From NCBI GenBank assembly GCA_013821455.1, contig JACDGS010000013.1, positions 16,904-80,903 on the forward strand: a stretch of DNA of 64,000 nucleotides, in the 5' to 3' direction. The notes under the pieces were generated by a model, which ran no database searches, had not been told where the DNA came from, and saw only the letters and a list, made by a program, of their open reading frames with translations. How positions within the stretch are numbered: position 1 is the stretch's first letter; the number at the start of each line of letters is the position of its first letter. Of the stretch, positions 1 to 64,000 are shown one piece after another. A program made the position numbers and the translations under genes. This DNA comes from Chthoniobacterales bacterium (GTDB lineage Bacteria; Verrucomicrobiota; Verrucomicrobiia; Chthoniobacterales; UBA10450).

Positions 1-2397
1 CGCGCCGGTGAGGATGGCATTAATTTTCGCCGAAGAAATACGGACAGTGATCGTCTTGTTTTGCTGGTTAAAGAAACCGCGGTCGGCGTTACCGACTACC
101 GTATCGGTCGTGCTGCCGTCGAAGTTACGAATGGTCGTGCCATACTTATAAGAGCGCGTGCCGCTGGCGCTGGTCGTCGCCTGGACAAAGAATTGATCGC
201 CATCGTCCGACAACCCCTTTGAGTAAGAGTTACCGGAAATGTTTACCACCCCGAGCTCCGGCGCGTTGGCCGTGAAATACATTTTCCATGAACCGCTCGG
301 CGGCACCGCGGTCAGGTCGGATACCTTCATGTTCGCGGTGATGATTGGGCCCTGGTTGGAGTCCTGTGAGAGGTATTTGATCGAGATAATATCGACCGAA
401 CTCGGGGCGGGCGTAACCAGAAGCAAGCCGCTATCCTGATCGTAGGCAAAGTCAGTGATCTGTTCGCCCTTGGGCCCGGGCTGCATGGCTTGCGGAGTAA
501 CACCACCACCCGGAGGCGGAGTAGCTCCCGGAATGGCGAACGGTTGCGCGGGCAGACCGGAGCCTTCCACGACCGCCGGCAGATTACCGCCATTAATGGA
601 AGGGCCGGTGATTTGCCGCGCGACATAGGTATGTCCGTTAAAGTCATTGTGGTCATCCGTGTAACCTATGACTGCGGCGCCCTGCGGATCGAAGTTGATT
701 TGGAAGTAATCAATCAAGTTCCTGTTAGGAGCAATCCCGGTCAGCGGCAACCCTTTGAGCGAGATATTGGAAGCATGGTTAGAATGGTCGCTCGCCTGGA
801 CGATGCGGAAGGTCGGGCTCGTCGCATTGGCATCGAAGCTTTGCGCGAAATAGACCCTCCACCTGGAGTCGTCGGTGTTACCCTGGTTATCCGTCCCATA
901 CCACGCCACACCTATCGACCCGGAGGTAGGTCCAGTCGCGATCCAAGGCAGGAGATTCACCACGGTCGCGGGATCGGTCGGATTATTTACGGCTACGGGA
1001 GGAGTCCAGGTCACACCCTTATCGGCCGAGCTTAAGACATAGATATCGGTGCCATTGGAATAACAGAGATAGACAGTGTGATCGCTCGCCACACGCATCG
1101 CGACAAAGATATTCGCCGCGTCCGTCGTCGCCGGGATAGGCTGGTGTAAAGTATAAGTGGTCGGATAACCCAGAATAGGATCGGGAATACCAACAGCTAA
1201 CTGGCCGTCGTTGCCGCTGATGTAAACCGTGCCATCGCCCTGATCGACATCGAGCGAGCCGGTTTGCGCGATGGTGCCGACGACAACGGCCGGGCCATAG
1301 GTAAGACCGCCATCGGTGGATTGCTGAATGAAGGCGACACCCTGGACAAAGTTACGATACTCGAGATAGACCTTGTTATTGCCGATGAAACCCATCCACT
1401 CACGATCGTTCACCGGCACGCCGCCAGCGAAGTTACCGATCGGATTAAAAGTGAAAGTCGCACCATGATCGAGGGAGCGGCCAATGGTGTTATTGGCCGC
1501 GGTCAGACTGGCATAGGCCAGGGACGGTTCGCCGGTCGAGCCAACGCCCGTGTAGGCGCCGAAGCCCACGGCGAGGTCGATGTCGCCGCCGCCGAGCGCG
1601 CCGGCGGAGAGCTGATTTTGTCCGTTCGTGGAGGTAGTAGAATCAGGTTGTCCACGATAAGTCGGGACCCGCATATTAGGATCGAAAGTAGGATTAGAGG
1701 AAGCGCCGATAGTAGGCCGGAGATCGAAGTACCAAAGGTCCACGCCCGCGGGGACACCGCGAATACCACAGACATAGTAGTTGCCGAAGACGTCGACGCG
1801 GCTGCTCGGCTCGCCGTCGGAAGAAGCAGTTTGCGCTTTAACCGGAGAGTTAGGGGCAAAGGTTATCCCACCGCTAATATAGGTGGCGGTTCTGGTCGCG
1901 GGCGCGCTGATGACGGTAACACTTCCCTGAGGCTGATCGGAACCCGGGGGGTTAACAAAATAGACGGCGATGATATTGAAATCGCCGGTGCCATCTACGC
2001 TCGGATTGATGGTCGCGCTCTCACTCGTAGTCGGCGCGCCGTTCGCGGAGCTGCTCACCAGGGCGCCATCACTCCCGTCCGCATTGCGCTTGTGAATATA
2101 AAGGTCGTAGTCATCCGCGGGAAGTGTCCACGATATTTTCACCGCCACGAGCTTGCCCGTATAGATGCCCGGAGCCACGGTCAGGATGAAGGTATCGCGG
2201 TTCGTACCCTCGATCGCGCTCGTCTCATCCGTGCCGCCGGTCCCTATAGCTGTGCCAGCCCAGGTCACTGGTATGATGGTGGCGGGAGTTACAGTCCCGT
2301 TTGTCGGTAAGGCCGCCCGGAGCGAGAGGCAGGGGAGAAGCAATGCCGCCGTCGTGGCGGAAAAGGTTAGGATAAGTCTGGCGATGTTTTTGTTCAT
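1..2397 (-). CDS. secreted BNR/Asp-box repeat (sialidase-fold) protein; C-terminal part lies beyond the window edge
   Basis: Absent from the ORF track because there is no stop inside the window. My own minus-strand translation from ATG 2397..2395 gives MNKNIARLILTFSATTAALLLPCLSLRAA (signal peptide). The frame is still open in every segment I checked, down to NKTITVRISSAKINAILTGA at 60..1. Asp-box S-x-D-x-G-x-T-W match SSADKGVTW at about 1032..1006, and a second, QSTDGGLTY. Plus-strand ORFs 490..1035 and 1264..2310 look like R/G-rich antisense shadows. Confidence 0.6.
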   Translation of the reverse strand, partial: MNKNIARLILTFSATTAALLLPCLSLRAALPTNGTVTPATIIPVTWAGTAIGTGGTDETSAIEGTNRDTFILTVAPGIYTGKLVAVKISWTLPADDYDLYIHKRNADGSDGALVSSSANGAPTTSESATINPSVDGTGDFNIIAVYFVNPPGSDQPQGSVTVISAPATRTATYISGGITFAPNSPVKAQTASSDGEPSSRVDVFGNYYVCGIRGVPAGVDLWYFDLRPTIGASSNPTFDPNMRVPTYRGQPDSTTSTNGQNQLSAGALGGGDIDLAVGFGAYTGVGSTGEPSLAYASLTAANNTIGRSLDHGATFTFNPIGNFAGGVPVNDREWMGFIGNNKVYLEYRNFVQGVAFIQQSTDGGLTYGPAVVVGTIAQTGSLDVDQGDGTVYISGNDGQLAVGIPDPILGYPTTYTLHQPIPATTDAANIFVAMRVASDHTVYLCYSNGTDIYVLSSADKGVTWTPPVAVNNPTDPATVVNLLPWIATGPTSGSIGVAWYGTDNQGNTDDSRWRVYFAQSFDANATSPTFRIVQASDHSNHASNISLKGLPLTGIAPNRNLIDYFQINFDPQGAAVIGYTDDHNDFNGHTYVARQITGPSINGGNLPAVVEGSGLPAQPFAIPGATPPPGGGVTPQAMQPGPKGEQITDFAYDQDSGLLLVTPAPSSVDIISIKYLSQDSNQGPIITANMKVSDLTAVPPSGSWKMYFTANAPELGVVNISGNSYSKGLSDDGDQFFVQATTSASGTRSYKYGTTIRNFDGSTTDTVVGNADRGFFNQQNKTITVRISSAKINAILTGA

Positions 2398-2460
2398 AAG
2401 TGCGGTGGGGTTAACTAGCGTAGGTCTAAGTCTGAGTAGAAATTTTATTGCAGTAAGTGG

Positions 2461-3174
2461 TTATCTAAGAAGATGACTTTGTCGCGACCGCCGGCGACGC
2501 CAGCCGGCCACGAGTCCCAGTCCGCCACAAAGAGCGAGAACACCGGTCGCGGGCTCGGGAATTGCCATCCCGGTGAGTGAGAGCGTGGCAAAGATGGAGG
2601 TGGGTTGATCGAAGTTCGTATCGGGAACACGAATACCATTCGAGCGCGACAAGCCCGTCGAGTCATAGATAGTCGCAGAGAGCAACCCATCCTGAAGTGC
2701 GGTCAGGATAGCAGCCATGTTCTCGGGCGAACCAGTTATCGTGCGGGTAATGAAATCCTTCTGGCCGAAGTCCGTCGAGTTATCATAAGAGTCGAAGCCA
2801 TTGAGCAAGAGGTTCTGGCCCGCAAAGACACCATCGAGGCGCAGACTGAGTGAGTTCACGTCGAAATCATCATCGCCAAACTCAGTCCCATCGCCGGGCG
2901 GAGGATAAGGCGTTTCGTTAATGCCGTTCGGTCCCAAGCCGGTATCACCATCAATCACGGTGAGAGTGATGGTAATGGATTGAATGCTCGAGAGCTGGAA
3001 CTGGCCGGTAAAATTAAACGGGTTAGCCGTGATCGCCGCTGACTCACCCGCGCCGATCCCGCCATTGAAGTTGCTCTGGAGTTCGGTGTCGCTAATAGTC
3101 ACTAATTGCGCCTGGGAAGTAGCTATCGCCGCGCTGGCGAAGACCAGAAGAGTGAGAGAGCGAAGATAAGTCAT
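2461..3174 (-). CDS. PEP-CTERM sorting-domain secreted protein
   Basis: 237-aa ORF with signal peptide MTYLRSLTLLVFASAAIA. C-terminus IPEPATGVLALCGGLGLVAGWRRRRSRQS = PEP motif, TM helix and Arg cluster. Confidence 0.85.
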   Translation of the reverse strand: MTYLRSLTLLVFASAAIATSQAQLVTISDTELQSNFNGGIGAGESAAITANPFNFTGQFQLSSIQSITITLTVIDGDTGLGPNGINETPYPPPGDGTEFGDDDFDVNSLSLRLDGVFAGQNLLLNGFDSYDNSTDFGQKDFITRTITGSPENMAAILTALQDGLLSATIYDSTGLSRSNGIRVPDTNFDQPTSIFATLSLTGMAIPEPATGVLALCGGLGLVAGWRRRRSRQSHLLR

Positions 3175-3198
3175 GCGCCCGGCAGGTTCTGCGATTTG

Positions 3199-3852
3199 CT
3201 AGATATTCCGGCGCAAACGGCGCACTTTGGGGGCGAGAAACAAGAGCGCGCCCGCGCCTAACAGCAAATAGGTTGCCGGTTCCGGTACCGCGTCGCTCAG
3301 GCTAAGAGTAGTGTTGGCCGTCAAAGCATCATTGCCCACGAAGATGTCATTCGGACTTAGGACAGTGTCATTCGCATTATCGGTAATGATCGTTCCGGCC
3401 AGGAACCCATCCTGAAGATTGGCGAAAATGGCGGCGCCGATCGTAGGACTGACTACGCCGGAAAAGGTGAGAGTGTCTTCCAGGCCACTGCCGCGGAAAC
3501 CGTTTAAGGTCAGGCCGGTGTTAACGCCATCGAGGCCCAGGAAGAGATGGTTGAAATCGAATCCTTCACCATCGGTCGAAGAAGAGTTCCCATCCTGCAA
3601 AGTCAGAGTCACTTGGATGAAGGTGATCGAAGTGAGCGAAGAAAAATTCGCGGCGAAGTTATAACCAGTCGTATCGGTGAGCTTCGACGGGATCGTCGTC
3701 GAAAGGCTTTGATTGTTAGGATCATTCTGGGTGCCGTTCTTATTCTCAACTACGGTGGAAGTGATCGTCGTCGCCCGCGCGGCGGCGGGTAGGAGAATAA
3801 GGCAGCTCAGAGCGAGAAGGAGCGTGGTGCGGAAGGTGATCGGTCTTTTCAT
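3199..3852 (-). CDS. PEP-CTERM sorting-domain secreted protein, tandem paralogue of 2461..3174
   Basis: 217-aa ORF with signal peptide and C-terminus VPEPATYLLLGAGALLFLAPKVRRLRRNI. Shares blocks with its neighbour (LDGV..G..LNGF; AAI...LQDG.L..TI). Confidence 0.85.
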   Translation of the reverse strand: MKRPITFRTTLLLALSCLILLPAAARATTITSTVVENKNGTQNDPNNQSLSTTIPSKLTDTTGYNFAANFSSLTSITFIQVTLTLQDGNSSSTDGEGFDFNHLFLGLDGVNTGLTLNGFRGSGLEDTLTFSGVVSPTIGAAIFANLQDGFLAGTIITDNANDTVLSPNDIFVGNDALTANTTLSLSDAVPEPATYLLLGAGALLFLAPKVRRLRRNI

Positions 3853-4149
3853 AAGGGTATTTCTATTCTTTTTGGTGACAGCCGATTCGGAGCGGTCAAG
3901 CCCAGACGTTCTGTTTTGGTGTTATCCGTTTCGTTCGTTCTCGGGGACGCAACCTGTGCAAAAGATTTCTCTTTTTCGGTCAAACCGAGGGGGATGATTT
4001 TAAAGATTGCAACTTGGTGCAAGCTTTCTTTTAGCAAGTCGATAAAAATAGAGGAGCGTTGCGGGTCGTTTCCCTCTAAGTGGCCCTCTATAATGACACA
4101 AATGTAATGCGGAGGACGTCTGCCCAGTGAAGGTTTTGGCCGCCGTAAT

Positions 4150-4941
4150 TTGGAGAAACTCTCGTTACGACAAACGTTCACCGTTTACTCGGTCATCCAT
4201 GCGAAAAAAAACGGCATCGAGTTGCCCGGAATAAGGAGCAGCGCAGATTGTCTTATTCTCATGAAAGAGACACCCGACTCATGCGCGCAGGAGACGCTCG
4301 CGCCGCGAAGCCGCTCGTCCCTCTGGATCGGAGCAGCCATCGCCACGGTGATGACAGCAGTGTCGCTTTATATTAGCCGCGCCAGCGACAAACAGCCCGA
4401 CGCCCAAGCCACGGCCGTGGTCGCGGCAAACGATGTGGCGGCGACAAAGAAAGATTCAATTAATAAAACAATCGCACTAAAAAATATGTCCGACGCCGAC
4501 CTGCACAAAAAACTCACGCCCGAACAGTACCGCGTAACTCGCGAGAACGGGACCGAGCCTCCTTTCCGTAATGAGTACTGGAATAACCACAAGGAAGGCA
4601 TCTACGTTGACCTGATCAGCGGCGAGCCGCTCTTTTCTTCCAAGGATAAGTTTGAGAGCGGCACCGGCTGGCCGAGTTTCACGAAACCGATTGATAAGTC
4701 GAATGTCGTGGAGAAGACGGATCGGAGTTTGTTCATGTCGCGCACTGAAGTGCGCTCGAAGAAAGATGATGCGCACTTGGGACATCTCTTCGATGACGGT
4801 CCAGCCCCGACTGGTCTTCGCTATTGCCTGAACTCGGCTTCGCTCCGTTTCGTCCCGAAGGAGAAGATGGAGACCGAGGGCTACGGCCAATACCTGTCGC
4901 TCTTCAACGCCGGCGCGAAGGACGCGCAGGCGAAGAAATAA
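4150..4941 (+). CDS. msrB: peptide-methionine (R)-S-oxide reductase MsrB with N-terminal membrane anchor
   Basis: C-terminal ~130 aa carry MsrB/SelR signatures ([33 protein letters not shown]). TM segment [18 protein letters not shown]. The track start 4150 is TTG; ATG 4261 (MKETPD) is the more likely start. Confidence 0.85.
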
Positions 4942-4963
4942 AGCGGCGGCGGGGGCAAGTCTC

Positions 4964-5120
4964 CGGGGAGGACGGACTGGTAGCCCGTCGCAGCCGGCAG
5001 TCTGCCGGCTGCATTTGCGCGCAGCGCAACTCATGGGAGCTGACCGATCTTGAGCCGTCCACGCGCCGTGAGTTCGGCGCAACCTGCGCCGAACGACGGG
5101 CTACCAGCCCGTCCTCCCCG
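4964..5120. repeat. nested-hairpin palindromic intergenic element (GGGGAG...CTCCCC family), copy 1
   Basis: 27-nt arms cggggaggacggactggtagcccgtcg (4964..4990) and cgacgggctaccagcccgtcctccccg (5094..5120) are reverse complements with 1 mismatch. Inner hairpins at 4991..5011 (cagccggcag/ctgccggctg) and 5073..5093 (ttcggcgca/tgcgccgaa). Lies just 3' of msrB. Confidence 0.8.
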
Positions 5121-5233
5121 AAGATTTGCATTGAGCCTTGCCCGCCATTTCCTAACCAATCCTATAAATCCTGTTAATCCTGTCTAAAACTCACAAAAAG
5201 GATGAACGCGGGAGGAGACGGGGTGAAAGTATC

Positions 5234-6196
5234 GTGATGAATCCTTCTGCTCACGAGCGCGACGAAGCTTGGCCCGAGTTACCCTTCGCGTCTTGGAAAG
5301 ACACAGCCGAGACGCTGCATATGTGGACGCAGATTATCGGAAAGATCCGGCTCAAACTTTCCCCTTGGATCAATCACTCCTGGCACGTCACTCTTTACCT
5401 GACCGCGCGCGGCCTAACGACTTCGCCGATACCGCATGGGTGGCAGACGTTTGAGCTACGCTTCGATTTCATCGATCACCATTTGCGCATTCTCAAAAGC
5501 GACGGTCGCCAGCACTTGGTCAAGCTGCGCGCGCAATCGGTCGCCGATTTCTATCGCGAAGTGATGGCCGGTCTCGAGGATTTGCAGTTGCCCGTGAAGA
5601 TCGATCTTATGCCTAACGAGATCGCGAATCCGATTCGCTTCGATCTCGACGAATTGCATCGCTCCTACGACCCGGAAGCGGCGCATCGTTTCTGGCGCAT
5701 TCTCCTCCAATCGGATCGCGTCTTCAAAAAGTTTCGCGCGCGCTTTTGCGGGAAGTGCAGTCCGGTGCATTTCTTCTGGGGCAGCTTCGATCTCGCCGTG
5801 ACACGTTTCTCCGGTCGCCCTGCTCCGTCGCATCCCGGCGGCGTTCCGCATCTGCCGCTCGCGGTCGCGCGCGAGGCTTATGCGCAGGAAGTGAGCAGTC
5901 TTGGTTTCTGGCCCGGGAATGCTGACCTTCCCACGCCACTCTATTATTCCTATGCCTACCCGGAACCGGCCGGCTTCGCGCAGGCCGCGGCTTCGCCTAA
6001 CGAGTCTAACTATTCGCCGCAACTGCACGAGTTCACCCTCGCCTACGATGCCGTCCGCACTGCGCGGTCGCCGGACGACCTGTTGCTGGAGTTCGCCCAG
6101 AGCACTTACGACGCCGCGTCGCGTCTCGGGAAATGGGATCGCGCCGCGCTCGACGAGAGCAAGCTCAACCCGCCGAGCCGTGAGGACGCCGCCTAA
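5234..6196 (+). CDS. conserved hypothetical protein, DUF5996-like (family call from memory)
   Basis: 320-aa ORF with clean coding-like composition. The N-terminal block WKDTAETLHMWTQIIGKIRLKLSPWINHSWHVTLYLTARGLTTSPIP resembles the DUF5996 family as I recall it. The stop TAA lies inside a GCCTAACGA motif. Confidence 0.55.
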   Translation: MMNPSAHERDEAWPELPFASWKDTAETLHMWTQIIGKIRLKLSPWINHSWHVTLYLTARGLTTSPIPHGWQTFELRFDFIDHHLRILKSDGRQHLVKLRAQSVADFYREVMAGLEDLQLPVKIDLMPNEIANPIRFDLDELHRSYDPEAAHRFWRILLQSDRVFKKFRARFCGKCSPVHFFWGSFDLAVTRFSGRPAPSHPGGVPHLPLAVAREAYAQEVSSLGFWPGNADLPTPLYYSYAYPEPAGFAQAAASPNESNYSPQLHEFTLAYDAVRTARSPDDLLLEFAQSTYDAASRLGKWDRAALDESKLNPPSREDAA

Positions 6197-6217
6197 CGAG
6201 TAAAGGACTCGCCGGCG

Positions 6218-6487
6218 TTAGTATTCGGCGATCGCGTCGTCGGGATAACAGTAGAGCCAGCGCTCGCCCGGCTGCGCGGAAGCGATGACCGGATGATCGA
6301 CGGCGCGCGCGTGCTTGCTGGCGTGGCGATGCGGCGATGAGTCACAGCACAAAGTAAGTCCACATGTCTGGCAGGTGCGCAAATGAACCCACGATGCGCC
6401 GATCTTGACGCATTCCGCGCACTCCTGTCTCTGCGGACGTTTGATCGTTTCGACCGTCTCGATGTGCGCGCAGGGTTCATTCTTCAT
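6218..6487 (-). CDS. UBP-type zinc-finger domain protein
   Basis: 89-aa ORF rich in Cys/His: CAHIE, CAECV, HLRTCQTCGLTLCCDSSPHRHASKHARAVDHPV. This matches the zf-UBP pattern. Confidence 0.65.
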   Translation of the reverse strand: MKNEPCAHIETVETIKRPQRQECAECVKIGASWVHLRTCQTCGLTLCCDSSPHRHASKHARAVDHPVIASAQPGERWLYCYPDDAIAEY

Positions 6488-6584
6488 CCATGAGCCTATC
6501 GCGCGAACTTGGGGACGAACAATCGCTCTCGGCGAAAGGCGTTTTCCCGGGAGTCACGCCACCATTGAATTTTAAGTTCGGTGA

Positions 6585-7307
6585 TTGCGTCAAAATGCCG
6601 GTGGACGCCTTCCGACGCCCGCTTTACATCTTCTTCCCTGCCGACGCCCGATGCCACGCCGACCCAAGCTCCCTAACGATCCCGACTTCGAGGAATCCGG
6701 TCCACGCCTGCCGGCCGTGAGCCCCCCCTTGGAGCCGGGGCAACCAACCGACCTGGAGCTGATGGCTGGAATCCAGCGCGAAGATCCGGACGCGCTCTCC
6801 CAGCTTTACGATCGCTACAACGGCATCATCAAAGCGCTCATCCTCCGCGTCGTGCATAACGAAGCAGAGGCAGACGACTTGCTACAGGAGATCTTCATGG
6901 AGCTCTGGAATCAGGCAAAAAACTTCTCGGCGCAAAAAGGAAAACCGTTAGGCTGGATGGTAACCCTGGCGCGGCGGCGGGCGATCGACGGCTTGCGCAA
7001 AAAGCAGGCCTACATGCGCGCGGGCGAGCGGTTGCAAAACGAAACCGAACAGCAACCAGATGCCTGGGTGCACAACGCGACCGAGGAGGAAATTAATTTT
7101 TCCGATACGCGCCTCCTCGTGCGCAAAGTGATCAACGGCCTGCCGCCCGCGCAACAACAGGCTATCGACCTCGCATTTTTTCGCGGGATGAGTCAGCGCG
7201 AAATCGCCGCAAATACGAATACACCTTTAGGGACGGTCAAGACGCGCCTCGAATTGGGGCTAAAAAAAATCTACGACGGTCTGAAAGAACTGAGAGATGA
7301 GCTTTGA
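6585..7307 (+). CDS. ECF-type RNA polymerase sigma-70 family factor
   Basis: Region 2 (DDLLQEIFMELWNQAKNF, GWMVTLARRRAIDGLRKK) and region 4 HTH (LPPAQQQAIDLAFFRGMSQREIAANTNTPLGTVKTRLELGLKKI). Start uncertain: TTG 6585 versus ATG 6651. Confidence 0.85.
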   Translation: MRQNAGGRLPTPALHLLPCRRPMPRRPKLPNDPDFEESGPRLPAVSPPLEPGQPTDLELMAGIQREDPDALSQLYDRYNGIIKALILRVVHNEAEADDLLQEIFMELWNQAKNFSAQKGKPLGWMVTLARRRAIDGLRKKQAYMRAGERLQNETEQQPDAWVHNATEEEINFSDTRLLVRKVINGLPPAQQQAIDLAFFRGMSQREIAANTNTPLGTVKTRLELGLKKIYDGLKELRDEL

Positions 7308-7542
7308 AGAATTCCAGAACCGCGCCCGGCTCTACGTCATCGGCGCGCTGGAAGACGGCGAGAATCTCGACTTCGAAGAAGCGCGCGCAGAGTTCGGACA
7401 GAAGGCGGAAGATTTCATTACTGAATGCTATCAACTGCACGAGGCCTTCGCACTCAGCCTGCGTCCGGCAAAGGCTTCCGACGCGCTGAAAGAGCGCCTG
7501 ATGAAAATGGTGCGCGAACGCAAGCCGGACACCGCTCGTTAG
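7297..7542 (+). CDS. small soluble anti-sigma-factor-like protein (no TM segment)
   Basis: 81-aa ORF overlapping the sigma gene stop by 11 nt. N-terminus RLYVIGALEDGE...FEE resembles RskA-type anti-sigma N-domains. The stop TAG lies inside a TCGTTAGGC motif. Confidence 0.4.
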   Translation: MSFEEFQNRARLYVIGALEDGENLDFEEARAEFGQKAEDFITECYQLHEAFALSLRPAKASDALKERLMKMVRERKPDTAR

Positions 7543-7575
7543 GCAAAACCTCCGAGGTCGCGCCCGCATCGCCGG

Positions 7576-8121
7576 TTACTCGTTAGGCGGAGTCGATTCG
7601 TTAGGCGACGCCGGCTGGGTGCTACATTCCATTTCCCGCAGAATAAACTCCTGGAGAAAGCCGTAGAAGTTCACCTGGAACAAACCGAGATCGCGCCGCG
7701 AACCGATCGGCGAGCGATAATGATCGGATAACTCCTCCTCGGTGAAACTGAACTCCGCCGCGAGCGCCAGCCGGGCGCGATTGAGCGCATTCAGCCAGGC
7801 CTCGGAGTTCCCCAGCGGAATGCGCAGCGCACAATTCGCGAAAGGCTTTTCGTTACCGTTGAGCTGCCGCAAGTCGCCCTGCACGGTTTCAGTCGCCGTC
7901 TCGAAAATACGGCGCAGCTCCGGCTCGACATAGAGCTTCCATTCCGCGCAAATTTCCTTCTCGGTCTCCGGATTCGCCGGCGAACTAAAAAGCCGGCGCT
8001 CAGCCGCGGGAATCGCGCGCGGGTTGCCGCTCTCGGGAATCTGGCGCAACAACTCGGCCAGAAACGGATCGATCTCTTTGATCTCCAGCGTGCCGTTGTT
8101 GCGCGAGACTTCCATCGTCAT
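7576..8121 (-). CDS. hypothetical protein translationally coupled to clpS (possibly DUF2017-like)
   Basis: The ORF track gives 7576..8205. The ATG at 8121..8119 (MTMEVSRNNG) overlaps the clpS stop TGA (8120..8118) as ATGA, so I take that as the start. No motif recognised with confidence. Confidence 0.5.
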   Translation of the reverse strand: MTMEVSRNNGTLEIKEIDPFLAELLRQIPESGNPRAIPAAERRLFSSPANPETEKEICAEWKLYVEPELRRIFETATETVQGDLRQLNGNEKPFANCALRIPLGNSEAWLNALNRARLALAAEFSFTEEELSDHYRSPIGSRRDLGLFQVNFYGFLQEFILREMECSTQPASPNESTPPNE

Positions 8122-8420
8122 TCCGTCCGCTCGATCGTCGCCAGGAGGAGATAGCCGTGCAGTTGCTGCACGAACAGTTCCCCGCGCTCGCGCACGCCAT
8201 GCCACAAAATTGATCGGCCCTGCCGGTGCACTTCGAGCATGTGCATCTCGGCCTTTTGCTTCGGGTAGCCGAAGACCTTTTGAAAAACCATCGTGACGTA
8301 GCTCATGAGATTCACCGGATCGTTATGCACCACGACCTGCCAGGGAAGGTCGCGCGCTTCCCTGGTCTTTGTTTCCTCGGTGATCGTCGGGCTTTCGATC
8401 GCGCCGGTAAAAGAAGACAT
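8118..8420 (-). CDS. clpS: ATP-dependent Clp protease adaptor ClpS
   Basis: 100-aa ORF. WQVVVHNDPVNLMSYVTMVFQKVFGYPKQKAEMHMLEVHRQGRSILW is the canonical ClpS core. Confidence 0.9.
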   Translation of the reverse strand: MSSFTGAIESPTITEETKTREARDLPWQVVVHNDPVNLMSYVTMVFQKVFGYPKQKAEMHMLEVHRQGRSILWHGVRERGELFVQQLHGYLLLATIERTE

Positions 8421-8559
8421 GGGAAAATAAGCTGGAGCTTTCCGTTAGGCTGGTAGTCAGTCGCGGATCGCGGAGGCTCCGAGCCAGTCGGGAAGGTAAC
8501 ATGGGGGCGGGTTCCATTCAACCGTGGCGCACGCTTTCGATTCCGGCCTAACAATAAGT

Positions 8560-9255
8560 TCAGGCAGCGAGGAGGCCGTCCGCGATCCGCAATGTGCGGT
8601 CGCCGCGCCGGGCGAGGTCGTCGTCGTGCGTCACGACCACGAGAGTTTTTCTGTGCGCGCGCGCCAGATCGAAAAGCAAATCCATGATCGCCTCGCCCGT
8701 CTTGGAATCGAGATTGCCCGTCGGCTCGTCGGCGAAAATAATCGCGGGATCGTTCGTTAGGGCGCGCGCGATGGCGACGCGCTGTTGTTCGCCGCCCGAG
8801 AGTTCCGGCGGCAGGTGATTGATCCGGTCGCCCAGGCCAACGGCCTCGAGACTCTTGACGCAGGCATCCTTCGCGGCGCGCCGGCCGATCATTCCTGGGA
8901 GCATGACGTTTTCCAAAGCGGTTAATTCCGGAAGCAGAAAATAACCCTGGAAAACGAAACCCATCTTCTGATTGCGCAGCTTCGCCAGAGCCGATTCGCC
9001 AGCGCGATAGAGCTGTCGCCCTTCAAACTCCACCTCGCCCGACTCCGGGCGCTCGAGGCCGGCGAGAGTGTAAAGAAGCGTGGTTTTTCCGGCTCCGGAG
9101 GCGCCGCACAAGAAAATCGCCTCGCCCTGTTGCACCTCCAGCGAGACTCCGCGCAATACTTCGATCCGGCGCCGCCCGATCTGAAAGGACCGGCGCAAAT
9201 CGCGCGCGACAAGTTGGGCTTCCGGCATGGCGTGGCCAGCATTCGCCAACTCCAT
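8560..9255 (-). CDS. ABC transporter ATP-binding protein (LolD/MacB-type)
   Basis: Walker A GASGAGKTTLL, signature LSGGEQQRVAIARAL, Walker B IIFADEPTGNLD. Confidence 0.85.
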   Translation of the reverse strand: MELANAGHAMPEAQLVARDLRRSFQIGRRRIEVLRGVSLEVQQGEAIFLCGASGAGKTTLLYTLAGLERPESGEVEFEGRQLYRAGESALAKLRNQKMGFVFQGYFLLPELTALENVMLPGMIGRRAAKDACVKSLEAVGLGDRINHLPPELSGGEQQRVAIARALTNDPAIIFADEPTGNLDSKTGEAIMDLLFDLARAHRKTLVVVTHDDDLARRGDRTLRIADGLLAA

Positions 9256-9279
9256 CGCGGTCGCAAACGGCGTCCGGGC

Positions 9280-11019
9280 TTAAAGACCGAGGCGCGCGAG
9301 CAACGCGACGAAGCGCGGATCACCGCGGATCGGGTCCCACTTCGGATCGACCCGGAAAAAGCTCAGCCGCACATCCCGCTCCGCGTACGCTCTTTCCAGG
9401 CAGGCAAAGGCTTCGTCGATTTCGCCGAGGCCAAGGTGAATCACCGCCAGATTCACGGGAGGAACGTAGCGCTCCGGACCGGCCGATTTTAGCGTGGCGA
9501 GAATCGCTCTCGCTTTCGCGGGCTGACGCCGCAGCGCATGCACGTAACCGATCATGCCGATCGTTTCCGAGTTCCCCCGCGAGATCGTTTTCGCCTGCGC
9601 GAAGTCCTCGAGCGCCTCGGCGTATTTTCGTTGCTCGGTGTAAGCCTTCCCCAGGAAGAGCCGCGCCACCCAGAAATTTGGCTCCAAATCGAGAGTTCGA
9701 CGCAAGCGCGCAACAGCTTCGTCGAAGCGGCTCGCGTAATAATAAATCGCGCCGCAAAGCGCATTCACGATCAGCGAGACCGGCTCGACCTCGCAGGCGC
9801 GCTCGGCTTCCGCGATCGCTTCGTCGTGCCGCGCGAGATCGGAGAGGAGATGACCATAGGCGATGTGAGCAAATCCGTAGTTCGGGTTCAGCTGAATCGC
9901 GCGCAACGCTTCGCGCTCGGCGCCCGCCCAATCCCAGTCATACCAAAAATGAATGAAGGCGAGGGTGGCGTGCGGTTCGGCGAGTGTGTCGTCGATCGCC
10001 AGCGCCCGGACCGCCGCAGCTTTGCTCTGCGGGAAAGCATCCTGGGGTGGGATGTCGCTCGTGATCGGCAGCGAGCGATAAGCTTCGGCCAGCCCTGCGT
10101 AGGGAAGCGCGTAGCCCGGATCGAGTTCGATCGCCTGCCGGAAATACTCCATGCTTTTCCTGATCTCCGGCGGCGTGATGCGGCTCCAATGGTACCGCCC
10201 GGTCAGATAGAGCTGATAGGCCGCGGAATTGCCGGTATGGCGTTTCGCGATTTGCTCTTGTTCTTCCGGGCTGAGATGAATCGCGAGCGCCTGCGCGACC
10301 CGGCCGGAAATCGCATCTTCGACCCCGAAGACGTCCGTAAATTTTTCATCGAACCGGTCGGTCCAGAGCGAGCTGCCGTCAGCGACATTAATCAGCCGGG
10401 CGACCACTCGAATGCGATCGCCGCCATGCTGGATCGTCCCGTCGAGGACCGACTCCACGCCGAGCGCGAGGCCGGCCGCGACCGGATCCTGTTCCAAACT
10501 TCCGAACGCGCGCACCGAGCTGAGCGGGCGCACCGCGACTTCTTTGATTTTCCCGAGCCGGGCGATGAGCGTGTCGGTGATGCCCATTTCCAGAGCAGCG
10601 TCGCGGCTTTCGGGCAGGAGCAGCTTGAACGGAAGGACAGCGAGGGTTCTGATCTTCCCGGCGACGGGCGCGGAGACGCCTCGCGTCAGGCCCGCGGTGA
10701 CCTCAGCGACAAAGCGGTAGCCGCGCCCGGGCACAGTCACGATGTAGTGATGCGTCCCGGGATTTTCGCCGAAAATGCGGCGCAAAGCAGAGATGTTTTG
10801 GGTCAGGTTATTCTCCTCGACAATCGTGTCGGGCCAGACCGTTTTCATGAGCGTCTCCTTGGTTACGACGCGGCCGTGCTGGCGCAACAGGCAGAGCAAC
10901 GTCTCGAAGACCTTGGAGGTCAGGGGCACCGGCGTGCCGTCGCGCCGCTGCAGGAGCCGCCGCCCCGCGTCGAGCGAGAAGTCTCCAAACTCGTAAGCGG
11001 TCGTTAGGGGATTGGTCAT
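9280..11019 (-). CDS. winged-helix (OmpR/CadC-type) DNA-binding regulator with C-terminal TPR domain
   Basis: N-terminus [73 protein letters not shown] is a trans_reg_C-type domain. The C-terminal half has repeated TPR-like A..Y..A...P helices. Confidence 0.8.
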
Positions 11020-11159
11020 GCCTTTTAGAAAATTTCAGGAAAATTCAGTCACGGCCTAAGGATTTTTCACCGATCCCCAAGGTAACGTCTTCTCCAAGCC
11101 GGCTCAGACTAACTCTGATCCCGGCTAAGAAAACACCAACCAAAAAGGAGACAACGAAA

Positions 11160-11666
11160 ATGAAAACAAGACTAACGAAAAGCTATCTCGCCGGCCGCGC
11201 CGCTCTGCTGGCTTCGCTCACCCTGCTCGCCGCCAGTTCCCTCGCAGCCACCGCGCCCAGTTCGCTCGAAGCACGGCGCGGCGACCGCATCGAAGGCGTC
11301 TGGGATTCGCAGGTGACCATCGTCGATTGCCAATCTGGCACCGTGCTCGCGGGCTTTCGCGGCCTCGGCATGTTTATCCGGGGCGGCTCCCTCACGCAGA
11401 CCAACAATATGCCACCCGCGCTGAGCAGTCCCAGTTTTGGGCGTTGGGCTCGAACCGAGGCCGGTTATTACACGGCCACTTTTGAGTTCTTCCGCTTCCT
11501 GCCCGATGGCACTTTCTCCGGGGTACAAAAGGTCACGCGCGACATACAGCTCGAGGCCGGCGGCGACAGTTTCACGAGCGACGTGAGCTTCGAGACCTAC
11601 GACACCACGGGCAACCTGATCGCGACCGGCTGCGGCACGGAGACAGCGACGCGGGTGATCGACTAG
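11160..11666 (+). CDS. secreted hypothetical protein
   Basis: 168-aa ORF with signal peptide MKTRLTKSYLAGRAALLASLTLLAASSLAA. No recognised domain. Confidence 0.5.
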   Translation: MKTRLTKSYLAGRAALLASLTLLAASSLAATAPSSLEARRGDRIEGVWDSQVTIVDCQSGTVLAGFRGLGMFIRGGSLTQTNNMPPALSSPSFGRWARTEAGYYTATFEFFRFLPDGTFSGVQKVTRDIQLEAGGDSFTSDVSFETYDTTGNLIATGCGTETATRVID

Positions 11667-11750
11667 GACGTCAGTCGGCGATCCAGTCACCAAAACAAGA
11701 AACGCCGCGTGAGAACGAATCTCACGCGGCGCCTTGTTTTCCTGAATTCG

Positions 11751-12536
11751 TTAGGCGAGACCGAGCGTGACTAAGGTCGGCTCGTCCACCGCCGCGGTCT
11801 CGACCAGCCCGTTATCCCGCTGAAAAGCGGCGAGCGCATCTCGCGTCTGCGGCCCAATCAAACCGTCGATCGGCCCTTGATAGTAACCCTGATCGCGCAG
11901 CGCCAGTTGCACGTTTTCCAAGACCTGACCGGGAGCCAGGTTGTTATAACCGTAGATTGGTTCGCTGTAGGCGTAGTTATTGTAAAAGGGGCTGTAGCCA
12001 AACGCCGGATACCAGTAACCGCTATCCCAGTAATAATAACCTCCGCCGAAAAGCACGAAGGTGGTGTTGTAATGACTCCTCCACCAACCGCGATCGTGAT
12101 AGGTCCGAATGACGCGGCTTCTTGCGACGGAGTAACTATTGCGATTGAAGTTTCTTGAAGCGCGATTCAAACCCGCAGATTGCCTCGACACATTCGTAGT
12201 CCGAGCGTTTGTCACCGGGCGGCCGCGATCTCCGTTTCGATTCAGACTATTCGCGGTGCCACGATTCGGATAGGCCCGATTATTGTAAGTCTGGCCGGTG
12301 CTCGCATAGCTACGCTGCGGGCTAACATAGCTACGGCTTGGAGTTATCCCACGCAGCGCTGGCTGACCCACCTGACCGACTGGTCGCCGGACCGTTTGTC
12401 CCGGCACCGCGGCCGTCGCCGCTTGGTGGCTGCGTTTCTTTTTATTGTTCCTGTCGTTCTCGTTGTCGTTATCTGCACGCACCACTTGCGCCAGGGACAA
12501 GCTGAGAGCGAGCGCTAAGAGAATTAGTTTCTTCAT
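11751..12536 (-). CDS. secreted protein with C-terminal peptidoglycan-binding (PG_binding_1-like) domain
   Basis: Signal peptide starts at MKKLILLALALSLSLAQ (ATG 12536; the track start 12572 is upstream). N/R/Y-rich middle region. C-terminus LRDQGYYQGPIDGLIGPQTRDALAAFQRDNGL. The stop TAA lies inside the 9-mer motif. Confidence 0.7.
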   Translation of the reverse strand: MKKLILLALALSLSLAQVVRADNDNENDRNNKKKRSHQAATAAVPGQTVRRPVGQVGQPALRGITPSRSYVSPQRSYASTGQTYNNRAYPNRGTANSLNRNGDRGRPVTNARTTNVSRQSAGLNRASRNFNRNSYSVARSRVIRTYHDRGWWRSHYNTTFVLFGGGYYYWDSGYWYPAFGYSPFYNNYAYSEPIYGYNNLAPGQVLENVQLALRDQGYYQGPIDGLIGPQTRDALAAFQRDNGLVETAAVDEPTLVTLGLA

Positions 12537-12612
12537 AAGTTTTAACCTCGTGAAATTCGACCGCGCCGGCACTGCAATTATTCAAACAAAAAACGGCTGC
12601 CAGCCCCCGCCC

Positions 12613-13059
12613 TCAACCCTCCTGCTGCCGCACCGCTTCGAAGAGCACGATGGCGACCGCCGTGGCGAGATTAAGGCTGCGCGTGCCATGCATCGGAATC
12701 GTGAGGGTGCGATCCGGATGCGCACGGAGCAGGCTTTCCGGAAGTCCTTTTGTCTCCCGCCCGAAAACCAGAAAATCTCCAGGCTGAAACTGCGCCCGAT
12801 GATAAGGGCGCACTGCTTTAGTCGTTAGGTAGAAGTAACGCGCTGCGGGACTTTGCGCCTGGAGTTCGCCTAACGAATTCCACATGCGAAGCTCGACTTC
12901 GCACCAGTAATCCAAACCGGCGCGTTTCAAGGTGCGATCGTCCAGCGCGAAACCAAGCGGGCCGACAAGATGCAATGTCGCCCGCGTCGCAAGACACAGC
13001 CGCCCGATGTTCCCGGTATTCGGCGGAATCTCCGGCTCAACGAGAACGATGTTAAACAC
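12613..13059 (-). CDS. trmL: tRNA (cytidine/uridine-2'-O)-methyltransferase TrmL (SpoU family)
   Basis: 148 aa. MFNIVLVEPEIPPNTGNIGRLCLATRATLHLVGPLGF and the C-terminal IPM...RSLNLATAVAIVLFEA knot motif. Confidence 0.85.
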   Translation of the reverse strand: MFNIVLVEPEIPPNTGNIGRLCLATRATLHLVGPLGFALDDRTLKRAGLDYWCEVELRMWNSLGELQAQSPAARYFYLTTKAVRPYHRAQFQPGDFLVFGRETKGLPESLLRAHPDRTLTIPMHGTRSLNLATAVAIVLFEAVRQQEG

Positions 13060-13094
13060 AGATCAAAAAAATCTGCGTAAATCTGTGGAAGAAA

Positions 13095-14093
13095 CTACTT
13101 CACTTTCCCAGCGATAAATTTTTCCAGCTTCACAATATCGACCGCGAACTTGCGAATCCCTTCCGCGGTTTTCTCGGTCGCCATGGCATCGTCATTGAGC
13201 AAATAACGGAAGGTCTTTTCATCGAGCTCCAGCTTTGTCACCTCAGCGTTCTTCGCTTTTTCGGGATCGAGTTTTCGCTCTACCGGCTCATTGCTCTTAG
13301 CCAGCTTCTCCAGTAGCTCCGGACTTATGGTGAGTAAATCACAACCGGCTAGCTCCAGGATTTGTCCAATGTTACGGAAGCTCGCGCCCATGACTTCAGT
13401 CTTATAACCGAACTTCTTGTAGTAAGTGTAAATCTCCCCCACCGAGATAACTCCCGGATCTTCTGCGCCGGTGTAGTCGCGCTTGTTCGCCGCCTTAAAC
13501 CAATCATAGATGCGCCCGACAAAAGGCGAGATGAGCTGGACCTTCGCCTCCGCGCAACGCACCGCCTGCGCGAGCGAAAAGAGCAAAGTGAGATTGCAGT
13601 TAATCCCTTCCTTCTGCAGTTGCTCCGCGGCGTTGATGCCTTCCCAGGTGGACGCAATCTTAATCAGAATACGCTGCCGATCGATCCCGCGCTTTTCGTA
13701 GAGCTTGATCAACTGCCGCGCCTTGTTAATCGATCCCTCCGTATCGAAAGAAAGCCGAGCGTCGGTTTCGGTCGAGACTCGTCCCGGCACGATCCCGAGA
13801 ATCTCCGCGCCAAAAGCCACGAGTAGATTATCAATGATGTCTTCAATCTGCGCCGTCCCGCTGAGTCCGCTGCTCTTGCGGTCGGTCAACACTTCGTCGA
13901 GCAAGTGGCCATACTGCTCCTTCTGGGTGGCGGCGAAAATCAGACTAGGATTCGTCGTCGCATCCTGCGGCTTGAAATCCTTGATCGTCTCGAAATCGCC
14001 CGTGTCCGCGACGACTTTGGTAAACTCTTTTAGCTGATCGAGCTGGCTCGTGTTGCTTCCGGTTTTCTTCTCTTCGGCGACGGCAGTAGTCAT
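13095..14093 (-). CDS. tal: transaldolase
   Basis: 332 aa. [33 protein letters not shown] and [11 protein letters not shown] are classical TalB-type motifs. Confidence 0.9.
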
Positions 14094-14192
14094 GGGAAAA
14101 GTTTACGCGCCAACGGTCAAATCACAACGTGTAAGTTAGCTCGCGCAAGTTGATTCAACTCCTTCGGTCCGCTAAATTCACCTTGGCACTTC

Positions 14193-14465
14193 ATGAGCGA
14201 ACAAGATCAAACTCCGCCTAAAATCCGGATGGCCGAAACGCCGGAGGAACAACGGCAATGGATGGCGCAATGGCGGCTCGCGGAAAAAGGATTACTCGAA
14301 ATCAAACGCGAGGAATTGCGCGCACTGACGGATGCGGATGTGCTCGCGAACTGTGATCTTCTTCTTGCGGAGGCTGATAAATTTTACATCCCACTGAAGA
14401 TGAAGATTTCGAGTGGTCTGGTCGAGCAACAGCGAATTTTCATGCGAGCTCGACCGCCCCGGTGA
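14193..14465 (+). CDS. hypothetical small protein, overlaps the next ORF (GTGA)
   Basis: 90-aa charged helical ORF. Its stop overlaps the GTG start of the nucleotidyltransferase-like ORF. Confidence 0.35.
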   Translation: MSEQDQTPPKIRMAETPEEQRQWMAQWRLAEKGLLEIKREELRALTDADVLANCDLLLAEADKFYIPLKMKISSGLVEQQRIFMRARPPR

Positions 14466-15031
14466 ACCCACTCTTTGCCGCCGCAGTCCGCGTGCAGCAG
14501 TTCTGCACCTCGCAAGGTTGGCGCACTTGCTACATCGGAGGCGTGACGGTGCAACGATGGGGGGAGCAGCGCCAAACCAAGGACGGCGACTTGACGCTCC
14601 TGACCTACTTTCAGAATGAAGAACACTATGTTGACACTCTGCTGAGCGCTTTTCGCTCTCGCCGCGAAGACGCGCGCGAATTCGCCCTGCGACGCCGCGT
14701 CCTGCTGATCGAAGATGCGTCCGGCATCCCCTTCGACATCGCGCTGGCGGGCTTGCCCTTTGAATAAATAACCGTGGAAAGAGCTAGCCCTTGGAAACTG
14801 GAATCAGGCGAACACTTGATCACTTGTAGCGCTGAGGATCTCATCATCCATAAAGCCTTCGCCGGTCGAAACCGCGACTGGGCAGATATCGAACACGTTC
14901 TCGAACGCCACGGTCCGCACCTGAACTTTCAGCTCATCTTCGATGAATTACGCCCACTTCTGGAACTAAAGGAAGAGCCTGAGAATGAAGAACGGCTGCG
15001 GAGACTGATGGAGCGGGAAGGTCTGCGCTGA
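14462..15031 (+). pseudogene. nucleotidyltransferase-fold protein interrupted by an in-frame TAA (14765..14767)
   Basis: ORFs 14462..14767 and 14774..15031 are in the same frame, separated by only TAA plus one codon. The N-part has the minimal NTase motif GGVTVQRWGEQRQTKDGDLTL. The C-part continues the family-like AEDLIIHKAFAGRNRDWADIEHVL. Confidence 0.5.
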
Positions 15032-15147
15032 CCACTCTAAAGTTCTAAGTTTTAAGAGCTTCATTCAGGGGTTTCGGGACACGTCTTCTCCCGTTAGGAA
15101 CTTAATCACTTAAAACTTAAAGCTGTTAGTGCTACCCTGCGCGCAAC

Positions 15148-15978
15148 ATGTCACACGCCGCGACCGAACTGATCATCGAAGCCGGACACACCGAGCGGAA
15201 TTACTGGCGCGATCTTTTTCGCTATCGCGAGCTGTTCTATTTTCTAGCCTGGCGCGATGTGCTCGTGCGCTACAAGCAAACCGTCATCGGCATTCTCTGG
15301 GCTGTCCTACGGCCGTTGCTGACAATGATCGTTTTCACCTTCGTTTTCAGCCGCATCGCCAAGTTACCCGCCGACGGCATCCCCTACCCGGTAATGGTTT
15401 TCGGCGCAATGCTGCCGTGGCAACTTTTTGCCCAGTCGCTAAGCGAAGGCAGCGGCAGCCTGATCAACAACGCCAACCTCATTTCGAAAGTTTACTTCCC
15501 GCGACTTATCGTGCCGGCGAGCGCGGTCATAGTCTCCTTTGTCGATTTCGCGATCTCGATGGTCCTGTTAGCCGTTATCATGGCGATCTATCGCGTATGG
15601 GTCGGCGTTCCTATTTTGATGCTGCCAGTCTTTACCCTGCTCGCGTTGCTCGCCTCGGCCGGCGCAGGTATTTGGCTCGCTGCCTTGAATGTGAAATACC
15701 GCGACTTCCGCTACGTCGTACCTTTCATTGTCCAGTTCGGCTTCTTCGTTTCGCCGGTCGGTTTCAGCAGCGCGCTCGTGCCGGAGAAATGGCGCTTGCT
15801 CTACGACTTCAATCCCATGGTAGGTGTCATCGACGGCTTCCGCTGGTCGGTCTCCAACGGCCGTAGCGCCTTCCCGCAGCAAAGCCTTCTTCTCTCACTT
15901 ATCACCATCGTTATCCTGCTCGTCAGCGGCATCTGGTATTTCCGAAAAACGGAACGCACCTTCGCCGATGTGATCTAG
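15148..15978 (+). CDS. ABC-2 type polysaccharide/O-antigen export permease (Wzm/TagG-like)
   Basis: 276 aa with six TM segments. N-terminal YRELFYFLAWRDVLVRYKQTVIGILWAVLRPLLTM is typical of ABC-2 exporters. No partner ATPase is adjacent. Confidence 0.85.
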   Translation: MSHAATELIIEAGHTERNYWRDLFRYRELFYFLAWRDVLVRYKQTVIGILWAVLRPLLTMIVFTFVFSRIAKLPADGIPYPVMVFGAMLPWQLFAQSLSEGSGSLINNANLISKVYFPRLIVPASAVIVSFVDFAISMVLLAVIMAIYRVWVGVPILMLPVFTLLALLASAGAGIWLAALNVKYRDFRYVVPFIVQFGFFVSPVGFSSALVPEKWRLLYDFNPMVGVIDGFRWSVSNGRSAFPQQSLLLSLITIVILLVSGIWYFRKTERTFADVI

Positions 15979-16026
15979 CGATCGCGTGCGCGCGGCGTTC
16001 GTGACCAAGCTTCCTATTGCCGAGTC

Positions 16027-17019
16027 ATGACTGCTCCTGCACCATATCTTTCCTTTTGTATCCCAACGCGCAATCGTGCGTCCTACCTCCGCGTCCTCCT
16101 GGAAAGCATTGCAGAGCAAAGCACACCGGAGATAGAAGTCGTTATTTCCGACGATGCTTCGACCGACGAGACACAAGAGCTAGTCGAGAGTTATCGCACG
16201 CGCCTGCCACAACTTACTTATGAACGCTCGGATCCAGCGCTGCGCTACGACCGCAACTTACTTCATGTCGTTGACCTCGCGCGCGGCGAGTACTGCTGGC
16301 TCTTCGGCGATGACGACCGCCTCGAACCGGGCGCGCTGGCCGAAGTTTTGCAGACCCTGCGTTCCGTGCCCGACTTAACCGGCCTAACGACTAATAGAAT
16401 TTCCTTTGATAGTAACCTGGAGTCTCGCCTACCCGTGCGCGACCTGAAACAAAGGACAAGCGCTCTTTACCACGACGCCAACGAAGTCTTTCTCAGCCTG
16501 CTTGATCGACTTGGCTTTCTTTCCTGTCAGATCGTCAACCGGACGCTTTGGAAAGATATCGTTAACCACGAAAACCTTGAGCCCTACTTCACTGGTTATG
16601 TCCAACTCTACGTCATCGCCCGCATGCTCGTGAAAAAGCCGCGCTGGCAATTCCTGGCCGAACCCTGTGTCGCCTTCCGCGCCGACAACGATTCCTTCCG
16701 CGCCCTCGGACAGTTAGGCCGTTTGCAAATGGATGTCTGCGGCTACGAAAAAACCATCGGTGATGTCTTTGGCCGCGACACCACTCTCTATCACGAAGCA
16801 ATGGCTGAAATCTCGCGCACCCATGCGCGGCATCACATCGTCACGGCAAAGCGCGCCGGCGCTCCATTCTCCTTTTTCCGAGACGCGCTCGCGCTCTGCG
16901 TTAAACACTATGGCCGATACGCAACCTTTTGGTTGCACACCTTCCCGGTCCTTCTCATGCCGCGCTCAGTCATGTTAATGCTGCGCAGTGGCTATCAACG
17001 TCTGCGCGGCCACGGATGA
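16027..17019 (+). CDS. glycosyltransferase family 2
   Basis: LSFCIPTRNRASYLRVLLESIAEQSTPEIEVVISDDASTDET and the downstream GDDD motif. Confidence 0.85.
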   Translation: MTAPAPYLSFCIPTRNRASYLRVLLESIAEQSTPEIEVVISDDASTDETQELVESYRTRLPQLTYERSDPALRYDRNLLHVVDLARGEYCWLFGDDDRLEPGALAEVLQTLRSVPDLTGLTTNRISFDSNLESRLPVRDLKQRTSALYHDANEVFLSLLDRLGFLSCQIVNRTLWKDIVNHENLEPYFTGYVQLYVIARMLVKKPRWQFLAEPCVAFRADNDSFRALGQLGRLQMDVCGYEKTIGDVFGRDTTLYHEAMAEISRTHARHHIVTAKRAGAPFSFFRDALALCVKHYGRYATFWLHTFPVLLMPRSVMLMLRSGYQRLRGHG

Positions 17020-17819
17020 AAGAAGCGATCGTTGGTGTCTGCTATGACTCCCGGCAGGGACGTATCCTGGAAGTCACCCTGCCCTCATGGCGACGTTATA
17101 GCGAAAGACATAGCCTGCCCATGGTCATCCTCGAAAAGTCCTATGCCGGAGAAGACTTCTACTGGAATAAACATGTCCTTTATCGCGCGCCAGAGCTACG
17201 TCGCGCCGAGCGGCTCCTCTTTCTCGATAACGACGTCTTCATTAACGCAAAGGCAGAATCGCTTCTCGAAGGATGGGAGTCGCCCTTGATCGGCATCACT
17301 TCAGAAAGCGCACAAGCAGGATGGTCGCCCGAATTCGTCGCCAGCTACTACGAAGACTACGCAGTCGATCAGTCACGCGACATGTCGGGTCTGCAAATCC
17401 TTAACACCGGCGTTCTTGTTATCCCTCGGGAGCAAGCTGAATTCCTCGAAGGTGTTTACGAAAGCTGGCGCGCACGGAAAAGAACTCATCTAAAAACAAA
17501 CGACCCATTCGCTCACGCCGCCGATCAGCCACACGTCTCCTACGCGTTACAAGCCGAGAACCGTTTCCAGGATTTCGGCGCTGGCTATAACACACTCTGG
17601 TGGCATTGGTACCGCCAACACATCAGCCCACGACAAATGCCGTTCCTTCTCCGTTCCAAAGCCGCCGCCCTGACAATTGGCCACCTAGCGCGACCGCTTT
17701 GGCGGAATGTCTTCAGACACGAACGCGCGACCTTTGCGCGCGGACTGGAAAATGCCCAATTCCTTCACGTCGCAGGCAGTAAATCGTCTCTCTATCTCGG
17801 CGAAGGCTATTGCCAGTAA
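17016..17819 (+). CDS. putative nucleotide-diphospho-sugar transferase (GT8-like)
   Basis: ATG 17016 overlaps the GT2 stop (ATGA). LFLDNDVFIN (DxD-like) and LNTGVLVI resemble GT8. The track start 16929 lies inside the upstream gene. Confidence 0.5.
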   Translation: MKEAIVGVCYDSRQGRILEVTLPSWRRYSERHSLPMVILEKSYAGEDFYWNKHVLYRAPELRRAERLLFLDNDVFINAKAESLLEGWESPLIGITSESAQAGWSPEFVASYYEDYAVDQSRDMSGLQILNTGVLVIPREQAEFLEGVYESWRARKRTHLKTNDPFAHAADQPHVSYALQAENRFQDFGAGYNTLWWHWYRQHISPRQMPFLLRSKAAALTIGHLARPLWRNVFRHERATFARGLENAQFLHVAGSKSSLYLGEGYCQ

Positions 17820-17820
17820 T

Positions 17821-18513
17821 ATGTGGCTGACACGTCTTCGCGTGCGCTTGAAAAGCGCGCTCCCTCGCGAATCGGTGCTCTATCGTTGCGGCCATGTCTG
17901 CTATCAAACTTTGGTGAAACTCCAAGACCGACTTGGTCATAAGAGTGCGCCTCGTGAGATACTGGATAACTCCATCTTCACTCAGGAAGAAGAGATGTCG
18001 ATGTGCTCGATCTTTCCAAAGGAAATCCTCGACCTAACCATAGACCTATACCACCCCAGTTCAGTTTTGGACGTTGGCTGCGGCACCGGAATCAGTCTCG
18101 ACTATTTCAAGAGTAAGGACATTTCGGTCCGCGGCCTTGAAGGCTCGGCCCTTGCCATCTCCAAAGCGCGTAACGCCTCTCTCATTCAGCAACATGACTT
18201 AAACTCACCTATCAACTTGGGCGAAACCTTCGACCTTGTCTGGTGCTTCGAAGTCGCAGAACACATTCATCCGCGCTATGTGTCTGCTTTCTTAGAGAAC
18301 CTAACGAATCACAGTAGCCGCATCCTTCTCTCCGCCGCCCGGCCCGGACAGGGAGGACTAGGACATCTGAACGAACAACCTCCTGAATACTGGGTCGCTC
18401 TCATGCGCGAACGCGGCTTCGCCCTAGCCGACACGACAAAACTATTCCGGAACCTACCAGACCACTTCGCGGAAAATATCCTGGTGTTTGAAAGGACGAA
18501 TGGGACTCGATAG
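17821..18513 (+). CDS. class I SAM-dependent methyltransferase
   Basis: VLDVGCGTGISLDYF (motif I), then FDLVWCFEVAEHI. ATG 17821 follows the previous stop (17817..17819). Confidence 0.75.
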   Translation: MWLTRLRVRLKSALPRESVLYRCGHVCYQTLVKLQDRLGHKSAPREILDNSIFTQEEEMSMCSIFPKEILDLTIDLYHPSSVLDVGCGTGISLDYFKSKDISVRGLEGSALAISKARNASLIQQHDLNSPINLGETFDLVWCFEVAEHIHPRYVSAFLENLTNHSSRILLSAARPGQGGLGHLNEQPPEYWVALMRERGFALADTTKLFRNLPDHFAENILVFERTNGTR

Positions 18514-19387
18514 TAACGGGACGAAGTTCCTCTTCGCCGCCAATGCCGCGGGTGCTTCCTTCTCCAATACGATCATGCTCGGCCGCCAAAACTTCTTCCC
18601 AGACGTCAACGAGTTACAACACTTGTTTGACCTCCGTAAATCGAGATTATCAGCGCGAGATTTCCTGGCTGACTCAGGAGATTACGCGGAGAAGTTCTTT
18701 GCTTGGTTAGGCGCTAATGAAGTCGCGTCTGTGGATAACTCTTCCTACGAAGGAGCAACGTTCGTCGCCGACTTGAACGCCCCATTTCCGGATACTCTGA
18801 AAGACCGATTTACCGCTGTTTTTGACGGCGGGTGCCTGGAGCACATCTTCAATTTCCCACAAGCAATCAAGAACTGCATGGAAATGCTAAAGGTCGGCGG
18901 ACATTTTCTAGGTATCACTCCGGCCAATAACTTCTGTGGACATGGATTCTACCAATTTAGTCCCGAACTTTACTTTCGTGTCTTTTGCGAGAATAACGGA
19001 TTCAAAGTCAGCGCAATCCTAACAAAAGAAAAAGACACTTGGTTTCGCATTATGGACCCAGAAGAATTCGGCGGCCGGGTAGAACTTCAGAATAACCGCG
19101 CAACCTACCTCTTCGTCCTCGCGCAAAAGATTGAGGCTCGCGCACCATTCCTTCACGTCCCGCAACAGAGTGACTATGCGCGCAGATGGAAAGAAGACGC
19201 GAGCGAGAGACCCACGCCACCCGCCTCCGCGACGTTCTTACGAGACAAAGTGCGCGCCTGGCTTCCGCCGACTTGGAAAGACAAGTTACGACCATTGGCC
19301 GCAACTCTTTCCATCCGGCGGCGCTACGCCTGCTACCGGCCAATCAATGAAGGAGCATTGTTACAAGGCCAGCTCGGGAACGATTGA
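18488..19387 (+). CDS. methyltransferase-like protein (class I SAM fold, divergent)
   Basis: FTAVFDGGCLEHIFNFPQAIKNCMEMLKVGGHFLGITP matches the post-I/II region of Methyltransf_11-type enzymes. The likely start is ATG 18500. Confidence 0.5.
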   Translation: MKGRMGLDSNGTKFLFAANAAGASFSNTIMLGRQNFFPDVNELQHLFDLRKSRLSARDFLADSGDYAEKFFAWLGANEVASVDNSSYEGATFVADLNAPFPDTLKDRFTAVFDGGCLEHIFNFPQAIKNCMEMLKVGGHFLGITPANNFCGHGFYQFSPELYFRVFCENNGFKVSAILTKEKDTWFRIMDPEEFGGRVELQNNRATYLFVLAQKIEARAPFLHVPQQSDYARRWKEDASERPTPPASATFLRDKVRAWLPPTWKDKLRPLAATLSIRRRYACYRPINEGALLQGQLGND

Positions 19388-20163
19388 CTCAGGCGATGAA
19401 CTTTCCACATCTCGTCAGGCGAAAGCTGCAAACCTTTCGAGCTACGGTCCGGGCCTGTTCTAACTGGCCAGCTATAACTCTGGCGAAGCTCGGCGCGACC
19501 TCGACTTTGGAATTACTACAATTCCGCAGCGGCCTTCAACTTCGACCCATGCCACCCTTACGAAGCACCTGGGGCGAAGTCTTCGAGCCCGCGATCGCCG
19601 ATGTTTACAGGGTGCGCGCTTGCGTCCCTGACCTCATCGTGGATGTAGGCGCAAACATCGGCGCGTTCTCGTGCTTCGCGGCCCACACTCATCCAAAAGC
19701 CTACGTGCATGCCTTTGAACCTTCGATAACTCACGCTGATTTGTTAGCGGAGAATGTCGCCGTAAACCAGTTGCACAACGTAACCCTTCACCGCGCGGCG
19801 GTGACAAAGGATGGCCGGGAAGTAGTCTTTTCGCAGCTCGGCGCGGGGGGAGCGTCGGGGATCATTTTACATGGCAATGGCCCTTCAGCTAAGTTACAGA
19901 GTGTGTCCCTCGACTGCATAGATTTCACTAAGTCGCATACTCTCTTCTTGAAACTTGATTGTGAAGGTGCGGAAGGCGAGATCATCGAGTGGCTGTGCGC
20001 GCACCTTCCCGAGTTACCTTCGACGATCATACTCGCGTGTGAGTATCACGATTGGTGCCCCGTCCCGCGTGAGGAGCTCTTAGTTACGCTACGGTCCCAT
20101 GGCTTCGAAGCCGAACACCGCACGCCCTTCGACGAATCCTATCTCTTCGCCCAGCGGACTTAG
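19384..20163 (+). CDS. FkbM-family methyltransferase
   Basis: IVDVGANIGAFSCFAA and LKLDCEGAEGEI motifs. Confidence 0.8.
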   Translation: MTQAMNFPHLVRRKLQTFRATVRACSNWPAITLAKLGATSTLELLQFRSGLQLRPMPPLRSTWGEVFEPAIADVYRVRACVPDLIVDVGANIGAFSCFAAHTHPKAYVHAFEPSITHADLLAENVAVNQLHNVTLHRAAVTKDGREVVFSQLGAGGASGIILHGNGPSAKLQSVSLDCIDFTKSHTLFLKLDCEGAEGEIIEWLCAHLPELPSTIILACEYHDWCPVPREELLVTLRSHGFEAEHRTPFDESYLFAQRT

Positions 20164-20165
20164 CA

Positions 20166-21028
20166 TGAAAGAATTGGCTACCACCTATCATTCCGGATTT
20201 CTCGAATTCGAGAGATTATCGAAATGTCCTGCCTGCGATCATGCCGATATTCCGACGGCGGTGGAACCGGACATAGCCCGATGTTCGGCCTGTCACCTTT
20301 ACTTTCGCAATCCTCGGCCGACTCAGGAAGAGATCGCGCGCTCTTACGATACGGGCGGGACCTTCGCCGCCTGGCAGGAGGAAGAAACAGCGCGAGCCGC
20401 GATGTGGGAACGGCGTCTTACACTCGTTAGGCGCTACGCTGCAAGGGGACGCCTACTCGATGTTGGCGCCGGAGACGGACGATTCCTTATCAGCGCTAAG
20501 GCGACGGGTTACCAAGTGACGGGAACCGAAGTATCTCGAGCGGGTGTAGACTATGCACGTCAGCGTGGTGTTGATATCCACCTCGGTCAGATCACCGATC
20601 TGCATTTGCCGAAGGTAACTTTCGATTTGGCTACCATCTGGCACGTGCTCGAACACGTTCCTGAGCCAGCCGCGGTCTTACGCGAGGTCTACGGATTGCT
20701 GCGGCCTGGGGGCATCCTCGTGCTGGCTGTACCTAACGAAGATAACTATCTCTTCCAACGACGATTCGGCAAGGCGAAGATTTCGGCTCCTTTTGGGGCA
20801 CTCGAATTTGGTGGTGAAATCCATCTCACCTACTTCCAGCCTTCCACTCTTCGCACCGCGCTTTGCGCGGCAGGTTACGAGTTCGTGAAGATTGGCGTGG
20901 ACGATGCCTACTACATTCGTGACTGGAAGATGCAGGCGAAGCTCATTCTTCAACAATCTTTAGCCTTTGTTCTTAGATGGCATTTTGCAGTAGCGATGTA
21001 TGCGATCGCGCGCCGTCCAAATTCATGA
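20166..21028 (+). CDS. class I SAM-dependent methyltransferase with N-terminal Cys4 zinc ribbon
   Basis: CPACDH...CSACHLYFRNP, then LLDVGAGDGRFL and IWHVLEHVPEP. ATG 20166 (MKELATTYH) lies just after the previous stop. Confidence 0.8.
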
Positions 21029-22449
21029 AAGACTTTTTTAAGAATAAGGCGCGGCGCCTTTACTCATCCGCCGTCGGCTGGTCGCTCGTTTTCACCATTG
21101 TCCGCGCAGGCGGAAACTTGCTTGTGCTACCCTTGATGTTACACAAGTTGAGCCCGGAAGATCTCGGACTTTGGTATGTCTTTCTTTCGTTAGGCGGGAT
21201 GGCTGCCTTAGTCGATTTTGGATTCTATCCCACGATGTCCCGTGTGACAGCGTATCTCTGGGCGGGCGCGGAAGAAATTCTGGGAACGGGTGTGGCGACG
21301 ATACCGCAGGAGGGTGATGCATCGCGCGAGCCGAATTATCGGCTCCTCGCCGACTTGGTTAAGACGATGCGGCTTTATTATCTGGGTATCGGCCTTCTTG
21401 TGACTGTCCTTATGGGTGGCGGCGGCACCTTCTGGATCATGCAAAAGGCGCACCTGCTACCTGACGCCCACGCCGTTCTTTGGGCTTGGTTGCTTTTCCT
21501 CGCGGGCATCTTCGTTAATATCAGCAGTGGCATGTGGCATCCTTTGCTCTCCGGAATCAATGAGGTCCGCTTGAACCAGCAAGTCTTCGTCTGTGGACTT
21601 GTTGTTAACTATGTGACGTCTGCCCTTGGCTTACTCATGGGAGTCGGACTGTTAGCTCCTGTCGCGGGTTATTTCCTCATGGGTCTCATCTCTCGAAATG
21701 GGGCGCGCACATACTTCAACCGACTTACTCGTGCGAAGCAGCACTCCGCCGCGGCGCGTTGGTCGTCTACCTTATTGCGGGGCCTTTGGCCGACGGCTTG
21801 GAGAACCGGTGTTGTTACGTTAGGTATCTACGCAACACTTAGCGTCGGCACACTGATTTGTTCCGCGTTCCTGGGTTTGAAAGCTGCCGCGTCGTATGGT
21901 TTAAGCATGCAGCTGGTCTTCGCCGCGGTGGCCATCGCCACGACCTTCATCCTCGTCAAGATTCCTCTGATCGCGCAAATGCATGTGCTCGGGAGGGAGA
22001 AGGAAATTAGCCGCGTTGTCTTTCCCCGCTTGCGGTGGTATTGGGGCGTCTATACCGGTTTGGCGGCGATGACAGTGCTATTCGGTAATCGAATCCTCCA
22101 GGGACTCCTGCATTCCCAAACGCAGCTACTTCCTAACTCACTTCTTATTGCGGTTTTTGTCGTTGGCGGCCTGGAGGGACATCACGGTATTTTCCGGGAG
22201 TTGGCAGTAACCGCTCACCGTAATCCTTTCGCGGCGCCAGTCGTAATCTCTGGCTTGGCTATCGTTATTCTCAGTTTCCTTATCGTCCCGTACGCTGGTC
22301 TTTGGGCCTTAGTGTTGGTTCCGGGTGTCGTCCAGCTGTCTTTCAACAATTGGTGGATCGTCAAGGTCGGGTTGCGATCGATGGGAGCTTCCGGTTGGGA
22401 CTACGGCAGAGGGTTACTCGGCCGTGGCCGCACGCGACTGTCAGCCTGA
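21025..22449 (+). CDS. polysaccharide flippase-like (Wzx/MOP superfamily) membrane protein
   Basis: ~474 aa from ATG 21025 with more than 10 predicted TM helices, in a glycan-locus context. No sharp motif. Confidence 0.6.
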   Translation: MKDFFKNKARRLYSSAVGWSLVFTIVRAGGNLLVLPLMLHKLSPEDLGLWYVFLSLGGMAALVDFGFYPTMSRVTAYLWAGAEEILGTGVATIPQEGDASREPNYRLLADLVKTMRLYYLGIGLLVTVLMGGGGTFWIMQKAHLLPDAHAVLWAWLLFLAGIFVNISSGMWHPLLSGINEVRLNQQVFVCGLVVNYVTSALGLLMGVGLLAPVAGYFLMGLISRNGARTYFNRLTRAKQHSAAARWSSTLLRGLWPTAWRTGVVTLGIYATLSVGTLICSAFLGLKAAASYGLSMQLVFAAVAIATTFILVKIPLIAQMHVLGREKEISRVVFPRLRWYWGVYTGLAAMTVLFGNRILQGLLHSQTQLLPNSLLIAVFVVGGLEGHHGIFRELAVTAHRNPFAAPVVISGLAIVILSFLIVPYAGLWALVLVPGVVQLSFNNWWIVKVGLRSMGASGWDYGRGLLGRGRTRLSA

Positions 22450-22486
22450 TGTTTTCAATGCGTAACTCGAGACTTACCTACCCGGA

Positions 22487-23332
22487 ATGTTCCGCACCGT
22501 CGGATTAGGAAACCGCTCGCTACTTTTCATGCTTGCTGCCACTAGACGCTTTCTTCCGAAATACCTTTACGCTTTGGCGAGCAGCATATTCCTTTTCACT
22601 GCGGGAGTATTCTACAGTCGGCACCGCTTTCTGATCTTTCAGATCGCAAAGCATTTTGGACTAAAGATGCCGCAAGAGAAAGAGAGCCTCGCAGTTCTCC
22701 CCCTTTCGGAGATCCTTTCTCCTAAGCTCGATCTCACTCTTCTCGAACCCTTGGTCGAAGGAGGTAATGTCAGTATTCTGGAATTAATGGTTATAACTCA
22801 ACTCGCGCAACGAGCTGACCCACCGATTGCCTTTGAAATCGGTACCTTTGACGGGCGTACGACTCTTAACATTGCGGCTAATCTTAAAGCTGATGGCAAT
22901 GTCTATACACTCGATCTGCCCAGGACTGGCCTGGGCGAAACGCAATTCGAACTGGCGCCGGGGGAGGAAGCTTTCGTAGATAAGAAGGAGTCGGGCGCGC
23001 GCTTCGCGGAAACCAACTACGCGCGCAGGATTACTCAGCTCTTTGGCGACTCCGCGACCTTTGACTTCTCACCTTATCAAGGAAAGGCCGGCTTGATCTT
23101 CGTCGATGGCTCTCACGCCTTTGACTACGTCCGCCAGGATAGTGTAAGTGCTCTGCGCCTAGCGGCGGAGAATGCAGTTATCTTATGGCATGACTATCAA
23201 CAGGACTGGCCGGGGGTCATTCGCGCCTTGAACGAGCTTCAACAAAGCAATCCGGCCTGCCGAAGTCTTACGCGAATTGAAGGAACTTCTTTGGTGATGC
23301 TAAAGTGTGAAGACTCTCGTCGTTCGGCTTGA
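22487..23332 (+). CDS. class I SAM-dependent methyltransferase (Methyltransf_24-like) with N-terminal TM
   Basis: IAFEIGTFDGRTTLNIAANL and LIFVDGSHAFDYVRQD...ILWHDY. Confidence 0.55.
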   Translation: MFRTVGLGNRSLLFMLAATRRFLPKYLYALASSIFLFTAGVFYSRHRFLIFQIAKHFGLKMPQEKESLAVLPLSEILSPKLDLTLLEPLVEGGNVSILELMVITQLAQRADPPIAFEIGTFDGRTTLNIAANLKADGNVYTLDLPRTGLGETQFELAPGEEAFVDKKESGARFAETNYARRITQLFGDSATFDFSPYQGKAGLIFVDGSHAFDYVRQDSVSALRLAAENAVILWHDYQQDWPGVIRALNELQQSNPACRSLTRIEGTSLVMLKCEDSRRSA

Positions 23333-24317
23333 CCATTTAGGCGATCTTCTCCTTACAACACCGCTTATTCGCGCGCTTTCGCTGGGCGGGCACACGGTGG
23401 ATGTTCTGGTGCAGGATTCGTTGAAGCCTATCTTCCTAGGTTCGCCCTACGTCGAGCGCTGCATCGGGATCGCGGAAGTCGCTCCAACTTTTCCAACACG
23501 CTGGCTACCCTTGGGAATATGGATGCGCCGCTCGCGCTACGACAATCTTGTCCTGGCCTATGCGCGCGAATCGCGACTTTGTCTTGCCTCCACCTTCTCG
23601 GGCGCGGAGAAGCGGATAGCCATGTGGGCTGGAGTTTGGGGGCGACTAACGGGGCACAGATGTCTTGCCTCCCACATGGTCGATCGTCCGCGGCCAGTCT
23701 CGGAGATACTTCTCGCTTGCTCTCGCGCACTAGGAGCAGCTGACCAAGGACTCAAACCTGACTTATTCCTAACTACAGAAGAACAAGAGCTAGCTCGAAA
23801 CCTCATTCCGGAAAAAATGCGGGCTCGCCGGTTGCTTGGCATCCATCCCGGTTCCGCGGGCAATGCCTGCAACCTACCGACCGAGACTTACGCCGATCTC
23901 GCCGCACTCCTCTTATCTAACACTGACAGCGGACTGATCATCACGGGTACCGAAAACGAGATCAAGTTGCTCCAGAAGTGGCCATCGGAAATTCTCTCTT
24001 CTGATCGGGTTTGGGTTACGATGGGGAAGTTAAGTCTGCGAGAGTTAGGCTCAGTTATCGCCGAGATGAGCGTCTATGTCTGCTCCAGCACGGGACCCTT
24101 GCATGTCGCCAGCGCGGTCGGGACGCCCACGGTCTCTCCGTTTTGCCCGGCTCCTTCGCTCAACGCGACTCTCTGGGGCAACCTTGGCGCGGCTTCGCGA
24201 ATTGTGGAACCGAAGAACTGTCCGCGCATGAATGGCAAGAATGAGACATGTAACTTTTTCGGCCAGATAACAGCCGCGCAGTTAGAAACCCAAGTGCTAG
24301 GCCTTTTAGCTCGCTAG
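23307..24317 (+). CDS. glycosyltransferase family 9 (heptosyltransferase-like)
   Basis: MKTLVVRLDHLGDLLLTTPLIRAL and C-terminal STGPLHVASAVGTPTVSPF. Confidence 0.8.
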   Translation: MKTLVVRLDHLGDLLLTTPLIRALSLGGHTVDVLVQDSLKPIFLGSPYVERCIGIAEVAPTFPTRWLPLGIWMRRSRYDNLVLAYARESRLCLASTFSGAEKRIAMWAGVWGRLTGHRCLASHMVDRPRPVSEILLACSRALGAADQGLKPDLFLTTEEQELARNLIPEKMRARRLLGIHPGSAGNACNLPTETYADLAALLLSNTDSGLIITGTENEIKLLQKWPSEILSSDRVWVTMGKLSLRELGSVIAEMSVYVCSSTGPLHVASAVGTPTVSPFCPAPSLNATLWGNLGAASRIVEPKNCPRMNGKNETCNFFGQITAAQLETQVLGLLAR

Positions 24318-25427
24318 ATTTCGCTCCCACGAATCTCGCACGGCCGCGGTAACTCTGTTTCCTATTTCCACCGGATCGAGCGCGGAAAATACTTCGGCCT
24401 GCTTTGCAGCCGGAACGAACTCGACCTGTGGCGCCAAATCCAGTTCCGTCTCGCAATAGCGGCCTGCTTCAACATGACTAAAGGAAATGTTCCGGATGTA
24501 AGTCACTTGAACGCCGGCCGCGTTCGCCAGGTGTCGCGGCCCTGAATCGGTCGAGAAGACCGAGGTGCAACGCCGCAGGAAAGCAACTAACTCCAGTAAC
24601 TCTAACTTACCGGCCGCCACACGCGCTCTCAGCCCAAATGCATTCTTCAAATCCGTAAGAACGCTCAAATCTTCTGGCGCACCTAAAAGAACAGTTTGGA
24701 TATCTCGTGCACCTTCAACTTGTCGAATAGCCGCTCCAAAGTTCTTTGACGGCCAAACTCCCAGGGACTGACGACTGGTTGCGAAGCAGGCAAGAACTGG
24801 CCGAGTGCCATCTAACTCTAACTCCTCCCACAGTGATTGCGCGCGCTCAACATCGCGATCAATCGTAAACACCTCGGGTCGGAGTGACCAGGTAGGAGTC
24901 AGGCCGGTGAGTTGTGAAACTAAGTCACGAAAGTATGCTGGAAATAGCTGAGGAAAGTTAATGCTTATCTCATGAGTCACGAGCCCCGAAAATCCCTTAT
25001 GAACATAGGCGACTCGATTGGCTAACCCGCGCCGAGATATTTCGAGAAGTTCTCGCCAATACCCTCCCGAGTTATAACAGATCGCGACGTCAAGCGAATC
25101 CAATGCGTCGAGAGAATCAATACACCCGGCAAGAAAAGGATTGTTCGCCAATACCTGACTCGCAGGAGGAGTGACAAAGTAATACCATTTACATTCGGGT
25201 AACCTTTCTGCCAGAAATCTGAGAGAAGCGGTATTGTAAAGGATATCGCCTATATGGGTCGCTCCCATCAATACGCCACGCCGCCAAGACTCGGGCGAGG
25301 ATGCGTTTCGTCGCGCGAAAAGGCTCGCGGCTGACTTTAGCAATGGCGCGCCCAATTCGCTCGTTCGCGCCGCGACCAAATTCCGGCGCCGCCGAATGGA
25401 AGCAGCGTTGATCTTGGACGTCCTCAT
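24306..25427 (-). CDS. glycosyltransferase family 9 (heptosyltransferase-like)
   Basis: GATHIGDILYNTASLRFL and TDSGPRHLANAAGVQVTYI. Confidence 0.7.
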   Translation of the reverse strand: MRTSKINAASIRRRRNLVAARTSELGAPLLKSAASLFARRNASSPESWRRGVLMGATHIGDILYNTASLRFLAERLPECKWYYFVTPPASQVLANNPFLAGCIDSLDALDSLDVAICYNSGGYWRELLEISRRGLANRVAYVHKGFSGLVTHEISINFPQLFPAYFRDLVSQLTGLTPTWSLRPEVFTIDRDVERAQSLWEELELDGTRPVLACFATSRQSLGVWPSKNFGAAIRQVEGARDIQTVLLGAPEDLSVLTDLKNAFGLRARVAAGKLELLELVAFLRRCTSVFSTDSGPRHLANAAGVQVTYIRNISFSHVEAGRYCETELDLAPQVEFVPAAKQAEVFSALDPVEIGNRVTAAVRDSWERNLAS

Positions 25428-25452
25428 GATGGTAGCTGCCGAATAGATTGCC

Positions 25453-27012
25453 TTGAGCGCTTTGGCAATCTATCCTGCACCGATGGCATTCGCTAACCGA
25501 GATCTGATCGGGCCGCGCTTTGGCTTGTGGCTTATCACTGTAACGGGCCTACTGGCCTGCGCAGCTATCGGTGTGACCTTGGCAAACAATGCGGTCGCGA
25601 CAGTTATCCTACTGCTGACCCTGACTATCGTTTTCGCCTGGGTAATTGCGGCCAAGCAACGTTGGTGGCTGCTCGTGCCGGTGTCAGGTGTTCTGGGTGG
25701 CTATTTTTGGTTTGGCTTCAAACTCTACCCGCACGAAGTGGCGCTCGCCGGCAGCCTTATTCCTCTTTGCTTGGGGCGAGCAGTCCGCGCGCGAAATCCG
25801 GTTTCTCATAAGACTCCTTTTCCTAAAGTACTATATCTCCTGAGTATCTATCTGCTGGCACATTGGCTGGGAAGTAACATTTACAACAAGCTCGACAGTG
25901 GCGGCGGCTACGGCAACGTCACCCGTGCTTACTTCAATGCTTATTGGGTAATCATTTTCCTGATTGCCTTTTGGCGCTTTGGTTCCACCAAGTATATCCC
26001 GACCGCACTTTTCTTATGCTATGTTACAGCGGGTGCACGGCTCGTTGTTGGCTTGGTCACTTATTTCACGAACGCTTTCGCCTACATCCCTGTTGTTAAC
26101 TACGTTCTTCCTGGTTCCACCCATGATCGAGGAGCGGATCTACGGTTTTCGGGCCTGACCATGGCTACCCTAGCCGCATGTTACTTTCTAATTCATAGGG
26201 GCTTCGTTCGAAAATCGTTCCACCTTCTTGTTTTCCTCGTTAGCACCGTGGCTCTGCTTTTTGGGTCCGGCCGAACGGTTCTCGTCTTACTCTGCCTTAT
26301 TCCAATCTTTGCTGCTGTTCTTTATCGGAAGGTCGCTCCCCTTTTCGTCACTTCCTTTTTTGTCGGACTGATTCTTATAACCGTTAACGTTGCACCTACC
26401 CTCCTCGAGCCCTTGCCTTCCCGGGTCCAACGCTCCGCCTCCATTCTTCTCTTCTCATCGAACGAGGCTGACAAGTATGGACAGGCCGGTTCCAGCGATG
26501 AGTGGCATGCAAACCTGCGCGCCCTCGGGTTTAAGAAGTGGACTTCATCCTGGCATAACTTCCTTTTTGGGACCGGCATTCGTCCCTACGATAACGCCAT
26601 CAGCCAAACTATCCTGGGTGAAACAACGAACGAAGATTACCAGGAGTCGTCCGCTAAAGTTGGCGCCTACGAGTCGGGCTGGTGGACAGTCATCGCGGTA
26701 ACTGGCCTTACCGGAATCATACTTTATCTGACGGTCCTTCTCTACCTCTTGCGGCGTCTCGTGCCGATCTTATTTCGAGAAAAGGTAAAGGACCATGCGC
26801 ATGCCTTCGCCTTTATGGGTGTCTTTGGGATTGTCATTTGGCTGGGTCTCGGCTGGACTAATGGCGGCTTTCCCAGCACGGAAATCATGTTTGGATTCCT
26901 GGCTCTCCTGGCCTTGGAAGATCGGAAGGAAGCTCGCCGCCAGTCGCTCGCAGCAGAGGTTGAGTCCGGGGTCACGCAGCCACCTAAAATCCTCGCCGCC
27001 GCGGGCCGATGA
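25453..27012 (+). CDS. O-antigen ligase / polymerase-like (Wzy_C-type) membrane protein
   Basis: 519 aa with about 12 TM helices, a large loop after LLFGSGRTVLVLL, and glycan-locus context. Confidence 0.55.
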   Translation: MSALAIYPAPMAFANRDLIGPRFGLWLITVTGLLACAAIGVTLANNAVATVILLLTLTIVFAWVIAAKQRWWLLVPVSGVLGGYFWFGFKLYPHEVALAGSLIPLCLGRAVRARNPVSHKTPFPKVLYLLSIYLLAHWLGSNIYNKLDSGGGYGNVTRAYFNAYWVIIFLIAFWRFGSTKYIPTALFLCYVTAGARLVVGLVTYFTNAFAYIPVVNYVLPGSTHDRGADLRFSGLTMATLAACYFLIHRGFVRKSFHLLVFLVSTVALLFGSGRTVLVLLCLIPIFAAVLYRKVAPLFVTSFFVGLILITVNVAPTLLEPLPSRVQRSASILLFSSNEADKYGQAGSSDEWHANLRALGFKKWTSSWHNFLFGTGIRPYDNAISQTILGETTNEDYQESSAKVGAYESGWWTVIAVTGLTGIILYLTVLLYLLRRLVPILFREKVKDHAHAFAFMGVFGIVIWLGLGWTNGGFPSTEIMFGFLALLALEDRKEARRQSLAAEVESGVTQPPKILAAAGR

Positions 27013-27983
27013 GCTTGGATAGCGGGGAGATCGTTTTCTTTGAACCATGGAGCCTCGGCGATGTTATTATTGCCGCAGCGACACTGCGTGAGTTAGCGGA
27101 GCCGGCTACCTTGGCCTGTCACTCGTCCTGGCACTCACTCTTGCGCGCCACACTTAGGGATATTCTTAACCTAAGTCTCATCGCGGTTGATCTTCCTTAC
27201 ACGACCAGGAAACGCGCCAGCCCGTTCGACTCTCATCCGGAAGCAACTGACAGTCAGGCTTATTCGGCTTCGCGACTACTCAGTATTCGGGGCGATCTCC
27301 GTGACTGGATAGCTGCGCGCAAACTTTTCCCAAAGGCGAAGATCAGGATGACTGGGTGGGCGCGTTTTTTTGGGCGTAAGAGTGCGATGGTGAACTTTCC
27401 TTATCGAATCGGCTTGCTTCCGGTTACTAATCGCTATCGCTCGTGGGCGAGACTAGCTGGCGTTGATTACGCAAAAATTGCGGCTACCTATCGCCAAAGG
27501 CAGATGGAGTTACTAATTAGTAACAGCGTTGTTATTCACGTCGGCGCGCAGTGGCGCTCGAAACAGTTTCCGGAGGTGGCAGCATTGCGAGATATGTTAC
27601 AGTCACATCGTTATACCGTCAGGATTGTAGCTGGTCCTGGAGATCCGCTTCCGCCTGGCCTGGAAGAGAAAGATATCTCACGAGCCGCGGACGCCGTTCT
27701 TGTCGAAGCACTGCTGTCTGCCGGCTATGTTATAACAAACGATTCCGGCCCCATGCATCTCGCCGCTTATCTTGGGTGCCGCACTACCGCCGTAGTCAGG
27801 ACATCGCCAATTGAAGAATGGATTCCTCCCGCGACGACTATTGTTCGATCACCATTAACGCCGCGTGGTTATCGTCCAAATCGCCGCTATATGTCGGATG
27901 AGATTTTAACTGGCTGGCCGCGAATCGAGGAAGTAATCCGGACAATGGAAACGAAAGGGTTCTCACCAGAAGTAACAGAATGA
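27009..27983 (+). CDS. glycosyltransferase family 9-like
   Basis: FEPWSLGDVIIAAATLREL and TNDSGPMHLAAYLGCRTTAV. Confidence 0.6.
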   Translation: MSLDSGEIVFFEPWSLGDVIIAAATLRELAEPATLACHSSWHSLLRATLRDILNLSLIAVDLPYTTRKRASPFDSHPEATDSQAYSASRLLSIRGDLRDWIAARKLFPKAKIRMTGWARFFGRKSAMVNFPYRIGLLPVTNRYRSWARLAGVDYAKIAATYRQRQMELLISNSVVIHVGAQWRSKQFPEVAALRDMLQSHRYTVRIVAGPGDPLPPGLEEKDISRAADAVLVEALLSAGYVITNDSGPMHLAAYLGCRTTAVVRTSPIEEWIPPATTIVRSPLTPRGYRPNRRYMSDEILTGWPRIEEVIRTMETKGFSPEVTE

Positions 27984-28600
27984 AAGGTTTGCTCGCGCAC
28001 CTGCATGCTCCGATTTACCAGACTCGGCTGCGGGTTCTTACTGAGTTAATCCTTCCTTATCTTCACGAAGGCGACTCGATCCTCGACGTAGGTTGTGGAA
28101 ACGGGACTTTAGGCGCCAAGTTAGCTTCCGCGGCGGCGGGAAAAGGTCTTAGCGTTAAGGTAAGCGGTCTCGAGCGCTTCCCACGCGGTGGAGAACCAAT
28201 CCCGGTGTCGAGTTACAGCGGCGGTCGCTTCCCATTCGACGATCGCACCTTCGATGTCGTGATTTTAGCGGATGTACTGCATCACGAACTCGACCCGGAT
28301 GCTCTTCTGCGCGAATGCGCCCGCGTGGGCCGCCGCTATCTTGTGATCAAGGATCATCAGTTAGCCGGACCGCTCGCGAAAGCCCGCGTGAGCTTGATCG
28401 ACTGGGCTGCGAACGCGCCGTATGGAGTGAAGTGCCTTTACCGTTACAACAGGCCGGCGGAGTGGAATGCTATTCTCCACGACCTTAGCCTAACGACTGA
28501 AGGTCTCTATAGCTCTATTGACCTCTATCCACCCTTTTTCAACCTGCTTTTCGGTCGAAAATTACAGTATCTTGCGATTTGTCGAATACCTGAGAGTTAG
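27980..28600 (+). CDS. class I SAM-dependent methyltransferase
   Basis: ILDVGCGNGTLGAKL and FDVVILADVLHH. Confidence 0.75.
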   Translation: MKGLLAHLHAPIYQTRLRVLTELILPYLHEGDSILDVGCGNGTLGAKLASAAAGKGLSVKVSGLERFPRGGEPIPVSSYSGGRFPFDDRTFDVVILADVLHHELDPDALLRECARVGRRYLVIKDHQLAGPLAKARVSLIDWAANAPYGVKCLYRYNRPAEWNAILHDLSLTTEGLYSSIDLYPPFFNLLFGRKLQYLAICRIPES

Positions 28601-30066
28601 ATTGTGGCGCAATAGAGTACGATCATCGCCAAAACGCCCGCGATATAACTGGTGCGATCGGTCAGGGCGAAAACAACCGGGTCCTGTGGCACTTCTCCGC
28701 GGTTGGCTTTGAACCACAAGCGCGTGATCCAATAGAGAAAAAGCGGACAGAGAAGGAGCAGCAGAGTCGGCCGGCGATAAAGCAAACGGACTTCCGGACT
28801 CATGACATAAAGGACGAGAACGAGGACGGAGATCATGCCGCTTGCGACCCCGAAGGTTCCGATCGGTTCGAGGTCGGAGCGCAGATAGCCACGGGCCGCG
28901 ACAGGCACACCTTCGCGCGTGGTGAGAGAGCGTAACTCGGAATAGCGTTTCACCATCGCGAGGCCGAAAAAGAAAAAGACCGAGAAGGCAAGTAGCCAAT
29001 CAGAAACGCCGATGCCTGTGGCCGCTCCGCCTGCGAGTAGCCGCAAGGTGTAAAAGCAGGCGAGCACGACGACGTCGAGCATAACGACGCGCTTTAGCCA
29101 GGTAGAGTAAGCAATGTTACTTGCGAGATAGATACTACAGATAGCGAGAAATGTTACGCCGCCGAAATAACCTACGCTAAGTCCAGCGAGCAGCAGGCAT
29201 AGACATAGGATGGTAGCTACCGGGATAGGAATTCTACCCGAGGCGAGCGGACGCAGCCGCTTAGTCACATGCGCGCGATCTGCTTCCAAGTCGAGCATGT
29301 CATTTAACAAGTAAACGCCGGACGCAAGCAGGCAGAAGGCGACAAATGCGCCCGCCGCCGAAAGGAGAGCATGAGGGTTGGTCAGTTGATGCGCGGTAAG
29401 AACCGGGACAAAGACGAGGATGTTCTTGGCCCATTGATGCGGGCGGCAGGCGGCGATCAGGGCGGTGAGTCGGCCTTCGCTTTTGGGGAAGCTCTTCTCG
29501 ACCGGCGCGACGGAGTTCACAGCGGCAATGAAGCGTTTACTATTCGAAACCACAACAGCTCTTCGCGCCAGTCGCCAAACGGCGAGATCGGCGGATGAGT
29601 CTCCTGCATAATCGAAACCTCCCTGGCCAAAGCGTTCTTCGAGCTTTTGTGCCTTTACCGTTCCTTTGAGATTGATCGCGCCGTTGCTGGCGATAATCTC
29701 GCTAAAGAGTGAGAGGTGCTCCTGGACCTTGCGCGCAATCGATTCATCCGCCGCCGTGACCAGGATAAGTCTGCGGCCGCGCTCCTGTTCAGATTGCAGA
29801 TAGGAAAGCAAATCGCTCCGGTAAGGCAGGCCAGCGACAGCAAAGGCTACGCGACGGCCAGCCTCTTGCTTGACGTAGGCTCTACCTTTAACCAGCCAGA
29901 GAGGAATGAGCGCGAGCGACCATGGGGAATGTTTGAGCAAAAGAAGGAACGTTTCGTAAAGAAGATCCGTGCGCAGGAGAGTGTCATCGAGATCGACACA
30001 GAGCGGCGGCTCCTGACGCGCAAGGGAGTCATCAGATGTTGCAGCAGGCCTTGGCAGGTCACTCAT
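28597..30066 (-). CDS. HAD-phosphatase / UbiA-family polyprenyl-phosphate phosphoribosyltransferase-like fusion
   Basis: N-terminal HAD motif I CVDLDDTLLRTD. The C-terminal 8-9 TM UbiA domain has NDMLDLEADRAHVTKRLRPLASG, very close to the NDxxDxxxDRxHPxKRxRPIAxG signature of decaprenyl-phosphate phosphoribosyltransferases. Confidence 0.8.
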   Translation of the reverse strand: MSDLPRPAATSDDSLARQEPPLCVDLDDTLLRTDLLYETFLLLLKHSPWSLALIPLWLVKGRAYVKQEAGRRVAFAVAGLPYRSDLLSYLQSEQERGRRLILVTAADESIARKVQEHLSLFSEIIASNGAINLKGTVKAQKLEERFGQGGFDYAGDSSADLAVWRLARRAVVVSNSKRFIAAVNSVAPVEKSFPKSEGRLTALIAACRPHQWAKNILVFVPVLTAHQLTNPHALLSAAGAFVAFCLLASGVYLLNDMLDLEADRAHVTKRLRPLASGRIPIPVATILCLCLLLAGLSVGYFGGVTFLAICSIYLASNIAYSTWLKRVVMLDVVVLACFYTLRLLAGGAATGIGVSDWLLAFSVFFFFGLAMVKRYSELRSLTTREGVPVAARGYLRSDLEPIGTFGVASGMISVLVLVLYVMSPEVRLLYRRPTLLLLLCPLFLYWITRLWFKANRGEVPQDPVVFALTDRTSYIAGVLAMIVLYCATI

Positions 30067-31700
30067 CCGCGGCGACGCTAGCAGAGAAAGCCATCGTGCA
30101 AAAACAATCCTATTACTTCATGATCGGCGCCGCCGCTTTGGTCGTGGGCGCGTTGGCGGTGACGAATCAGAGTCTTTGGATAGATGAAGGCGCCGCGGCT
30201 TTGAAGGCGATGGAAGCAACCTTGCCCGCTTGGTGGCATAACTTGCTCGGCGAAGGTAACTCGAATCTGCAGTTGCTCGGAGAACTGCTCTATCTCTGGG
30301 GTTGGGAGAAGATTTTCGGCTCGTCGGAGGTGGCGTTGCGCGCTTCGAACATTCCATTTTTCGCCGGTGGAGTTACAGCGCTGGCGTGGGGATTTTCGCG
30401 CCAGCGCGCGCGGCAAAACGCCATCGTGCTTCTCGGCCTAACGAATGCGTTTCTTTGGTATTACTTGAGTGAGGCGCGACCCTATGTGGTTCTATTCTGC
30501 TTCGCCTCGATTATGGCCGCGTGCCTTTTCCGGCTCTTCCACGAGGAGTTAGACGAAGAGAATGCTAGGAGCTATCTCTCAAAGAGACGAGCGTGTCATC
30601 CCGAGCGGAGCGATGGACCTCACATGCGTCTCTCGGCATCGTTACAGGGAGAATCGAAAAACGCTTGGGGAGTCCTTCGCCGCGCTCTGCCGGCTCAGGA
30701 TGACAAGTCTATTTGTGAAATCGCTGCTCGTCGTTGGTTTGCTCTTTTCTGCATAGGAGTTATCGGGCTTTGCGCGACGAGCCTGATCGCTGTGCCATGG
30801 GCGTTGGGCGCAATGGGCGCAGTCATATATTGGAAAGGAGTGCGCGGCACTCTCAACTGCGCTCTGCGTTCCAAATTATGGTCGGGTTTGTTGATAGTAT
30901 GTCTCGGCCTCCTCGGTCTCTACTATCTCTGGACGCTACAGATTGGCGCGCGCGCCTCTGGTGTCGGGCGCACGAGCTGGAGTAATGTCGGCTATATCTT
31001 TTACGAACTGTCTGGCCTGGCCGGGTTAGGCCCCGGAAGACTAAGTCTCCGCGCGCAGGGGATGAGTGAACTGGCGCCTTTTCTACCGCAGCTTGCTGTT
31101 GGCGCGGCGGCTATCCTTCTTCTCTCGCTCTCAGGCTTTATCGCGGTAAAGGATCGATTACGGAAGCGGCACATCCTAGGTCTTATCATCGCAATCGCGC
31201 TGCCGTTCGCATTGGTTTTCGGTGCTGGCGTTACGGGACATATGCGATTGCTTGGGCGACATCTCACTCCACTTCTTCCCTACCTGCTCGCCCTTATGGC
31301 TCTCGGAGCAGCTCATCTATTCGCAGCACCGGCTATGTGGAAGAGAGCCATGGCTACTGCCGCGATATGTCTTCTTCTCTTCTCTTCTTTGCAGATTCGG
31401 CTCGCGCAGCGGCATCGGCGCGATGACTACCGCTCGGCGGCAATGTTCGCGCGGCAGGCTATCGCTTCCGGAGAAACAGTTTGGTGGCTGGCCGATGTGA
31501 GTACTGGATTGTATTATCAAGTCCCGATAGGTAGTCCGGGAGTCAGCACCTCGCCCGAAAACTCACCCGATCTCGTGCTTCTCTCGAAACCGGATACCTA
31601 TGACTCATCCGGCGTGGCGCGCACTTATCTCGCGCAGCACGAGTTCAAAGAGGTGAAAGTGCTACCAGCTTTTCAGATTTTTTCGCGCGTTTGGCGTTAG
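30036..31700 (+). CDS. GT-C fold membrane glycosyltransferase (GT39/ArnT/PMT_2-like)
   Basis: Many TM helices. First-loop motif NQSLWIDEGAAAL is the SLWxDE pattern of GT-C enzymes. The track start overlaps the divergent gene, so GTG 30096 or ATG 30120 is the likelier start. Contains a repeat element in frame (30594..30705). Confidence 0.65.
   Translation: MLQQALAGHSSAATLAEKAIVQKQSYYFMIGAAALVVGALAVTNQSLWIDEGAAALKAMEATLPAWWHNLLGEGNSNLQLLGELLYLWGWEKIFGSSEVALRASNIPFFAGGVTALAWGFSRQRARQNAIVLLGLTNAFLWYYLSEARPYVVLFCFASIMAACLFRLFHEELDEENARSYLSKRRACHPERSDGPHMRLSASLQGESKNAWGVLRRALPAQDDKSICEIAARRWFALFCIGVIGLCATSLIAVPWALGAMGAVIYWKGVRGTLNCALRSKLWSGLLIVCLGLLGLYYLWTLQIGARASGVGRTSWSNVGYIFYELSGLAGLGPGRLSLRAQGMSELAPFLPQLAVGAAAILLLSLSGFIAVKDRLRKRHILGLIIAIALPFALVFGAGVTGHMRLLGRHLTPLLPYLLALMALGAAHLFAAPAMWKRAMATAAICLLLFSSLQIRLAQRHRRDDYRSAAMFARQAIASGETVWWLADVSTGLYYQVPIGSPGVSTSPENSPDLVLLSKPDTYDSSGVARTYLAQHEFKEVKVLPAFQIFSRVWR
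30594..30705. mobile_element. MITE/REP-like inverted-repeat element (GTCATCC...GGATGAC family) inside the GT-C coding sequence
   Basis: tgtcatcccgagcggagcgatggacctc (30594..30621) and ctcaggatgaca (30694..30705) are terminal inverted repeats of the family also seen at 47447..47584 and 59943..59981. The ORF stays open and encodes CHPERSDGPHMRLSASLQGESKNAWGVLRRALPAQDDKS. Confidence 0.7.
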
Positions 31701-32376
31701 CCGGCTCTTTGGAAATCTCGGGGAAAATCTGGCGGATAAAGTCCTGAATCATCGTATCAGTCTGGGCTTCCGATCGTCCAAATAAGGTTAGACCTTCTGT
31801 GATATCGGACGCGACCGTGATGTAGGCCCAGCGCTGGTTATAACCTTTCAAGACGCGGTCTTTCACGTCGAACATCTCTCGCTCGATGTGCGAGGCAGTA
31901 AGATGATGATAACCCACGAACCAATAGTAGTTGAGGTTATAAAGTGAAATCATTTTGCCATCACGCAGTGGAACCTGGCGGACATCGTGCAGCCGCGTGA
32001 CCCCTAGCTTCTGTCCGGCTGCGATGGGTATTTTTAACTTAGTGGTGTCCGCGATGGTCCAGCCTTGCGCGGGGAGACAACGCTCCGGACGATGAATGCT
32101 GTTATCGAGATCGGCGCCGGAGAGAACGATCGAGACAAAGATAGAGTTACCCGAAGCGTCGGTGTAAACCTTGCGCGCGAACTCAGTGTCGCCCGCCAGG
32201 ACTTCCAACTCCCGCGTGCTGATCTGCTGATCGGTGCCATACCATTTCCCGACGAACTGCGGAAGGTCGAGATTGATGCCCGCAGGCTGGGAGTGAGTAG
32301 CAACCGGAAGAAGAAAGATGGCGCTAAGTCCTACTCCAACGAAAAGCAAAAGCACTGTCAGGCGCTTAGTAGTCAT
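31645..32376 (-). CDS. exosortase-associated EpsI family protein
   Basis: N-terminal TM anchor and the HRPERCLPAQGW motif typical of EpsI. Overlaps the exosortase gene by 11 nt. Confidence 0.75.
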   Translation of the reverse strand: MTTKRLTVLLLFVGVGLSAIFLLPVATHSQPAGINLDLPQFVGKWYGTDQQISTRELEVLAGDTEFARKVYTDASGNSIFVSIVLSGADLDNSIHRPERCLPAQGWTIADTTKLKIPIAAGQKLGVTRLHDVRQVPLRDGKMISLYNLNYYWFVGYHHLTASHIEREMFDVKDRVLKGYNQRWAYITVASDITEGLTLFGRSEAQTDTMIQDFIRQIFPEISKEPANAKRAKKSEKLVALSPL

Positions 32377-33331
32377 AGACGATCTCTTCTTTTTCCCGCA
32401 GTGCTTTTTTGCCGAGCCGTTTTCGGTAATCGATATTGAGGAGCCGGCTGAAGCCTAACATGCAAAGGAGCGCGATAGGAAAGAAGATCAACTGACTCGA
32501 CCAGTCATGATAAATGCCGCCGGCAAACTTAGGGAAGCCAAGATGGCCCAGAAGGATGATGGTAAAGATGCGCCCCGCGTTCCCTACGATCGCGAAAAGG
32601 ACGGAGGCGAGCAGGATAACTATCTTTTTCCAGATCTTCTTCTCACATAAGTGCACATAGACCGCCGTGAGCATGATCATGGCAATAAGGGAGCGGATGC
32701 CGCTGCAGCCTTCGGCGATTTCGAAGCCCCAATCGCCGTGCACAGGATGAATTGAAGTGCCTACGGTGTAGAGACCGATGCCGCAAAGGCCACTCAGGAC
32801 CTTCACCGCACCGATGATAAGGAATTGTAAGTTGAAGGTTGTTTGCTCGAGGGCGCCGAGCGGGATCATGAAGAGAAGGAGTGCGATCGGGAAGCGTAGG
32901 ATGCGCGCCATGTCCCTGCCCCAGAGATAGAGAACCATACCGTAAACTAGGAAAGGAAAACCAAAGAGAGCTACCCGCGGTTGAAAAGCGCGTGCAGCTA
33001 CGACGTAAAAGAAGACACCGAGCCCGATGAAGATAAGTCCAAGGTTGCTGCCGGCGACATGGGCGCGCCGGATACGGTCGCGATGATACCAAACCAGGAA
33101 TAGGACCAGGAACGGGATGAGCTTGCTATGTTCCTGGTTGTATTGTGGGAGGAAACGCAGCCAGGCCCACTCCCAGATCGGCTGGGATTGGTTCGCGTAA
33201 AGGCGGAGGTACCCGAAGAAGTAAATGACTGTCCCGGTAATAGCCGCGAGCAGAAAGGCTTGCAGAGGACGGCTCCTGATCCAGTTAAGCAGGGAGCGCA
33301 GGAAGCCGCCGAGTTCGGTGATCTGCTCCAT
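32366..33331 (-). CDS. exosortase (EpsH/Xrt family)
   Basis: 321-aa polytopic membrane protein with the catalytic-Cys motif AEGCSGIRSL. Paired with EpsI, and PEP-CTERM substrates are present in the window. Confidence 0.85.
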   Translation of the reverse strand: MEQITELGGFLRSLLNWIRSRPLQAFLLAAITGTVIYFFGYLRLYANQSQPIWEWAWLRFLPQYNQEHSKLIPFLVLFLVWYHRDRIRRAHVAGSNLGLIFIGLGVFFYVVAARAFQPRVALFGFPFLVYGMVLYLWGRDMARILRFPIALLLFMIPLGALEQTTFNLQFLIIGAVKVLSGLCGIGLYTVGTSIHPVHGDWGFEIAEGCSGIRSLIAMIMLTAVYVHLCEKKIWKKIVILLASVLFAIVGNAGRIFTIILLGHLGFPKFAGGIYHDWSSQLIFFPIALLCMLGFSRLLNIDYRKRLGKKALREKEEIVYDY

Positions 33332-33467
33332 TAAGAGTCGATTTTACGGCGTCGCGACGATTGGTGCAATGAATCGTTCGGCCGCCGGCCGCTCGTGCCT
33401 AACAAGTTATGCGTTCGGGGAACAACCTTTGCGACTCCACGGCGGTGACAAACCGCCGCTCCTTGAC

Positions 33468-33893
33468 TTATTCGACGACTTCGAGGCCCATCTGACGGGC
33501 GGTGCCGGCAATGATCTTGAAGCCGGCTTCGTCAGTGCGTGAGTTCAGGTCTTTGGCCTTCGTCTTCACGATGTCCATGATCTGTTTGCGCGTGACTTTG
33601 CCGACCTTGGTCTTGTTAGGTTCCTTCGAGCCGGCAGCGATGTTAGCGGCCTTCTTAAGCAGAACCGCGGCGGGCGGGCTCTTCGTGATAAAGGTAAAAG
33701 ACTTGTCCTTAAAGACCGTTATCACGACCGGAAGAATGTCACCGGCCTGCTTCTGGGTGGCGGCGTTAAACTCTTTGCAGAAGGCCATGATATTCACGCC
33801 GCGCGGTCCAAGCGCGGTGCCGACGGGCGGCGCGGGGTTGGCCTGGCCGGCTGGGATCTGCAGTTTGATGTGGGCGACGATTTCTTTAGCCAT
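33468..33893 (-). CDS. rplK: 50S ribosomal protein L11
   Basis: [44 protein letters not shown] is canonical L11. Confidence 0.95.
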
Positions 33894-34003
33894 GATTAAA
33901 TTTTCTTAGACAGGATTAAAGGGATTTACAGGATGGAAGAAAGAGAGAAGCGACCTGAAGAATTTTTAATCCTGTTAATCTTGTAAATCCTGTCTGTCTT
34001 TCG

Positions 34004-34573
34004 TTAGCCGCGTTCGACTTGCCAATACTCTAACTCTACCGGTGTCGCGCGGCCGAAGATGGTAACTGAGACACGGAGCTTGCCGCGTTCGGGATCGATC
34101 TCTTCCACGATGCCGCTTTGGTTTTGGAAAGGGCCGTCCGCCACCTTTACGGTCTCGCCGACCTCGAAGCTTACTTTCGGTTTGACCTTCTCTTCACGCT
34201 CACGCATTTGCGCGAGCATGTTATCGACTTCCGATTGCCGCATTGGGATCGGGCGATCCTTGGTTCCGGCGAAGCCGATGACGCCGGCCGTTTCGCGGAT
34301 GAAATACCAGGTGCGACCGATGAGTTGATTCTCCTCGTCGAGCAGGTGCATGTTGACGATGAGATAACCCGGGAAAAACTTTCGCGTTGTCTCACTCTTC
34401 TTGCCACGTTTGATCTCCGAGACGCGCTCGGTCGGAACGAGAACTTCATACACGACGTCACTCATCTCTTCGGTTTTGACGCGCTTCTCGATGTTGTCGC
34501 GTACTTTGTTCTCCTGCCCGGAGAGGACGTGCACGACGTACCATTGATCTTTTGCGGCGAGGACGTGAGCCAT
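34004..34573 (-). CDS. nusG: transcription termination/antitermination factor NusG
   Basis: WYVVHVLSGQENKV, FPGYLIV, and the KOW region GETVKVADGPFQNQSGIVEEIDPERGKLRV. Confidence 0.95.
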   Translation of the reverse strand: MAHVLAAKDQWYVVHVLSGQENKVRDNIEKRVKTEEMSDVVYEVLVPTERVSEIKRGKKSETTRKFFPGYLIVNMHLLDEENQLIGRTWYFIRETAGVIGFAGTKDRPIPMRQSEVDNMLAQMREREEKVKPKVSFEVGETVKVADGPFQNQSGIVEEIDPERGKLRVSVTIFGRATPVELEYWQVERG

Positions 34574-34574
34574 T

Positions 34575-34790
34575 TTACAAGCGAGTAAGGAAGTGAATCA
34601 CGGCAACGAGAATGAAATCGAAAAGCGCGACGTATCCGCCCAGGAGAAGCATGGCGACGATGACGACAATGGTAGAATCAGTCAGCTCCTTGTAGCGCTT
34701 CATCCCCTTCTGCTTCGGGTCCCAGGGCCAGGAGGCTTTCTGTAACTCGAGCCGTACTTCGGAGAAGAAGTTTTTGGTGCGCGCGATCAT
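34575..34790 (-). CDS. secE: preprotein translocase subunit SecE
   Basis: 71 aa. FFSEVRLELQKASWP plus a single C-terminal TM, in the canonical position between tRNA-Trp and nusG. Confidence 0.85.
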   Translation of the reverse strand: MIARTKNFFSEVRLELQKASWPWDPKQKGMKRYKELTDSTIVVIVAMLLLGGYVALFDFILVAVIHFLTRL

Positions 34791-34809
34791 TGCCTAACGA
34801 GTATAAGTC

Positions 34810-34882
34810 CACGCCAGGAGGGACTCGAACCCCCAACCGACGGTTTTGGAGACCGCAACTCTACCAATTGAGCTACTGGCGT
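34810..34882 (-). tRNA. tRNA-Trp (anticodon CCA)
   Basis: Minus-strand read: ACGCCAG-TA-GCTCAATTGGTAGAGT-T-GCGGT-CTCCAAA-ACCGT-CGGTT-GGGGGTTCGAGTCCCTC-CTGGCGT-G. It folds as a cloverleaf by hand and sits in the canonical tuf/secE position. Confidence 0.9.
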
Positions 34883-34896
34883 AAATTTTATTCCTG

Positions 34897-34966
34897 CTCC
34901 TACTCTTGCTCCTGCTCCTACTCTTTCCCCGCTCGCTGAGATCAGGAGCAGGAGCAAGAGCAGGAG
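34897..34966 (-). terminator. long hairpin between tuf and tRNA-Trp (terminator or processing structure)
   Basis: ctcctactcttgctcctgctcct (34897..34919) pairs with aggagcaggagcaagagcaggag (34944..34966) at 22 of 23 positions. On the transcribed strand it is followed by an A/U-rich tail (gaauaaaauuu). Confidence 0.5.
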
Positions 34967-34975
34967 AAAGAAGGG

Positions 34976-36160
34976 TTAGTCCAAAATTTCGCTCACGCGA
35001 CCCGCGCCCACGGTCTTACCACCTTCGCGAATAGCGAAGCGGATGGTCTTTTCCATGGCAATGGGTGTGCCGAGTTCGACTTCAACCGCGACGTTATCGC
35101 CGGGCATAACCATTTCCACGCCTTCGGCCAGCTTCACGCTGCCCGTGACGTCGGTCGTGCGGAAATAAAATTGCGGACGGTAGTTAGTGAAGAACGGCGT
35201 GTGACGGCCGCCTTCTTCCTTACTCAGGACATAAACCTCGGCTTTGAATTTCTTGTGCGGCTTGATCGAGCCCGGCTTGGCGATGACTTGCCCGCGCATG
35301 ACGTCTTCTTTCTTCACGCCACGCAGGAGCACGCCGACGTTGTCGCCCGCACGCGCTTCGTCGAGAAGCTTGCGGAACATTTCAATGTCAGTCGCTGTCG
35401 TCTTAGCAGTAGGAGTAAGGCCAACGATTTCGACTTCCTCCATTTTCTTGAGGATGCCGCGCTCGACACGACCGGTCGCGACGGTGCCGCGACCTTCAAT
35501 GTTGAACACGTCTTCCACCGGCATGAGGAAAGGCTGATCCACCGGACGCTCTGGCACGGGGATGTAATCATCGACCGCGGCGACCAGCGCGAGGATCTGC
35601 GCTTCCTGTTCGGGATCGCCATTCAGAGCCTTAAGGGCGCTGCCTTTTACGATCGGAATGCTGTCGCCCGGAAACTCGTACTGCGTGAGAAGGTCACGCA
35701 CTTCCATCTCAACGAGATCGAGAAGCTCGGGATCGTCGACCATGTCCACCTTATTCAGGAAAACGACGATCGACGGCACACCGACTTGGCGCGCGAGCAG
35801 GATGTGCTCACGGGTTTGCGGCATCGGACCATCAGCCGCGCTGACGACGAGAATGGCGCCGTCCATCTGTGCAGCGCCGGTGATCATGTTCTTCACATAA
35901 TCGGCGTGGCCCGGGCAATCGACGTGGGCGTAGTGGCGCTTTTCGCTCTGATACTCAACGTGCGCTGTTGAGATCGTGATACCGCGCTCTTTTTCTTCCG
36001 GTGCTGCGTCGATCGAATCATAGGCGCGCGCCTGGGCAAAGCCCTTCTTGGCGAGCACGGTGGTGATCGCGGCGGTGAGAGTAGTCTTGCCGTGATCGAC
36101 GTGACCGATTGTGCCGACGTTCACGTGCGGCTTATTGCGTTCGAACTTATCCTTAGCCAT
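34976..36160 (-). CDS. tuf: elongation factor Tu
   Basis: 394 aa. [31 protein letters not shown] and full-length EF-Tu-like sequence. Confidence 0.97.
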
Positions 36161-36235
36161 CTGGAATTCTCCTTGGGTTTCTTAGTCTTGCTGCTGTCTT
36201 TTCGTTAGGTGTTTTGGGCCGGCCGCGAACTCATC

Positions 36236-36311
<76 letters not shown>

Positions 36312-36531
36312 CGCTGTTCATTTCGAGTTCGCCCCCGCCAACGCGGGACAAACCGGTCCGCTTCCCGTCGTTAGAAGCGAAAGTCCCAAGGCCGGTCAAC
36401 AATTTGAACGACCATGGGACTTTTCCTCGTTCTTCGAAAAAGCGGGGGCAAGCTAACCGCCCGCCCTCACCTGTCAAAGACAATTTCCGTGCTTCCGCGG
36501 CCTCGGTACTCGCGGCCCGAATGCGCTTCAC

Positions 36532-37365
36532 CTAGTCGTAGGTGGAGGGTGATTTCTTCTTCGCCATGACCACGATGATAATGATGATCACGAGCAAAGC
36601 GCCGACACCGAGACCGATGTTGAGCGGCGTAAGAAGCGAGGGCGCGGCGGGAGCCGGAGTCGGCGCGGGAGGCGCTGTCGTCGGCGCCGGCGCCGGGGGA
36701 GGCGGAGCGGCCTGCGCCATTTTATCGTTCACAAATTGCAGACGCTGGGTCGCAGCGGGATCACCCGGTTTTAAGCTCAACACTTTCTCGAGATCGGGCT
36801 TGGCCTTCTCGAACTGCGTCATCGTCACGTACACATCCGCCCGCCGATTGTAGGCATCAACGTCGTCAGGTTTCTTCTCCAGGCTCGTGGTGTAATCCTG
36901 GATCGCTTCGTCGAACTTTTCCTGATGATATTGCGTCAGTCCCCGACGGTAATAAGCCTCGGCATCGTTCGGATTGAGCTCGATTGCTTTATTGAGATCG
37001 GCGAGCGCCGGGTCGTATTGGTTCTGCGCCAGCTCGGTTTTCCCGCGCTCGAAATAGCCCGGTTCGTTATTAGCATCCATCTCGATCGCCTTGGCGAAAT
37101 CAGCGACCGCCTCCGGCATTTTGTTCGCCGCCCGATAGACGCGGCCGCGATCCAAATAAAAGCGCGGGTCCTTGACACTCGCATTAATGGCGAGCGTGAA
37201 CTCCGCGATCGCTTCGTCATACTTGCCGGCCTGCGCCAGTGCATTCCCGTTGTTTCCATGCTTCGCCGCTTCCGGCGAAACAGCGAGGAGAGCCCCGTGA
37301 AAAGTGAACAAAAAAATCGTCGCGCTGGCCGCGACTTTGCTGAGTCGATTGGATGAGTAGTGCAT
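36532..37365 (-). CDS. TPR-repeat protein with Pro/Ala-rich linker and C-terminal TM anchor
   Basis: Signal-like N-terminus and five or more TPR units (e.g. AIAEFTLAINASVKDPRFYLDRGRVY). PPPPAPAPTTAPPAPTPAPAAP followed by IGLGVGALLVIIIIIVVMA. Confidence 0.8.
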   Translation of the reverse strand: MHYSSNRLSKVAASATIFLFTFHGALLAVSPEAAKHGNNGNALAQAGKYDEAIAEFTLAINASVKDPRFYLDRGRVYRAANKMPEAVADFAKAIEMDANNEPGYFERGKTELAQNQYDPALADLNKAIELNPNDAEAYYRRGLTQYHQEKFDEAIQDYTTSLEKKPDDVDAYNRRADVYVTMTQFEKAKPDLEKVLSLKPGDPAATQRLQFVNDKMAQAAPPPPAPAPTTAPPAPTPAPAAPSLLTPLNIGLGVGALLVIIIIIVVMAKKKSPSTYD

Positions 37366-37445
37366 TTTGATTCCTGGTAGAATTACGTTTCTCCGCGATC
37401 AATCGCTTGTAGGCCAGCAAATTAAACTCTCGTTCTTCGCTTTCC

Positions 37446-38417
37446 ATGTCCGACCTGCCCGCCGCAAGCATCGCCGACAGACCCGCGAAATCGGCGCGCA
37501 CGGCGGAAGGTTACGCGGCGGTTTTCGCCACGATTGCCATCTGGGCGACGCCGTCGCTCTTCCAATTTTATCTCAACCGTTACTACGACCCGTTCGCGCA
37601 GAATTTCTATCGCTACACCGTCGGTTGCCTCGCCATCCTTCCTTTCGCGATCTACCGCTTCCGCAAAAGTGGGCCGCGGCTCGACCTGCGCGTTCTCGGT
37701 GCCTGCCTGATCCCGGCGTTGCCTAACGTTGTCCACCAGATCACCCAGACGCTCTCTCTTTATTACATGGGGCCGGGCGTCTATGCGATTTTCACCCGCT
37801 CCAGTGTCATCATCACCGCGCTCCTCGCGCTTCTCTTTTTCCCGGAGGAACGCTGGGTCGTTAGGCAATGGCAATTCCAGGTGGGCACTTTCCTGGGATT
37901 GTTAGGCGCGGTCGGCGTGTTCTGGTTTCAGCCAGGATGGAATGCAGGACGAGTGCCGTTAGGCGGTTTGGCGATCGCATTCACCGCGACGTTTTGCTGG
38001 GCACTCTATGGCGTGCTCGTGAAACGCCCCTCGGCACGGCTCGGCACCATCCGCAGTTTTGGCGTCATCAGTTTCCTCACCTCCGCCATGCTGCTGCCAC
38101 TCACTCTTGCTTTTGGAAAAATCGCGACGCCGCTGCACGTCGGCGCACAGGTAAATGGCGTGCTCGCCATCTCCGCTGTCACCTGCATCAGCCTCGCGCA
38201 CGTTCTGTATTACATCGCCATTCGCGAGATCGGCGTCGCGCTTTCGCAGACACTGCAGTTGCTCAGTCCGGTGGGCGCGGTCTTGCTTTCGGCGTGGCTT
38301 TTTGGCGAACGGTTCTCGAGCGCGCAGATCTGGAGCGCGGCAATTTTGCTTTGCGGAGCGTTTCTCGCCACGCGCGTAAAACCTGCAGTAGCGCTGGAAA
38401 CGGCGGAAAATTTTTAG
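37446..38417 (+). CDS. EamA/DMT-family transporter
   Basis: 323 aa with ten TM helices in two EamA-like halves. Confidence 0.75.
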   Translation: MSDLPAASIADRPAKSARTAEGYAAVFATIAIWATPSLFQFYLNRYYDPFAQNFYRYTVGCLAILPFAIYRFRKSGPRLDLRVLGACLIPALPNVVHQITQTLSLYYMGPGVYAIFTRSSVIITALLALLFFPEERWVVRQWQFQVGTFLGLLGAVGVFWFQPGWNAGRVPLGGLAIAFTATFCWALYGVLVKRPSARLGTIRSFGVISFLTSAMLLPLTLAFGKIATPLHVGAQVNGVLAISAVTCISLAHVLYYIAIREIGVALSQTLQLLSPVGAVLLSAWLFGERFSSAQIWSAAILLCGAFLATRVKPAVALETAENF

Positions 38418-38443
38418 CGTAGAGGGGGTGCGGCGAACGCGCT

Positions 38444-38569
38444 GGGGAGCGCACGCGCCCTCGCGTGCTGGCGAAGGCGCCCCCGCCTTCGCGAACTTGA
38501 TTTTCAGGTAGGCGCGGGGAGTTTTCGGCGAGGCGCCGAAAACAGCACGCGAGGGCGCGTGCGCTCCCC
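38444..38569. repeat. nested-hairpin palindromic intergenic element (GGGGAG...CTCCCC family), copy 2
   Basis: ggggagcgcacgcgccctcgcgtgctg (38444..38470) and cagcacgcgagggcgcgtgcgctcccc (38543..38569) are perfect 27-nt reverse complements. Inner hairpins at 38471..38492 and 38522..38542. Sits between convergent genes. Confidence 0.85.
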
Positions 38570-38612
38570 GGAACTCGTGCGACCCTCCCAGGAATCCGTA
38601 CAGTCGCCCCTT

Positions 38613-40529
38613 CTACATCTGCCCTTTCAACTCTTTCGCTTTCTGTACGAGCTCAATAAAACCGGCACGATAACTATTTGCATCCGCGCCCTGGCCCGCG
38701 CGCGCCCATTCCGCGACTGCGCCTAACGAACCGTCGCCCTTAAATTCCGAGTCGCGCAGAATCATCCCGAACTCCGCGACGGCCGCGGCAAATTTCAGAT
38801 CTGGCGCGGCACTTGCGAAATCCGCGCCGGCGTCCGTGAAGGACCGCGCGAGCAGCTTGCTCGTATCGCCCTCCGGCTCCTTGTAACGCAATTTCACCGT
38901 CAACATCTCCGCTGACCCGTTCGTGCCTAACGACTCCGCCGCCGGCTGATATTTCAGCGCATCGACCCGCGGAACGCTCGCCGCCGGATTCGCGCCCACC
39001 GGCACCACTTCGTAGAGCGCGGTCACGGCGTGCCCCGCGCCGATTTCGCCGGCATCGATTTTATCGTTGTTAAAATCTTCCCTCTGCAAAACCCGTTTCT
39101 CGTAACCGATCAGCCGATAAGAAGCGACGCGCCCCGGATTGAACTCGACCTGGATTTTCACATCCTTCGCGATCGTCACGAGCGTGCTGCTAATTTGCCT
39201 AACGAGCACCTTCTCCGCCTCGCCTAACGAATCGAGATAGGCATAGTTGCCGTTCCCCTTGTCGGCCAGTTTCTGCATCATCGAATCGTTCAGGTTGTCG
39301 TCGCCGACTCCGAGGACGCTGAGAAAAACACCGCTCTTCGCCTTCTCCTGGATCAGCCTAACGAGTTCGCCGTCGCTCGTCGTCCCGACATTGAAATCGC
39401 CATCGGTCGCGAGGATCACGCGGTTGACGCCGCCTTTGATGAAATGCTCGACCGCGGTCTGGTAAGCGAGCGCGATGCCCTGCGCGCCGTTGGTCGAACC
39501 ATTGGCTTGCAAATTTTCCAACGCGCTGACGATTTGATCTTTGTGGTCGCCCGTCGTCGAAGGCAGGACCATCCCGGAAGAACCGGCGTAAACCACGATC
39601 GCGACCCGATCGTTCTCGCCCAGTTTTTCCACGAGCAACCGCAGCGCTCGCTTCACCAGCGGCAAGCGATTTTCCGGCTGCATCGAACCGGAGATATCGA
39701 GCAGAAAAACCAGATTGCTCGCCGGTCGCTTTTCGTTAGGCAACTCGCGGCCTTTCAAACCAATCCGCACCAGCCGATGCGCGGGCGCCCACGGGCAGGA
39801 GGCGGCGTCGAGGTTGATCGAGAACGGCGCATCATCGTTAGGCTGCGGGTAATCGTAGGTGAAATAGTTGAGCATCTCCTCGATCCGCACAGCGTCGTTA
39901 GGCGGGAGGGAGCCGTGCTCGAGAAATCGCCTAACGATGGCGTAGGAAGCGGTATCGACATCGATCGAGAAGGTCGAGAGCGGATTGGTCGTGGCAGCGA
40001 GGAAGGAATTGTCTTCGACGTGCGCGTAACGCGCGGCGTTGAATTCGACTTCTTGTTTGGCGGCGGGGGGAGGCACGCCGCCAAAATCAGTTCTCTCACC
40101 GTCTAGCAGAGCAAAGTTCACCACTCCGGCAACGGCATCGGACCCGTAGATCACGCGCTTCCTCAGATCGAATGCCGATTGACCAGTGGAGGGAACTTTG
40201 CTCCCGCTAAGCATCGTCTCCGCATCGGTGACTCCCAATTCCTCGTCTCGAAGGCGAATGCGAGGGGCCAAGGAAAATTCCTCCTTTTCAAACGGGGTCT
40301 CCACCGCTTCGACTTCCGCCGGCCCCTTCGCCAGGGATGGCCCCGTGCTATAACCTATCCCGCCGCCGCTTGATCGTCCCAATGGCGATGGCGCCGATAA
40401 GAGCAAAGAGCGCAAGCGCGGCGGCGAGAGCGAGGCGGCGCGAAACGCTCCAAGGTTCGTCACGTTGTGGAAGCGGCAGAATATTTGTGGGCAGCGCGGG
40501 CTGCTTCGCGCGTTCCGCTTCATATTCAT
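38613..40529 (-). CDS. von Willebrand factor A domain protein (YfbK-like); true 5' end unresolved
   Basis: MIDAS motif LVFLLDISGSM, plus ILATDGDFNVG and a C-terminal YfbK-like region. The first ~60 codons of the track ORF overlap the anti-sigma ORF 40348..40683 in another frame and contain no signal or TM. See finding on the frame split. Confidence 0.75.
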   Translation of the reverse strand: MNMKRNARSSPRCPQIFCRFHNVTNLGAFRAASLSPPRLRSLLLSAPSPLGRSSGGGIGYSTGPSLAKGPAEVEAVETPFEKEEFSLAPRIRLRDEELGVTDAETMLSGSKVPSTGQSAFDLRKRVIYGSDAVAGVVNFALLDGERTDFGGVPPPAAKQEVEFNAARYAHVEDNSFLAATTNPLSTFSIDVDTASYAIVRRFLEHGSLPPNDAVRIEEMLNYFTYDYPQPNDDAPFSINLDAASCPWAPAHRLVRIGLKGRELPNEKRPASNLVFLLDISGSMQPENRLPLVKRALRLLVEKLGENDRVAIVVYAGSSGMVLPSTTGDHKDQIVSALENLQANGSTNGAQGIALAYQTAVEHFIKGGVNRVILATDGDFNVGTTSDGELVRLIQEKAKSGVFLSVLGVGDDNLNDSMMQKLADKGNGNYAYLDSLGEAEKVLVRQISSTLVTIAKDVKIQVEFNPGRVASYRLIGYEKRVLQREDFNNDKIDAGEIGAGHAVTALYEVVPVGANPAASVPRVDALKYQPAAESLGTNGSAEMLTVKLRYKEPEGDTSKLLARSFTDAGADFASAAPDLKFAAAVAEFGMILRDSEFKGDGSLGAVAEWARAGQGADANSYRAGFIELVQKAKELKGQM

Positions 40530-40683
40530 CTTTCAATGCACAGGAAATCTCGTGCAGTTGCCTAACGAACTCTTGCGCCGCGGGCGAGGCGGCAACTGCC
40601 GTGGCCATTTTCGTTCTTTCGGCGCCGGCGAGTTCGTCGAGCGCGTAAGCCGTTAATTTGGGATCGTCGAGATTTGTATTCAT
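40348..40683 (-). CDS. anti-sigma factor N-terminal domain plus TM segment (probably the detached 5' part of the vWA gene)
   Basis: MNTNLDDPKLTAYALDELAGAE... is an N-terminus I recall from anti-sigma/vWA fusion proteins. TM segment LALAAALALFALIGAIAIG. ATGA overlap with the sigma gene stop. Confidence 0.6.
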   Translation of the reverse strand: MNTNLDDPKLTAYALDELAGAERTKMATAVAASPAAQEFVRQLHEISCALKDEYEAERAKQPALPTNILPLPQRDEPWSVSRRLALAAALALFALIGAIAIGTIKRRRDRL

Positions 40684-41246
40684 GAAGCAATGCGTGTTCG
40701 AAATGGAATGAAGTCGTCCGCCGAGCGCGCGTAGCGTTCGCGCAAAGTTTTCAGCGCGGTGTGGAGAAGAACGCCGACGTGGCTGACCGAGAGTTGCGTT
40801 ATCTCGCTGATCTCCTGGTAGCTGAGATCGTTTTGAAATTTTAACTGCACCACCTCCTGCTGCCGCGGCGGCAGGGTCGCGACGATGCGCAGGAGAAATC
40901 CGCTCGCCTCCGCGCGCTCGAGGCGTTCGTTAGGCAACGGCTCCGTGCCGGGTTGCCGGTCGAGAATTTCGTCATCCAGATAAGTCATGCGCTTTTCCTT
41001 GCGGCAAATGTTGAGGGCGCGATTGCGGCAGACGGTGAAGAGCCATTGCGCGGGCGCGTCATCGGTCTGCCGCCGGGATTGGCGCTGTAGTTCCACGAAC
41101 GTCTCCTGCACGACGTCGCGCGCCCGCTCGCGATCGCCCAGGATGCGCGCCGCATATTGCAGGAGCGGCAACTCGAAACGCTGGAGCAATCTGGCAAAGT
41201 CATCGTTAGGCAAGAGCGGCTGAGTCGCAGACATGAGCTTCTTCAA
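40680..41246 (-). CDS. ECF-type RNA polymerase sigma factor
   Basis: Region 2 RARDVVQETFVELQR...WLFTVCRNRALNICRK and region 4 LPPRQQEVVQLKFQNDLSYQEISEITQLSVSHVGVLLHTALKTLR. Confidence 0.85.
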   Translation of the reverse strand: MKKLMSATQPLLPNDDFARLLQRFELPLLQYAARILGDRERARDVVQETFVELQRQSRRQTDDAPAQWLFTVCRNRALNICRKEKRMTYLDDEILDRQPGTEPLPNERLERAEASGFLLRIVATLPPRQQEVVQLKFQNDLSYQEISEITQLSVSHVGVLLHTALKTLRERYARSADDFIPFRTRIAS

Positions 41247-41362
41247 GGTCTAACGCACAAGGAGCGGTATTCTTAAAAGAAATCTGCGCCGGTCCTCTTG
41301 CCCAGTTGCAAGCTCGACTTGTGAGCTAACCGCCGGGTAGGCTGGAAAAAGCTTTACCGGCT

Positions 41363-42457
41363 ATGAAAACATCGCTCCTGATTTTACTTCCTCTTTTCGC
41401 CACCTTTTCTGTCGCGGAGGCGGCCGGCGGGACTGATCTCAGCGCGCTCGTGACTCCGCGCGTCGAACACAGCGCTACCCTGTTAAGAGATGGCCGGGTG
41501 TTATTGGCCGGCGGATACAAAAGCGTGAATGGCGGCGGTTCGATCGCGACGGCAGACTGTGAAATTTACGATCCGGCAACGAACACGTGGACCGCAACGG
41601 GTTCGTTGAGCGAGGCGCGAATTCTCCCCGGGCAGCGTCTTGTTTCCCAATGGCAAAGTCCTTTGCGCCGGCGGAGCGACGACAACGACTTTTCCGCTCA
41701 CGACGACCGATATCTACGACCCGGCCACGGGAAGTTGGACTCCGACCACGCCGCTGAATGTGGCCCGTGCTGCACTTGAGCCCGTCGTGTTGCCTAACGG
41801 CAAGGTTCTCGTCGTGGCCGGCGACGCCTCCGGGACGACTTGCGAAATCTACGATCCTGCGACTGCGACCTGGACCTTGACCGGCAGCCTGCTCCATCCG
41901 CGCGCTGCCTTTCACACCGCACTCCTGAGCAACGGAAAGGTGCTGGTCGCCGGCGGTCTGGCCGGCCCAGGCGTCGTGCCGCAAGCGGAGGTTTATAACC
42001 CTGCGACCGGACCTGGAGTAACTCCGGAAAGTTAAACGTGCCGCGGTGGGCCTATAATGAGGTGACGCTGACCGATGGGCGAGTCTTAGTGGCCGGCGGG
42101 TTTCAAAACCGAGCGGTTAACACCGTGCAAACCCGCAGCGCAGAAATCTATGATCCAGCAACCGGACGATGGACCTTAACCGGATCGCTGCGCACGGAGC
42201 GCGTGGATTCTACGGCAAACCTTCTCCAGGATGGAGAGGTGTTTGCTGCCGGTGGCTTTAACAGCGATGGGGCGTCCTTGGATAGCATCGAGAAGTACAA
42301 TCCTGCGACCGGCCGCTGGCGTCTTCTCACGAATACGCTCTCGGAGCCGCGCTACGAACATACCGGCACGACTCTGCTCGATGGCAGCGTGCTCCTGGCC
42401 GGAGGCGTCAGCTTTGGCGACTACGTGCGCCAGTCGGAACGTTTTCTTCAGCCGTAG
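41363..42457 (+). pseudogene. secreted Kelch-repeat beta-propeller gene with two compensating frameshifts
   Basis: Three track ORFs (41363..41779, 41640..42035, 42038..42457) together read as one Kelch protein, with repeated EIYDPATG.W...G.L...R......L.NGKVLVAGG. The frame shifts +1 near the C4G3 run at 41625..41632 and returns near 42005..42015. Confidence 0.7.
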
Positions 42458-42496
42458 AAGACGCCGTTGAGAGCTAGCGGGCCCTAAGGGTGGAAC

Positions 42497-42545
42497 TCCT
42501 TTACTCGTTAGGCACTCAAACCGGCCTGGCCTAACGAGTAAAGGA
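42497..42545. repeat. inverted pair of the 17-mer TCCTTTACTCGTTAGGC (hairpin, 15-nt loop)
   Basis: tcctttactcgttaggc (42497..42513) and gcctaacgagtaaagga (42529..42545) are perfect reverse complements, 40 nt after the Kelch gene stop. Confidence 0.85.
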
Positions 42546-42634
42546 CCGGAGTGATGTTAAATCGTCAGCGACTGCATGCACGTTCTCGGCAATTTCCTTG
42601 ACATGCGGGCGGCCCATTTGAAAACCTGATTCCC

Positions 42635-43853
42635 ATGAATCGATCATCCCTTAGTCTCCACAAGTTTTGCCTGACTTTCTCTCTGTTGGTGATCTCTGCC
42701 CTGATGGGCGCGCAGGCCGCGACCTCTGGGTCGTCATCGCTCGAGGAAGCTATCTCAAGCACTCTCCGCCAGCGGGCGAAACTAACTCCGTCGGCGGGCT
42801 CGCTTTTTTTTTGGAGAAGCTGTCTCGCTCTCCGGTAATCGAGCGCTCGTCGGTGCGCAAGTTGGCAGCAACGGCGCGACGGGCTCGGCCTTCGTCTTTT
42901 TGAAGACGGGAGCAACCTGGAGTCTGGAGGCTGAACTGAAAGCTTCGGATGGCGTCGCAGGGGACTCTTTTGGGATTGCGGTTTCTCTCTCGGGGAGCCG
43001 CGCTCTGGTGGGAGCGGCGAGCAGTGGAAATTCAGGCGCGGCTTATGTGTATGTCTTCGACGGAACCGCTTGGAGACAAGAAGCCAAACTCACTCCCACG
43101 GGCGGCCAAAATCCCCAAAACTTCGGGGTGTCGGTTTCGCTGGCGGGCGGTCGCGCGCTCATGGGCTCGTCCGCCGATACTGCTGCGACCGGTTCGGCCT
43201 ACGTTTTTACCCTGCGCAACGGGAGTTGGCGGCAAACGGCAAGACTAACCGCACCCGGCGGGATCGGAGGCGACCAGTTCGGAGACTCAGTCTCGCTTTC
43301 CGGCCAACGCGCTCTCATCGGAGCGTCTGGCGTCGCTAACTGCATAGGTTCGGCCTACGTTTACATCCTCAATGGAAATAGCTGGACGCTGGAGGCGACG
43401 CTCACTGCGTTAGACGGTCTTCGGTTCGATGACTTCGGTTGGTCGGTCTCGCTCTCCGGAGATCGAGCTGTCGTTGGCGCGCCCTTTTCCGACAACGCAG
43501 CCACAAGCGACGGCGCCGCCTACGTCTTCGTCTTCGACGGCGCAAGCTGGACGCAGGAAGCTAAATTATTGGCCTCGGATCCAATGCTCTCTAATAACCT
43601 CGGTTACTCGGTCTCGCTCTCCGGCCTGAGCGCCGTCATCGGAGCTCCCGACTCCGCCACGGGTGCGGCCTATCTCTTTGCCTTTGATGGCACGACCTGG
43701 AGTCAGCAGCAAAAGCTGACCGCGACCGATGGCATGACAGGCGACAGGTTTGGCTACTCCGTCTTCCTCTTAGGCACGCGCGCGGCAATCGGAGCCCAGG
43801 AGGCCGAGATCAATCAAAGCCCGACCGGCGCGGCATACATTTTCAACCCTTAA
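42635..43853 (+). pseudogene. secreted FG-GAP-like repeat beta-propeller gene, frameshifted in a T9 tract
   Basis: Signal peptide ORF MNRSSLSLHKFCLTFSLLVISALMGAQA (from 42635) stops at 42838. After T9 (42804..42812) the next frame reads GEAVSLSGNRALVGA...GSAFVF and runs into ORF 42900..43853 (repeats DSFG.SVSLSG.RAL.GA...GAAYVF). T8 would give one continuous ORF. Confidence 0.65.
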
Positions 43854-43976
43854 GGCGGGCTCCCGTCCTCCTCGTCTCGCGAAGAAGTGCCAGGACCAGT
43901 CCTTTACTCGTTAGGTATTCTTCGGAACCACGGAACGGCCTTGACCTTCGGGGTCGATCTCGATCATAGTTGCCGT

Positions 43977-45077
43977 ATGAACAAGCACCTGCGGGCTTTA
44001 CTTTACGGCTTCCTGTTCTTGTCCGCGGCAGTGACGCGTCCAGTCCTCGCTGGCGGCGCCGGCACTCTGGTTTACCCGAGGGCGGACCATGCTGCGACGC
44101 TACTGAATAGCGGTCAGGTCCTGCTCTGCGGCGGCCACATTTTCCAGGATGGGATCGGAATTATCGCAACGAACAAAGCCGAGATTTATACTCCCGCTCG
44201 CAAAATGTGGCGAGCCACGACGGCGATGACAGCAGCGCGGATTGCTCCTGGGATTGTGGTGTTGCCCGACGGCCGCGTCTTGGTGGCAGGGGGAGGAGGC
44301 GAAACCACCACTAACACCGCGGAGATTTACGACCCAACTACGAGAAGGTGGACGATGACGGGAAGTATGAACGAAGAGCGCGACGCGCCGCTAATTCTTT
44401 TGCCGACGGGCAAGGTGCTCATCGCCGGTGGGAGTAGGGACGTAGTAACTTGTGAGCTGTATGACCCTGCTACCGGAACATGGAGTTTTACCGGAAGGTT
44501 ACAACACAAGCGCAGCTTCCGGGTGACGCTTCTGGCGAACGGACAAGTGCTAGCTTCCGGAGGAGTGGGAGGTCCACTGCAGAAGCCCATTCCGCAAAGC
44601 GAGGTCTATGATCCTGCTGCCGGCAACTGGAGTGATACCGGTCCAGACCAAATGCCGCGATACGGTCACCAGCAACTCCTCCTCATGGATGGACGAGTGC
44701 TGGTGGCAGGCGGGGAGATCGGTCATAGCGCAGACGCTATGGTCATTGGCAGCTCGGAGACTTATGACCCTGCGACCGGCCTCTGGAACATCGTTGGTTC
44801 GCTGGCCGTAGGAAGGGATAGCTTCAGCGCCAACTTACTCGGGAATGGCAAAGTCCTGGCTGCGGGAGGACTTGATAACTCCGATCAATCGGTGAGCAGC
44901 ACCGAAGAGTTCGATCCTTCCACCAACCAGTGGAGCACACCGCCCTTCGCACTCGCCGGTCCACGCTATAATCACACCGGCACGACATTGCTCGATGGGA
45001 GCGTGTTGATTGCGGGAGGTTATGGCTCGGGTTTCGGTATTTTCCCGGCCGAAGCTGAGGTATTTTCCGAGCCGTAG
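43977..45077 (+). CDS. secreted Kelch-repeat beta-propeller protein
   Basis: ATG 43977 (MNKHLRALLYGFLFLSAAV signal peptide). Six or seven repeats of EIYDP.T..W...G.M...R....LLP.GKVL.AGG. Confidence 0.8.
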   Translation: MNKHLRALLYGFLFLSAAVTRPVLAGGAGTLVYPRADHAATLLNSGQVLLCGGHIFQDGIGIIATNKAEIYTPARKMWRATTAMTAARIAPGIVVLPDGRVLVAGGGGETTTNTAEIYDPTTRRWTMTGSMNEERDAPLILLPTGKVLIAGGSRDVVTCELYDPATGTWSFTGRLQHKRSFRVTLLANGQVLASGGVGGPLQKPIPQSEVYDPAAGNWSDTGPDQMPRYGHQQLLLMDGRVLVAGGEIGHSADAMVIGSSETYDPATGLWNIVGSLAVGRDSFSANLLGNGKVLAAGGLDNSDQSVSSTEEFDPSTNQWSTPPFALAGPRYNHTGTTLLDGSVLIAGGYGSGFGIFPAEAEVFSEP

Positions 45078-45234
45078 CGAGCGGCGAGAGACGCGGGCCG
45101 ATTCTTCAGACGCTACGCATCCTTTACTCGTTAGGCCAACGGTTAGTAGAAAAGTATTGTTCGCGGCCGGAAAGCCCAAAATAGCCTTGCCCACACCAAG
45201 GATCGTCCTATAATTTTCGGCAGAAGGATTCCTT

Positions 45235-46362
45235 ATGAAAAAATCAAATCATCAACCCGCGAAGATCGGCTTCTTCGCGCTGTTTCTCTTCACTCTTTCT
45301 CTCGCGTCGGCGGTACAAGGCGCGTCAGGAACTTTTACCCCTACCGGGAGCTTGAATGACGGACGCTCCGGTCACACGGCCACTTACTTGCCGGATGGTC
45401 GCGTTCTGGTGGTCGGCGGTTTCGACGGCGGCATTCTTATCACGACAGCCGAGCTTTACGATCCGGCGACCGGCACCTGGAGCTTTACGGGAAGTCCGAT
45501 CCATCCGCGCGGCGGACACACCGCCACCCTTTTGCCTAACGGCCAGGTTTTAATTGCCGCCGGCAGCGGCAATGGCGTCAGACCCCTGAATAGTGCGGAG
45601 CTTTACGATCCCGTCAGCGGCACTTGGAGCGAGACCGGCAGCCTGCAAAGCCAGCGCGCCAATTTCACCGCCACGCTGCTGAACGATGGCCGGGTTCTCG
45701 TCGCCGGCGGCACGAGGGATTTCACCAACGGTCTCGCCTCTGCGGAAATTTACGACCCATCTAACGGGAAATGGACCGCCACTGGTAATCTCAACGTGGG
45801 TCGTTACACGCACATCGCGGCTCTGCTGCCCGATGGCACCGTCCTCGCGGCGGCCGGAGCGGGCGCGAGCCGGGCTCCTCTCGCGAGCGCCGAAATCTTC
45901 AATCCGGCAACGGGACTTTGGAGCGTAACCGGATCGCTCGCGAACGCGCGCTGGCTTTTGAGCGGCAGTTCGCTCAAGGATGGACGAGTGCTCGCGATCG
46001 GCGGCAACGGCCCGACCTTCACCTTGGCGAGCACGGAAATTTACGATCCTTCCAGCGGGACCTGGTCGAGCGCCGGCCGCCTCAGCCGCGGTCGCACGGT
46101 GCCTGCGCTTACGCTATTGCGGAATGGTTCGCTCCTGGCCAGCGGTGGAGGCAGCATTTATGGCAAAGCCCTCACGAACGTTGACCTCTTTAATCCGCGC
46201 ACCGGTCTTTGGAGCGCGCTCGAAAATCTGGCTGTGTCACGCAGCCAGCAAACCTCGACGCTTCTCGCCGACGGCAGTGTGCTCCTGGCGGGCGGCTATG
46301 GTGGTCAATTCAATAACACCCTCGACACGGCGGAGCTTTTCGAGATGACACGCAACCACTGA
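45235..46362 (+). CDS. secreted Kelch-repeat beta-propeller protein
   Basis: Signal peptide MKKSNHQPAKIGFFALFLFTLSLASA. Seven repeats of AELYDPA(S)TGTWS.TGSL...R..HTATLL.DGRVLV.GG. Confidence 0.85.
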   Translation: MKKSNHQPAKIGFFALFLFTLSLASAVQGASGTFTPTGSLNDGRSGHTATYLPDGRVLVVGGFDGGILITTAELYDPATGTWSFTGSPIHPRGGHTATLLPNGQVLIAAGSGNGVRPLNSAELYDPVSGTWSETGSLQSQRANFTATLLNDGRVLVAGGTRDFTNGLASAEIYDPSNGKWTATGNLNVGRYTHIAALLPDGTVLAAAGAGASRAPLASAEIFNPATGLWSVTGSLANARWLLSGSSLKDGRVLAIGGNGPTFTLASTEIYDPSSGTWSSAGRLSRGRTVPALTLLRNGSLLASGGGSIYGKALTNVDLFNPRTGLWSALENLAVSRSQQTSTLLADGSVLLAGGYGGQFNNTLDTAELFEMTRNH

Positions 46363-46387
46363 GTGGCGTGAGCGAGTCCTTTACTCG

Positions 46388-46783
46388 TTAGGCACTCTCC
46401 CTTCGCCTTGGCAGGATGAAGGTCATGCGCGCCAAGTCGGAGTTGATGCGTCGCGGATCGTAGAACTCGCTCAGGGCATCTTTCCGCAGCAGCTCCGGAT
46501 TTCGCGCCAGAAAATCCTCCGCGTCCCGGTAGAAGCCGCTGAGGCGGCGTTCGGCGATTAAAGCCAGAAAGGCGACGGTGATTGTTTCGTGGTAGGCGGC
46601 CGGCTTTCCCGCTTTCGCCGCAAAGGCACGCAATCCGCGCGCGAGATGGAGGAGCGCTTCTGGAAAAGGGTGGCGCTCGAGCAACTCGTAGCTGATGCGG
46701 ACGTGTTCGCGATGAGGGAAACGAGCCGGATTTACGCGACCGCTTTCGAAATCTTCCAGCCCAAGACGATCGTTAGTCGGCAT
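46388..46783 (-). CDS. hypothetical protein
   Basis: 131-aa ORF overlapping the upstream ORF by 11 nt. No domain recognised. The stop TAA lies inside the 17-mer motif. Confidence 0.45.
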   Translation of the reverse strand: MPTNDRLGLEDFESGRVNPARFPHREHVRISYELLERHPFPEALLHLARGLRAFAAKAGKPAAYHETITVAFLALIAERRLSGFYRDAEDFLARNPELLRKDALSEFYDPRRINSDLARMTFILPRRRESA

Positions 46784-47042
46784 CGCGTTCCACCAGGCGA
46801 TGGCTGTCGCGGGCGGTCAGGTCGAGGCCATAAATCTTTTTCAGGCGCTTGATGTGACCGAGCGTTTTGGGGCTGAAAGCGTTCTTGCCTTCCAAGGCAT
46901 GCAAGGTCACACCTTCGAGCAAATCGCCTAACGACAGGTCAAGATATTCGGCCAGGGCCTTCAGGACTTTGACCAGCGTTTTCTCCATGCGCGCGCCGAC
47001 CTGAACGCGCGCAATCTCTTTCCCAGGCAACGGGTGCTTCAT
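46773..47042 (-). CDS. hypothetical small protein, possibly ribbon-helix-helix-like
   Basis: 89-aa ORF. IARVQVGARMEKTLVKVLKALAEYLDLSLGDLLEGV has a strand-helix-helix look. Weak. Confidence 0.4.
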   Translation of the reverse strand: MKHPLPGKEIARVQVGARMEKTLVKVLKALAEYLDLSLGDLLEGVTLHALEGKNAFSPKTLGHIKRLKKIYGLDLTARDSHRLVERDAD

Positions 47043-47099
47043 CTTGACATTGTTACCTTGTTACCAAGATAACGCAAGCCCAGAAGCGCGCCGCCAGCT

Positions 47100-47336
47100 T
47101 TAGTTTCGCCTGATGCTGCGCGACCAGAGAAAAAAGAAGACGCCGAGAGCACCCAGGATGGCCGTGGCGACAAGCCAGTTTCCACTCTCCGGGATGTGCA
47201 GATAAGTCGTGTCGTGGCGAACACCGTTCGCCCAACCCAGCAGCAGGCAAAGCACCGCGACCGCGAAGAACATGATGCTAAGCGCGAGTACGGTATCGCG
47301 CCGACCGCCCGAGGTGCTTGGGTTTGAAGGAGTCAT
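47100..47336 (-). CDS. small two-TM membrane protein
   Basis: 78 aa with hydrophobic segments VLALSIMFFAVAVLCLLLGW and WLVATAILGALGVFFFLW. Confidence 0.4.
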   Translation of the reverse strand: MTPSNPSTSGGRRDTVLALSIMFFAVAVLCLLLGWANGVRHDTTYLHIPESGNWLVATAILGALGVFFFLWSRSIRRN

Positions 47337-47446
47337 GTCAGGGAATTCGGATGCCGAAGCAGCGCTAGACGCGTCGGTCGTTCAAGTGAAAGCACAGCGG
47401 GAATTTTTCAAGCAGAATCGTTAGGCCAAAGAAATAGCTCTGTCCC

Positions 47447-47584
47447 CATCTGTCATCCTGCGCGGAGCGAAGCGGAGTCGAAGGAGCCCGCCGAGCTTCC
47501 GAAGACGACCAGATTCCAACCGGCGATTCCCAGTCATTCCACGGCTCCCTCGACTTCGCTCCGCTTCGCTCGGGATGACAGATG
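47447..47584. repeat. MITE/REP-like inverted-repeat element (GTCATCC...GGATGAC family), full intergenic copy
   Basis: catctgtcatcctgcgcggagcgaagcggagtcgaaggagcc (47447..47488) and ggctccctcgacttcgctccgcttcgctcgggatgacagatg (47543..47584) are imperfect 42-nt inverted repeats. Confidence 0.8.
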
Positions 47585-47937
47585 TGTCTGAAATGGCAAA
47601 GCACCTCACTAGTCCACGGCTGGAAGCTCGCGCACCTGACCTGTTTACCTTTGGATCGCTTACCTAATTTTGCATTGACAAAAAAATTCTGGATGCGTCA
47701 AATCCCTGTCTGCTGCGTAAACGGCGCGAGAATCGCCGGCGAAGCCCTTTAGCACCGAGCGCCTCCCCGGCGTTTCGCTCTTGGTCTTTGACAGCTGCTC
47801 TCTTTACCGAAACATCAGGAATCTCCACCTTTGCATCCGAAAAAGATTCCCACCTCCCAGAGCATTGCGCTAAATTGGTCGCGTCTCTTTAAAGGCGTGC
47901 CGCAGCCATTTCGGGCATCCTTTCCGATTCTTAACTG

Positions 47938-50900
47938 ATGAAATCACTCGCCGTTCGCACTCTCTTTTTTGCTGCGCTTACGGCCGTCACCCTCGCCCCC
48001 GCCTCCGCTCCCGGTGAGGCGATGATCCAATACTTCAATACCGATTGGAACGAGATCGCGCAGAAGATGCCGGAACTCGCCGAAGCCGGTTACGATTCCA
48101 TCTGGCTCCCGCCGCCCGCAAAGGGAAGTGGCGGTCTCTCTGTCGGCTATGATCTTTTCGATCGCTTCGATCTCGGCAGCAAAGATCAACGCGGCTCGAT
48201 CAGCACGCGTTACGGCACCGAGAGCGATCTTCTGCGGCTCATCGAGGTTGCGCATCGTTTCGGTATTCGCATCTATCTCGACAATGTGATGAATCACAAT
48301 GCGTTTGACGTCCCGGGTTATAACGCTTCCACGCCGATCGATCTCTATCCCGGTTTCGTGCCGGAGGATTTCCATCTCAAGCTCACACAGGATGGCTTCT
48401 ATCGGAAATGGGATAACATCCGCGACTACAACGACGTCTGGCAGGTGCAGCACCTTGGTCTCGCGGACCTGATCGACATCGCACAGGAACCGGGAACAAC
48501 CAATGAGAACTTCGGCGCCACGGAAGGCTCGACCTTTCCAAAGATCAAATTCGTCAGGCAGCCTAACAATCCAGAATATTACTGCTACAAGCCTGACGGC
48601 ACCTATGTCGGCTTCGGGACTAACAATGGCCTAACGACCGCGATCCTGGCCGCCAATCCTGGTTACTACAGCGAGTACGTGCAGGACTTTCTCAATCGCG
48701 CCGCCCGTTGGGAGATGGACCGGACCAAGGCCGATGGCCTGCGGCTGGATGCGGTCAAGCACGTGCGCTCCGATTTCTTCGGCGCCGTCGGCAATGGCAA
48801 AGATTACAACGACTATGGTTATCTCGGCCAGGCGCAGCGGCAGTTTAATATCACGCGTGGATTTAATGACTCGCGTTTCAATTCCACCGCGCAAGGTTCG
48901 CAGGTGAATCTGCGCGAGTCACTCTTCGACACGGAGAAGCCACGGCATAACGCGATGATGTTCGGCGAGCACCTGGGCGAGCCGCCACCTTACAACGACT
49001 ACTTCAATGTCGGGATGCGGCTGGTGGACAACGTTCTGCGCAATAACATGAATGGTATTCTCGGTAACCCGAGTGCAACACTAGGTGGTCTCGACGTTGA
49101 TGGCGGCTACGGCTTTGCCTCGAGCCTGGCGGTGATGCACGCGCAGAGTCATGACAACGACTACTACGTCGATCGCGACTTACAGCATGGGCTTTACCTC
49201 ACTCGCGCCGGGATAGGACTTATCTACACCGATGGCAACCATCAGGCGCAAACGTTAGGGCAAAGCGGCGGCGCATTTCCGCGGCACGCAAACACGAACT
49301 ATCTCGGGCAATACAGCGATCCGAAGATTCCTAACCTGCTCTATATCCATAACCAGTTTGCCCGCGGCACTCAGGTCGGCCGCTATTCCGACGCGGACTT
49401 TGTCGCCTACGAGCGGCTGGACAAGCGCGAGAACACCTCGATGACCGACGCCGACGGCACAACGCTGTTATATCTCATGAATGATAACTCGGCTGCGGGA
49501 CAAGGCCGGACTTTCAACACCGCGTTCGCCCACACCGCGGGCGGAAGCGATACCTATCTCTACAACTACTCGACTTATGGTGCCGGCTTCTACACTTATG
49601 CCAGTAGTATCGCCAACGGCTCCGTCATTGTGCCGCCGGGTGGTTACTTTGCCTTCTCCTGGCGGAACCCCGAACAATCAAACCTTTGGTCGTTAGGCGG
49701 CGGCAAGCCGATCACTATCCTGCAAGCCGGTCTGCCGACGAGCACACTGACTTATCTGCGCGTTGATGGTCCGGATGGCGATCCGAATTTCAATCCCTAT
49801 GGTGTCACGGGAGCGGTCCCAGGCAGTTATTCGTATCCCTACACGATTCCGCGTATCACTAACGGTTCCGATCTTAGCTTTATCGCGCGCGCCGATGGCT
49901 CAGCGCAGAGCATTCTCCTCGAGCTCGACGGTGGCATCGACTTGAACGGCACCGCTCCGGCTAATAATGCCGACCCGGTCGGCAAACGCGACTATCCTCC
50001 CGGGCTTTCCACGGATGTGTTCCTTGGCTACGAGCTGCCTACTTACATCGATCGTGAAGGACCGGAAAAGTTCGCCGCGATTAATACCGTCCGTTGCACC
50101 TTCGGCTCCGCCGGAGCGGAGACTTACACCGGCGGTGGCGCGACGGTGAATGGTAATGGCACAAACCCTCAGGATTCCGCGGCGGCCACCTTTGTCTATC
50201 ACGATCCAAACGCCACGATTAGTGGCTGGACTGGCGCACCTCCTGGTAATCAATATGTCGATAACGGATCGACCTTGCGTGTTTACGCCAAGACCAACGC
50301 GGTCGGCAGCGGCTTCCGTATGTTCTTCTATTTCACCAGCGACGGTACCAATCCCGAAGGCGCTGGCGGCGTTGGGATAGGAACAACCAAGACCGCAGAG
50401 ATGACCTTCCAAGCCAACACCACCGATGGCAATGATTGGTGGGCTAACCCGGCTATCTCGCGCCCGGCCGGGACGATCAAATATAAGATAGCTATCTACA
50501 AGGCGGCGCAGCCCAGTCAGTTTCCGGATAGCGCGACAAGTGTCGGCCGCAAGGTCAACATGCTAACGACATTTCAGACGGCGCATTTCAACGCTACCAC
50601 CGCCACGGTTTTCCCGCATGACGATTTTGCTGCGACCCAAACCGGCCTAAGTGAAGGCTTCCATGTTTTGCGTGCGCGTGCCTTCCTGAACCGCGCTGGT
50701 CGCGCTTCTATCTACAACACTTTCACTCAGTCTTTCTACTACGACGCCCAGGCGCCGCAGGGTGAGATAGCCTTCCCCCACGAAGGCGATACGATCGGCG
50801 GCTCAGGTTACGGCGTGGTGGTGCGCACCGATCCCAGTGTGACCGAAGTCTGGTATCACATCGACGACGCGGATACGACGAACGACGACGTTAACACTCA

Positions 50901-53900
50901 CACGCAAGCGGGCAACGGTATCGGCTTCGAGCCCTTCACAGATACCAACGGCAACGGCATCCATGATGCCGGCGAGCCTTTCACTGATCTTAATGGAAAT
51001 GGCGTCTGGGATGGCAGCATAGCTACCACCTGGGTGCAAGCGACCGAAGTCACTCCGACCCCGACGATAGTGAGTAACTATCCGCGCGAATGGCGCTTCA
51101 ATTATAGCAACATCCCGAGTGGTTCAACGGCGGCACATATCTCTGTAAGGTTACGCGAACTTTCTTCCGCGGCTTACAAGGACTTCTCCATGACCGATAG
51201 CGCAGGTCATTACACCACGCTCGTGCGCAATATCACTGCCAACGGCCCGGTGCAGAAAATGTTCGTCGCCTTTCCGCCGACCGACGGCACGCTCGTCGAT
51301 AACACCTATGTCATGAAGGTCTGGTTCAGCAAATCGCTGGCCGATAACACCAGCACTTCCGACCTCATCAATCGTTTCCTGATTAAGATCGCGAGCAGTG
51401 AGTCAGGTTCGCCCGCGAACGGCGTCGCACAAAGCCGCACGGGTTATACGATTAACTACAACGTCACCTCTGATTATGACGAACTGGCCTACACGCTCCC
51501 GAATCTCTATAACGATCAACCTGATTTCCTGCACACCATTGATGTGACTTACACGCCGCCGCCGGGCGGCGCACCGCTGGAAGCGTTCCGGTTGGTGAAA
51601 GCGAAAGCGGTCCCCGTTATCCAGGACATCATCGCTACTCCGCCGGAAGTGGACTCGGACGGTCTGCCTTACATCATCACTCTCCCCGATGTCGCCAATC
51701 CTACGCCCGCGCAGCGTTCTATTCCTATCCAAGTCCAGACCGACACGACCGCGACTAATGTTACCCTGACCTTTACCATCGGCAGCGGCACGACCGCGCT
51801 CAATACCGGCAGTCCTACCATCGTGGGTAACACGAAGTTCTGGGATTTCACCTGGAGTAGTGTCGCCGCGGGTAACTATACCTTTGTCTCTACCGTGACC
51901 ACGCCTGCGGGCACAGCAACGGCGTCGCGCGACGCGACCGTTGTCTTCCGGCAAATGGTCGCCGCCAACCCAGCCAAACATGACGTGGACGACGACGGCC
52001 TTGGCGTTTACGGCACGGCCCTGACTCCGATAGAGACGACAGCCATCCCACTCCCGACAACTAACTCAGAGACATGGGTCAATGGCGACGTCCACCTTTG
52101 GGCTATCTCTGGAAAAACAAACCCACTTAGCCCAGATACGGATGGCGACATTGTTTCCGATGGGTTGGAGTTAGGCTGGGCGAGTGCGGTGGATGACACC
52201 AATACTGCTACCGACACAAACGGTGATGGAGTGAAGAACTTCCAGCCCGACCTGGATCCTCCTGTTTATAACACGACCGACAATAGCTCCGCGCCCACCG
52301 GCTATAACTATTACTCACCGTGGCCTTACAACCTGAATAACTCACGCACCGATCAGATCGCCGGCTCGGTGACCGATCCTAACAAAGCGGATACGGAAGG
52401 TGATGCACTCAACGACGGTGTCGAGGATGTGACTTACCAAGTCAGCGGCGGCTCGATTCCCTATTTACCCATACATAATGGCCGCGTCGATATCGGCGTG
52501 CCCGATATTAACAATGTCCTGCACGTCATCGCGCATCCGCCGACGGTTTATAACACCTCCAAGGTCGATCGCGCGAAAGTGCTATCCGTTTCACCTACTG
52601 CGGTCTGGCTGGAAACCGATCCTAACAATGCCGATACCGACGGTGACAATATCATCGACGGTAACGAAGACCTGAACCACAACGGCATCGTCGATCTCGC
52701 GGTGATCGATCGTAACAAGACCGATACCAGCGGTAACTATGTCGTCCTCGCGACCTTCAGCGACTTTAAGCAAAGTGTCACTGTTACCGGCTCGGTCACT
52801 GGCTCAACCGCACAGACATTTAAGTATTCCGACTTCTGCTCTACCTATGTCGAGCCGACTAATAGTCAGACTTACACTTCCACCGCGCTCGATAAGACAA
52901 AGCTCAACGCCTTCTTCCGACCCAGTGGGGCGATCCGTGCAGATAAGCTGGATATTATCTGGCTCGAGACCGACCCACGCCGCTATAGCACTTCGGGCGA
53001 CGCCCTCCCCGACGGTTGGAAGCTGCAACATAACCTCGATCCTTTCGATGATGGTGTTATCGGTGACTACAATCTCCACACGGGCAAAGCGATCACGACT
53101 ACGACCAATGGCGCGAATGGCGATCCGGACGGCGATGGCCTAACGAATCTGCAGGAGTTCCTCAACGGCTCCGACCCGCAACAGGCCGGCACCCCGCCGC
53201 CGCCGCCGCCGGGCGCGATCACCATCGGTCCCGGCGCGACTACAACCTTCGGTGCCGCCGTGAACAAGCATGAGTTCACCGATTGGGGCGCGAACGATCT
53301 TATTGCGCTCGATCCTTACGATGGCGATGGCACTAACTATAACCAAGGTGACGTTTATCACGGCGGCGACGGTTTCGATTCATCGCGCGATATGGTCGCC
53401 TTCTACGCACACGATGGCGGCGCGATCGCAGGCGGCGGCGACGGCAATTTCTATTTCCGCGTCGATATGGAGGACCTGCAAGCCTATGCCGAGCAGGGAA
53501 ACCTCGACATCTACGTCGCGATCAATCTCGGTAACCCAGGCACCGGTGAGTATAACCTCCCCGACCAGGTCGATACCGGCACGTCGTTAGGCTGGCAGGT
53601 CGTGGTCGCGTCTTATCAGACAGATACCGGCAACGTCTATGTCTGGGATAAGAACCACGCGACTCATTCCACTGCAATAGGTCAGGATCTGACTCAGTTC
53701 GGTGTGACGACACGCAACCAGAATACGGCCAACGGATTTAAAAAGGCTTACTATAACTCCGACCTCGATTCGGTGGAATTTTCCATCAGCCGCCAAGCCT
53801 TGCTCGACGCGGGATGGAGTGGCGATCCTACCACCCTCCTATATCAGGTCTTTACCACCCGCGATGGCACGCAGGATAGCCCGCAAGGCGCGGGCGACAT

Positions 53901-56568
53901 CGGCGGGCGTTCCGATATTCGCGACTCCATCCGCAATGACGGGATCGCTTCCGATTACTACCTCGATCAGCCTAACATTATCGGCGCTAACAGCGTCCTT
54001 CGTTCCTACATCGGCCTAAGCGGGGATAATGATCGCGGCAAGAAAGTGAAGGTCGTTAGTCTGATTCATAGCAACCAGGCCATCCAGCCCGGCAGCACCA
54101 TGCAATCATTTATCAATAATAGCGCGAGCGGGGGCTACTATCGCGCCCTTGATGCGCACCAGGCCTTTGAGGTGCCGCTCACTCTGCACGTGACACCGAC
54201 CTTCGCCGCCGCGGTGCAATGGGCTAAGTCCGCCAGCCTCGGCGCGGATGACGGACCAGCCTTTAATACCCGCATCGGTAATCTTATTGGCAGCGGCACC
54301 ATCGACTTACTCGGCAGCACTTTCTCGGATCATCTTTTGGGTTACTACGACACGGCTTATAACAGTGACAACATTAGTCTCGCGCGCGATTTCCTCACTA
54401 GCTACTACGGGCACCTGCCCTCGCCCAATATCCTCTGGACGCCGGAACGCGCTTCCAGCTCGGCCATTCTGCAAAAGGTCGCTGACGCCGGATACACTTA
54501 TACCTTTGTCGATCAAATGCGGCATATCACGAAGTGGTTTGGCCGTACTTCCGCTCTGGGCGACGATGGTTATAGGATTAATGAGATCAACTCTACGAAT
54601 GCCTTTGTCATCAATGACAGCGCGAGCAGTTATCTCTTCCAGAGTTACGATAACGGCTCACCTATCCTCTCGCGCCAGCTCCTAAGTCGCATCGCGCGCA
54701 GTTCCACGCACGACCAGGTCGTCATTTTCATGAACGATTGGGAGAACTTCACCAACGTCACGAACGCGACGAACTACGATAAGAACATGCGCTGGCTCAG
54801 CAGCCGTCCCTGGATCGAGATGGTCACTCCCGATCAGATCGTTAACGGCACAATCGATACCGACGTGCCGCCCGACGGCACCGGCAATCAATGGGGCGTG
54901 GTCGATCGCGGGATTAACCTTACTTTGGCTAACGTCGCCAAAGACTATGTCGATCACGCTACGGAGGAGAACTACGATAATTGGTACAACGGCAGCAGCC
55001 TGGAAGAATCTCTCCGGGATAAGAAATTCAACATCCGCACGGGAGTCGCGCTGACTACGACTTATGGGACTGAGGGCGTGTCCGGCATCGCTAACTCTGC
55101 CTGGCAATCCGTCGCCGGCCTGGCCTCACTTCCCTCAACCATAGGTCTCAACACCTTGGCGCGTGCTACTCTGCATGCTTCGGCTTTTGAGACCGCCTTC
55201 CACGACGAGACCAGTAACGATCTGAGTAAGTATAGCACCGGCGCTTATATCTATCCGGATACCACTTTCCAGAACCTTGCTGGGTTCTCGAAAGCTGCAC
55301 AATCCAACACTCGCGAAGCTGCTATCTACGCCCGGGTGAACACTTGGTCGCAGGCGGCGACGAATGGGAGTTACAATAGCGCGGCGGTGTCGGAGCAGGC
55401 CGACCTCGATCTCGATGGTGAGAATGAGTATCTTCTTTATAACGACCGCTTCTTCGCCCTCTTCGAACGTCTCGGCGGTCGTATGACTGCGGCGTGGTTG
55501 CGCGACATTAATAGCGGCTATGTCACACAGGTGGCCGGCAACCTCGCGGGTAACAGTGGCTCTGAGACGGAAGAAGAAGGAACCACTAACACCAGCGGCG
55601 GCGCGGTCGTCGCCTATCGCACTTCCTGCTTTAAGGATTGGTATGCCAAGGTGACCAGTACGTCTACGACCGGCGTCTCTTATGCTAACAATCTTTATAG
55701 CGTGGTCGCCGCGCCTTCCGGTATTGGTTGGAAATTCACCAGCTCTGACGGGAAAGTGGTTAAGACGATTACGTTACCCACTGGTAAAGGACAGCTCAGC
55801 GCCAGTTACATACTGAGCGGCTACGCACAGTTGTATGTCCGCTTCGGGCTTTCGCCCGATCTGCTCGATTTGATGCAGGATGGCCAGAAATATCTCAGCA
55901 GCCTAACGAGCGATACGCAGGACGTGAACCTGTTCAATACGAACCCGAACCGGACCGTCCGCGCCTATCTCCGCTTTAACGCCACCGGCTTTAGCGGCGC
56001 GACTTTTAACTCCACCGCGACCGACCGCGATTCCGACGCCACCTATGACACGGTCGTCATGCGCAATCAGGCGCAAACCCAGCAGGTCGAAATGTTCGGC
56101 GGCACGAACATGACCTTCGGCCTCGGTTTCGAAACAGGCTCGACTTTGAGTTACGATAGCGATCACGACGGGTTACCGAACGCATGGGAAACGCAATACG
56201 GCCTCGACCCGAACGACGCCACCGGCAACAACGGCGCCAATGGCGATCAGGACGGCGATGGCCGCACTAACCTCCAGGAATACATCCTCGGGACTAACCC
56301 GACGGTGGCGGACTCCGCCCTCGCGAAACTAACGATAACTCGCACCTCGCCGACGACGGTGACGCTGAGTTTCCCCTCCGTGCGCGATCGCATTTACAAG
56401 ATCTCCTACACCTCCAGCCTAACGAACACAACCTGGGCTCAGGCCGGCGCGAACATTGCCGGCACTGGGAGCACCTTCACTTATACCGACGACGGCAGCG
56501 GCACCGGCTCTCCACCGACGACCGCGACGCCGCGCTTTTACAAACTCGATGTCAGCCTGGCCCCATAA
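47938..56568 (+). CDS. giant secreted multidomain glycoside hydrolase: N-terminal GH13 alpha-amylase domain, Ca-binding TSP3-like repeats, GH57-like domain, C-terminal beta-sandwich module
   Basis: 2876 aa with a signal peptide. GH13 regions I-IV: YLDNVMNHN, GLRLDAVKHV, MFGEHLGE, MHAQSHDN. Many D.D.DG..D..E repeats. Around residues 2050-2230, LIHSNQAIQ, PLTLHVTPTFAAAVQW and ILWTPERASS resemble GH57 motifs (less certain). Confidence 0.85.
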   Translation: MKSLAVRTLFFAALTAVTLAPASAPGEAMIQYFNTDWNEIAQKMPELAEAGYDSIWLPPPAKGSGGLSVGYDLFDRFDLGSKDQRGSISTRYGTESDLLRLIEVAHRFGIRIYLDNVMNHNAFDVPGYNASTPIDLYPGFVPEDFHLKLTQDGFYRKWDNIRDYNDVWQVQHLGLADLIDIAQEPGTTNENFGATEGSTFPKIKFVRQPNNPEYYCYKPDGTYVGFGTNNGLTTAILAANPGYYSEYVQDFLNRAARWEMDRTKADGLRLDAVKHVRSDFFGAVGNGKDYNDYGYLGQAQRQFNITRGFNDSRFNSTAQGSQVNLRESLFDTEKPRHNAMMFGEHLGEPPPYNDYFNVGMRLVDNVLRNNMNGILGNPSATLGGLDVDGGYGFASSLAVMHAQSHDNDYYVDRDLQHGLYLTRAGIGLIYTDGNHQAQTLGQSGGAFPRHANTNYLGQYSDPKIPNLLYIHNQFARGTQVGRYSDADFVAYERLDKRENTSMTDADGTTLLYLMNDNSAAGQGRTFNTAFAHTAGGSDTYLYNYSTYGAGFYTYASSIANGSVIVPPGGYFAFSWRNPEQSNLWSLGGGKPITILQAGLPTSTLTYLRVDGPDGDPNFNPYGVTGAVPGSYSYPYTIPRITNGSDLSFIARADGSAQSILLELDGGIDLNGTAPANNADPVGKRDYPPGLSTDVFLGYELPTYIDREGPEKFAAINTVRCTFGSAGAETYTGGGATVNGNGTNPQDSAAATFVYHDPNATISGWTGAPPGNQYVDNGSTLRVYAKTNAVGSGFRMFFYFTSDGTNPEGAGGVGIGTTKTAEMTFQANTTDGNDWWANPAISRPAGTIKYKIAIYKAAQPSQFPDSATSVGRKVNMLTTFQTAHFNATTATVFPHDDFAATQTGLSEGFHVLRARAFLNRAGRASIYNTFTQSFYYDAQAPQGEIAFPHEGDTIGGSGYGVVVRTDPSVTEVWYHIDDADTTNDDVNTHTQAGNGIGFEPFTDTNGNGIHDAGEPFTDLNGNGVWDGSIATTWVQATEVTPTPTIVSNYPREWRFNYSNIPSGSTAAHISVRLRELSSAAYKDFSMTDSAGHYTTLVRNITANGPVQKMFVAFPPTDGTLVDNTYVMKVWFSKSLADNTSTSDLINRFLIKIASSESGSPANGVAQSRTGYTINYNVTSDYDELAYTLPNLYNDQPDFLHTIDVTYTPPPGGAPLEAFRLVKAKAVPVIQDIIATPPEVDSDGLPYIITLPDVANPTPAQRSIPIQVQTDTTATNVTLTFTIGSGTTALNTGSPTIVGNTKFWDFTWSSVAAGNYTFVSTVTTPAGTATASRDATVVFRQMVAANPAKHDVDDDGLGVYGTALTPIETTAIPLPTTNSETWVNGDVHLWAISGKTNPLSPDTDGDIVSDGLELGWASAVDDTNTATDTNGDGVKNFQPDLDPPVYNTTDNSSAPTGYNYYSPWPYNLNNSRTDQIAGSVTDPNKADTEGDALNDGVEDVTYQVSGGSIPYLPIHNGRVDIGVPDINNVLHVIAHPPTVYNTSKVDRAKVLSVSPTAVWLETDPNNADTDGDNIIDGNEDLNHNGIVDLAVIDRNKTDTSGNYVVLATFSDFKQSVTVTGSVTGSTAQTFKYSDFCSTYVEPTNSQTYTSTALDKTKLNAFFRPSGAIRADKLDIIWLETDPRRYSTSGDALPDGWKLQHNLDPFDDGVIGDYNLHTGKAITTTTNGANGDPDGDGLTNLQEFLNGSDPQQAGTPPPPPPGAITIGPGATTTFGAAVNKHEFTDWGANDLIALDPYDGDGTNYNQGDVYHGGDGFDSSRDMVAFYAHDGGAIAGGGDGNFYFRVDMEDLQAYAEQGNLDIYVAINLGNPGTGEYNLPDQVDTGTSLGWQVVVASYQTDTGNVYVWDKNHATHSTAIGQDLTQFGVTTRNQNTANGFKKAYYNSDLDSVEFSISRQALLDAGWSGDPTTLLYQVFTTRDGTQDSPQGAGDIGGRSDIRDSIRNDGIASDYYLDQPNIIGANSVLRSYIGLSGDNDRGKKVKVVSLIHSNQAIQPGSTMQSFINNSASGGYYRALDAHQAFEVPLTLHVTPTFAAAVQWAKSASLGADDGPAFNTRIGNLIGSGTIDLLGSTFSDHLLGYYDTAYNSDNISLARDFLTSYYGHLPSPNILWTPERASSSAILQKVADAGYTYTFVDQMRHITKWFGRTSALGDDGYRINEINSTNAFVINDSASSYLFQSYDNGSPILSRQLLSRIARSSTHDQVVIFMNDWENFTNVTNATNYDKNMRWLSSRPWIEMVTPDQIVNGTIDTDVPPDGTGNQWGVVDRGINLTLANVAKDYVDHATEENYDNWYNGSSLEESLRDKKFNIRTGVALTTTYGTEGVSGIANSAWQSVAGLASLPSTIGLNTLARATLHASAFETAFHDETSNDLSKYSTGAYIYPDTTFQNLAGFSKAAQSNTREAAIYARVNTWSQAATNGSYNSAAVSEQADLDLDGENEYLLYNDRFFALFERLGGRMTAAWLRDINSGYVTQVAGNLAGNSGSETEEEGTTNTSGGAVVAYRTSCFKDWYAKVTSTSTTGVSYANNLYSVVAAPSGIGWKFTSSDGKVVKTITLPTGKGQLSASYILSGYAQLYVRFGLSPDLLDLMQDGQKYLSSLTSDTQDVNLFNTNPNRTVRAYLRFNATGFSGATFNSTATDRDSDATYDTVVMRNQAQTQQVEMFGGTNMTFGLGFETGSTLSYDSDHDGLPNAWETQYGLDPNDATGNNGANGDQDGDGRTNLQEYILGTNPTVADSALAKLTITRTSPTTVTLSFPSVRDRIYKISYTSSLTNTTWAQAGANIAGTGSTFTYTDDGSGTGSPPTTATPRFYKLDVSLAP

Positions 56569-56577
56569 GGCATCCGC

Positions 56578-59500
56578 ATGAAACGATCGCTTCCTACTCT
56601 TATTCTTGTCCTCGTTAGCTTTTTCGTTACCAGCGGTTTCGCCCAAACCCTCGGGAACGCTTGGCACATTCCGACTAACACTATTCCTAGTACCAGCACG
56701 ACCATGCGCTCACCGCTGAGTAGCATCGATCCGGGCGCGACGGTAACTATTTATAACGGCAATCAGTTTCAGGGTTCCGGCAATCCGGGTAACCAAAGTG
56801 GCGGCGCGGTCTTCTATAAGTCTGCCAGCGGCTCCTATGTCTCAGTGCCATTGGGTTTTTACAGCACGAGTGGGAACGATAAGTATTGGGTCGCGAGCTT
56901 TACCGCACCTTCTCCGGGGCCGGTGCAGTATTACCTCCAGATCAATTATACCGATCACACCACCACTTATCTCTACGGTACGGATTCCACCAGTAACGCG
57001 ACGGCTGACTCTAACTACGCGAGCACGCACCCTTATATCTTCAATACCACTCCGACCCTTACGGTGAACGGAGTCAGCGCGAACTACACCACCGAACACG
57101 TCTATGTGGACGAGATTGCGGGTGACTCAGTTTCCTATTCGGTCGTTTTTAGCCCGGATGCGGTGAATGTCGATCCTACCACCGTCCAGGTTTATACGAA
57201 TCTCAATCGCCGTGACTACGCGATGCTGCCTTACACCGACGCGAATGGCATCGCGACGGAAGAGGGAATTTATCCGCCCAGCGGCGACGTGGTGGGCACA
57301 AACGACAGTCACTATTACAAGGCCTACACCATGACTGCGAGCGGCGGGCAATACACTCTTACCCTTAACTCTGCCAACGCCGGTCTCGCGCGCACGGGTG
57401 CCTACCGCATGACCGCGCGCTATCGCCTGACTGGCAGCAGTACTTGGATTTATTACACGTCCAATGGCCGCCGTGACCATGCCATCGTGGTCTCGCCGGT
57501 GACGGCGCGAAACCTTAGTCTTTATGAGGCGAACGTCCTAAACATCGACGCCAGCGGCGATCAGATGGCGCAGCGCAGCACCTTCGCGGATCTGCATGAT
57601 AGCTCCAAGCGCTGGAATCTCGACTATGTGAAGAACCTCGGGAGTAACTTCATCTGGTTCCAACCTATCCATCCTAATGGCATCGACGGACGTCAGACCG
57701 ATCCTAACACGGGTTTGCCTTTTACCGTGGGAAGTCCTTATGCGGTGAAGAACTTCTTCGATGTCATGGAACTAATGGGCAAGGATAACACTCGACCCAC
57801 CGCGATGAGTGAATTCCAAGGCTTCGTCTCGGCTTCCGATACGGCGAGCGTTGGGATCATGCTCGACGCGCCTTTCAATCACACCTCTTATGATGTGGAA
57901 TTGGCGGATCAAGGTGTGGCGTTGATCAAGCCTGGGTCCACTAGTCTAACTCAAATCCGCAGCGCTGAAGCGCGCTTCTTCTCCCATGGCGATCTCTTTA
58001 ACATCGCGAACAATAACTATTGCACGCGCGCCGCCAGCGCGACGGACATCGCGCCCGCACCGGATCGCAACGACTTTGGCAAGTTCGGCGATACTTTCGA
58101 CATCTACTTTGGCCAATACTCAGCCTTGGTCTGCCAGAATAATCAGGACAACAATAACTACCTTAATGAAAACGATGTCTTTCAATACGGAGATACGGCT
58201 TGGAATAGCGTCGATTTCACGGTGGGTAGCGTGAAGAATAACATCACGCGCAACGGCTGGCGCTACTTCGCCAGCTATATCCCCTATTGGTTAATCCAAA
58301 CTGGTCATAGCGGCGTTAATAGCACTGCCGCCGATGGCAACGCTGCCACACGTCTCGCCCTCGATAGCAAAGGGATCGATGCCTTACGCGCGGACTTTGG
58401 CCAGGGTCTGCCGCCGCAGGCTTGGGAATACATCATCAACGTCGCGCGGAGTCATAAGTGGAATTTTGTTTTCATGACTGAGTCACTTGATGGTGGCGCG
58501 GTAACTTATCGCTCGGCCCGGCACTTCGATATCCTGAACGAGAACATTATCTTCCCTTTTCAAGGGGCGACACAGACGAGTGACTACCGCGCCATCTTTG
58601 ATTCCCGGCGCAGCGCCTACGGCCAGGGTCTTGTCTTACTTAACTCTACTTCGCACGACGAACAGAATTACGCCGACCCTTACCAGGCACTCATCCGCTA
58701 CGGTGTCAGTAACACGATCGACGGCGCGCCTATGATCTTCTATGGCCAGGAGAATGGTATCTCGACCAGCTTCGGCTTCAGTCACTACGAAGTAAACTTC
58801 GGTAAATACATTCCGCACTTCAAAGTCTTTAATGACCTGGGGCCTATCATTGGCAACCAGACTTATGGCTTGCAGCAGCTCTTCCCTGTTTACGCGGCGA
58901 TGGGTCAGGCCCGGCAATTCAGCCCCGCGCTGCGCAGCTCGAATCGCTACTATCTCAACCAGCCCGACGGAAGCGCGCAAACAAAGATTTTCTCCGTAGC
59001 GAAATACGAATCCGCCAATGCCTCACCCGCGCAGACAGATGTGGTCTTCGGCTTCATGAACCTCGATCGCGATAACGATCAGAGCGGCAATTTTAACGTC
59101 AACATCACCCAGAACAGCGCGAACCTTTTCGGCGTCAAGCGCGGACGTACTTATGATGTGCGCAACGTGGCTGCTTATACCGCGATCGATCCGAATAGGC
59201 GGACTTACTTTCTTAATCGCAAGACCGGCGACCAATTGCTCGACGGCGGCCTGTTCGTCGGCATGAAGAAGGTGCCATCCGTAGATGCCAACTGGGCCAC
59301 AGCGCCTTTCGAGGCGCAGTATCTCAAGCTCTATGATGTCACCGCGCCAACTGGTACGCCGGGAGTCGCCGCTCCTTCTAACGTATATGGCTATGTCGTT
59401 GGCAACACCGCGACCTTGCACTGGACGGCCGCGGCGCCGGATAGCGAAGGGATTGTTCCCACCTACAAAATCAGCGTTACGATTAACGGTAACACCACGA

Positions 59501-59934
59501 CCTACTTCACGAGTGGAACCACGCTTTCCTTCTCCGTTACCCCGGGCCAGACACTAAATGTCACGGTGCAAGCAGTGAATCCTAACGATACGAATGTGGG
59601 TGGCGCAACAAGCGCGCCGGCGACAATCAAGGTTATCGATCCCGTAGGCGACGACGACGGCGACGGCATGACGAACTCCGCCGAAGATATGGCTGCGACC
59701 AATCCTTTCAGCAGTAACTCCATCCTGCGAGTAACCGATATCACGCGGACATCGACGACTGTTTCAGTTACCTGGAGTTCAGTCGCGGGCAAGGTTTACC
59801 AATTAGAATCCTCCTCCACGGTAAGCGGCACATATCTATCCATCGGCTCACCGATGACTGCTAGCGGATCAAGCACGAGCGAAAGCGTAGCAAATGCGAC
59901 ACCAGCCTTCTACCGCGTCCGCGTAGTCCAATAA
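56578..59934 (+). CDS. secreted GH13-family alpha-glucan-active enzyme with FN3-like and C-terminal beta-sandwich modules
   Basis: 1118 aa with a signal peptide. GH13 regions: LDAPFNHTS, GIDALRADFGQG, FVFMTESLD, LNSTSHDEQ. The C-terminus is homologous to the C-terminus of the 2876-aa protein. Confidence 0.8.
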   Translation: MKRSLPTLILVLVSFFVTSGFAQTLGNAWHIPTNTIPSTSTTMRSPLSSIDPGATVTIYNGNQFQGSGNPGNQSGGAVFYKSASGSYVSVPLGFYSTSGNDKYWVASFTAPSPGPVQYYLQINYTDHTTTYLYGTDSTSNATADSNYASTHPYIFNTTPTLTVNGVSANYTTEHVYVDEIAGDSVSYSVVFSPDAVNVDPTTVQVYTNLNRRDYAMLPYTDANGIATEEGIYPPSGDVVGTNDSHYYKAYTMTASGGQYTLTLNSANAGLARTGAYRMTARYRLTGSSTWIYYTSNGRRDHAIVVSPVTARNLSLYEANVLNIDASGDQMAQRSTFADLHDSSKRWNLDYVKNLGSNFIWFQPIHPNGIDGRQTDPNTGLPFTVGSPYAVKNFFDVMELMGKDNTRPTAMSEFQGFVSASDTASVGIMLDAPFNHTSYDVELADQGVALIKPGSTSLTQIRSAEARFFSHGDLFNIANNNYCTRAASATDIAPAPDRNDFGKFGDTFDIYFGQYSALVCQNNQDNNNYLNENDVFQYGDTAWNSVDFTVGSVKNNITRNGWRYFASYIPYWLIQTGHSGVNSTAADGNAATRLALDSKGIDALRADFGQGLPPQAWEYIINVARSHKWNFVFMTESLDGGAVTYRSARHFDILNENIIFPFQGATQTSDYRAIFDSRRSAYGQGLVLLNSTSHDEQNYADPYQALIRYGVSNTIDGAPMIFYGQENGISTSFGFSHYEVNFGKYIPHFKVFNDLGPIIGNQTYGLQQLFPVYAAMGQARQFSPALRSSNRYYLNQPDGSAQTKIFSVAKYESANASPAQTDVVFGFMNLDRDNDQSGNFNVNITQNSANLFGVKRGRTYDVRNVAAYTAIDPNRRTYFLNRKTGDQLLDGGLFVGMKKVPSVDANWATAPFEAQYLKLYDVTAPTGTPGVAAPSNVYGYVVGNTATLHWTAAAPDSEGIVPTYKISVTINGNTTTYFTSGTTLSFSVTPGQTLNVTVQAVNPNDTNVGGATSAPATIKVIDPVGDDDGDGMTNSAEDMAATNPFSSNSILRVTDITRTSTTVSVTWSSVAGKVYQLESSSTVSGTYLSIGSPMTASGSSTSESVANATPAFYRVRVVQ

Positions 59935-59942
59935 CCGCCACC

Positions 59943-59981
59943 TTGTCATCCTGAGCGAAGCGCAGCGAAGTCGAAGGATCC
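59943..59981. repeat. solo half-copy of the GTCATCC element
   Basis: ttgtcatcctgagcgaagcgcagcgaagtcgaaggatcc matches the left arm of 47447..47584. No matching right arm in the next 100 nt. Confidence 0.6.
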
Positions 59982-60055
59982 CGCCACCGAACGAGAAGCC
60001 TTCGCACGCAATACGTCCACTCTAAGAATCGCGATCGCGAGCTAATCAAATTGCG

Positions 60056-61972
60056 TTGCCCGCGACGAAGCTTTCCGACAAAGTGAATGCCGGAATCCCT
60101 ATGCTGAAAACACTCTCCCTCGCCGCCTTCCTCACGCTTCTACTGCCCGCTGCTTTTGCTGAGTCACCCAAGTCTTTCCCGGAAGACCAGGGCGTCACGC
60201 TCGAGCAACTGCAACCTGCTCCCGCCTGGGCGTCGGAGGCAGTCTTCTACCAAATCTTCCCTACTCGCTTTCGTAACGGCGACCCCAAGAACGATCCTAC
60301 ACGCGACACTCTCGAGATACCGATCAAAGCACCTAACGACTGGCATACTTCCTCCTGGACCGCGGATTGGTATGCGCGCGATGACTGGGAGAAGGAAATG
60401 GGACCCGACTTCTATGATAGCGTTTTCGATCGACGCTACGGCGGAGACCTGCAGGGGGTGCTCGATAAGCTCGACTACTTGAGCGATCTCGGGATTAACT
60501 GCATCTACTTCAATCCTATCTTTTACTCTCGCTCGCTCCACAAATACGACGGTAACTCCTACCACCATATCGACCCGAATTTCGGTCCCGATCCTAAGGG
60601 CGACCTCGCGCTCATCGAGAAGGAAACGGCTGATCCTTCTACCTGGAAGTGGACCGCGGCAGACAAGCTCTTCCTTAAGCTGATCAAGGAAGCGCATAGC
60701 CGCAAAATCCGGGTCATCATCGACGGCGTCTTCAATCACACCGGGCGCGATTTCTTTGCCTTCCAAAACCTGCGCAAGAACCAGGCGAAATCGCCTTATA
60801 AGGACTGGTATGTGGTCAGTAGCTTCGACAATCCGGCGACGAAGCGGAATGAGTTCAATTACAAAGGCTGGTGGGGTCATGCGACGCTGCCCGTTTTCGC
60901 CGCCTCGGCCGATGGCAAGGATATGTTTGCCGGGCCTAAGAACTACATCATGCAGGCGACGAAACGCTGGATGCTGCCGGATGGGAAAGATCCGTCGTTA
61001 GGCATCGATGGCTGGCGGCTCGACGTCGCGGATGAGCGGCCGGCGAAATTCTGGGCGGATTGGAACGCTTTTGTGCGCAAATGCAATCCCGAGGCCTACA
61101 CCACAGCGGAGATCTGGCACGATGCCGCCGCGCTGGTGAAGGATGGGGGCTTCTCCGCGGCGATGAATTACAACGCCTTTACCATCCCGGTGAAAGGCTT
61201 TCTTATCGATGACAACATCGGTCCATCGAAATTTGTCAGCCTAACGAATGAAAGACGGGAAAGTTTTCCCGCTCCTGTCGCCTATGTCATGCAGAACCTG
61301 ATGGGCTCCCACGATACCGACCGCCTCGCCTCCATGATCGTGAACGGTGAAGGCACGCCATACGTTAACGGCCAGATTTCCTTTAACGACAACGCGGACG
61401 CGCATTCCTCGAAGACCTACAAAATCCGCAAGCCTAACGACCGTGAGCACGAAATTCAGCGGCTGGTCGTGCTCTTCCAGATGACCTACGTCGGCGCACC
61501 GATGATTTATTACGGCGATGAGGCCGGCATGTGGGGCGGCCATGATCCCGACGATCGCATGCCGATGGTGTGGGCGGATTTGAAATACGATCCCCAGGCG
61601 ATCGATCCGCGCGGGGACGAGCGCGAGGCGGATGATGTAAATTTTAATCGGGAGGTTTTCGATTACTACAAAAGCGCGGTGGCTTTGCGGCGCGAGCACG
61701 ATGCGCTCAACCATGGCGACTACAGCGTCGTCTTCCAGGATAACGATCACGATTCACTCGCGTTCGTTAGGCGCAGCGACAAGGAGAAGCTGCTCGTGGC
61801 ATTCAATCGGAGCAGTGAAGCTGCGACGCTGGGGATGAATTTTCCGCATCGTAAGGCCAAGCCGATCTTCGTCACCAAGGGTGATTTGTCGGGCGTGCAG
61901 GCGGACGATTCGGGCAATGCACTTGATCTGAAATTGCCTCCTCTAACAGGCGTGGTTCTCTCTTTCGAGTAA
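60056..61972 (+). CDS. GH13 alpha-amylase-family enzyme (neopullulanase/cyclomaltodextrinase-like), secreted
   Basis: VFYQIFPTRFRNGDPKND, GGDLQGVLDKLDYLSDLGINCIYFNPIF, IDGVFNHTG, GWRLDVADE, AEIWH, GSHDTDR. The likely start is ATG 60101 (MLKTLSLAAFLTLLLPAAFA). Confidence 0.9.
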   Translation: MPATKLSDKVNAGIPMLKTLSLAAFLTLLLPAAFAESPKSFPEDQGVTLEQLQPAPAWASEAVFYQIFPTRFRNGDPKNDPTRDTLEIPIKAPNDWHTSSWTADWYARDDWEKEMGPDFYDSVFDRRYGGDLQGVLDKLDYLSDLGINCIYFNPIFYSRSLHKYDGNSYHHIDPNFGPDPKGDLALIEKETADPSTWKWTAADKLFLKLIKEAHSRKIRVIIDGVFNHTGRDFFAFQNLRKNQAKSPYKDWYVVSSFDNPATKRNEFNYKGWWGHATLPVFAASADGKDMFAGPKNYIMQATKRWMLPDGKDPSLGIDGWRLDVADERPAKFWADWNAFVRKCNPEAYTTAEIWHDAAALVKDGGFSAAMNYNAFTIPVKGFLIDDNIGPSKFVSLTNERRESFPAPVAYVMQNLMGSHDTDRLASMIVNGEGTPYVNGQISFNDNADAHSSKTYKIRKPNDREHEIQRLVVLFQMTYVGAPMIYYGDEAGMWGGHDPDDRMPMVWADLKYDPQAIDPRGDEREADDVNFNREVFDYYKSAVALRREHDALNHGDYSVVFQDNDHDSLAFVRRSDKEKLLVAFNRSSEAATLGMNFPHRKAKPIFVTKGDLSGVQADDSGNALDLKLPPLTGVVLSFE

Positions 61973-61990
61973 CCGGGGATAGAAAGTTCC

Positions 61991-62135
61991 GGGGAGCACG
62001 GGCTGTTAGCCCGTTGGCGATGGGAGTCTCCCATCGCGAACTTTTTTTGCGCCTAATCAATCGAGAGACCTTCGCCCAGCAAAAGTTCGTCGGCGGAGAC
62101 TCCGCCAACCAACGGGCTGACAGCCCGTGCTCCCC
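61991..62135. repeat. nested-hairpin palindromic intergenic element (GGGGAG...CTCCCC family), copy 3
   Basis: ggggagcacgggctgttagcccgttgg (61991..62017) and ccaacgggctgacagcccgtgctcccc (62109..62135) are reverse complements with 1 mismatch. Inner hairpins at 62018..62036 and 62092..62106. Lies just 3' of the GH13 gene. Confidence 0.85.
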
Positions 62136-62236
62136 AAAGTCTCCGCTCTGCGCTTTAATTAGGAACCCAGAGGCATTTCTGCGCTCGACTTTCATCCGAC
62201 GCGCTCTCACCCTGCCCGCCCGGAGGTTAAATCATC

Positions 62237-62821
62237 ATGCGTATTTTCCTGGCAGCTCTTCTTGGCGGAATCGCCATGTTTATTTGGTCGTCCATCGCAC
62301 ACATGGCTTTGCCGCTCGGCGAAGCGGGCATGCGCGATGTGCCTAACGAATCCCTCCTGACATCGCTCCAAACCCAAATCGGCTCCGAAGCAGGTCTCTA
62401 TCTCCTCCCCGGGTTCGGGCTGGGACCAAATCCTACGAGCGCGCAGAAGCACGAAGCGATGAAGCACTACGAAGAACGCGCACAGCGTTATCCATCCGGA
62501 CTGCTGATGTATTTCCCCGGCGGCGGCCGCCCGATGGCGATGGGCAAATGGCTCTCCGTTGAGTTCGCCACCGAATTTTTCGAAACCCTTCTCGTCGTTT
62601 TTCTTCTTAGCCTCACCCGCCTTTTCACCTTCGGAGCGCGCGTCGGATTTTTCCTGGTCGCCGGCATCCTTGCCGCCATCGCGACCAACATTTCCTACTG
62701 GAATTGGTATGGGTTCCCCACGACTTACACCGCCGCCTACATGTTCACGCAACTCGTCGGATTCCTCTGCGCGGGATTGGTCGCAGCGCTGGTCTTAAAA
62801 AAATGGCGTCCGGCTGTTTGA
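62237..62821 (+). CDS. hypothetical integral membrane protein
   Basis: 194-aa ORF with four hydrophobic segments. No motif recognised. Confidence 0.55.
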   Translation: MRIFLAALLGGIAMFIWSSIAHMALPLGEAGMRDVPNESLLTSLQTQIGSEAGLYLLPGFGLGPNPTSAQKHEAMKHYEERAQRYPSGLLMYFPGGGRPMAMGKWLSVEFATEFFETLLVVFLLSLTRLFTFGARVGFFLVAGILAAIATNISYWNWYGFPTTYTAAYMFTQLVGFLCAGLVAALVLKKWRPAV

Positions 62822-62828
62822 GGATTCG

Positions 62829-63758
62829 TTAGGCAGCCTCGTGGCGTTTCGTCTTCAGGGCATAAAGGACGAAACAAATCCCGCCCACGATTAGCAGGAC
62901 CGAAAGCGTTTGGCCGCGCGTGAACGGACCGGTAAGAGGCGCGTCTGGCTCGCGAAAATTTTCCACCACGATTCGGACGAGCGCGTAGAGGAGCAGGAAA
63001 ATCCCCGCGAGCATTCCGCGCGGCGGCCTGGTCCAAACGCGCAGCAGCCAGAGACAGGTAAAGAGGAAAAGGCCCTCGAGAAGCGCTTCGTAAATCTGCG
63101 ATGGATGGCGCGGCGTCAGCGTTTGCTGCAGGACGTGCTGCAGCGCGACGTCACCCGTCCGCGCCTGTTCAATTACGCTCTCGATATTTCCGACGTCGGG
63201 TTTTACCGCGACGGCGGCGGCGAGCGTGCGGGCACCCAGATCCGGAAGATCGAGTGCTTCCTTCGGAAATTGCATCGCCCATGGGATCGTGGCAGCGCGG
63301 CCGTAGAGTTCGCCGTTGATGAAATTAGCGCACCGCCCGAGGAACAAACCAACGGGTGCGACGACCGCGATGTTATCGGCCAGGCCGACCCACGAAATGC
63401 GCTGAGCCCGCGCGTAGAAAAATGTCGCGAGCGTGAGACCAATCATTCCGCCGTGGCTCGACATCCCGCCATCCCAAACTCGTAAGATGGAGAGCGGATC
63501 GCCTAACGTGTGTTGGAACCGGTAAAAAAAGACAAAGCCCATTCTCCCGCCTGCGACCACGCCTAACGACGCCACACAAATGTAATCGCCGACCTTCGTG
63601 GCCGGCAGCTCGCAGGAGCGACGCTGCGCGAGCCAGCGCAGGAGAAGAAACCCGCAGAAAAACGCGAGGAGATAAGAAAACCCATACCAGCGAATCCCAA
63701 AATTCGAACCGAGCTTGACCAAAAAGGGACTGAAATTATCGAGGTAATAGGCGATCAA
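62829..63758 (-). CDS. lgt: prolipoprotein diacylglyceryl transferase
   Basis: 309 aa. IRWYGFSYLLAFFCGFLLL, GGMSSHGGMIG, GRCANFINGELYGR and HPSQIYEALLEG are Lgt signatures. Confidence 0.85.
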   Translation of the reverse strand: MIAYYLDNFSPFLVKLGSNFGIRWYGFSYLLAFFCGFLLLRWLAQRRSCELPATKVGDYICVASLGVVAGGRMGFVFFYRFQHTLGDPLSILRVWDGGMSSHGGMIGLTLATFFYARAQRISWVGLADNIAVVAPVGLFLGRCANFINGELYGRAATIPWAMQFPKEALDLPDLGARTLAAAVAVKPDVGNIESVIEQARTGDVALQHVLQQTLTPRHPSQIYEALLEGLFLFTCLWLLRVWTRPPRGMLAGIFLLLYALVRIVVENFREPDAPLTGPFTRGQTLSVLLIVGGICFVLYALKTKRHEAA

Positions 63759-63784
63759 GCCCTCAACCTAAAGAGAGACGAGCG

Positions 63785-64000
63785 ATGCGGAGAAGAAAAA
63801 TTTATCGGTCCGGCACGCGCCTGTTTCTCTGCTGCGTTCTCCTCGGCGCTTCGCCGGCACGCGCCGCGCACCTCAATCCTGAGGCGGTGCGGGCCGCGGC
63901 CTCGTATTCCGCGGCGCATAAAGGGACTTCTTTTCTCGTTAGGCAAAATGGGAAGACCCTGCTCGAGGAATATTCCAACGGCGGTGGCGAAGACGTAGCG
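63785..64000 (+). CDS. partial ORF (N-terminus only), possibly serine hydrolase/beta-lactamase family
   Basis: My translation from ATG 63785: MRRRKIYRSGTRLFLCCVLLGASPARAAHLNPEAVRAAASYSAAHKGTSFLVRQNGKTLLEEYSNGGGEDVA. That is a signal peptide plus an N-terminal pattern common in class-C-like serine hydrolases. Runs off the window. Confidence 0.4.
   Translation, partial: MRRRKIYRSGTRLFLCCVLLGASPARAAHLNPEAVRAAASYSAAHKGTSFLVRQNGKTLLEEYSNGGGEDVA

Follow-up and report, generated by a model that had tools for sequence, protein, structure and literature searches.

The locus analysed here, a window of 64,000 nucleotides (the whole stretch of DNA that was analysed) from the genome of an uncultured member of the Chthoniobacterales (Verrucomicrobiota), raises the question of what keeps one non-palindromic word of nine letters, GCCTAACGA (reverse complement TCGTTAGGC, hereafter word A), at many positions within and between its genes. 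A preliminary description, which correctly guessed a Verrucomicrobia-like organism with PEP-CTERM/exosortase functions, had likened the word to the uptake sequences known as DUS in Neisseria and USS in Pasteurellaceae; by such words Neisseria and Haemophilus recognise DNA of their own kind.

Abundance and distribution of word A in the window

We identified 48 exact copies of word A (26 on the plus and 22 on the minus strand), a density of ~0.75 per kb counting either orientation, where dinucleotide shuffles gave a mean of 0.55 with a maximum of 3 and Markov models of order 3-4, for which the copies had been masked during training, predicted 0.7-0.8. Word A far outnumbers every other 9-mer of the window, the next unrelated word occurring 18 times. 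The earlier count of 47 (25 and 22) was right for the minus strand but missed the copy at 5611, while its estimate of ~0.5 chance copies per 64 kb agrees with the shuffles and a Markov comparison, which it had proposed for the whole genome, yielded less than one predicted copy in the window. Its 20 further sites with the CCTAACG core alone equal the 68 occurrences of this 7-nt core less the 48 full words. Copies and their genes are as follows (coordinates, strand, context):

5412..5420, +, DUF5996 gene (5234-6196, +), sense, G-L-T-T
5611..5619, +, DUF5996 gene, sense, M-P-N-E
5995..6003, +, DUF5996 gene, sense, S-P-N-E
6191..6199, +, TAA stop of DUF5996 gene, 17-mer subfamily GCCTAACGAGTAAAGGA
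7536..7544, -, complement is TAG stop of ORF 7297-7542 (+)
7580..7588, -, end of DUF2017 gene (7576-8205, -), P-P-N-E, stop codon immediately after
7598..7606, -, DUF2017 gene, sense, S-P-N-E
11748..11756, -, TAA stop of peptidoglycan-binding-domain gene 11751-12572 (-)
12868..12876, +, SpoU methylase gene (12613-13059, -), antisense, S-L-G
15148..33331, word-poor stretch, surface-polysaccharide/exosortase cluster, low GC3 (0.51-0.63)
16382..16390, +, GT2 glycosyltransferase gene, sense, G-L-T-T
20424..20432, -, methyltransferase gene 20099-21028 (+), antisense, L-V-R-R
21187..21195, -, ORF 20977-22449 (+), antisense, S-L-G
28488..28496, +, methyltransferase gene 27980-28600 (+), sense, S-L-T-T
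30436..30444, +, ORF 30036-31700 (+), sense, G-L-T-N
33468..36160, -, highly conserved genes L11, NusG and EF-Tu, no word A in any coding sequence
34792..34800, +, intergenic, ORF 34575-34790 / tRNA-Trp (34809-34883)
37858..37866, -, EamA transporter gene (37446-38417, +), antisense, V-V-R-Q
38613..40529, -, hot-spot gene, vWA/YfbK family, 638 aa, nine copies
38721, 38925, 39197, 39222, 39356, 39929, +, vWA gene, antisense, S-L-G or L/I-V-R
39733, 39835, 39895, -, vWA gene, sense, P-N-E/D
40560..40568, +, intergenic, vWA gene / ECF sigma-factor gene
40927..40935, -, ECF sigma-factor gene (40680-41246, -), sense, L-P-N-E
41203..41211, -, ECF sigma-factor gene, sense, L-P-N-D
42497..42545, perfect 17-nt inverted pair TCCTTTACTCGTTAGGC / GCCTAACGAGTAAAGGA, word A at 42505 (-) and 42529 (+)
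45128..45136, -, intergenic, ~50 nt downstream of Kelch gene 43887-45077, 17-mer subfamily
46385..46393, -, TAA stop of ORF 46388-46783 (-), 17-mer subfamily
46926..46934, +, ORF 46773-47042 (-), antisense, S-L-G
47418..47426, -, doubtful small ORF 47365-47604 (-), possibly intergenic
47938..56568, +, glycoside-hydrolase-like gene, 2876 aa, six copies
48629, 53138, 55901, 56417, +, glycoside-hydrolase-like gene, sense, G/S-L-T
49690, 53584, -, glycoside-hydrolase-like gene, antisense, S-L-G
60056..61972, +, alpha-amylase-family gene, word A at 60995 (-), 61239 (+), 61432 (+), 61764 (-)
62341..62349, +, ORF 62237-62821 (+), sense, V-P-N-E
62826..62834, -, TAA stop of lgt (62829-63758, -)
63561..63569, +, lgt, antisense, S-L-G
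63936..63944, -, ORF 63755-64000 (-), sense, L-P-N-E

About 79 % of the copies lie inside ORFs, five more supply stop codons and five are intergenic. All four stop-free reading frames are used, giving four different peptides, in keeping with the several frames noted earlier, and the four copies of the alpha-amylase-family gene represent four different frame and orientation combinations. Five of the six stop codons previously ascribed to the word are exact (6196, 7542, 11751, 46388 and 62829), but at 7576 the TAA follows directly after the word and is not inside it. No strand polarity was seen over the 64 kb, plus and minus copies being interspersed, which bears out the reported absence of orientation bias. 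The spacing is clumped, with a variance-to-mean ratio of 3.0 in 4-kb bins that was matched in 2 of 10,000 random placements; the vWA gene alone holds nine copies, and the hot spot of 15 copies within 37.8-42.6 kb was found as described. The inverted pair, also recognised previously, lies downstream of the Kelch gene 42038-42457 at a distance of 40 nt and, with a loop of 15 nt, folds into a hairpin of -37 kcal/mol (z = -4.2), terminator-like without a clear U-run; it is the only such pair in 64 kb. An extended logo of 119 copies, an analysis likewise proposed before, gave less than 0.2 bit per flanking position, leaving a bare 9-mer.

The polysaccharide cluster, encoding an ABC-2 transporter, GT2, GT9, methyltransferases, DUF3485 and EpsH, is compositionally atypical in its low GC3, and word A is about three times sparser there (five copies in 16-31.7 kb, 0.32 per kb vs 0.89 per kb elsewhere in the window).

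Clade restriction, rewriting of genes and a second word

When the window was pooled with 14 related loci of Chthoniobacterales (215 kb in all), we counted 139 copies of word A against 1.6 expected (88x); control loci of other phyla, totalling 1.06 Mb, held 2 against 2.2 expected (1x). The enrichment is confined to particular clades, recurs in MAGs and metagenome contigs of several independent projects and is patchy on a tree of the single gene lgt. Our literature search found no report of an uptake-signal-like word in Verrucomicrobiota.

The word is identical between species, its positions being shared only in part, which is the pattern of conservation that the preliminary description had suggested looking for. 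Alignments of vWA orthologues show that coding sequence has been rewritten to create it: word sites differ in 3-8 nt from word-free relatives, with residue changes PPKD to PPND, IA(T/Q)D to MPNE, SLD to SLG and LVQQ to LVRQ and the codon change ATT CGG to GTT AGG, and no indels occur at word A sites in the orthologue alignments. Findlay & Redfield described the same overriding of coding for USS and DUS (PMC2817400). Copies are also maintained beyond the background rate, 39 % remaining intact across species pairs of ~78 % nucleotide identity vs 15 % of background 9-mers, a survival ~2.5 times that of ordinary 9-mers. In the pooled loci one-off variants exceed expectation 5-9x where the mismatch falls at positions 1, 2, 8 and 9 and are not enriched where it falls at positions 3, 4, 6 and 7, a spectrum in which the core C-T-·-A-C is strict and the edges are tolerant.

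Soil contigs of a sister clade contain a second word, AAGATCGACA (word B, cAAGATCGACAwc), unrelated to word A and alike in behaviour, 61 % of its copies being intact across species pairs vs 15 % of background, and both words occur together in some genomes. Its strand counts are 8:9 and 7:8 in two loci. Across the word-B loci 40 of 114 copies are on the plus strand, a split that fits V-D-L as the cheapest reading frame (88 of 156 copies) in loci with genes mostly on the plus strand.

Weighing the alternative explanations

That word A is no signal at all is refuted, whether it is put down to a dispersed repeat element, to a protein motif, to codon bias or to an artefact of assembly. The five copies at gene ends sharing the 17-mer would suit a repeat, but they show no similarity past 17 nt and the other 43 have unrelated flanks; four frames encode four different peptides, Markov models up to order 4 with masked copies predict less than one copy, the same word appears in independent projects, and words A and B alone rose over the noise floor when 104 loci were scanned systematically. 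The word works at the DNA level, without a peptide or a repeat element behind it. A polar signal guiding RecBCD/AddAB or FtsK is close to refuted as well. Chi and KOPS/AIMS are similarly short, asymmetric, lineage-specific and over-represented, but they are replication-co-oriented and modestly enriched (Chi of E. coli is <10-fold enriched and ~75 % co-oriented), whereas word A is unpolarised and ~90-fold enriched and the strand counts of word B are balanced or follow its cheapest frame. Selection of each copy as a binding site for an abundant, sequence-specific protein of the chromosome, with a role in the nucleoid, in condensin loading or in segregation, would account for the high chromosomal density irrespective of orientation, the conservation beyond background and a strict core with tolerant edges as from a protein-DNA interface. 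We regard it as improbable, since it calls for several thousand sites if the genome is 5-7 Mb, a size that we infer; exact copies (139) outnumber all one-off variants (123, 45 expected by chance) where selected sites are normally degenerate; altered proteins are a high cost against the small benefit of a single site; the spacing is clumped rather than regular; and the word of the sister clade is an unrelated one, with some genomes using two.

A stronger though still unlikely contender is a hyper-abundant word comparable to HIP1 (GCGATCGC) of cyanobacteria, put in place and preserved by a process inside the cell. This could be a sequence-specific methyltransferase with short-patch repair or a nicking activity, its specificity module exchangeable or horizontally acquired, or a function as obscure as that of GCGATCGC. 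Unrelated, coexisting words that are patchy on the Lgt tree are expected of mobile specificity determinants, and word B includes the palindromic tetramers GATC and TCGA. Very-short-patch type repair, as by Vsr of E. coli, corrects one specific mismatch, however, and one-mismatch repair leaves convergence at nine positions from 3-8 mismatches away without account; such a mechanism has been demonstrated for no asymmetric word, and that no IMG/VR viral contig has the host-like dispersed density weighs weakly against it. HIP1 is reported to be enriched 15-300x, a range that includes the ~90x of word A, and to be under selection (PMC5861425), as word A is likewise conserved beyond background; HIP1 also has copies inside genes, is conserved beyond expectation and is present in lineage-specific variants, with its function unproven (PMC5861425; PMC4390886). 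HIP1 is palindromic and tied to GATC and CGATCG methyltransferases, as HIP words generally are to palindromic methyltransferase sites (PMC4390886), whereas word A is asymmetric without a palindromic subsite.

A putative uptake-type signal

The reading to which we give the greatest weight, at about even chances, is that word A acts across the genome as a recognition word in the manner of DNA uptake sequences, spread by biased uptake and recombination. It has most of the sequence-level hallmarks of DUS and USS: of the likeness drawn in the preliminary description, the density, both orientations and use of several frames and stops hold, and the bare flanks, a shared word, rewriting and a strict core agree with it, with the single inverted pair and the sparser copies of the polysaccharide cluster as possible further hallmarks; the clumped spacing, the patchy distribution on the Lgt tree and the unrelated second word fit less well. 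USS of Pasteurellaceae (AAGTGCGGT Hin-type, ACAAGCGGT Apl-type) have an extended AT-rich flanking consensus and, in H. influenzae, comparatively even spacing, whereas word A has flanks almost without information and clumped copies; both USS types are related in sequence, unlike words A and B. The likenesses are a 9-mer core of similar abundance (1,471 copies in H. influenzae), a majority of copies in ORFs (65 % in H. influenzae) and several frames with cheap codons favoured and encoded tripeptides enriched (PMC2817400), as well as two word types in two subclades (PMC2817400; PMC1626085).

DUS of Neisseriaceae (GCCGTCTGAA and dialects), whose receptor is the minor pilin ComP, are short non-palindromic words of an abundance similar to that of word A (1,892 copies in N. 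meningitidis; PMC2817400) with a genome occupancy of about 1 % (PMC3630211). They occur in both orientations, within and between genes and as inverted pairs downstream of genes. They lie at poorly conserved positions (PMC2817400) and have a strictly required CTG core with graded outer positions (PMC3630211), resembling the strict core of word A. Related species share an identical word, with lineage-specific dialects and, in Simonsiella muelleri, two at once (PMC3630211), a precedent for two-word genomes. The differences are an unrelated sequence in Verrucomicrobiota rather than Proteobacteria; an ORF share of ~79 % vs 34.5 % in N. meningitidis (PMC2817400); and a single inverted pair in 64 kb. 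CTG is common to all DUS dialects, whereas words A and B have no evident common core. Known DUS/USS dialects lie 1-3 bases apart around a common core (PMC3630211), and the unrelated words A and B fit such a small-step model less well; a swappable specificity module, as in methyltransferases, suits at least as well both a switch from one word to an unrelated one and the presence of the two together.

Within the 64-kb window we found no competence genes, type IV pilus genes or receptor, and the literature yielded no report of competence in Chthoniobacterales; elsewhere in the PVC superphylum, Chlamydia takes up DNA in a ComEC-dependent manner (PMC6686042). Under the uptake-type reading, whose driving force we infer to be biased uptake combined with recombination, cells of this clade would preferentially bind or import word-bearing fragments, which would replace homologous chromosomal DNA through recombination, so that mutations improving a match would be over-transmitted as a molecular drive. 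Recognition would depend on the strict core at positions 3, 4, 6 and 7, with smaller contributions from the outer bases. The word would build up to about one copy per kb where coding constraint permits, in codons of weak conservation, at the ends of genes and between genes, and would then be kept intact; the sister clade would use word B likewise, and some genomes would maintain both. Word A stands ~90x over chance in genes of a group of uncultured soil bacteria, even where proteins change.

Abundance and placement of word A in the window

The non-palindromic 9-mer GCCTAACGA (word A, positions 1-9 numbered along the word) is by far the most frequent 9-mer in the 64-kb window, where it and its complement total 48 copies, 26 on the + strand and 22 on the −; leaving its own fragments aside, the runners-up are GC-rich words of low complexity that reach no more than 18 copies. 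In 100 shuffles that preserved dinucleotide composition the mean was 0.55 copies and the maximum 3, and order 3-4 Markov models, for which the copies were masked during training, gave an expectation of 0.7-0.8; the excess over chance claimed in the preliminary description is borne out. Its count of 47 was essentially right, having overlooked the copy at 5611, and its estimate of about 20 further core-only sites agrees with the 68 occurrences of the 7-nt core, 20 beyond the full copies. The two orientations are intermixed along the 64 kb, with none of the bias whose absence had been claimed. Rfam and tRNA scans returned two tRNAs only, thus ruling out word A as part of a known RNA.

The copies are clumped (variance-to-mean ratio 3.0 in 4-kb bins, a value reached in 2 of 10,000 random placements), and the hot spot described earlier was recovered, with 15 copies falling between 37.8 and 42.6 kb. 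The gene content of the window is that of ordinary chromosomal genes, of which a single vWA/YfbK gene alone holds nine copies; the coding sequences of EF-Tu, NusG and L11 hold none. A low-GC3 polysaccharide/exosortase cluster carries 0.32 copies per kb versus 0.89 per kb elsewhere in the window. The features concerned, together with two inverted repeats observed in passing, are as follows.

38613..40529, − strand: gene of the vWA/YfbK family, 638 amino acids
2461-3852 and 31645-33331: two PEP-CTERM paralogues (VPEPAT/IPEPATG at the C-terminus, then a basic tail) and an exosortase EpsH/DUF3485 pair, flanking the polysaccharide cluster and confirming the earlier remark on a PEP-CTERM/exosortase organism
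34891-34972: imperfect inverted repeat with 34-nt arms, between tRNA-Trp and tuf
61991-62135: imperfect inverted repeat immediately 3′ of the alpha-amylase gene, its 62-nt arms being 77% complementary

By a frame tally that rests on a rough gene map of the window, 38 of the 48 copies (~79%) lie within ORFs and are spread across all four frames that avoid an internal TAA or TAG.

Sense frame, peptide P-N-E/D: 12 copies
Sense frame, peptide G/S-L-T: 10 copies
Antisense frame, peptide S-L-G: 10 copies
Antisense frame, peptide V-R: 6 copies

Of the other ten copies, half provide a stop codon and half lie between genes. The proposed use of several reading frames is upheld. Six stop codons had been attributed to the word, five of them exactly; at 7576 the stop comes after the word and outside it. 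Ten copies lie at or just past gene ends. Five copies (6191, 42505, 42529, 45128 and 46385) share the 17-mer GCCTAACGAGTAAAGGA, exclusively at gene 3′ ends, and four of these fall among the Kelch/FG-GAP genes of 42-46.4 kb. The extension was not found in related genomes, and the 17-mer was rejected as a larger element because no sequence is shared outside the 17 nt. At a distance of 40 nt downstream of a gene, two of the five pair perfectly over 17 bp as a hairpin (−37 kcal/mol, z = −4.2) that lacks a U-run; this confirms the inverted pair noted previously at 42497-42545 and is the sole such pair in the window.

A different word, GGCGGCGAA, has eight copies in the window, seven of them on the − strand irrespective of gene strand, and is nearly always on the + strand in loci fetched with Lgt (L087, L098, L107, L119, L120 and L127), whose genes are mostly + too. 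Either a polar role (Chi/KOPS-like) or a codon effect may underlie this bias; in the Lgt loci a polarity of the word is inseparable from gene orientation.

Word A in related genomes and its effect on coding sequence

The nearest species-representative genomes are Chthoniobacterales (Verrucomicrobiota) MAGs with ~80-83% identity over the best aligned vWA segment. Among 80 loci fetched with the vWA protein, word A was the top or near-top 9-mer in nine Chthoniobacterales loci, at 0.3-1.4 per kb, and was absent from four other Chthoniobacterales loci and ~65 loci of other phyla. The window pooled with 14 related loci (215 kb) contains 139 copies versus 1.6 expected, an 88-fold excess; control loci of other phyla (1.06 Mb) contain 2 versus 2.2 expected, a match indicating that the expectation model is calibrated. 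In the MAG contigs L002, L036 and L056 the vWA frame is broken into ORFs of 205-389 amino acids versus ~640, probably by assembly frameshifts rather than by pseudogene formation.

Flanking sequence is nearly unconstrained (≤ 0.2 bit at every position over 119 copies from ten genomes), with faint preferences for T at −2, a pyrimidine at −1 and not-T at +1. The preliminary description had proposed examining whether the word but not its positions is conserved: relatives carry the identical word, and in an alignment of vWA orthologues its sites are only partly shared, two being common to 5-6 species, three to 2-3 species and four found in the window alone. Word-free orthologues differ from the word at these sites by 3-8 nucleotides with no indels, and because they align gap-free an origin as insertion footprint (a 9-bp in-frame insertion) was rejected. 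The changes that make the word alter residues (PPKD to PPND, IA(T/Q)D to MPNE, SLD to SLG and LVQQ to LVRQ) as well as codons (ATT CGG to GTT AGG). Word A is imposed at the DNA level and not at the protein level; uptake sequences reshape peptides in a like manner in the proteomes of Haemophilus and Neisseria (PMC2817400).

In 15 species pairs (~78% nucleotide identity), both genomes keep 39% of the aligned copies intact, and for ordinary 9-mers in the same alignments the share is 15%; word A is actively maintained. Variants one substitution away number 123 versus 45 expected, and are spread very unevenly, with an excess of 5-9x at positions 1, 2, 8 and 9, of 3x at position 5 (nearly all A to G) and none at positions 3, 4, 6 and 7. 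Such a spectrum, a genomic proxy for what would be an uptake preference, implies that the core C-T-·-A-C is strict and that the edges tolerate change. The neisserial DUS is comparable, with a CTG core and graded outer bases, as measured (PMC3630211).

A second word and genomes with two words

Word A occurred in few contigs only among soil-metagenome loci fetched with Lgt. A large sister clade of Chthoniobacterales-like metagenome and MAG loci (L128, L133, L111, L135, L136, L137, L140, L156, L007 and others) bears AGATCGACA (word B, AAGATCGACA; cAAGATCGACAwc as extended consensus), reaching 1.2 copies per kb. Word B is asymmetric, dispersed and present in both orientations with unconserved flanks, and is used in all six frames with the cheap V-D-L frame favoured. 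Its core, A-T-C-·-A, is strict, and 61% of copies are intact between species versus 15% of background 9-mers.

When 104 loci of ≥ 8 kb were scanned systematically, A and B alone exceeded the noise floor (n = 5-6 copies). The other frequent 9-mers in the fetched loci were rejected as REP-like hairpin pairs, tandem heptamer arrays, longer repeats or one-strand coding repeats. REP-like pairs GGGTGGCACTGACAAGC-N-GCTTGTCAGTG, unlike word A, occur seven times in 16 kb of L020, a Pirellulales MAG. One Chthoniobacterales lineage without A or B has frequent copies of an REP/MITE-like element (L097, L101, L114, L143, L145 and L092) whose inverted ends, GTCATCCCGAGCG..CGAGGGA, lie ~75 nt apart. Tandem arrays of the heptamers AGGGTTC, GAGTGGC, AATGACG and CAACGCT form inverted blocks ~50-100 nt apart.

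L020, REP-like pairs (examples): 1567-1640, 2268-2300, 4472-4560, 13022-13130
L015, tandem heptamer array: 2562-2675
L014, tandem heptamer array: 83-180
L106, tandem heptamer array: 3320-3450
L110, tandem heptamer arrays: 6762-6790 and 11921-12030

Table. Observed/expected ratios of words A and B by group of loci
Group (sequence); word A; word B
Clade A (215 kb); 88x; 1x
B-high (156 kb); 6x (2 vs 0.3); 47x
B-dual, L110, L113, L142, L150 (64 kb); 94x; 35x
B-low, e.g. L098, L120, L127, L118 (319 kb); 12x; 10x
Other phyla (1.06 Mb); 1x; 1x

Both words are intermixed in some genomes, A at 0.2-0.3 and B at 0.5-0.7 per kb. Genomes with word B retain exact copies of A at homologous sites across sub-lineages (that at L113:3783 is intact in eight loci), and exact A is enriched 6-94x there while its one-off variants are not; A is thus maintained in these genomes, and we rejected the possibility that it is a mere decaying relic. 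A single-gene Lgt tree, too weak to order events, places word A in at least two separated lineages.

Candidate origins and significance of the words

Several explanations of word A are effectively excluded, among them an artefact. Chi/KOPS words are strongly co-oriented with replication whereas the copies of word A are interspersed at 26:22, which disposes of a polar role. REP/MITE repeats are conserved beyond the word, form hairpins and are intergenic, in contrast to a word with unconserved flanks and most of its copies in ORFs, so a repeat element is excluded also; the genuine REP-like words of L020, L097 and L145 look quite unlike it. The spread of copies over four in-ORF frames and stop codons is incompatible with a peptide motif. 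An intracellular process that writes the words, like that behind the cyanobacterial palindrome HIP1, is a serious rival, since A and B have no sequence relation and this suits a swappable specificity module. However, HIP1-type words are palindromic, have methyltransferase target sites and are associated with orphan methyltransferases that recognise them, while word A is asymmetric and without a palindromic subsite; word B is asymmetric too, yet contains GATC and TCGA. Two viral-contig scans for close pairs of word A found chance-level pairs or tandem arrays only; they lent the process no support but are weak evidence. Viral contig L197 (IMGVR_UViG_3300010366_000067) has four copies within 220 bp at 3683-3910, L164 and L180 have tandem arrays of 17-nt period containing the word, and none of the three has dispersed copies.

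The likeness to DUS of Neisseriaceae and USS of Pasteurellaceae put forward in the preliminary description stood for most of the sequence-level hallmarks tested. Words of this class are short and non-palindromic, enriched tens to hundreds fold at ~1 per kb, in both orientations without strand polarity. They appear as a bare word in several coding frames at weakly constrained positions with reshaped peptides, have a strict core and graded outer positions, and are common to related species with lineage variants while absent from outgroups. Word A resembles them in each respect, over 64 kb for orientation and through the one-off spectrum, a genomic proxy, for the core. Points against the likeness are its clumping and its single inverted pair, DUS/USS having frequent inverted pairs that act as transcription terminators, although ten of the 48 copies are at gene ends or just past them. 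DUS/USS are also depleted in recently acquired DNA, and the low density in the polysaccharide cluster would agree with this if that cluster were foreign. The weightiest point against uptake is the absent sequence relation between A and B, as known uptake-sequence dialects are related to each other. Both are also unrelated to the Neisseriaceae DUS (GCCGTCTGAA, CTG core) and the Pasteurellaceae USS (AAGTGCGGT/ACAAGCGGT), and their host is Chthoniobacterales. Lineage-specific words, and two words within one genome, have a precedent in the Neisseriaceae (PMC3630211).

By analogy with what is accepted for DUS/USS, word-bearing DNA would be preferentially taken up and then recombined homologously, and this bias would let the word accumulate to high numbers at sites where constraint permits. 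Biased uptake with recombination would, we infer, be the most economical mechanism for word A. We consider the case evenly balanced for the fuller proposal that Chthoniobacterales have sequence-specific DNA uptake with at least two unrelated recognition words that distinguish lineages and in some genomes are present together. The 64-kb window encodes no ComEC, ComEA, DprA, type IV pilus or ComP-like receptor, and a literature search for competence or uptake sequences in Verrucomicrobia, Chthoniobacter and Udaeobacter gave nothing relevant; ComEC-dependent uptake exists elsewhere in the PVC superphylum (PMC6686042).

Literature matches to word A itself were primers and oligos only. In line with the earlier remark that no such signal was known for a Verrucomicrobia-like organism, we found no report of it or of any uptake-type word in this phylum, which two motif surveys omit. 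The sequences point to a hyper-abundant word of uptake type in a new phylum, with sister lineages bearing unrelated words; by function it is a candidate member of the uptake-sequence class. Words A and B are already usable as a lineage barcode when assigning soil metagenome contigs. Should uptake not be the cause, an equally new process would write asymmetric words at ~1 per kb, an asymmetric counterpart of the unexplained HIP1.

To our knowledge, sequence-specific DNA uptake is known from two proteobacterial families only, and if the uptake reading is true no earlier uptake-signal system would be known beyond the Proteobacteria. Since unrelated words mark lineages and coexist, receptor specificity would have been replaced or duplicated wholesale rather than by small dialect drift. 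Such a third case, remote in phylogeny from the other two and with two unrelated words that share some genomes, would offer a natural experiment on specificity switching. Adding the word to donor DNA would give a practical route to genetic manipulation. Among uncultured soil Verrucomicrobia the Chthoniobacterales are a major group, and uptake of this kind would imply frequent within-lineage recombination in these abundant bacteria.

Follow-up and report, generated by a model that had tools for sequence, protein, structure and literature searches.

The HAD/DPPRS-like fusion protein ORF15 of Citrobacter youngae supplies a GT-C enzyme with polyprenyl-P-ribofuranose (Kelly et al., PNAS 2024, PMC11127046). 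The O1/O2 systems of this bacterium have three components, ORF15 (PRP-PPPRS), the small flippase ORF14 and the GT-C enzyme ORF12 (CAZy GT136); in vitro, ORF15 made farnesyl-P-Ribf, and the D18A variant accumulated the 5-phosphate form (PMC11127046). The O2 system has one additional epimerase that alters the sugar, and its GT-C can use either donor (PMC11127046). The fused architecture and pentofuranosylation outside the actinobacteria were shown biochemically in C. youngae and described as widespread (PMC11127046). The mycobacterial decaprenyl-phospho-arabinose pathway runs through the decaprenyl-phosphate phosphoribosyltransferase (DPPRS) Rv3806c, the phosphatase Rv3807c and DprE1/DprE2, and then the GT-C enzymes of the Emb/Aft type. 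PEP-CTERM/exosortase (EpsH/EpsI) systems, as described by Haft, are reportedly associated with EPS loci.

We analyzed a 64 kb stretch of DNA (hereafter, the window) from a soil Verrucomicrobiota bacterium, in which a sequence-only reading had proposed a divergent pair consisting of a HAD-UbiA fusion gene (28597..30066, minus strand, a 489-aa ORF) and a GT-C gene (plus strand, longest ORF 30036-31700, 554 aa). Both ORFs were found at these positions. The likely start of the GT-C gene is GTG 30096 or ATG 30120, as indicated by the public gene call of 526 aa and by homologs starting at the equivalent position; the gene thus likely covers 30096..31700, and the real length of the protein is probably 526-534 aa instead of 554. 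With either start, the two divergent genes are therefore separated by a gap of approximately 29-53 bp and do not overlap. The EpsI gene (31645..32376, minus strand) and the exosortase gene (32366..33331, minus strand) are convergent with the GT-C gene, and EpsI overlaps its 3' end by 56 nt. EpsI was identified with PF11984 (E 1.4e-23) and TIGR02914 (60.5 bits, above the cutoff of 42.8). The exosortase, an 8-TM protein of the EpsH family, matched PF09721 (E 2.7e-42) and TIGR02602 (131.7 bits, cutoff 105.55); it scored 140 bits against the XrtA model, below the cutoff of 208, and no specific NCBIfam subtype model matched. On the other side, a methyltransferase gene (27980..28600, plus strand; Pfam Methyltransf_11/23/25 and MetW) is convergent with the fusion gene and overlaps its 3' end.

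The fusion protein consists of a HAD phosphatase domain (residues ~20-195, with DLDDT beginning at residue 25) and a UbiA-fold polyprenyl-phosphate 5-phosphoribosyltransferase domain (residues ~200-489). In Pfam, UbiA was matched with an E of 1.9e-20, and HAD reached 26.0 bits, slightly under the 27-bit cutoff; over its full length, the protein matched NCBIfam NF006088/PRK08238 with 608 bits (cutoff 351). The AF2 model (pLDDT 92.5) gave 8J8J as a Foldseek match with a target TM-score of 0.83, and its N-domain structurally matched SerB-type HAD phosphatases. Neither domain has lost a catalytic residue. Among 71 homologs, D25, D27, K138 and D160 of the HAD domain are conserved in every one and T104 in 69, while the DPPRS residues N255, D256, D259, D263, R374 and E377 are conserved in the fusion homologs and identical in Rv3806c. 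The motif NDMLDLEADRAHVTKRLRPLASG, which had been read as close to the mycobacterial DPPRS signature, indeed aligned with NDVRDVEADREHPTKRFRPIAAG of Rv3806c, with which the protein shares 29% identity.

Several public annotations would make the UbiA domain an aromatic prenyltransferase ('4-hydroxybenzoate polyprenyltransferase/phosphoserine phosphatase'), and JGI names of many fusion homologs follow this reading. However, the next-best NCBIfam models after NF006088 were three DPPR-synthase models (137-177 bits, sub-threshold), whereas the ubiA, heme o synthase and chlorophyll synthase models reached 18-30 bits and all other prenyltransferase models stayed at or below 46 bits. In the PDB sequence search, 8J8J (E 3.7e-29) was followed by a next match with an E of only 1.8e-4, and sequence and fold searches alike placed DPPRS far above other UbiA enzymes. 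The DPPRS-specific NDxxDxxxD...KRxRP motif is, moreover, invariant in the fusion homologs. These data effectively refute an aromatic prenyltransferase identity, to which we assign a vanishingly small probability; the domain groups with DPPR synthase rather than with quinone or heme prenyltransferases. The closest relative of the fusion protein is the Mycobacterium tuberculosis DPPRS, and its predicted product is polyprenyl-P-ribofuranose. The idea that both steps reside on one polypeptide holds for the architecture but not as a novelty, as it was shown in C. youngae in 2024 (PMC11127046) and the family is already modeled by NF006088.

The 554-aa protein carries SLWIDEG at residues 46-52, in agreement with the SLWxDE first-loop motif claimed for it, and its S, W, D and E residues do not vary across 86 homologs. 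The invariant D50/E51 lie in the first extracytoplasmic loop, after TM1, and are proposed to be the catalytic acids. Searches against Pfam and PDB sequences gave no match; NCBIfam gave only a weak N-terminal match to the mannosyltransferase MT1671 (E 6e-5), and each of the 559 homologs is annotated 'hypothetical'. Nevertheless, the AF2 model (pLDDT 92.3, pTM 0.91) identified the protein as a GT-C-fold glycosyltransferase with a small C-terminal alpha/beta domain: the top 23 PDB matches in Foldseek were all GT-C enzymes, including ALG12, STT3, ArnT, AftD, Pmt4, AftA, PglB, ALG9, AftB and PimE. The sequence family is undescribed and unnamed, and as such new. The only part of the model with low confidence (pLDDT 51-69) was a segment encoded by an in-frame, MITE/REP-like palindromic element of approximately 162 nt (54 codons) at 30562..30723 on the plus strand, in a loop of the protein. 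Its terminal-inverted-repeat core spans 30594-30705 (inverted repeat TGTCATCCCGAGC / GCTCAGGATGACA), and its terminal motif is present at 5 sites in the window, where 0.22 would be expected. The insertion was missing from 10 aligned GT-C protein homologs and, at the DNA level, from 8 orthologous genes.

The physical link of the pair to exosortase/EpsI proved to be real and to be kept well beyond the source genome. The fusion and GT-C genes occur together in 16 Verrucomicrobiota genomes and in rearranged metagenomic loci, where they are divergent, arranged as fusion-methyltransferase-GT-C, on the same strand, or 4 kb apart. Across 27 loci with the pair, the core comprised the fusion (26), the GT-C (25), the exosortase (18), EpsI (17) and the methyltransferase (15), and only these five genes survive rearrangement; the GT9, Wzy_C-like, Wzx-like and EamA genes are limited to close relatives. 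That the five stay together across rearranged Verrucomicrobiota loci is a new observation. Since loci bearing the pair belong nearly all to one phylum, the linkage partly reflects shared descent. Exosortase/EpsI genes were found within 5 kb of the GT-C gene in 9 of 21 non-syntenic loci with flanks of at least 3 kb on both sides, and many short contigs carry the exosortase directly downstream of the GT-C. EpsI is also kept beside the GT-C family in many loci lacking the fusion, and in many loci the GT-C is followed in turn by the exosortase, EpsI and a Bac_transf priming transferase, each tens of bp apart.

One might object that the genes are neighbors through inherited synteny and are not functionally coupled, with the fusion serving an LPS-core-like cluster that comprises three GT9s and Wzy_C-like and Wzx-like proteins, and the GT-C belonging to the exosortase locus and using another lipid-linked donor. 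The fusion gene does have the GT9 cluster on one side and the exosortase genes on the other, and eight loci from other clades of the GT-C family have the GT-C beside GtrA and a GtrB-like GT2, without the fusion; donor specificity therefore varies within the family, and membership alone is insufficient to assign it. However, the divergent loci keep the fusion and the GT-C while dropping the GT9, Wzy_C-like and Wzx-like genes, and the two trees are congruent in that each places the window in a clade in which the partner is nearly always present. A Sphaerotilus contig (65% GC) couples both families in another phylum, in an operon of GT-C, a 131-aa EamA-SMR protein and the fusion, which is a textbook three-component system. 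Uncoupled synteny is thus very unlikely. We propose a functional tie between the module and the neighboring exosortase/EpsI, beside which even divergent GT-C members with GtrA/GtrB-type donor modules are found.

As to the sugar, no DprE1-like (FAD_binding_4) or DprE2-like (SDR) ORF was detected in the window by Pfam (ORFs of at least 150 aa), and none by HMMs derived from the DprE1/E2-like genes that are linked to the fusion elsewhere (all ORFs of at least 80 aa). GalE-like and Epimerase-family genes were also absent from the window, and no DprE1/DprE2-like, GalE-like or Epimerase-family gene was found within 10 kb on either side in 16 syntenic Verrucomicrobiota genomes. This bears out the reported absence of such epimerases and supports the earlier preference for ribofuranose over arabinofuranose; because no epimerase is linked, the lipid-linked sugar most likely remains ribofuranose. 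A change of the ribose into arabinofuranose, xylofuranose or a methylated pentose is possible but on balance doubtful; either enzymes from outside the locus or the neighboring methyltransferase would have to carry it out. DprE1/E2-like genes do follow most fusion homologs in other phyla (DprE1-like in 45 and DprE2-like in 42 of 64 distant fusion loci, as compared with 0 of 16 Verrucomicrobiota loci), and in Citrobacter O2 one epimerase alters the sugar, as noted above, although the epimerases of known systems are encoded inside the locus. The methyltransferase, a class I SAM-dependent protein of 206 aa without TM segments, is co-conserved with the fusion of the window's clade: strong orthologs adjoin both genes of the pair in 15 of 27 loci, among them six rearranged ones, and its co-travelling with the pair is new.

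We consider it likely that the divergent pair covers both halves, donor synthesis and transfer, of a pentofuranosylation system that works in the periplasm, as in C. youngae; very probably, it makes a lipid-linked ribose donor and transfers the sugar extracytoplasmically. First, at the cytoplasmic side of the membrane, the UbiA-fold domain would transfer 5-phosphoribose from PRPP to polyprenyl phosphate, presumably undecaprenyl-P, and the fused HAD domain would remove the 5-phosphate to give polyprenyl-P-ribofuranose, which the soluble methyltransferase may O-methylate. The lipid-linked sugar would then be flipped by a transporter and spent by the GT-C on the periplasmic side of the inner membrane, D50/E51 being its putative catalytic acids. 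Periplasmic pentofuranosylation in a non-actinobacterium is supported, yet C. youngae provides the precedent (PMC11127046). The window holds two flippase candidates, an EamA protein (37446-38417) and a Wzx-like protein of the MOP superfamily (20977..22449, plus strand; NF041503 WZX_like 322 bits, cutoff 300), the latter outside the conserved core and kept only in closely syntenic genomes. No small ORF with at least three TM segments was present in the 11-41 kb region, and an ArnE/EmrE/GtrA-type flippase was absent from the window and from the conserved core of the 27 loci, which represents one new departure from the described three-component system.

The most likely acceptor, proposed here tentatively, is an exosortase-associated surface polysaccharide (EPS or an LPS-like glycan). 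A Bac_transf priming transferase in many of the operons points to a polysaccharide pathway, and the characterized ORF15-type systems all modify glycans. Second in rank, and rather unlikely, are PEP-CTERM proteins or else the acceptor used by the exosortase itself: the GT-C would pentofuranosylate periplasmic PEP-CTERM cargo or build a sugar-bearing acceptor for cargo transfer by the exosortase, and the five genes would then form one protein-maturation machine. Consistent with a protein acceptor, the window encodes two PEP-CTERM proteins, the GT-C family lies beside exosortase/EpsI in several clades with either the fusion or a GtrA/GtrB-like donor module, the frequency of this proximity in non-syntenic loci and the survival of the five genes are as given above, and TfpW, a GT-C that uses a DPPRS-derived polyprenyl-P-Araf donor on pilin, is a precedent. 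In other loci, however, the module has no PEP-CTERM cargo genes close by.

Compared with the known systems, the locus with the presumed surface-glycan acceptor most resembles that of C. youngae, also a Gram-negative host, in the order of the N-terminal HAD (PRP) and C-terminal DPPRS-like UbiA domains, in residue spacing, in catalytic residues equal to those mutated in ORF15 (constant offset 7-8), in the GT-C gene beside the fusion, and in a ribofuranose donor, predicted for the window, where no epimerase is present. It differs in having no 4-TM flippase gene, in the extra co-conserved methyltransferase, in lying among exosortase/EpsI genes instead of within an O-antigen locus of the ABC-transporter type, and in its phylum, Verrucomicrobiota not being listed in the survey of Kelly et al. 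(PMC11127046). ORF12 has 652 aa, carries a CBM at its C-terminus and has D31/E34/Y35 as its motif, whereas the window GT-C has ~490-530 aa and a small alpha/beta C-terminal domain, and showed no sequence similarity that hhalign could detect (probability 0.2%) to a GT-C partner of the Kelly type from B. multivorans. The mycobacterial pathway shares a homologous first enzyme (identity and TM-score as above) and a PRPP-derived lipid-linked pentofuranose spent by GT-C enzymes outside the cytoplasm, but has DprE1/E2, a separate PAP2-type phosphatase, another GT-C family and decaprenyl as carrier. The D-arabinofuranosylation of Pseudomonas aeruginosa/paraeruginosa pilin (PPPRS, DprE1/E2 homologs, TfpW) likewise combines a DPPRS homolog with a GT-C in a Gram-negative bacterium and shows that such donors are usable on a protein; it departs from the window in its epimerases, in a phosphatase that is not fused, and in a GT-C that is specific to pilin and encoded beside the pilin gene. 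Overall, the window GT-C family resembles the serotype-converting component of Gtr-type O-antigen glucosylation (GtrA flippase, GtrB polyprenyl-P-hexose synthase, GtrC-type GT-C), whose GtrA/GtrB are replaced here by the PRPP-dependent fusion as donor module. Like PEP-CTERM/exosortase systems, the locus has an exosortase and EpsI amid polysaccharide-biosynthesis genes, and neither an exosortase-associated GT-C family nor such a lipid-linked pentose donor was found in NCBIfam models or the searchable literature. The lipid-linked ribose chemistry described in 2024 thus very probably occurs here with an unnamed GT-C family that stays attached to exosortase genes.

The window has a GC content of about 56%, and its closest relatives are metagenome-assembled genomes of Verrucomicrobiota/Chthoniobacterales. 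The four ORFs picked out in the sequence-only reading were all recovered at the same positions, with Pfam and NCBIfam in agreement for all but the GT-C gene: a 489-aa HAD-UbiA fusion protein (28597-30066, minus strand; UbiA and HAD in Pfam/NCBIfam), a divergent GT-C gene (30036-31700 as the longest ORF, plus strand, 554 aa), EpsI (31645-32376, minus strand; DUF3485/EpsI models PF11984 and TIGR02914, both past their cutoffs) and an EpsH-family exosortase with eight transmembrane (TM) segments (32366-33331, minus strand; Exosortase_EpsH models PF09721 and TIGR02602, likewise both past their cutoffs). Since its homologs begin there and the public gene call gives 526 aa as compared with 554 aa for the longest ORF, the GT-C protein probably starts at GTG 30096 or ATG 30120, so that the fusion and GT-C genes would lie back to back, with about 29-53 bp between them. 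A promoter/terminator scan, which is uninformative for this phylum, gave no sigma-70-like site in the divergent intergenic region. Directly beyond the exosortase, a conserved block of translation genes (33468-36311) separates it from an EamA transporter; the block holds an L11 region, a NusG-like gene (34004-34573), tRNA-Trp, EF-Tu (34976-36160) and tRNA-Thr, with the L11 and NusG assignments being putative ones made by eye from the translations.

We found that the fusion matches NCBIfam model NF006088 at 608 bits over residues 14-488 (cutoff 351), followed by three decaprenyl-phosphate phosphoribosyltransferase (DPPRS) models at 137-177 bits. Its best PDB sequence match was the Mycobacterium tuberculosis DPPRS 8J8J (E 3.7e-29; second match 1.8e-4), which was also the best fold match of the AlphaFold model (pLDDT 92.5; target TM-score 0.83). 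The UbiA domain is thus of the DPPRS type, as had been proposed. A role as a quinone, heme, chlorophyll or archaeal-lipid prenyltransferase was rejected, the corresponding NCBIfam models scoring at most 46 bits. Both DPPRS-subtype motifs, N-D-x-x-D-x-x-x-D in loop II and R-x-x-E in loop IV, are present, and in an alignment of 71 homologs from many phyla N255, D256, D259, D263, R374 and E377 were invariant or nearly so and identical in Rv3806c. The Pfam HAD score was 26.0 bits, 1 bit short of the cutoff. The assignment of the N-terminal domain to the HAD phosphatases nevertheless held, with D25, D27, K138 and D160 kept in 71/71 homologs and T104 in 69/71, and with the modeled domain resembling SerB-type HAD phosphatases. 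In ORF15 of Citrobacter youngae, an N-terminal HAD 'PRP' domain fused to a DPPRS-like domain converts PRPP to polyprenyl-P-ribofuranose (Kelly et al., PNAS 2024, PMC11127046). The residues mutated in ORF15 (D18; N247, D248, D251, D255; R366, E369) correspond to those of the fusion with equal spacing and a constant offset of 7-8. On both domains, the fusion is therefore predicted from its residues to be a bifunctional PRP-PPPRS synthase of the ORF15 type (NF006088).

The GT-C protein had no Pfam match and no PDB sequence match, and its one NCBIfam match was weak and N-terminal; PDB sequence searches with this 554-aa protein, a 490-aa Wzx-like protein and a 519-aa protein encoded nearby gave nothing useful. 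All of the 559 homologs detected are annotated as 'hypothetical'. Its model (AF2, 86-sequence alignment; pLDDT 92.3, pTM 0.91) was most similar in fold to ALG12, STT3, ArnT, AftD, Pmt4, AftA, PglB, ALG9, AftB and PimE, GT-C enzymes that account for all 23 top Foldseek matches in the PDB, and the matches that followed were unrelated transporters at probabilities below 0.1. The first-loop motif reported earlier proved to be an invariant SLWIDEG in the family, located behind the first TM helix, the place of the catalytic acids in GT-C enzymes. The protein accordingly has a GT-C architecture, as had been claimed, and its family forms an additional GT-C clade that neither Pfam nor NCBIfam, nor probably CAZy, has assigned.

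The GT-C gene carries a palindromic MITE/REP-like element (30562-30723), a net in-frame insertion of 162 nt or 54 codons whose core (30594-30705) is bounded by 13-nt terminal inverted repeats. The inserted segment, encoding ...NARSYLSKRRACHPERSDGPHMRLSASLQGESKNAWGVLRRALPAQDDKSICEIAA..., was missing from all GT-C orthologs examined; it lies between the second and third long helices of the model as its sole low-confidence part, and is probably in a cytoplasmic loop. A full intergenic copy (47450-47581) is located upstream of a 2876-aa ORF (47938-56568), which itself lies downstream of FG-GAP and Kelch-repeat proteins (42900-46362), and a half copy (59945-59957) lies between two alpha-amylase-family genes. 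Conservation between the copies is limited to their termini, and the terminal motif GTCATCCYGAGCG occurs 5 times in the window as compared with 0.22 expected. An Rfam search of the whole window returned two tRNAs only, so the element belongs to no known RNA family, and its fold was not convincingly more stable than shuffled sequence (z = -1.8). The element is similar to the palindromic elements found in frame in Rickettsia.

The divergent arrangement of fusion and GT-C is kept in 16 Verrucomicrobiota genomes. Metagenomic loci of divergent GT-C members show the order fusion-methyltransferase-GT-C, the two genes on the same strand, or a distance of 4 kb between them. In neighbour-joining trees, nearly all members of the clade that holds the window's GT-C also have the fusion; in the clade of the window's fusion, every member has the GT-C and DprE-like genes are absent throughout. 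A Sphaerotilus contig (65% GC) carries an operon of GT-C, a 131-aa EamA-SMR protein and the fusion, with the GT-C belonging to the same family, which gives cross-phylum support for a functional pairing. A tblastn search of plasmids and phages gave 104 plasmid records and 1 phage record; at the Granulicella plasmid locus, no GT-C adjoins the fusion.

As to the donor sugar, we compared 64 distant fusion loci (Aquabacterium and other Burkholderiales, Gammaproteobacteria, Acidobacteriota, Chlorobiota and others), among which a DprE1-like FAD_binding_4 gene was present in 45, a DprE2-like SDR gene in 42 and an LPG_synthase_TM protein directly upstream of the fusion in 33. None of the three was found by Pfam and HMM searches in the window or in the 16 syntenic loci, which bears out the earlier statement that no DprE1/DprE2-like epimerase is visible, and the cluster contains no Epimerase-family gene. 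Because no DprE-like or Epimerase-family gene occurs in this searched region (64 kb plus 16 syntenic loci), ribofuranose is the most economical prediction for the donor sugar. Conserved along with the fusion and GT-C is a soluble 206-aa SAM-dependent class I methyltransferase (27980-28600), which sits between them in three rearranged loci (L102, L139 and L141); the donor pentose may therefore be methylated.

A small flippase gene was present in locus L078 and in that of Burkholderia multivorans (L165). In the window, no ORF of 60-200 aa with at least three TM segments was found between 11 and 41 kb, nor did the conserved core of 27 fusion+GT-C loci contain a small flippase. The candidates at hand, a Wzx-like protein (20977-22449, 490 aa; NF041503) and the 10-TM EamA protein (37446-38417, 5.7 kb away), are kept in close relatives only and are not co-conserved with the pair. 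Separately, an operon in the order LPG_synthase_TM, fusion, DprE1-like, DprE2-like was seen among loci L016-L077 (e.g., L025 8889-9974, L038 3658-5055 and L063 9522-10370), in Aquabacterium, other Burkholderiales and several other phyla. This LPG_synthase_TM protein resembles the MprF flippase and could plausibly represent a third kind of flippase for lipid-linked pentoses, distinct from the MATE/SMR types listed by Kelly et al.

The physical link to exosortase and EpsI noted earlier was found to extend well beyond the window, as both adjoin the GT-C here and in many other loci. Across the 27 fusion+GT-C loci, the fusion was kept in 26, GT-C in 25, exosortase in 18, EpsI in 17 and the methyltransferase in 15, several of the shortfalls being due to short contigs. 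The LPS-core-like neighbours (three GT9 genes, the Wzy_C-like 519-aa protein and the Wzx-like protein) were rejected as core partners, since they, like EamA, are restricted to the close synteny group. The 519-aa protein (25453-27012, about 9-10 TM segments), flanked by the three GT9 heptosyltransferase-like genes, has no Pfam/NCBIfam match; 64 family members were detected, nearly all in Chthoniobacterales, and one distant relative (33% identical) carries Wzy_C (O-antigen ligase/polymerase). An ABC-2 (Wzm/KpsM-like) polysaccharide-export permease is encoded at 15148-15978, and the neighbouring ORFs of 150 aa or more include no ABC ATPase gene, the closest ABC_tran gene (8560-9255) standing in another context. 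The permease and the Wzx-like protein thus place mixed export-pathway markers in one cluster.

Fusion-free members of the GT-C family also adjoin exosortase/EpsI. Among 21 non-syntenic GT-C loci flanked by 3 kb or more on either side, exosortase/EpsI lay within 5 kb in 9, a GtrA/GtrB-like module was present in 10, the fusion in 5, and none of these in 4. In L082, which lacks the fusion, exosortase and EpsI are 2-3 kb from the GT-C, and L083 has the order GT2 and GtrA, FAD oxidase, GT-C, exosortase, EpsI, Bac_transf. L083 (4820-6375), like L084, also carries a stand-alone 224-aa HAD protein (E 1e-41 to the N-domain of the fusion) followed by fragments of 83 and 54 aa, which looks like a decayed HAD-UbiA fusion; possibly, a GtrA/GtrB-like module is in the process of replacing the fusion as donor module there. 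The order GT-C, exosortase, EpsI, priming transferase, the genes lying tens of bp apart, recurs in many loci. The literature searched contained no paper tying exosortase/PEP-CTERM to a GT-C. Two tandem minus-strand genes (2461-3198, tail ...IPEPATGVLALCGGLGLVAGWRRRR..., and 3199-3921, tail ...VPEPATYLLLGAGALLFLAPKVRRLRR...) encode PEP-CTERM proteins that may serve the exosortase, 29 kb off, as substrates, and the genome is thus predicted to possess an exosortase/EpsI system together with its PEP-CTERM substrates.

The conserved exosortase/EpsI association suggests a role for periplasmic glycosylation in PEP-CTERM systems. To our knowledge, the attachment target of exosortases and the glycosylation of PEP-CTERM cargo have been open questions since the bioinformatic definition of the system in 2006, and a GT-C that is retained beside the exosortase through exchanges of its donor module offers a specific candidate here. 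A polysaccharide acceptor has a little less than an even chance in our judgment: priming transferases are often neighbours of the GT-C/exosortase genes, and all characterised ORF15-type systems modify glycans (PMC11127046). That the acceptor is a protein (PEP-CTERM), or the exosortase's own acceptor, appears rather unlikely; in its favor, the GT-C/exosortase link survives donor-module swaps, and TfpW offers a precedent for a protein acceptor. PEP-CTERM cargo genes lay within 10 kb of the module in just 2 of 100 loci, which is neutral on the acceptor. A further reading, which we consider unlikely, is that the GT-C family is a dedicated part of one class of exosortase systems, glycosylating PEP-CTERM cargo in the periplasm or building the glycan onto which the exosortase attaches this cargo, with whichever lipid-linked monosaccharide the locus supplies, ribofuranose (fusion) here and hexose (GtrA/GtrB) elsewhere. 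If the dedicated-part reading is true, the fate of exosortase substrates would for the first time be open to concrete biochemical study, and, as the conserved core has no flippase, a membrane protein of that core might also move the donor across the membrane.

Taken together, these results confirm the earlier observation and support its interpretation. The locus would extend an established donor chemistry, PRPP-derived lipid-linked pentofuranose with fused HAD dephosphorylation, to the Verrucomicrobiota, which are abundant in soil and about whose surface glycans little is known. Given the DprE-free clade of the fusion, these bacteria are predicted to have surface structures that contain ribofuranose and may be methylated. 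Of greater use is the conserved association of five genes, those for the methyltransferase, the donor synthase, the GT-C of an undescribed family, EpsI and the exosortase.

Among known systems, the mycobacterial DPA pathway epimerises lipid-linked ribose with DprE1 (FAD oxidase) and DprE2 (SDR reductase), neither of which is in the window. In three-component Gtr-type hexosylation, the flippase GtrA and a GtrB-like GT2, the polyprenyl-P-hexose synthase, adjoin the GT-C; none is beside that of the window, whereas such genes adjoin other clades of its family. The closest parallel is the three-component system of Kelly et al., a kind called widespread by its authors, in which a small 4-TM transporter is the proposed flippase for the donor of ORF15, ORF12, the GT-C founding CAZy family GT136, adds alpha-Ribf to O antigen in the periplasm, and epimerases, where present, turn the donor into Xylf or Araf (PMC11127046). 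As in that system, the GT-C is encoded beside the synthase (adjacent, divergent and co-conserved). DprE1/E2 (Araf) or the GalE-like ORF13 (Xylf) are optional there, and the window fits the epimerase-free Ribf variant, whereas the small 4-TM EmrE/ArnE-like ('MATE'/SMR) flippase of those loci has no equivalent here. Compared with ORF12 by its published description, the GT-C family differs in size (about 490-530 aa versus 652 aa), in motif (WIDEG versus D31/E34/Y35 of ORF12, which is also marked by H106 and R349/Y350) and in its C-terminal domain (small alpha/beta in the model versus a beta-rich CBM), and it has no Pfam, NCBIfam or PDB sequence match to ArnT-type proteins, ArnT being named as the closest relative of ORF12 by sequence (PMC11127046). 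These differences argue indirectly against GT136 membership. In B. multivorans the fusion is followed by a multi-TM protein of about 406 aa and then by a 112-aa EamA/SMR protein; the 406-aa protein, from an unannotated record, served as a proxy for a Kelly-type GT-C partner, and it gave no HMM match to the GT-C family and an hhalign probability of 0.2%. Judged by these profile comparisons, the family is distinct from at least this one putative partner. The two-step synthase on one polypeptide and a GT-C outside Actinobacteria were correctly recognised from the sequence and are not new, as the fused phosphatase-synthase and non-actinobacterial pentofuranosylation have been known since 2024 (PMC11127046). 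The SI of that study mentions neither exosortase nor Verrucomicrobia (PMC11127046). New here are four features of the system: its GT-C family is undescribed, a flippase is not recognisable, a methyltransferase accompanies the pair, and the association with exosortase/EpsI is conserved.
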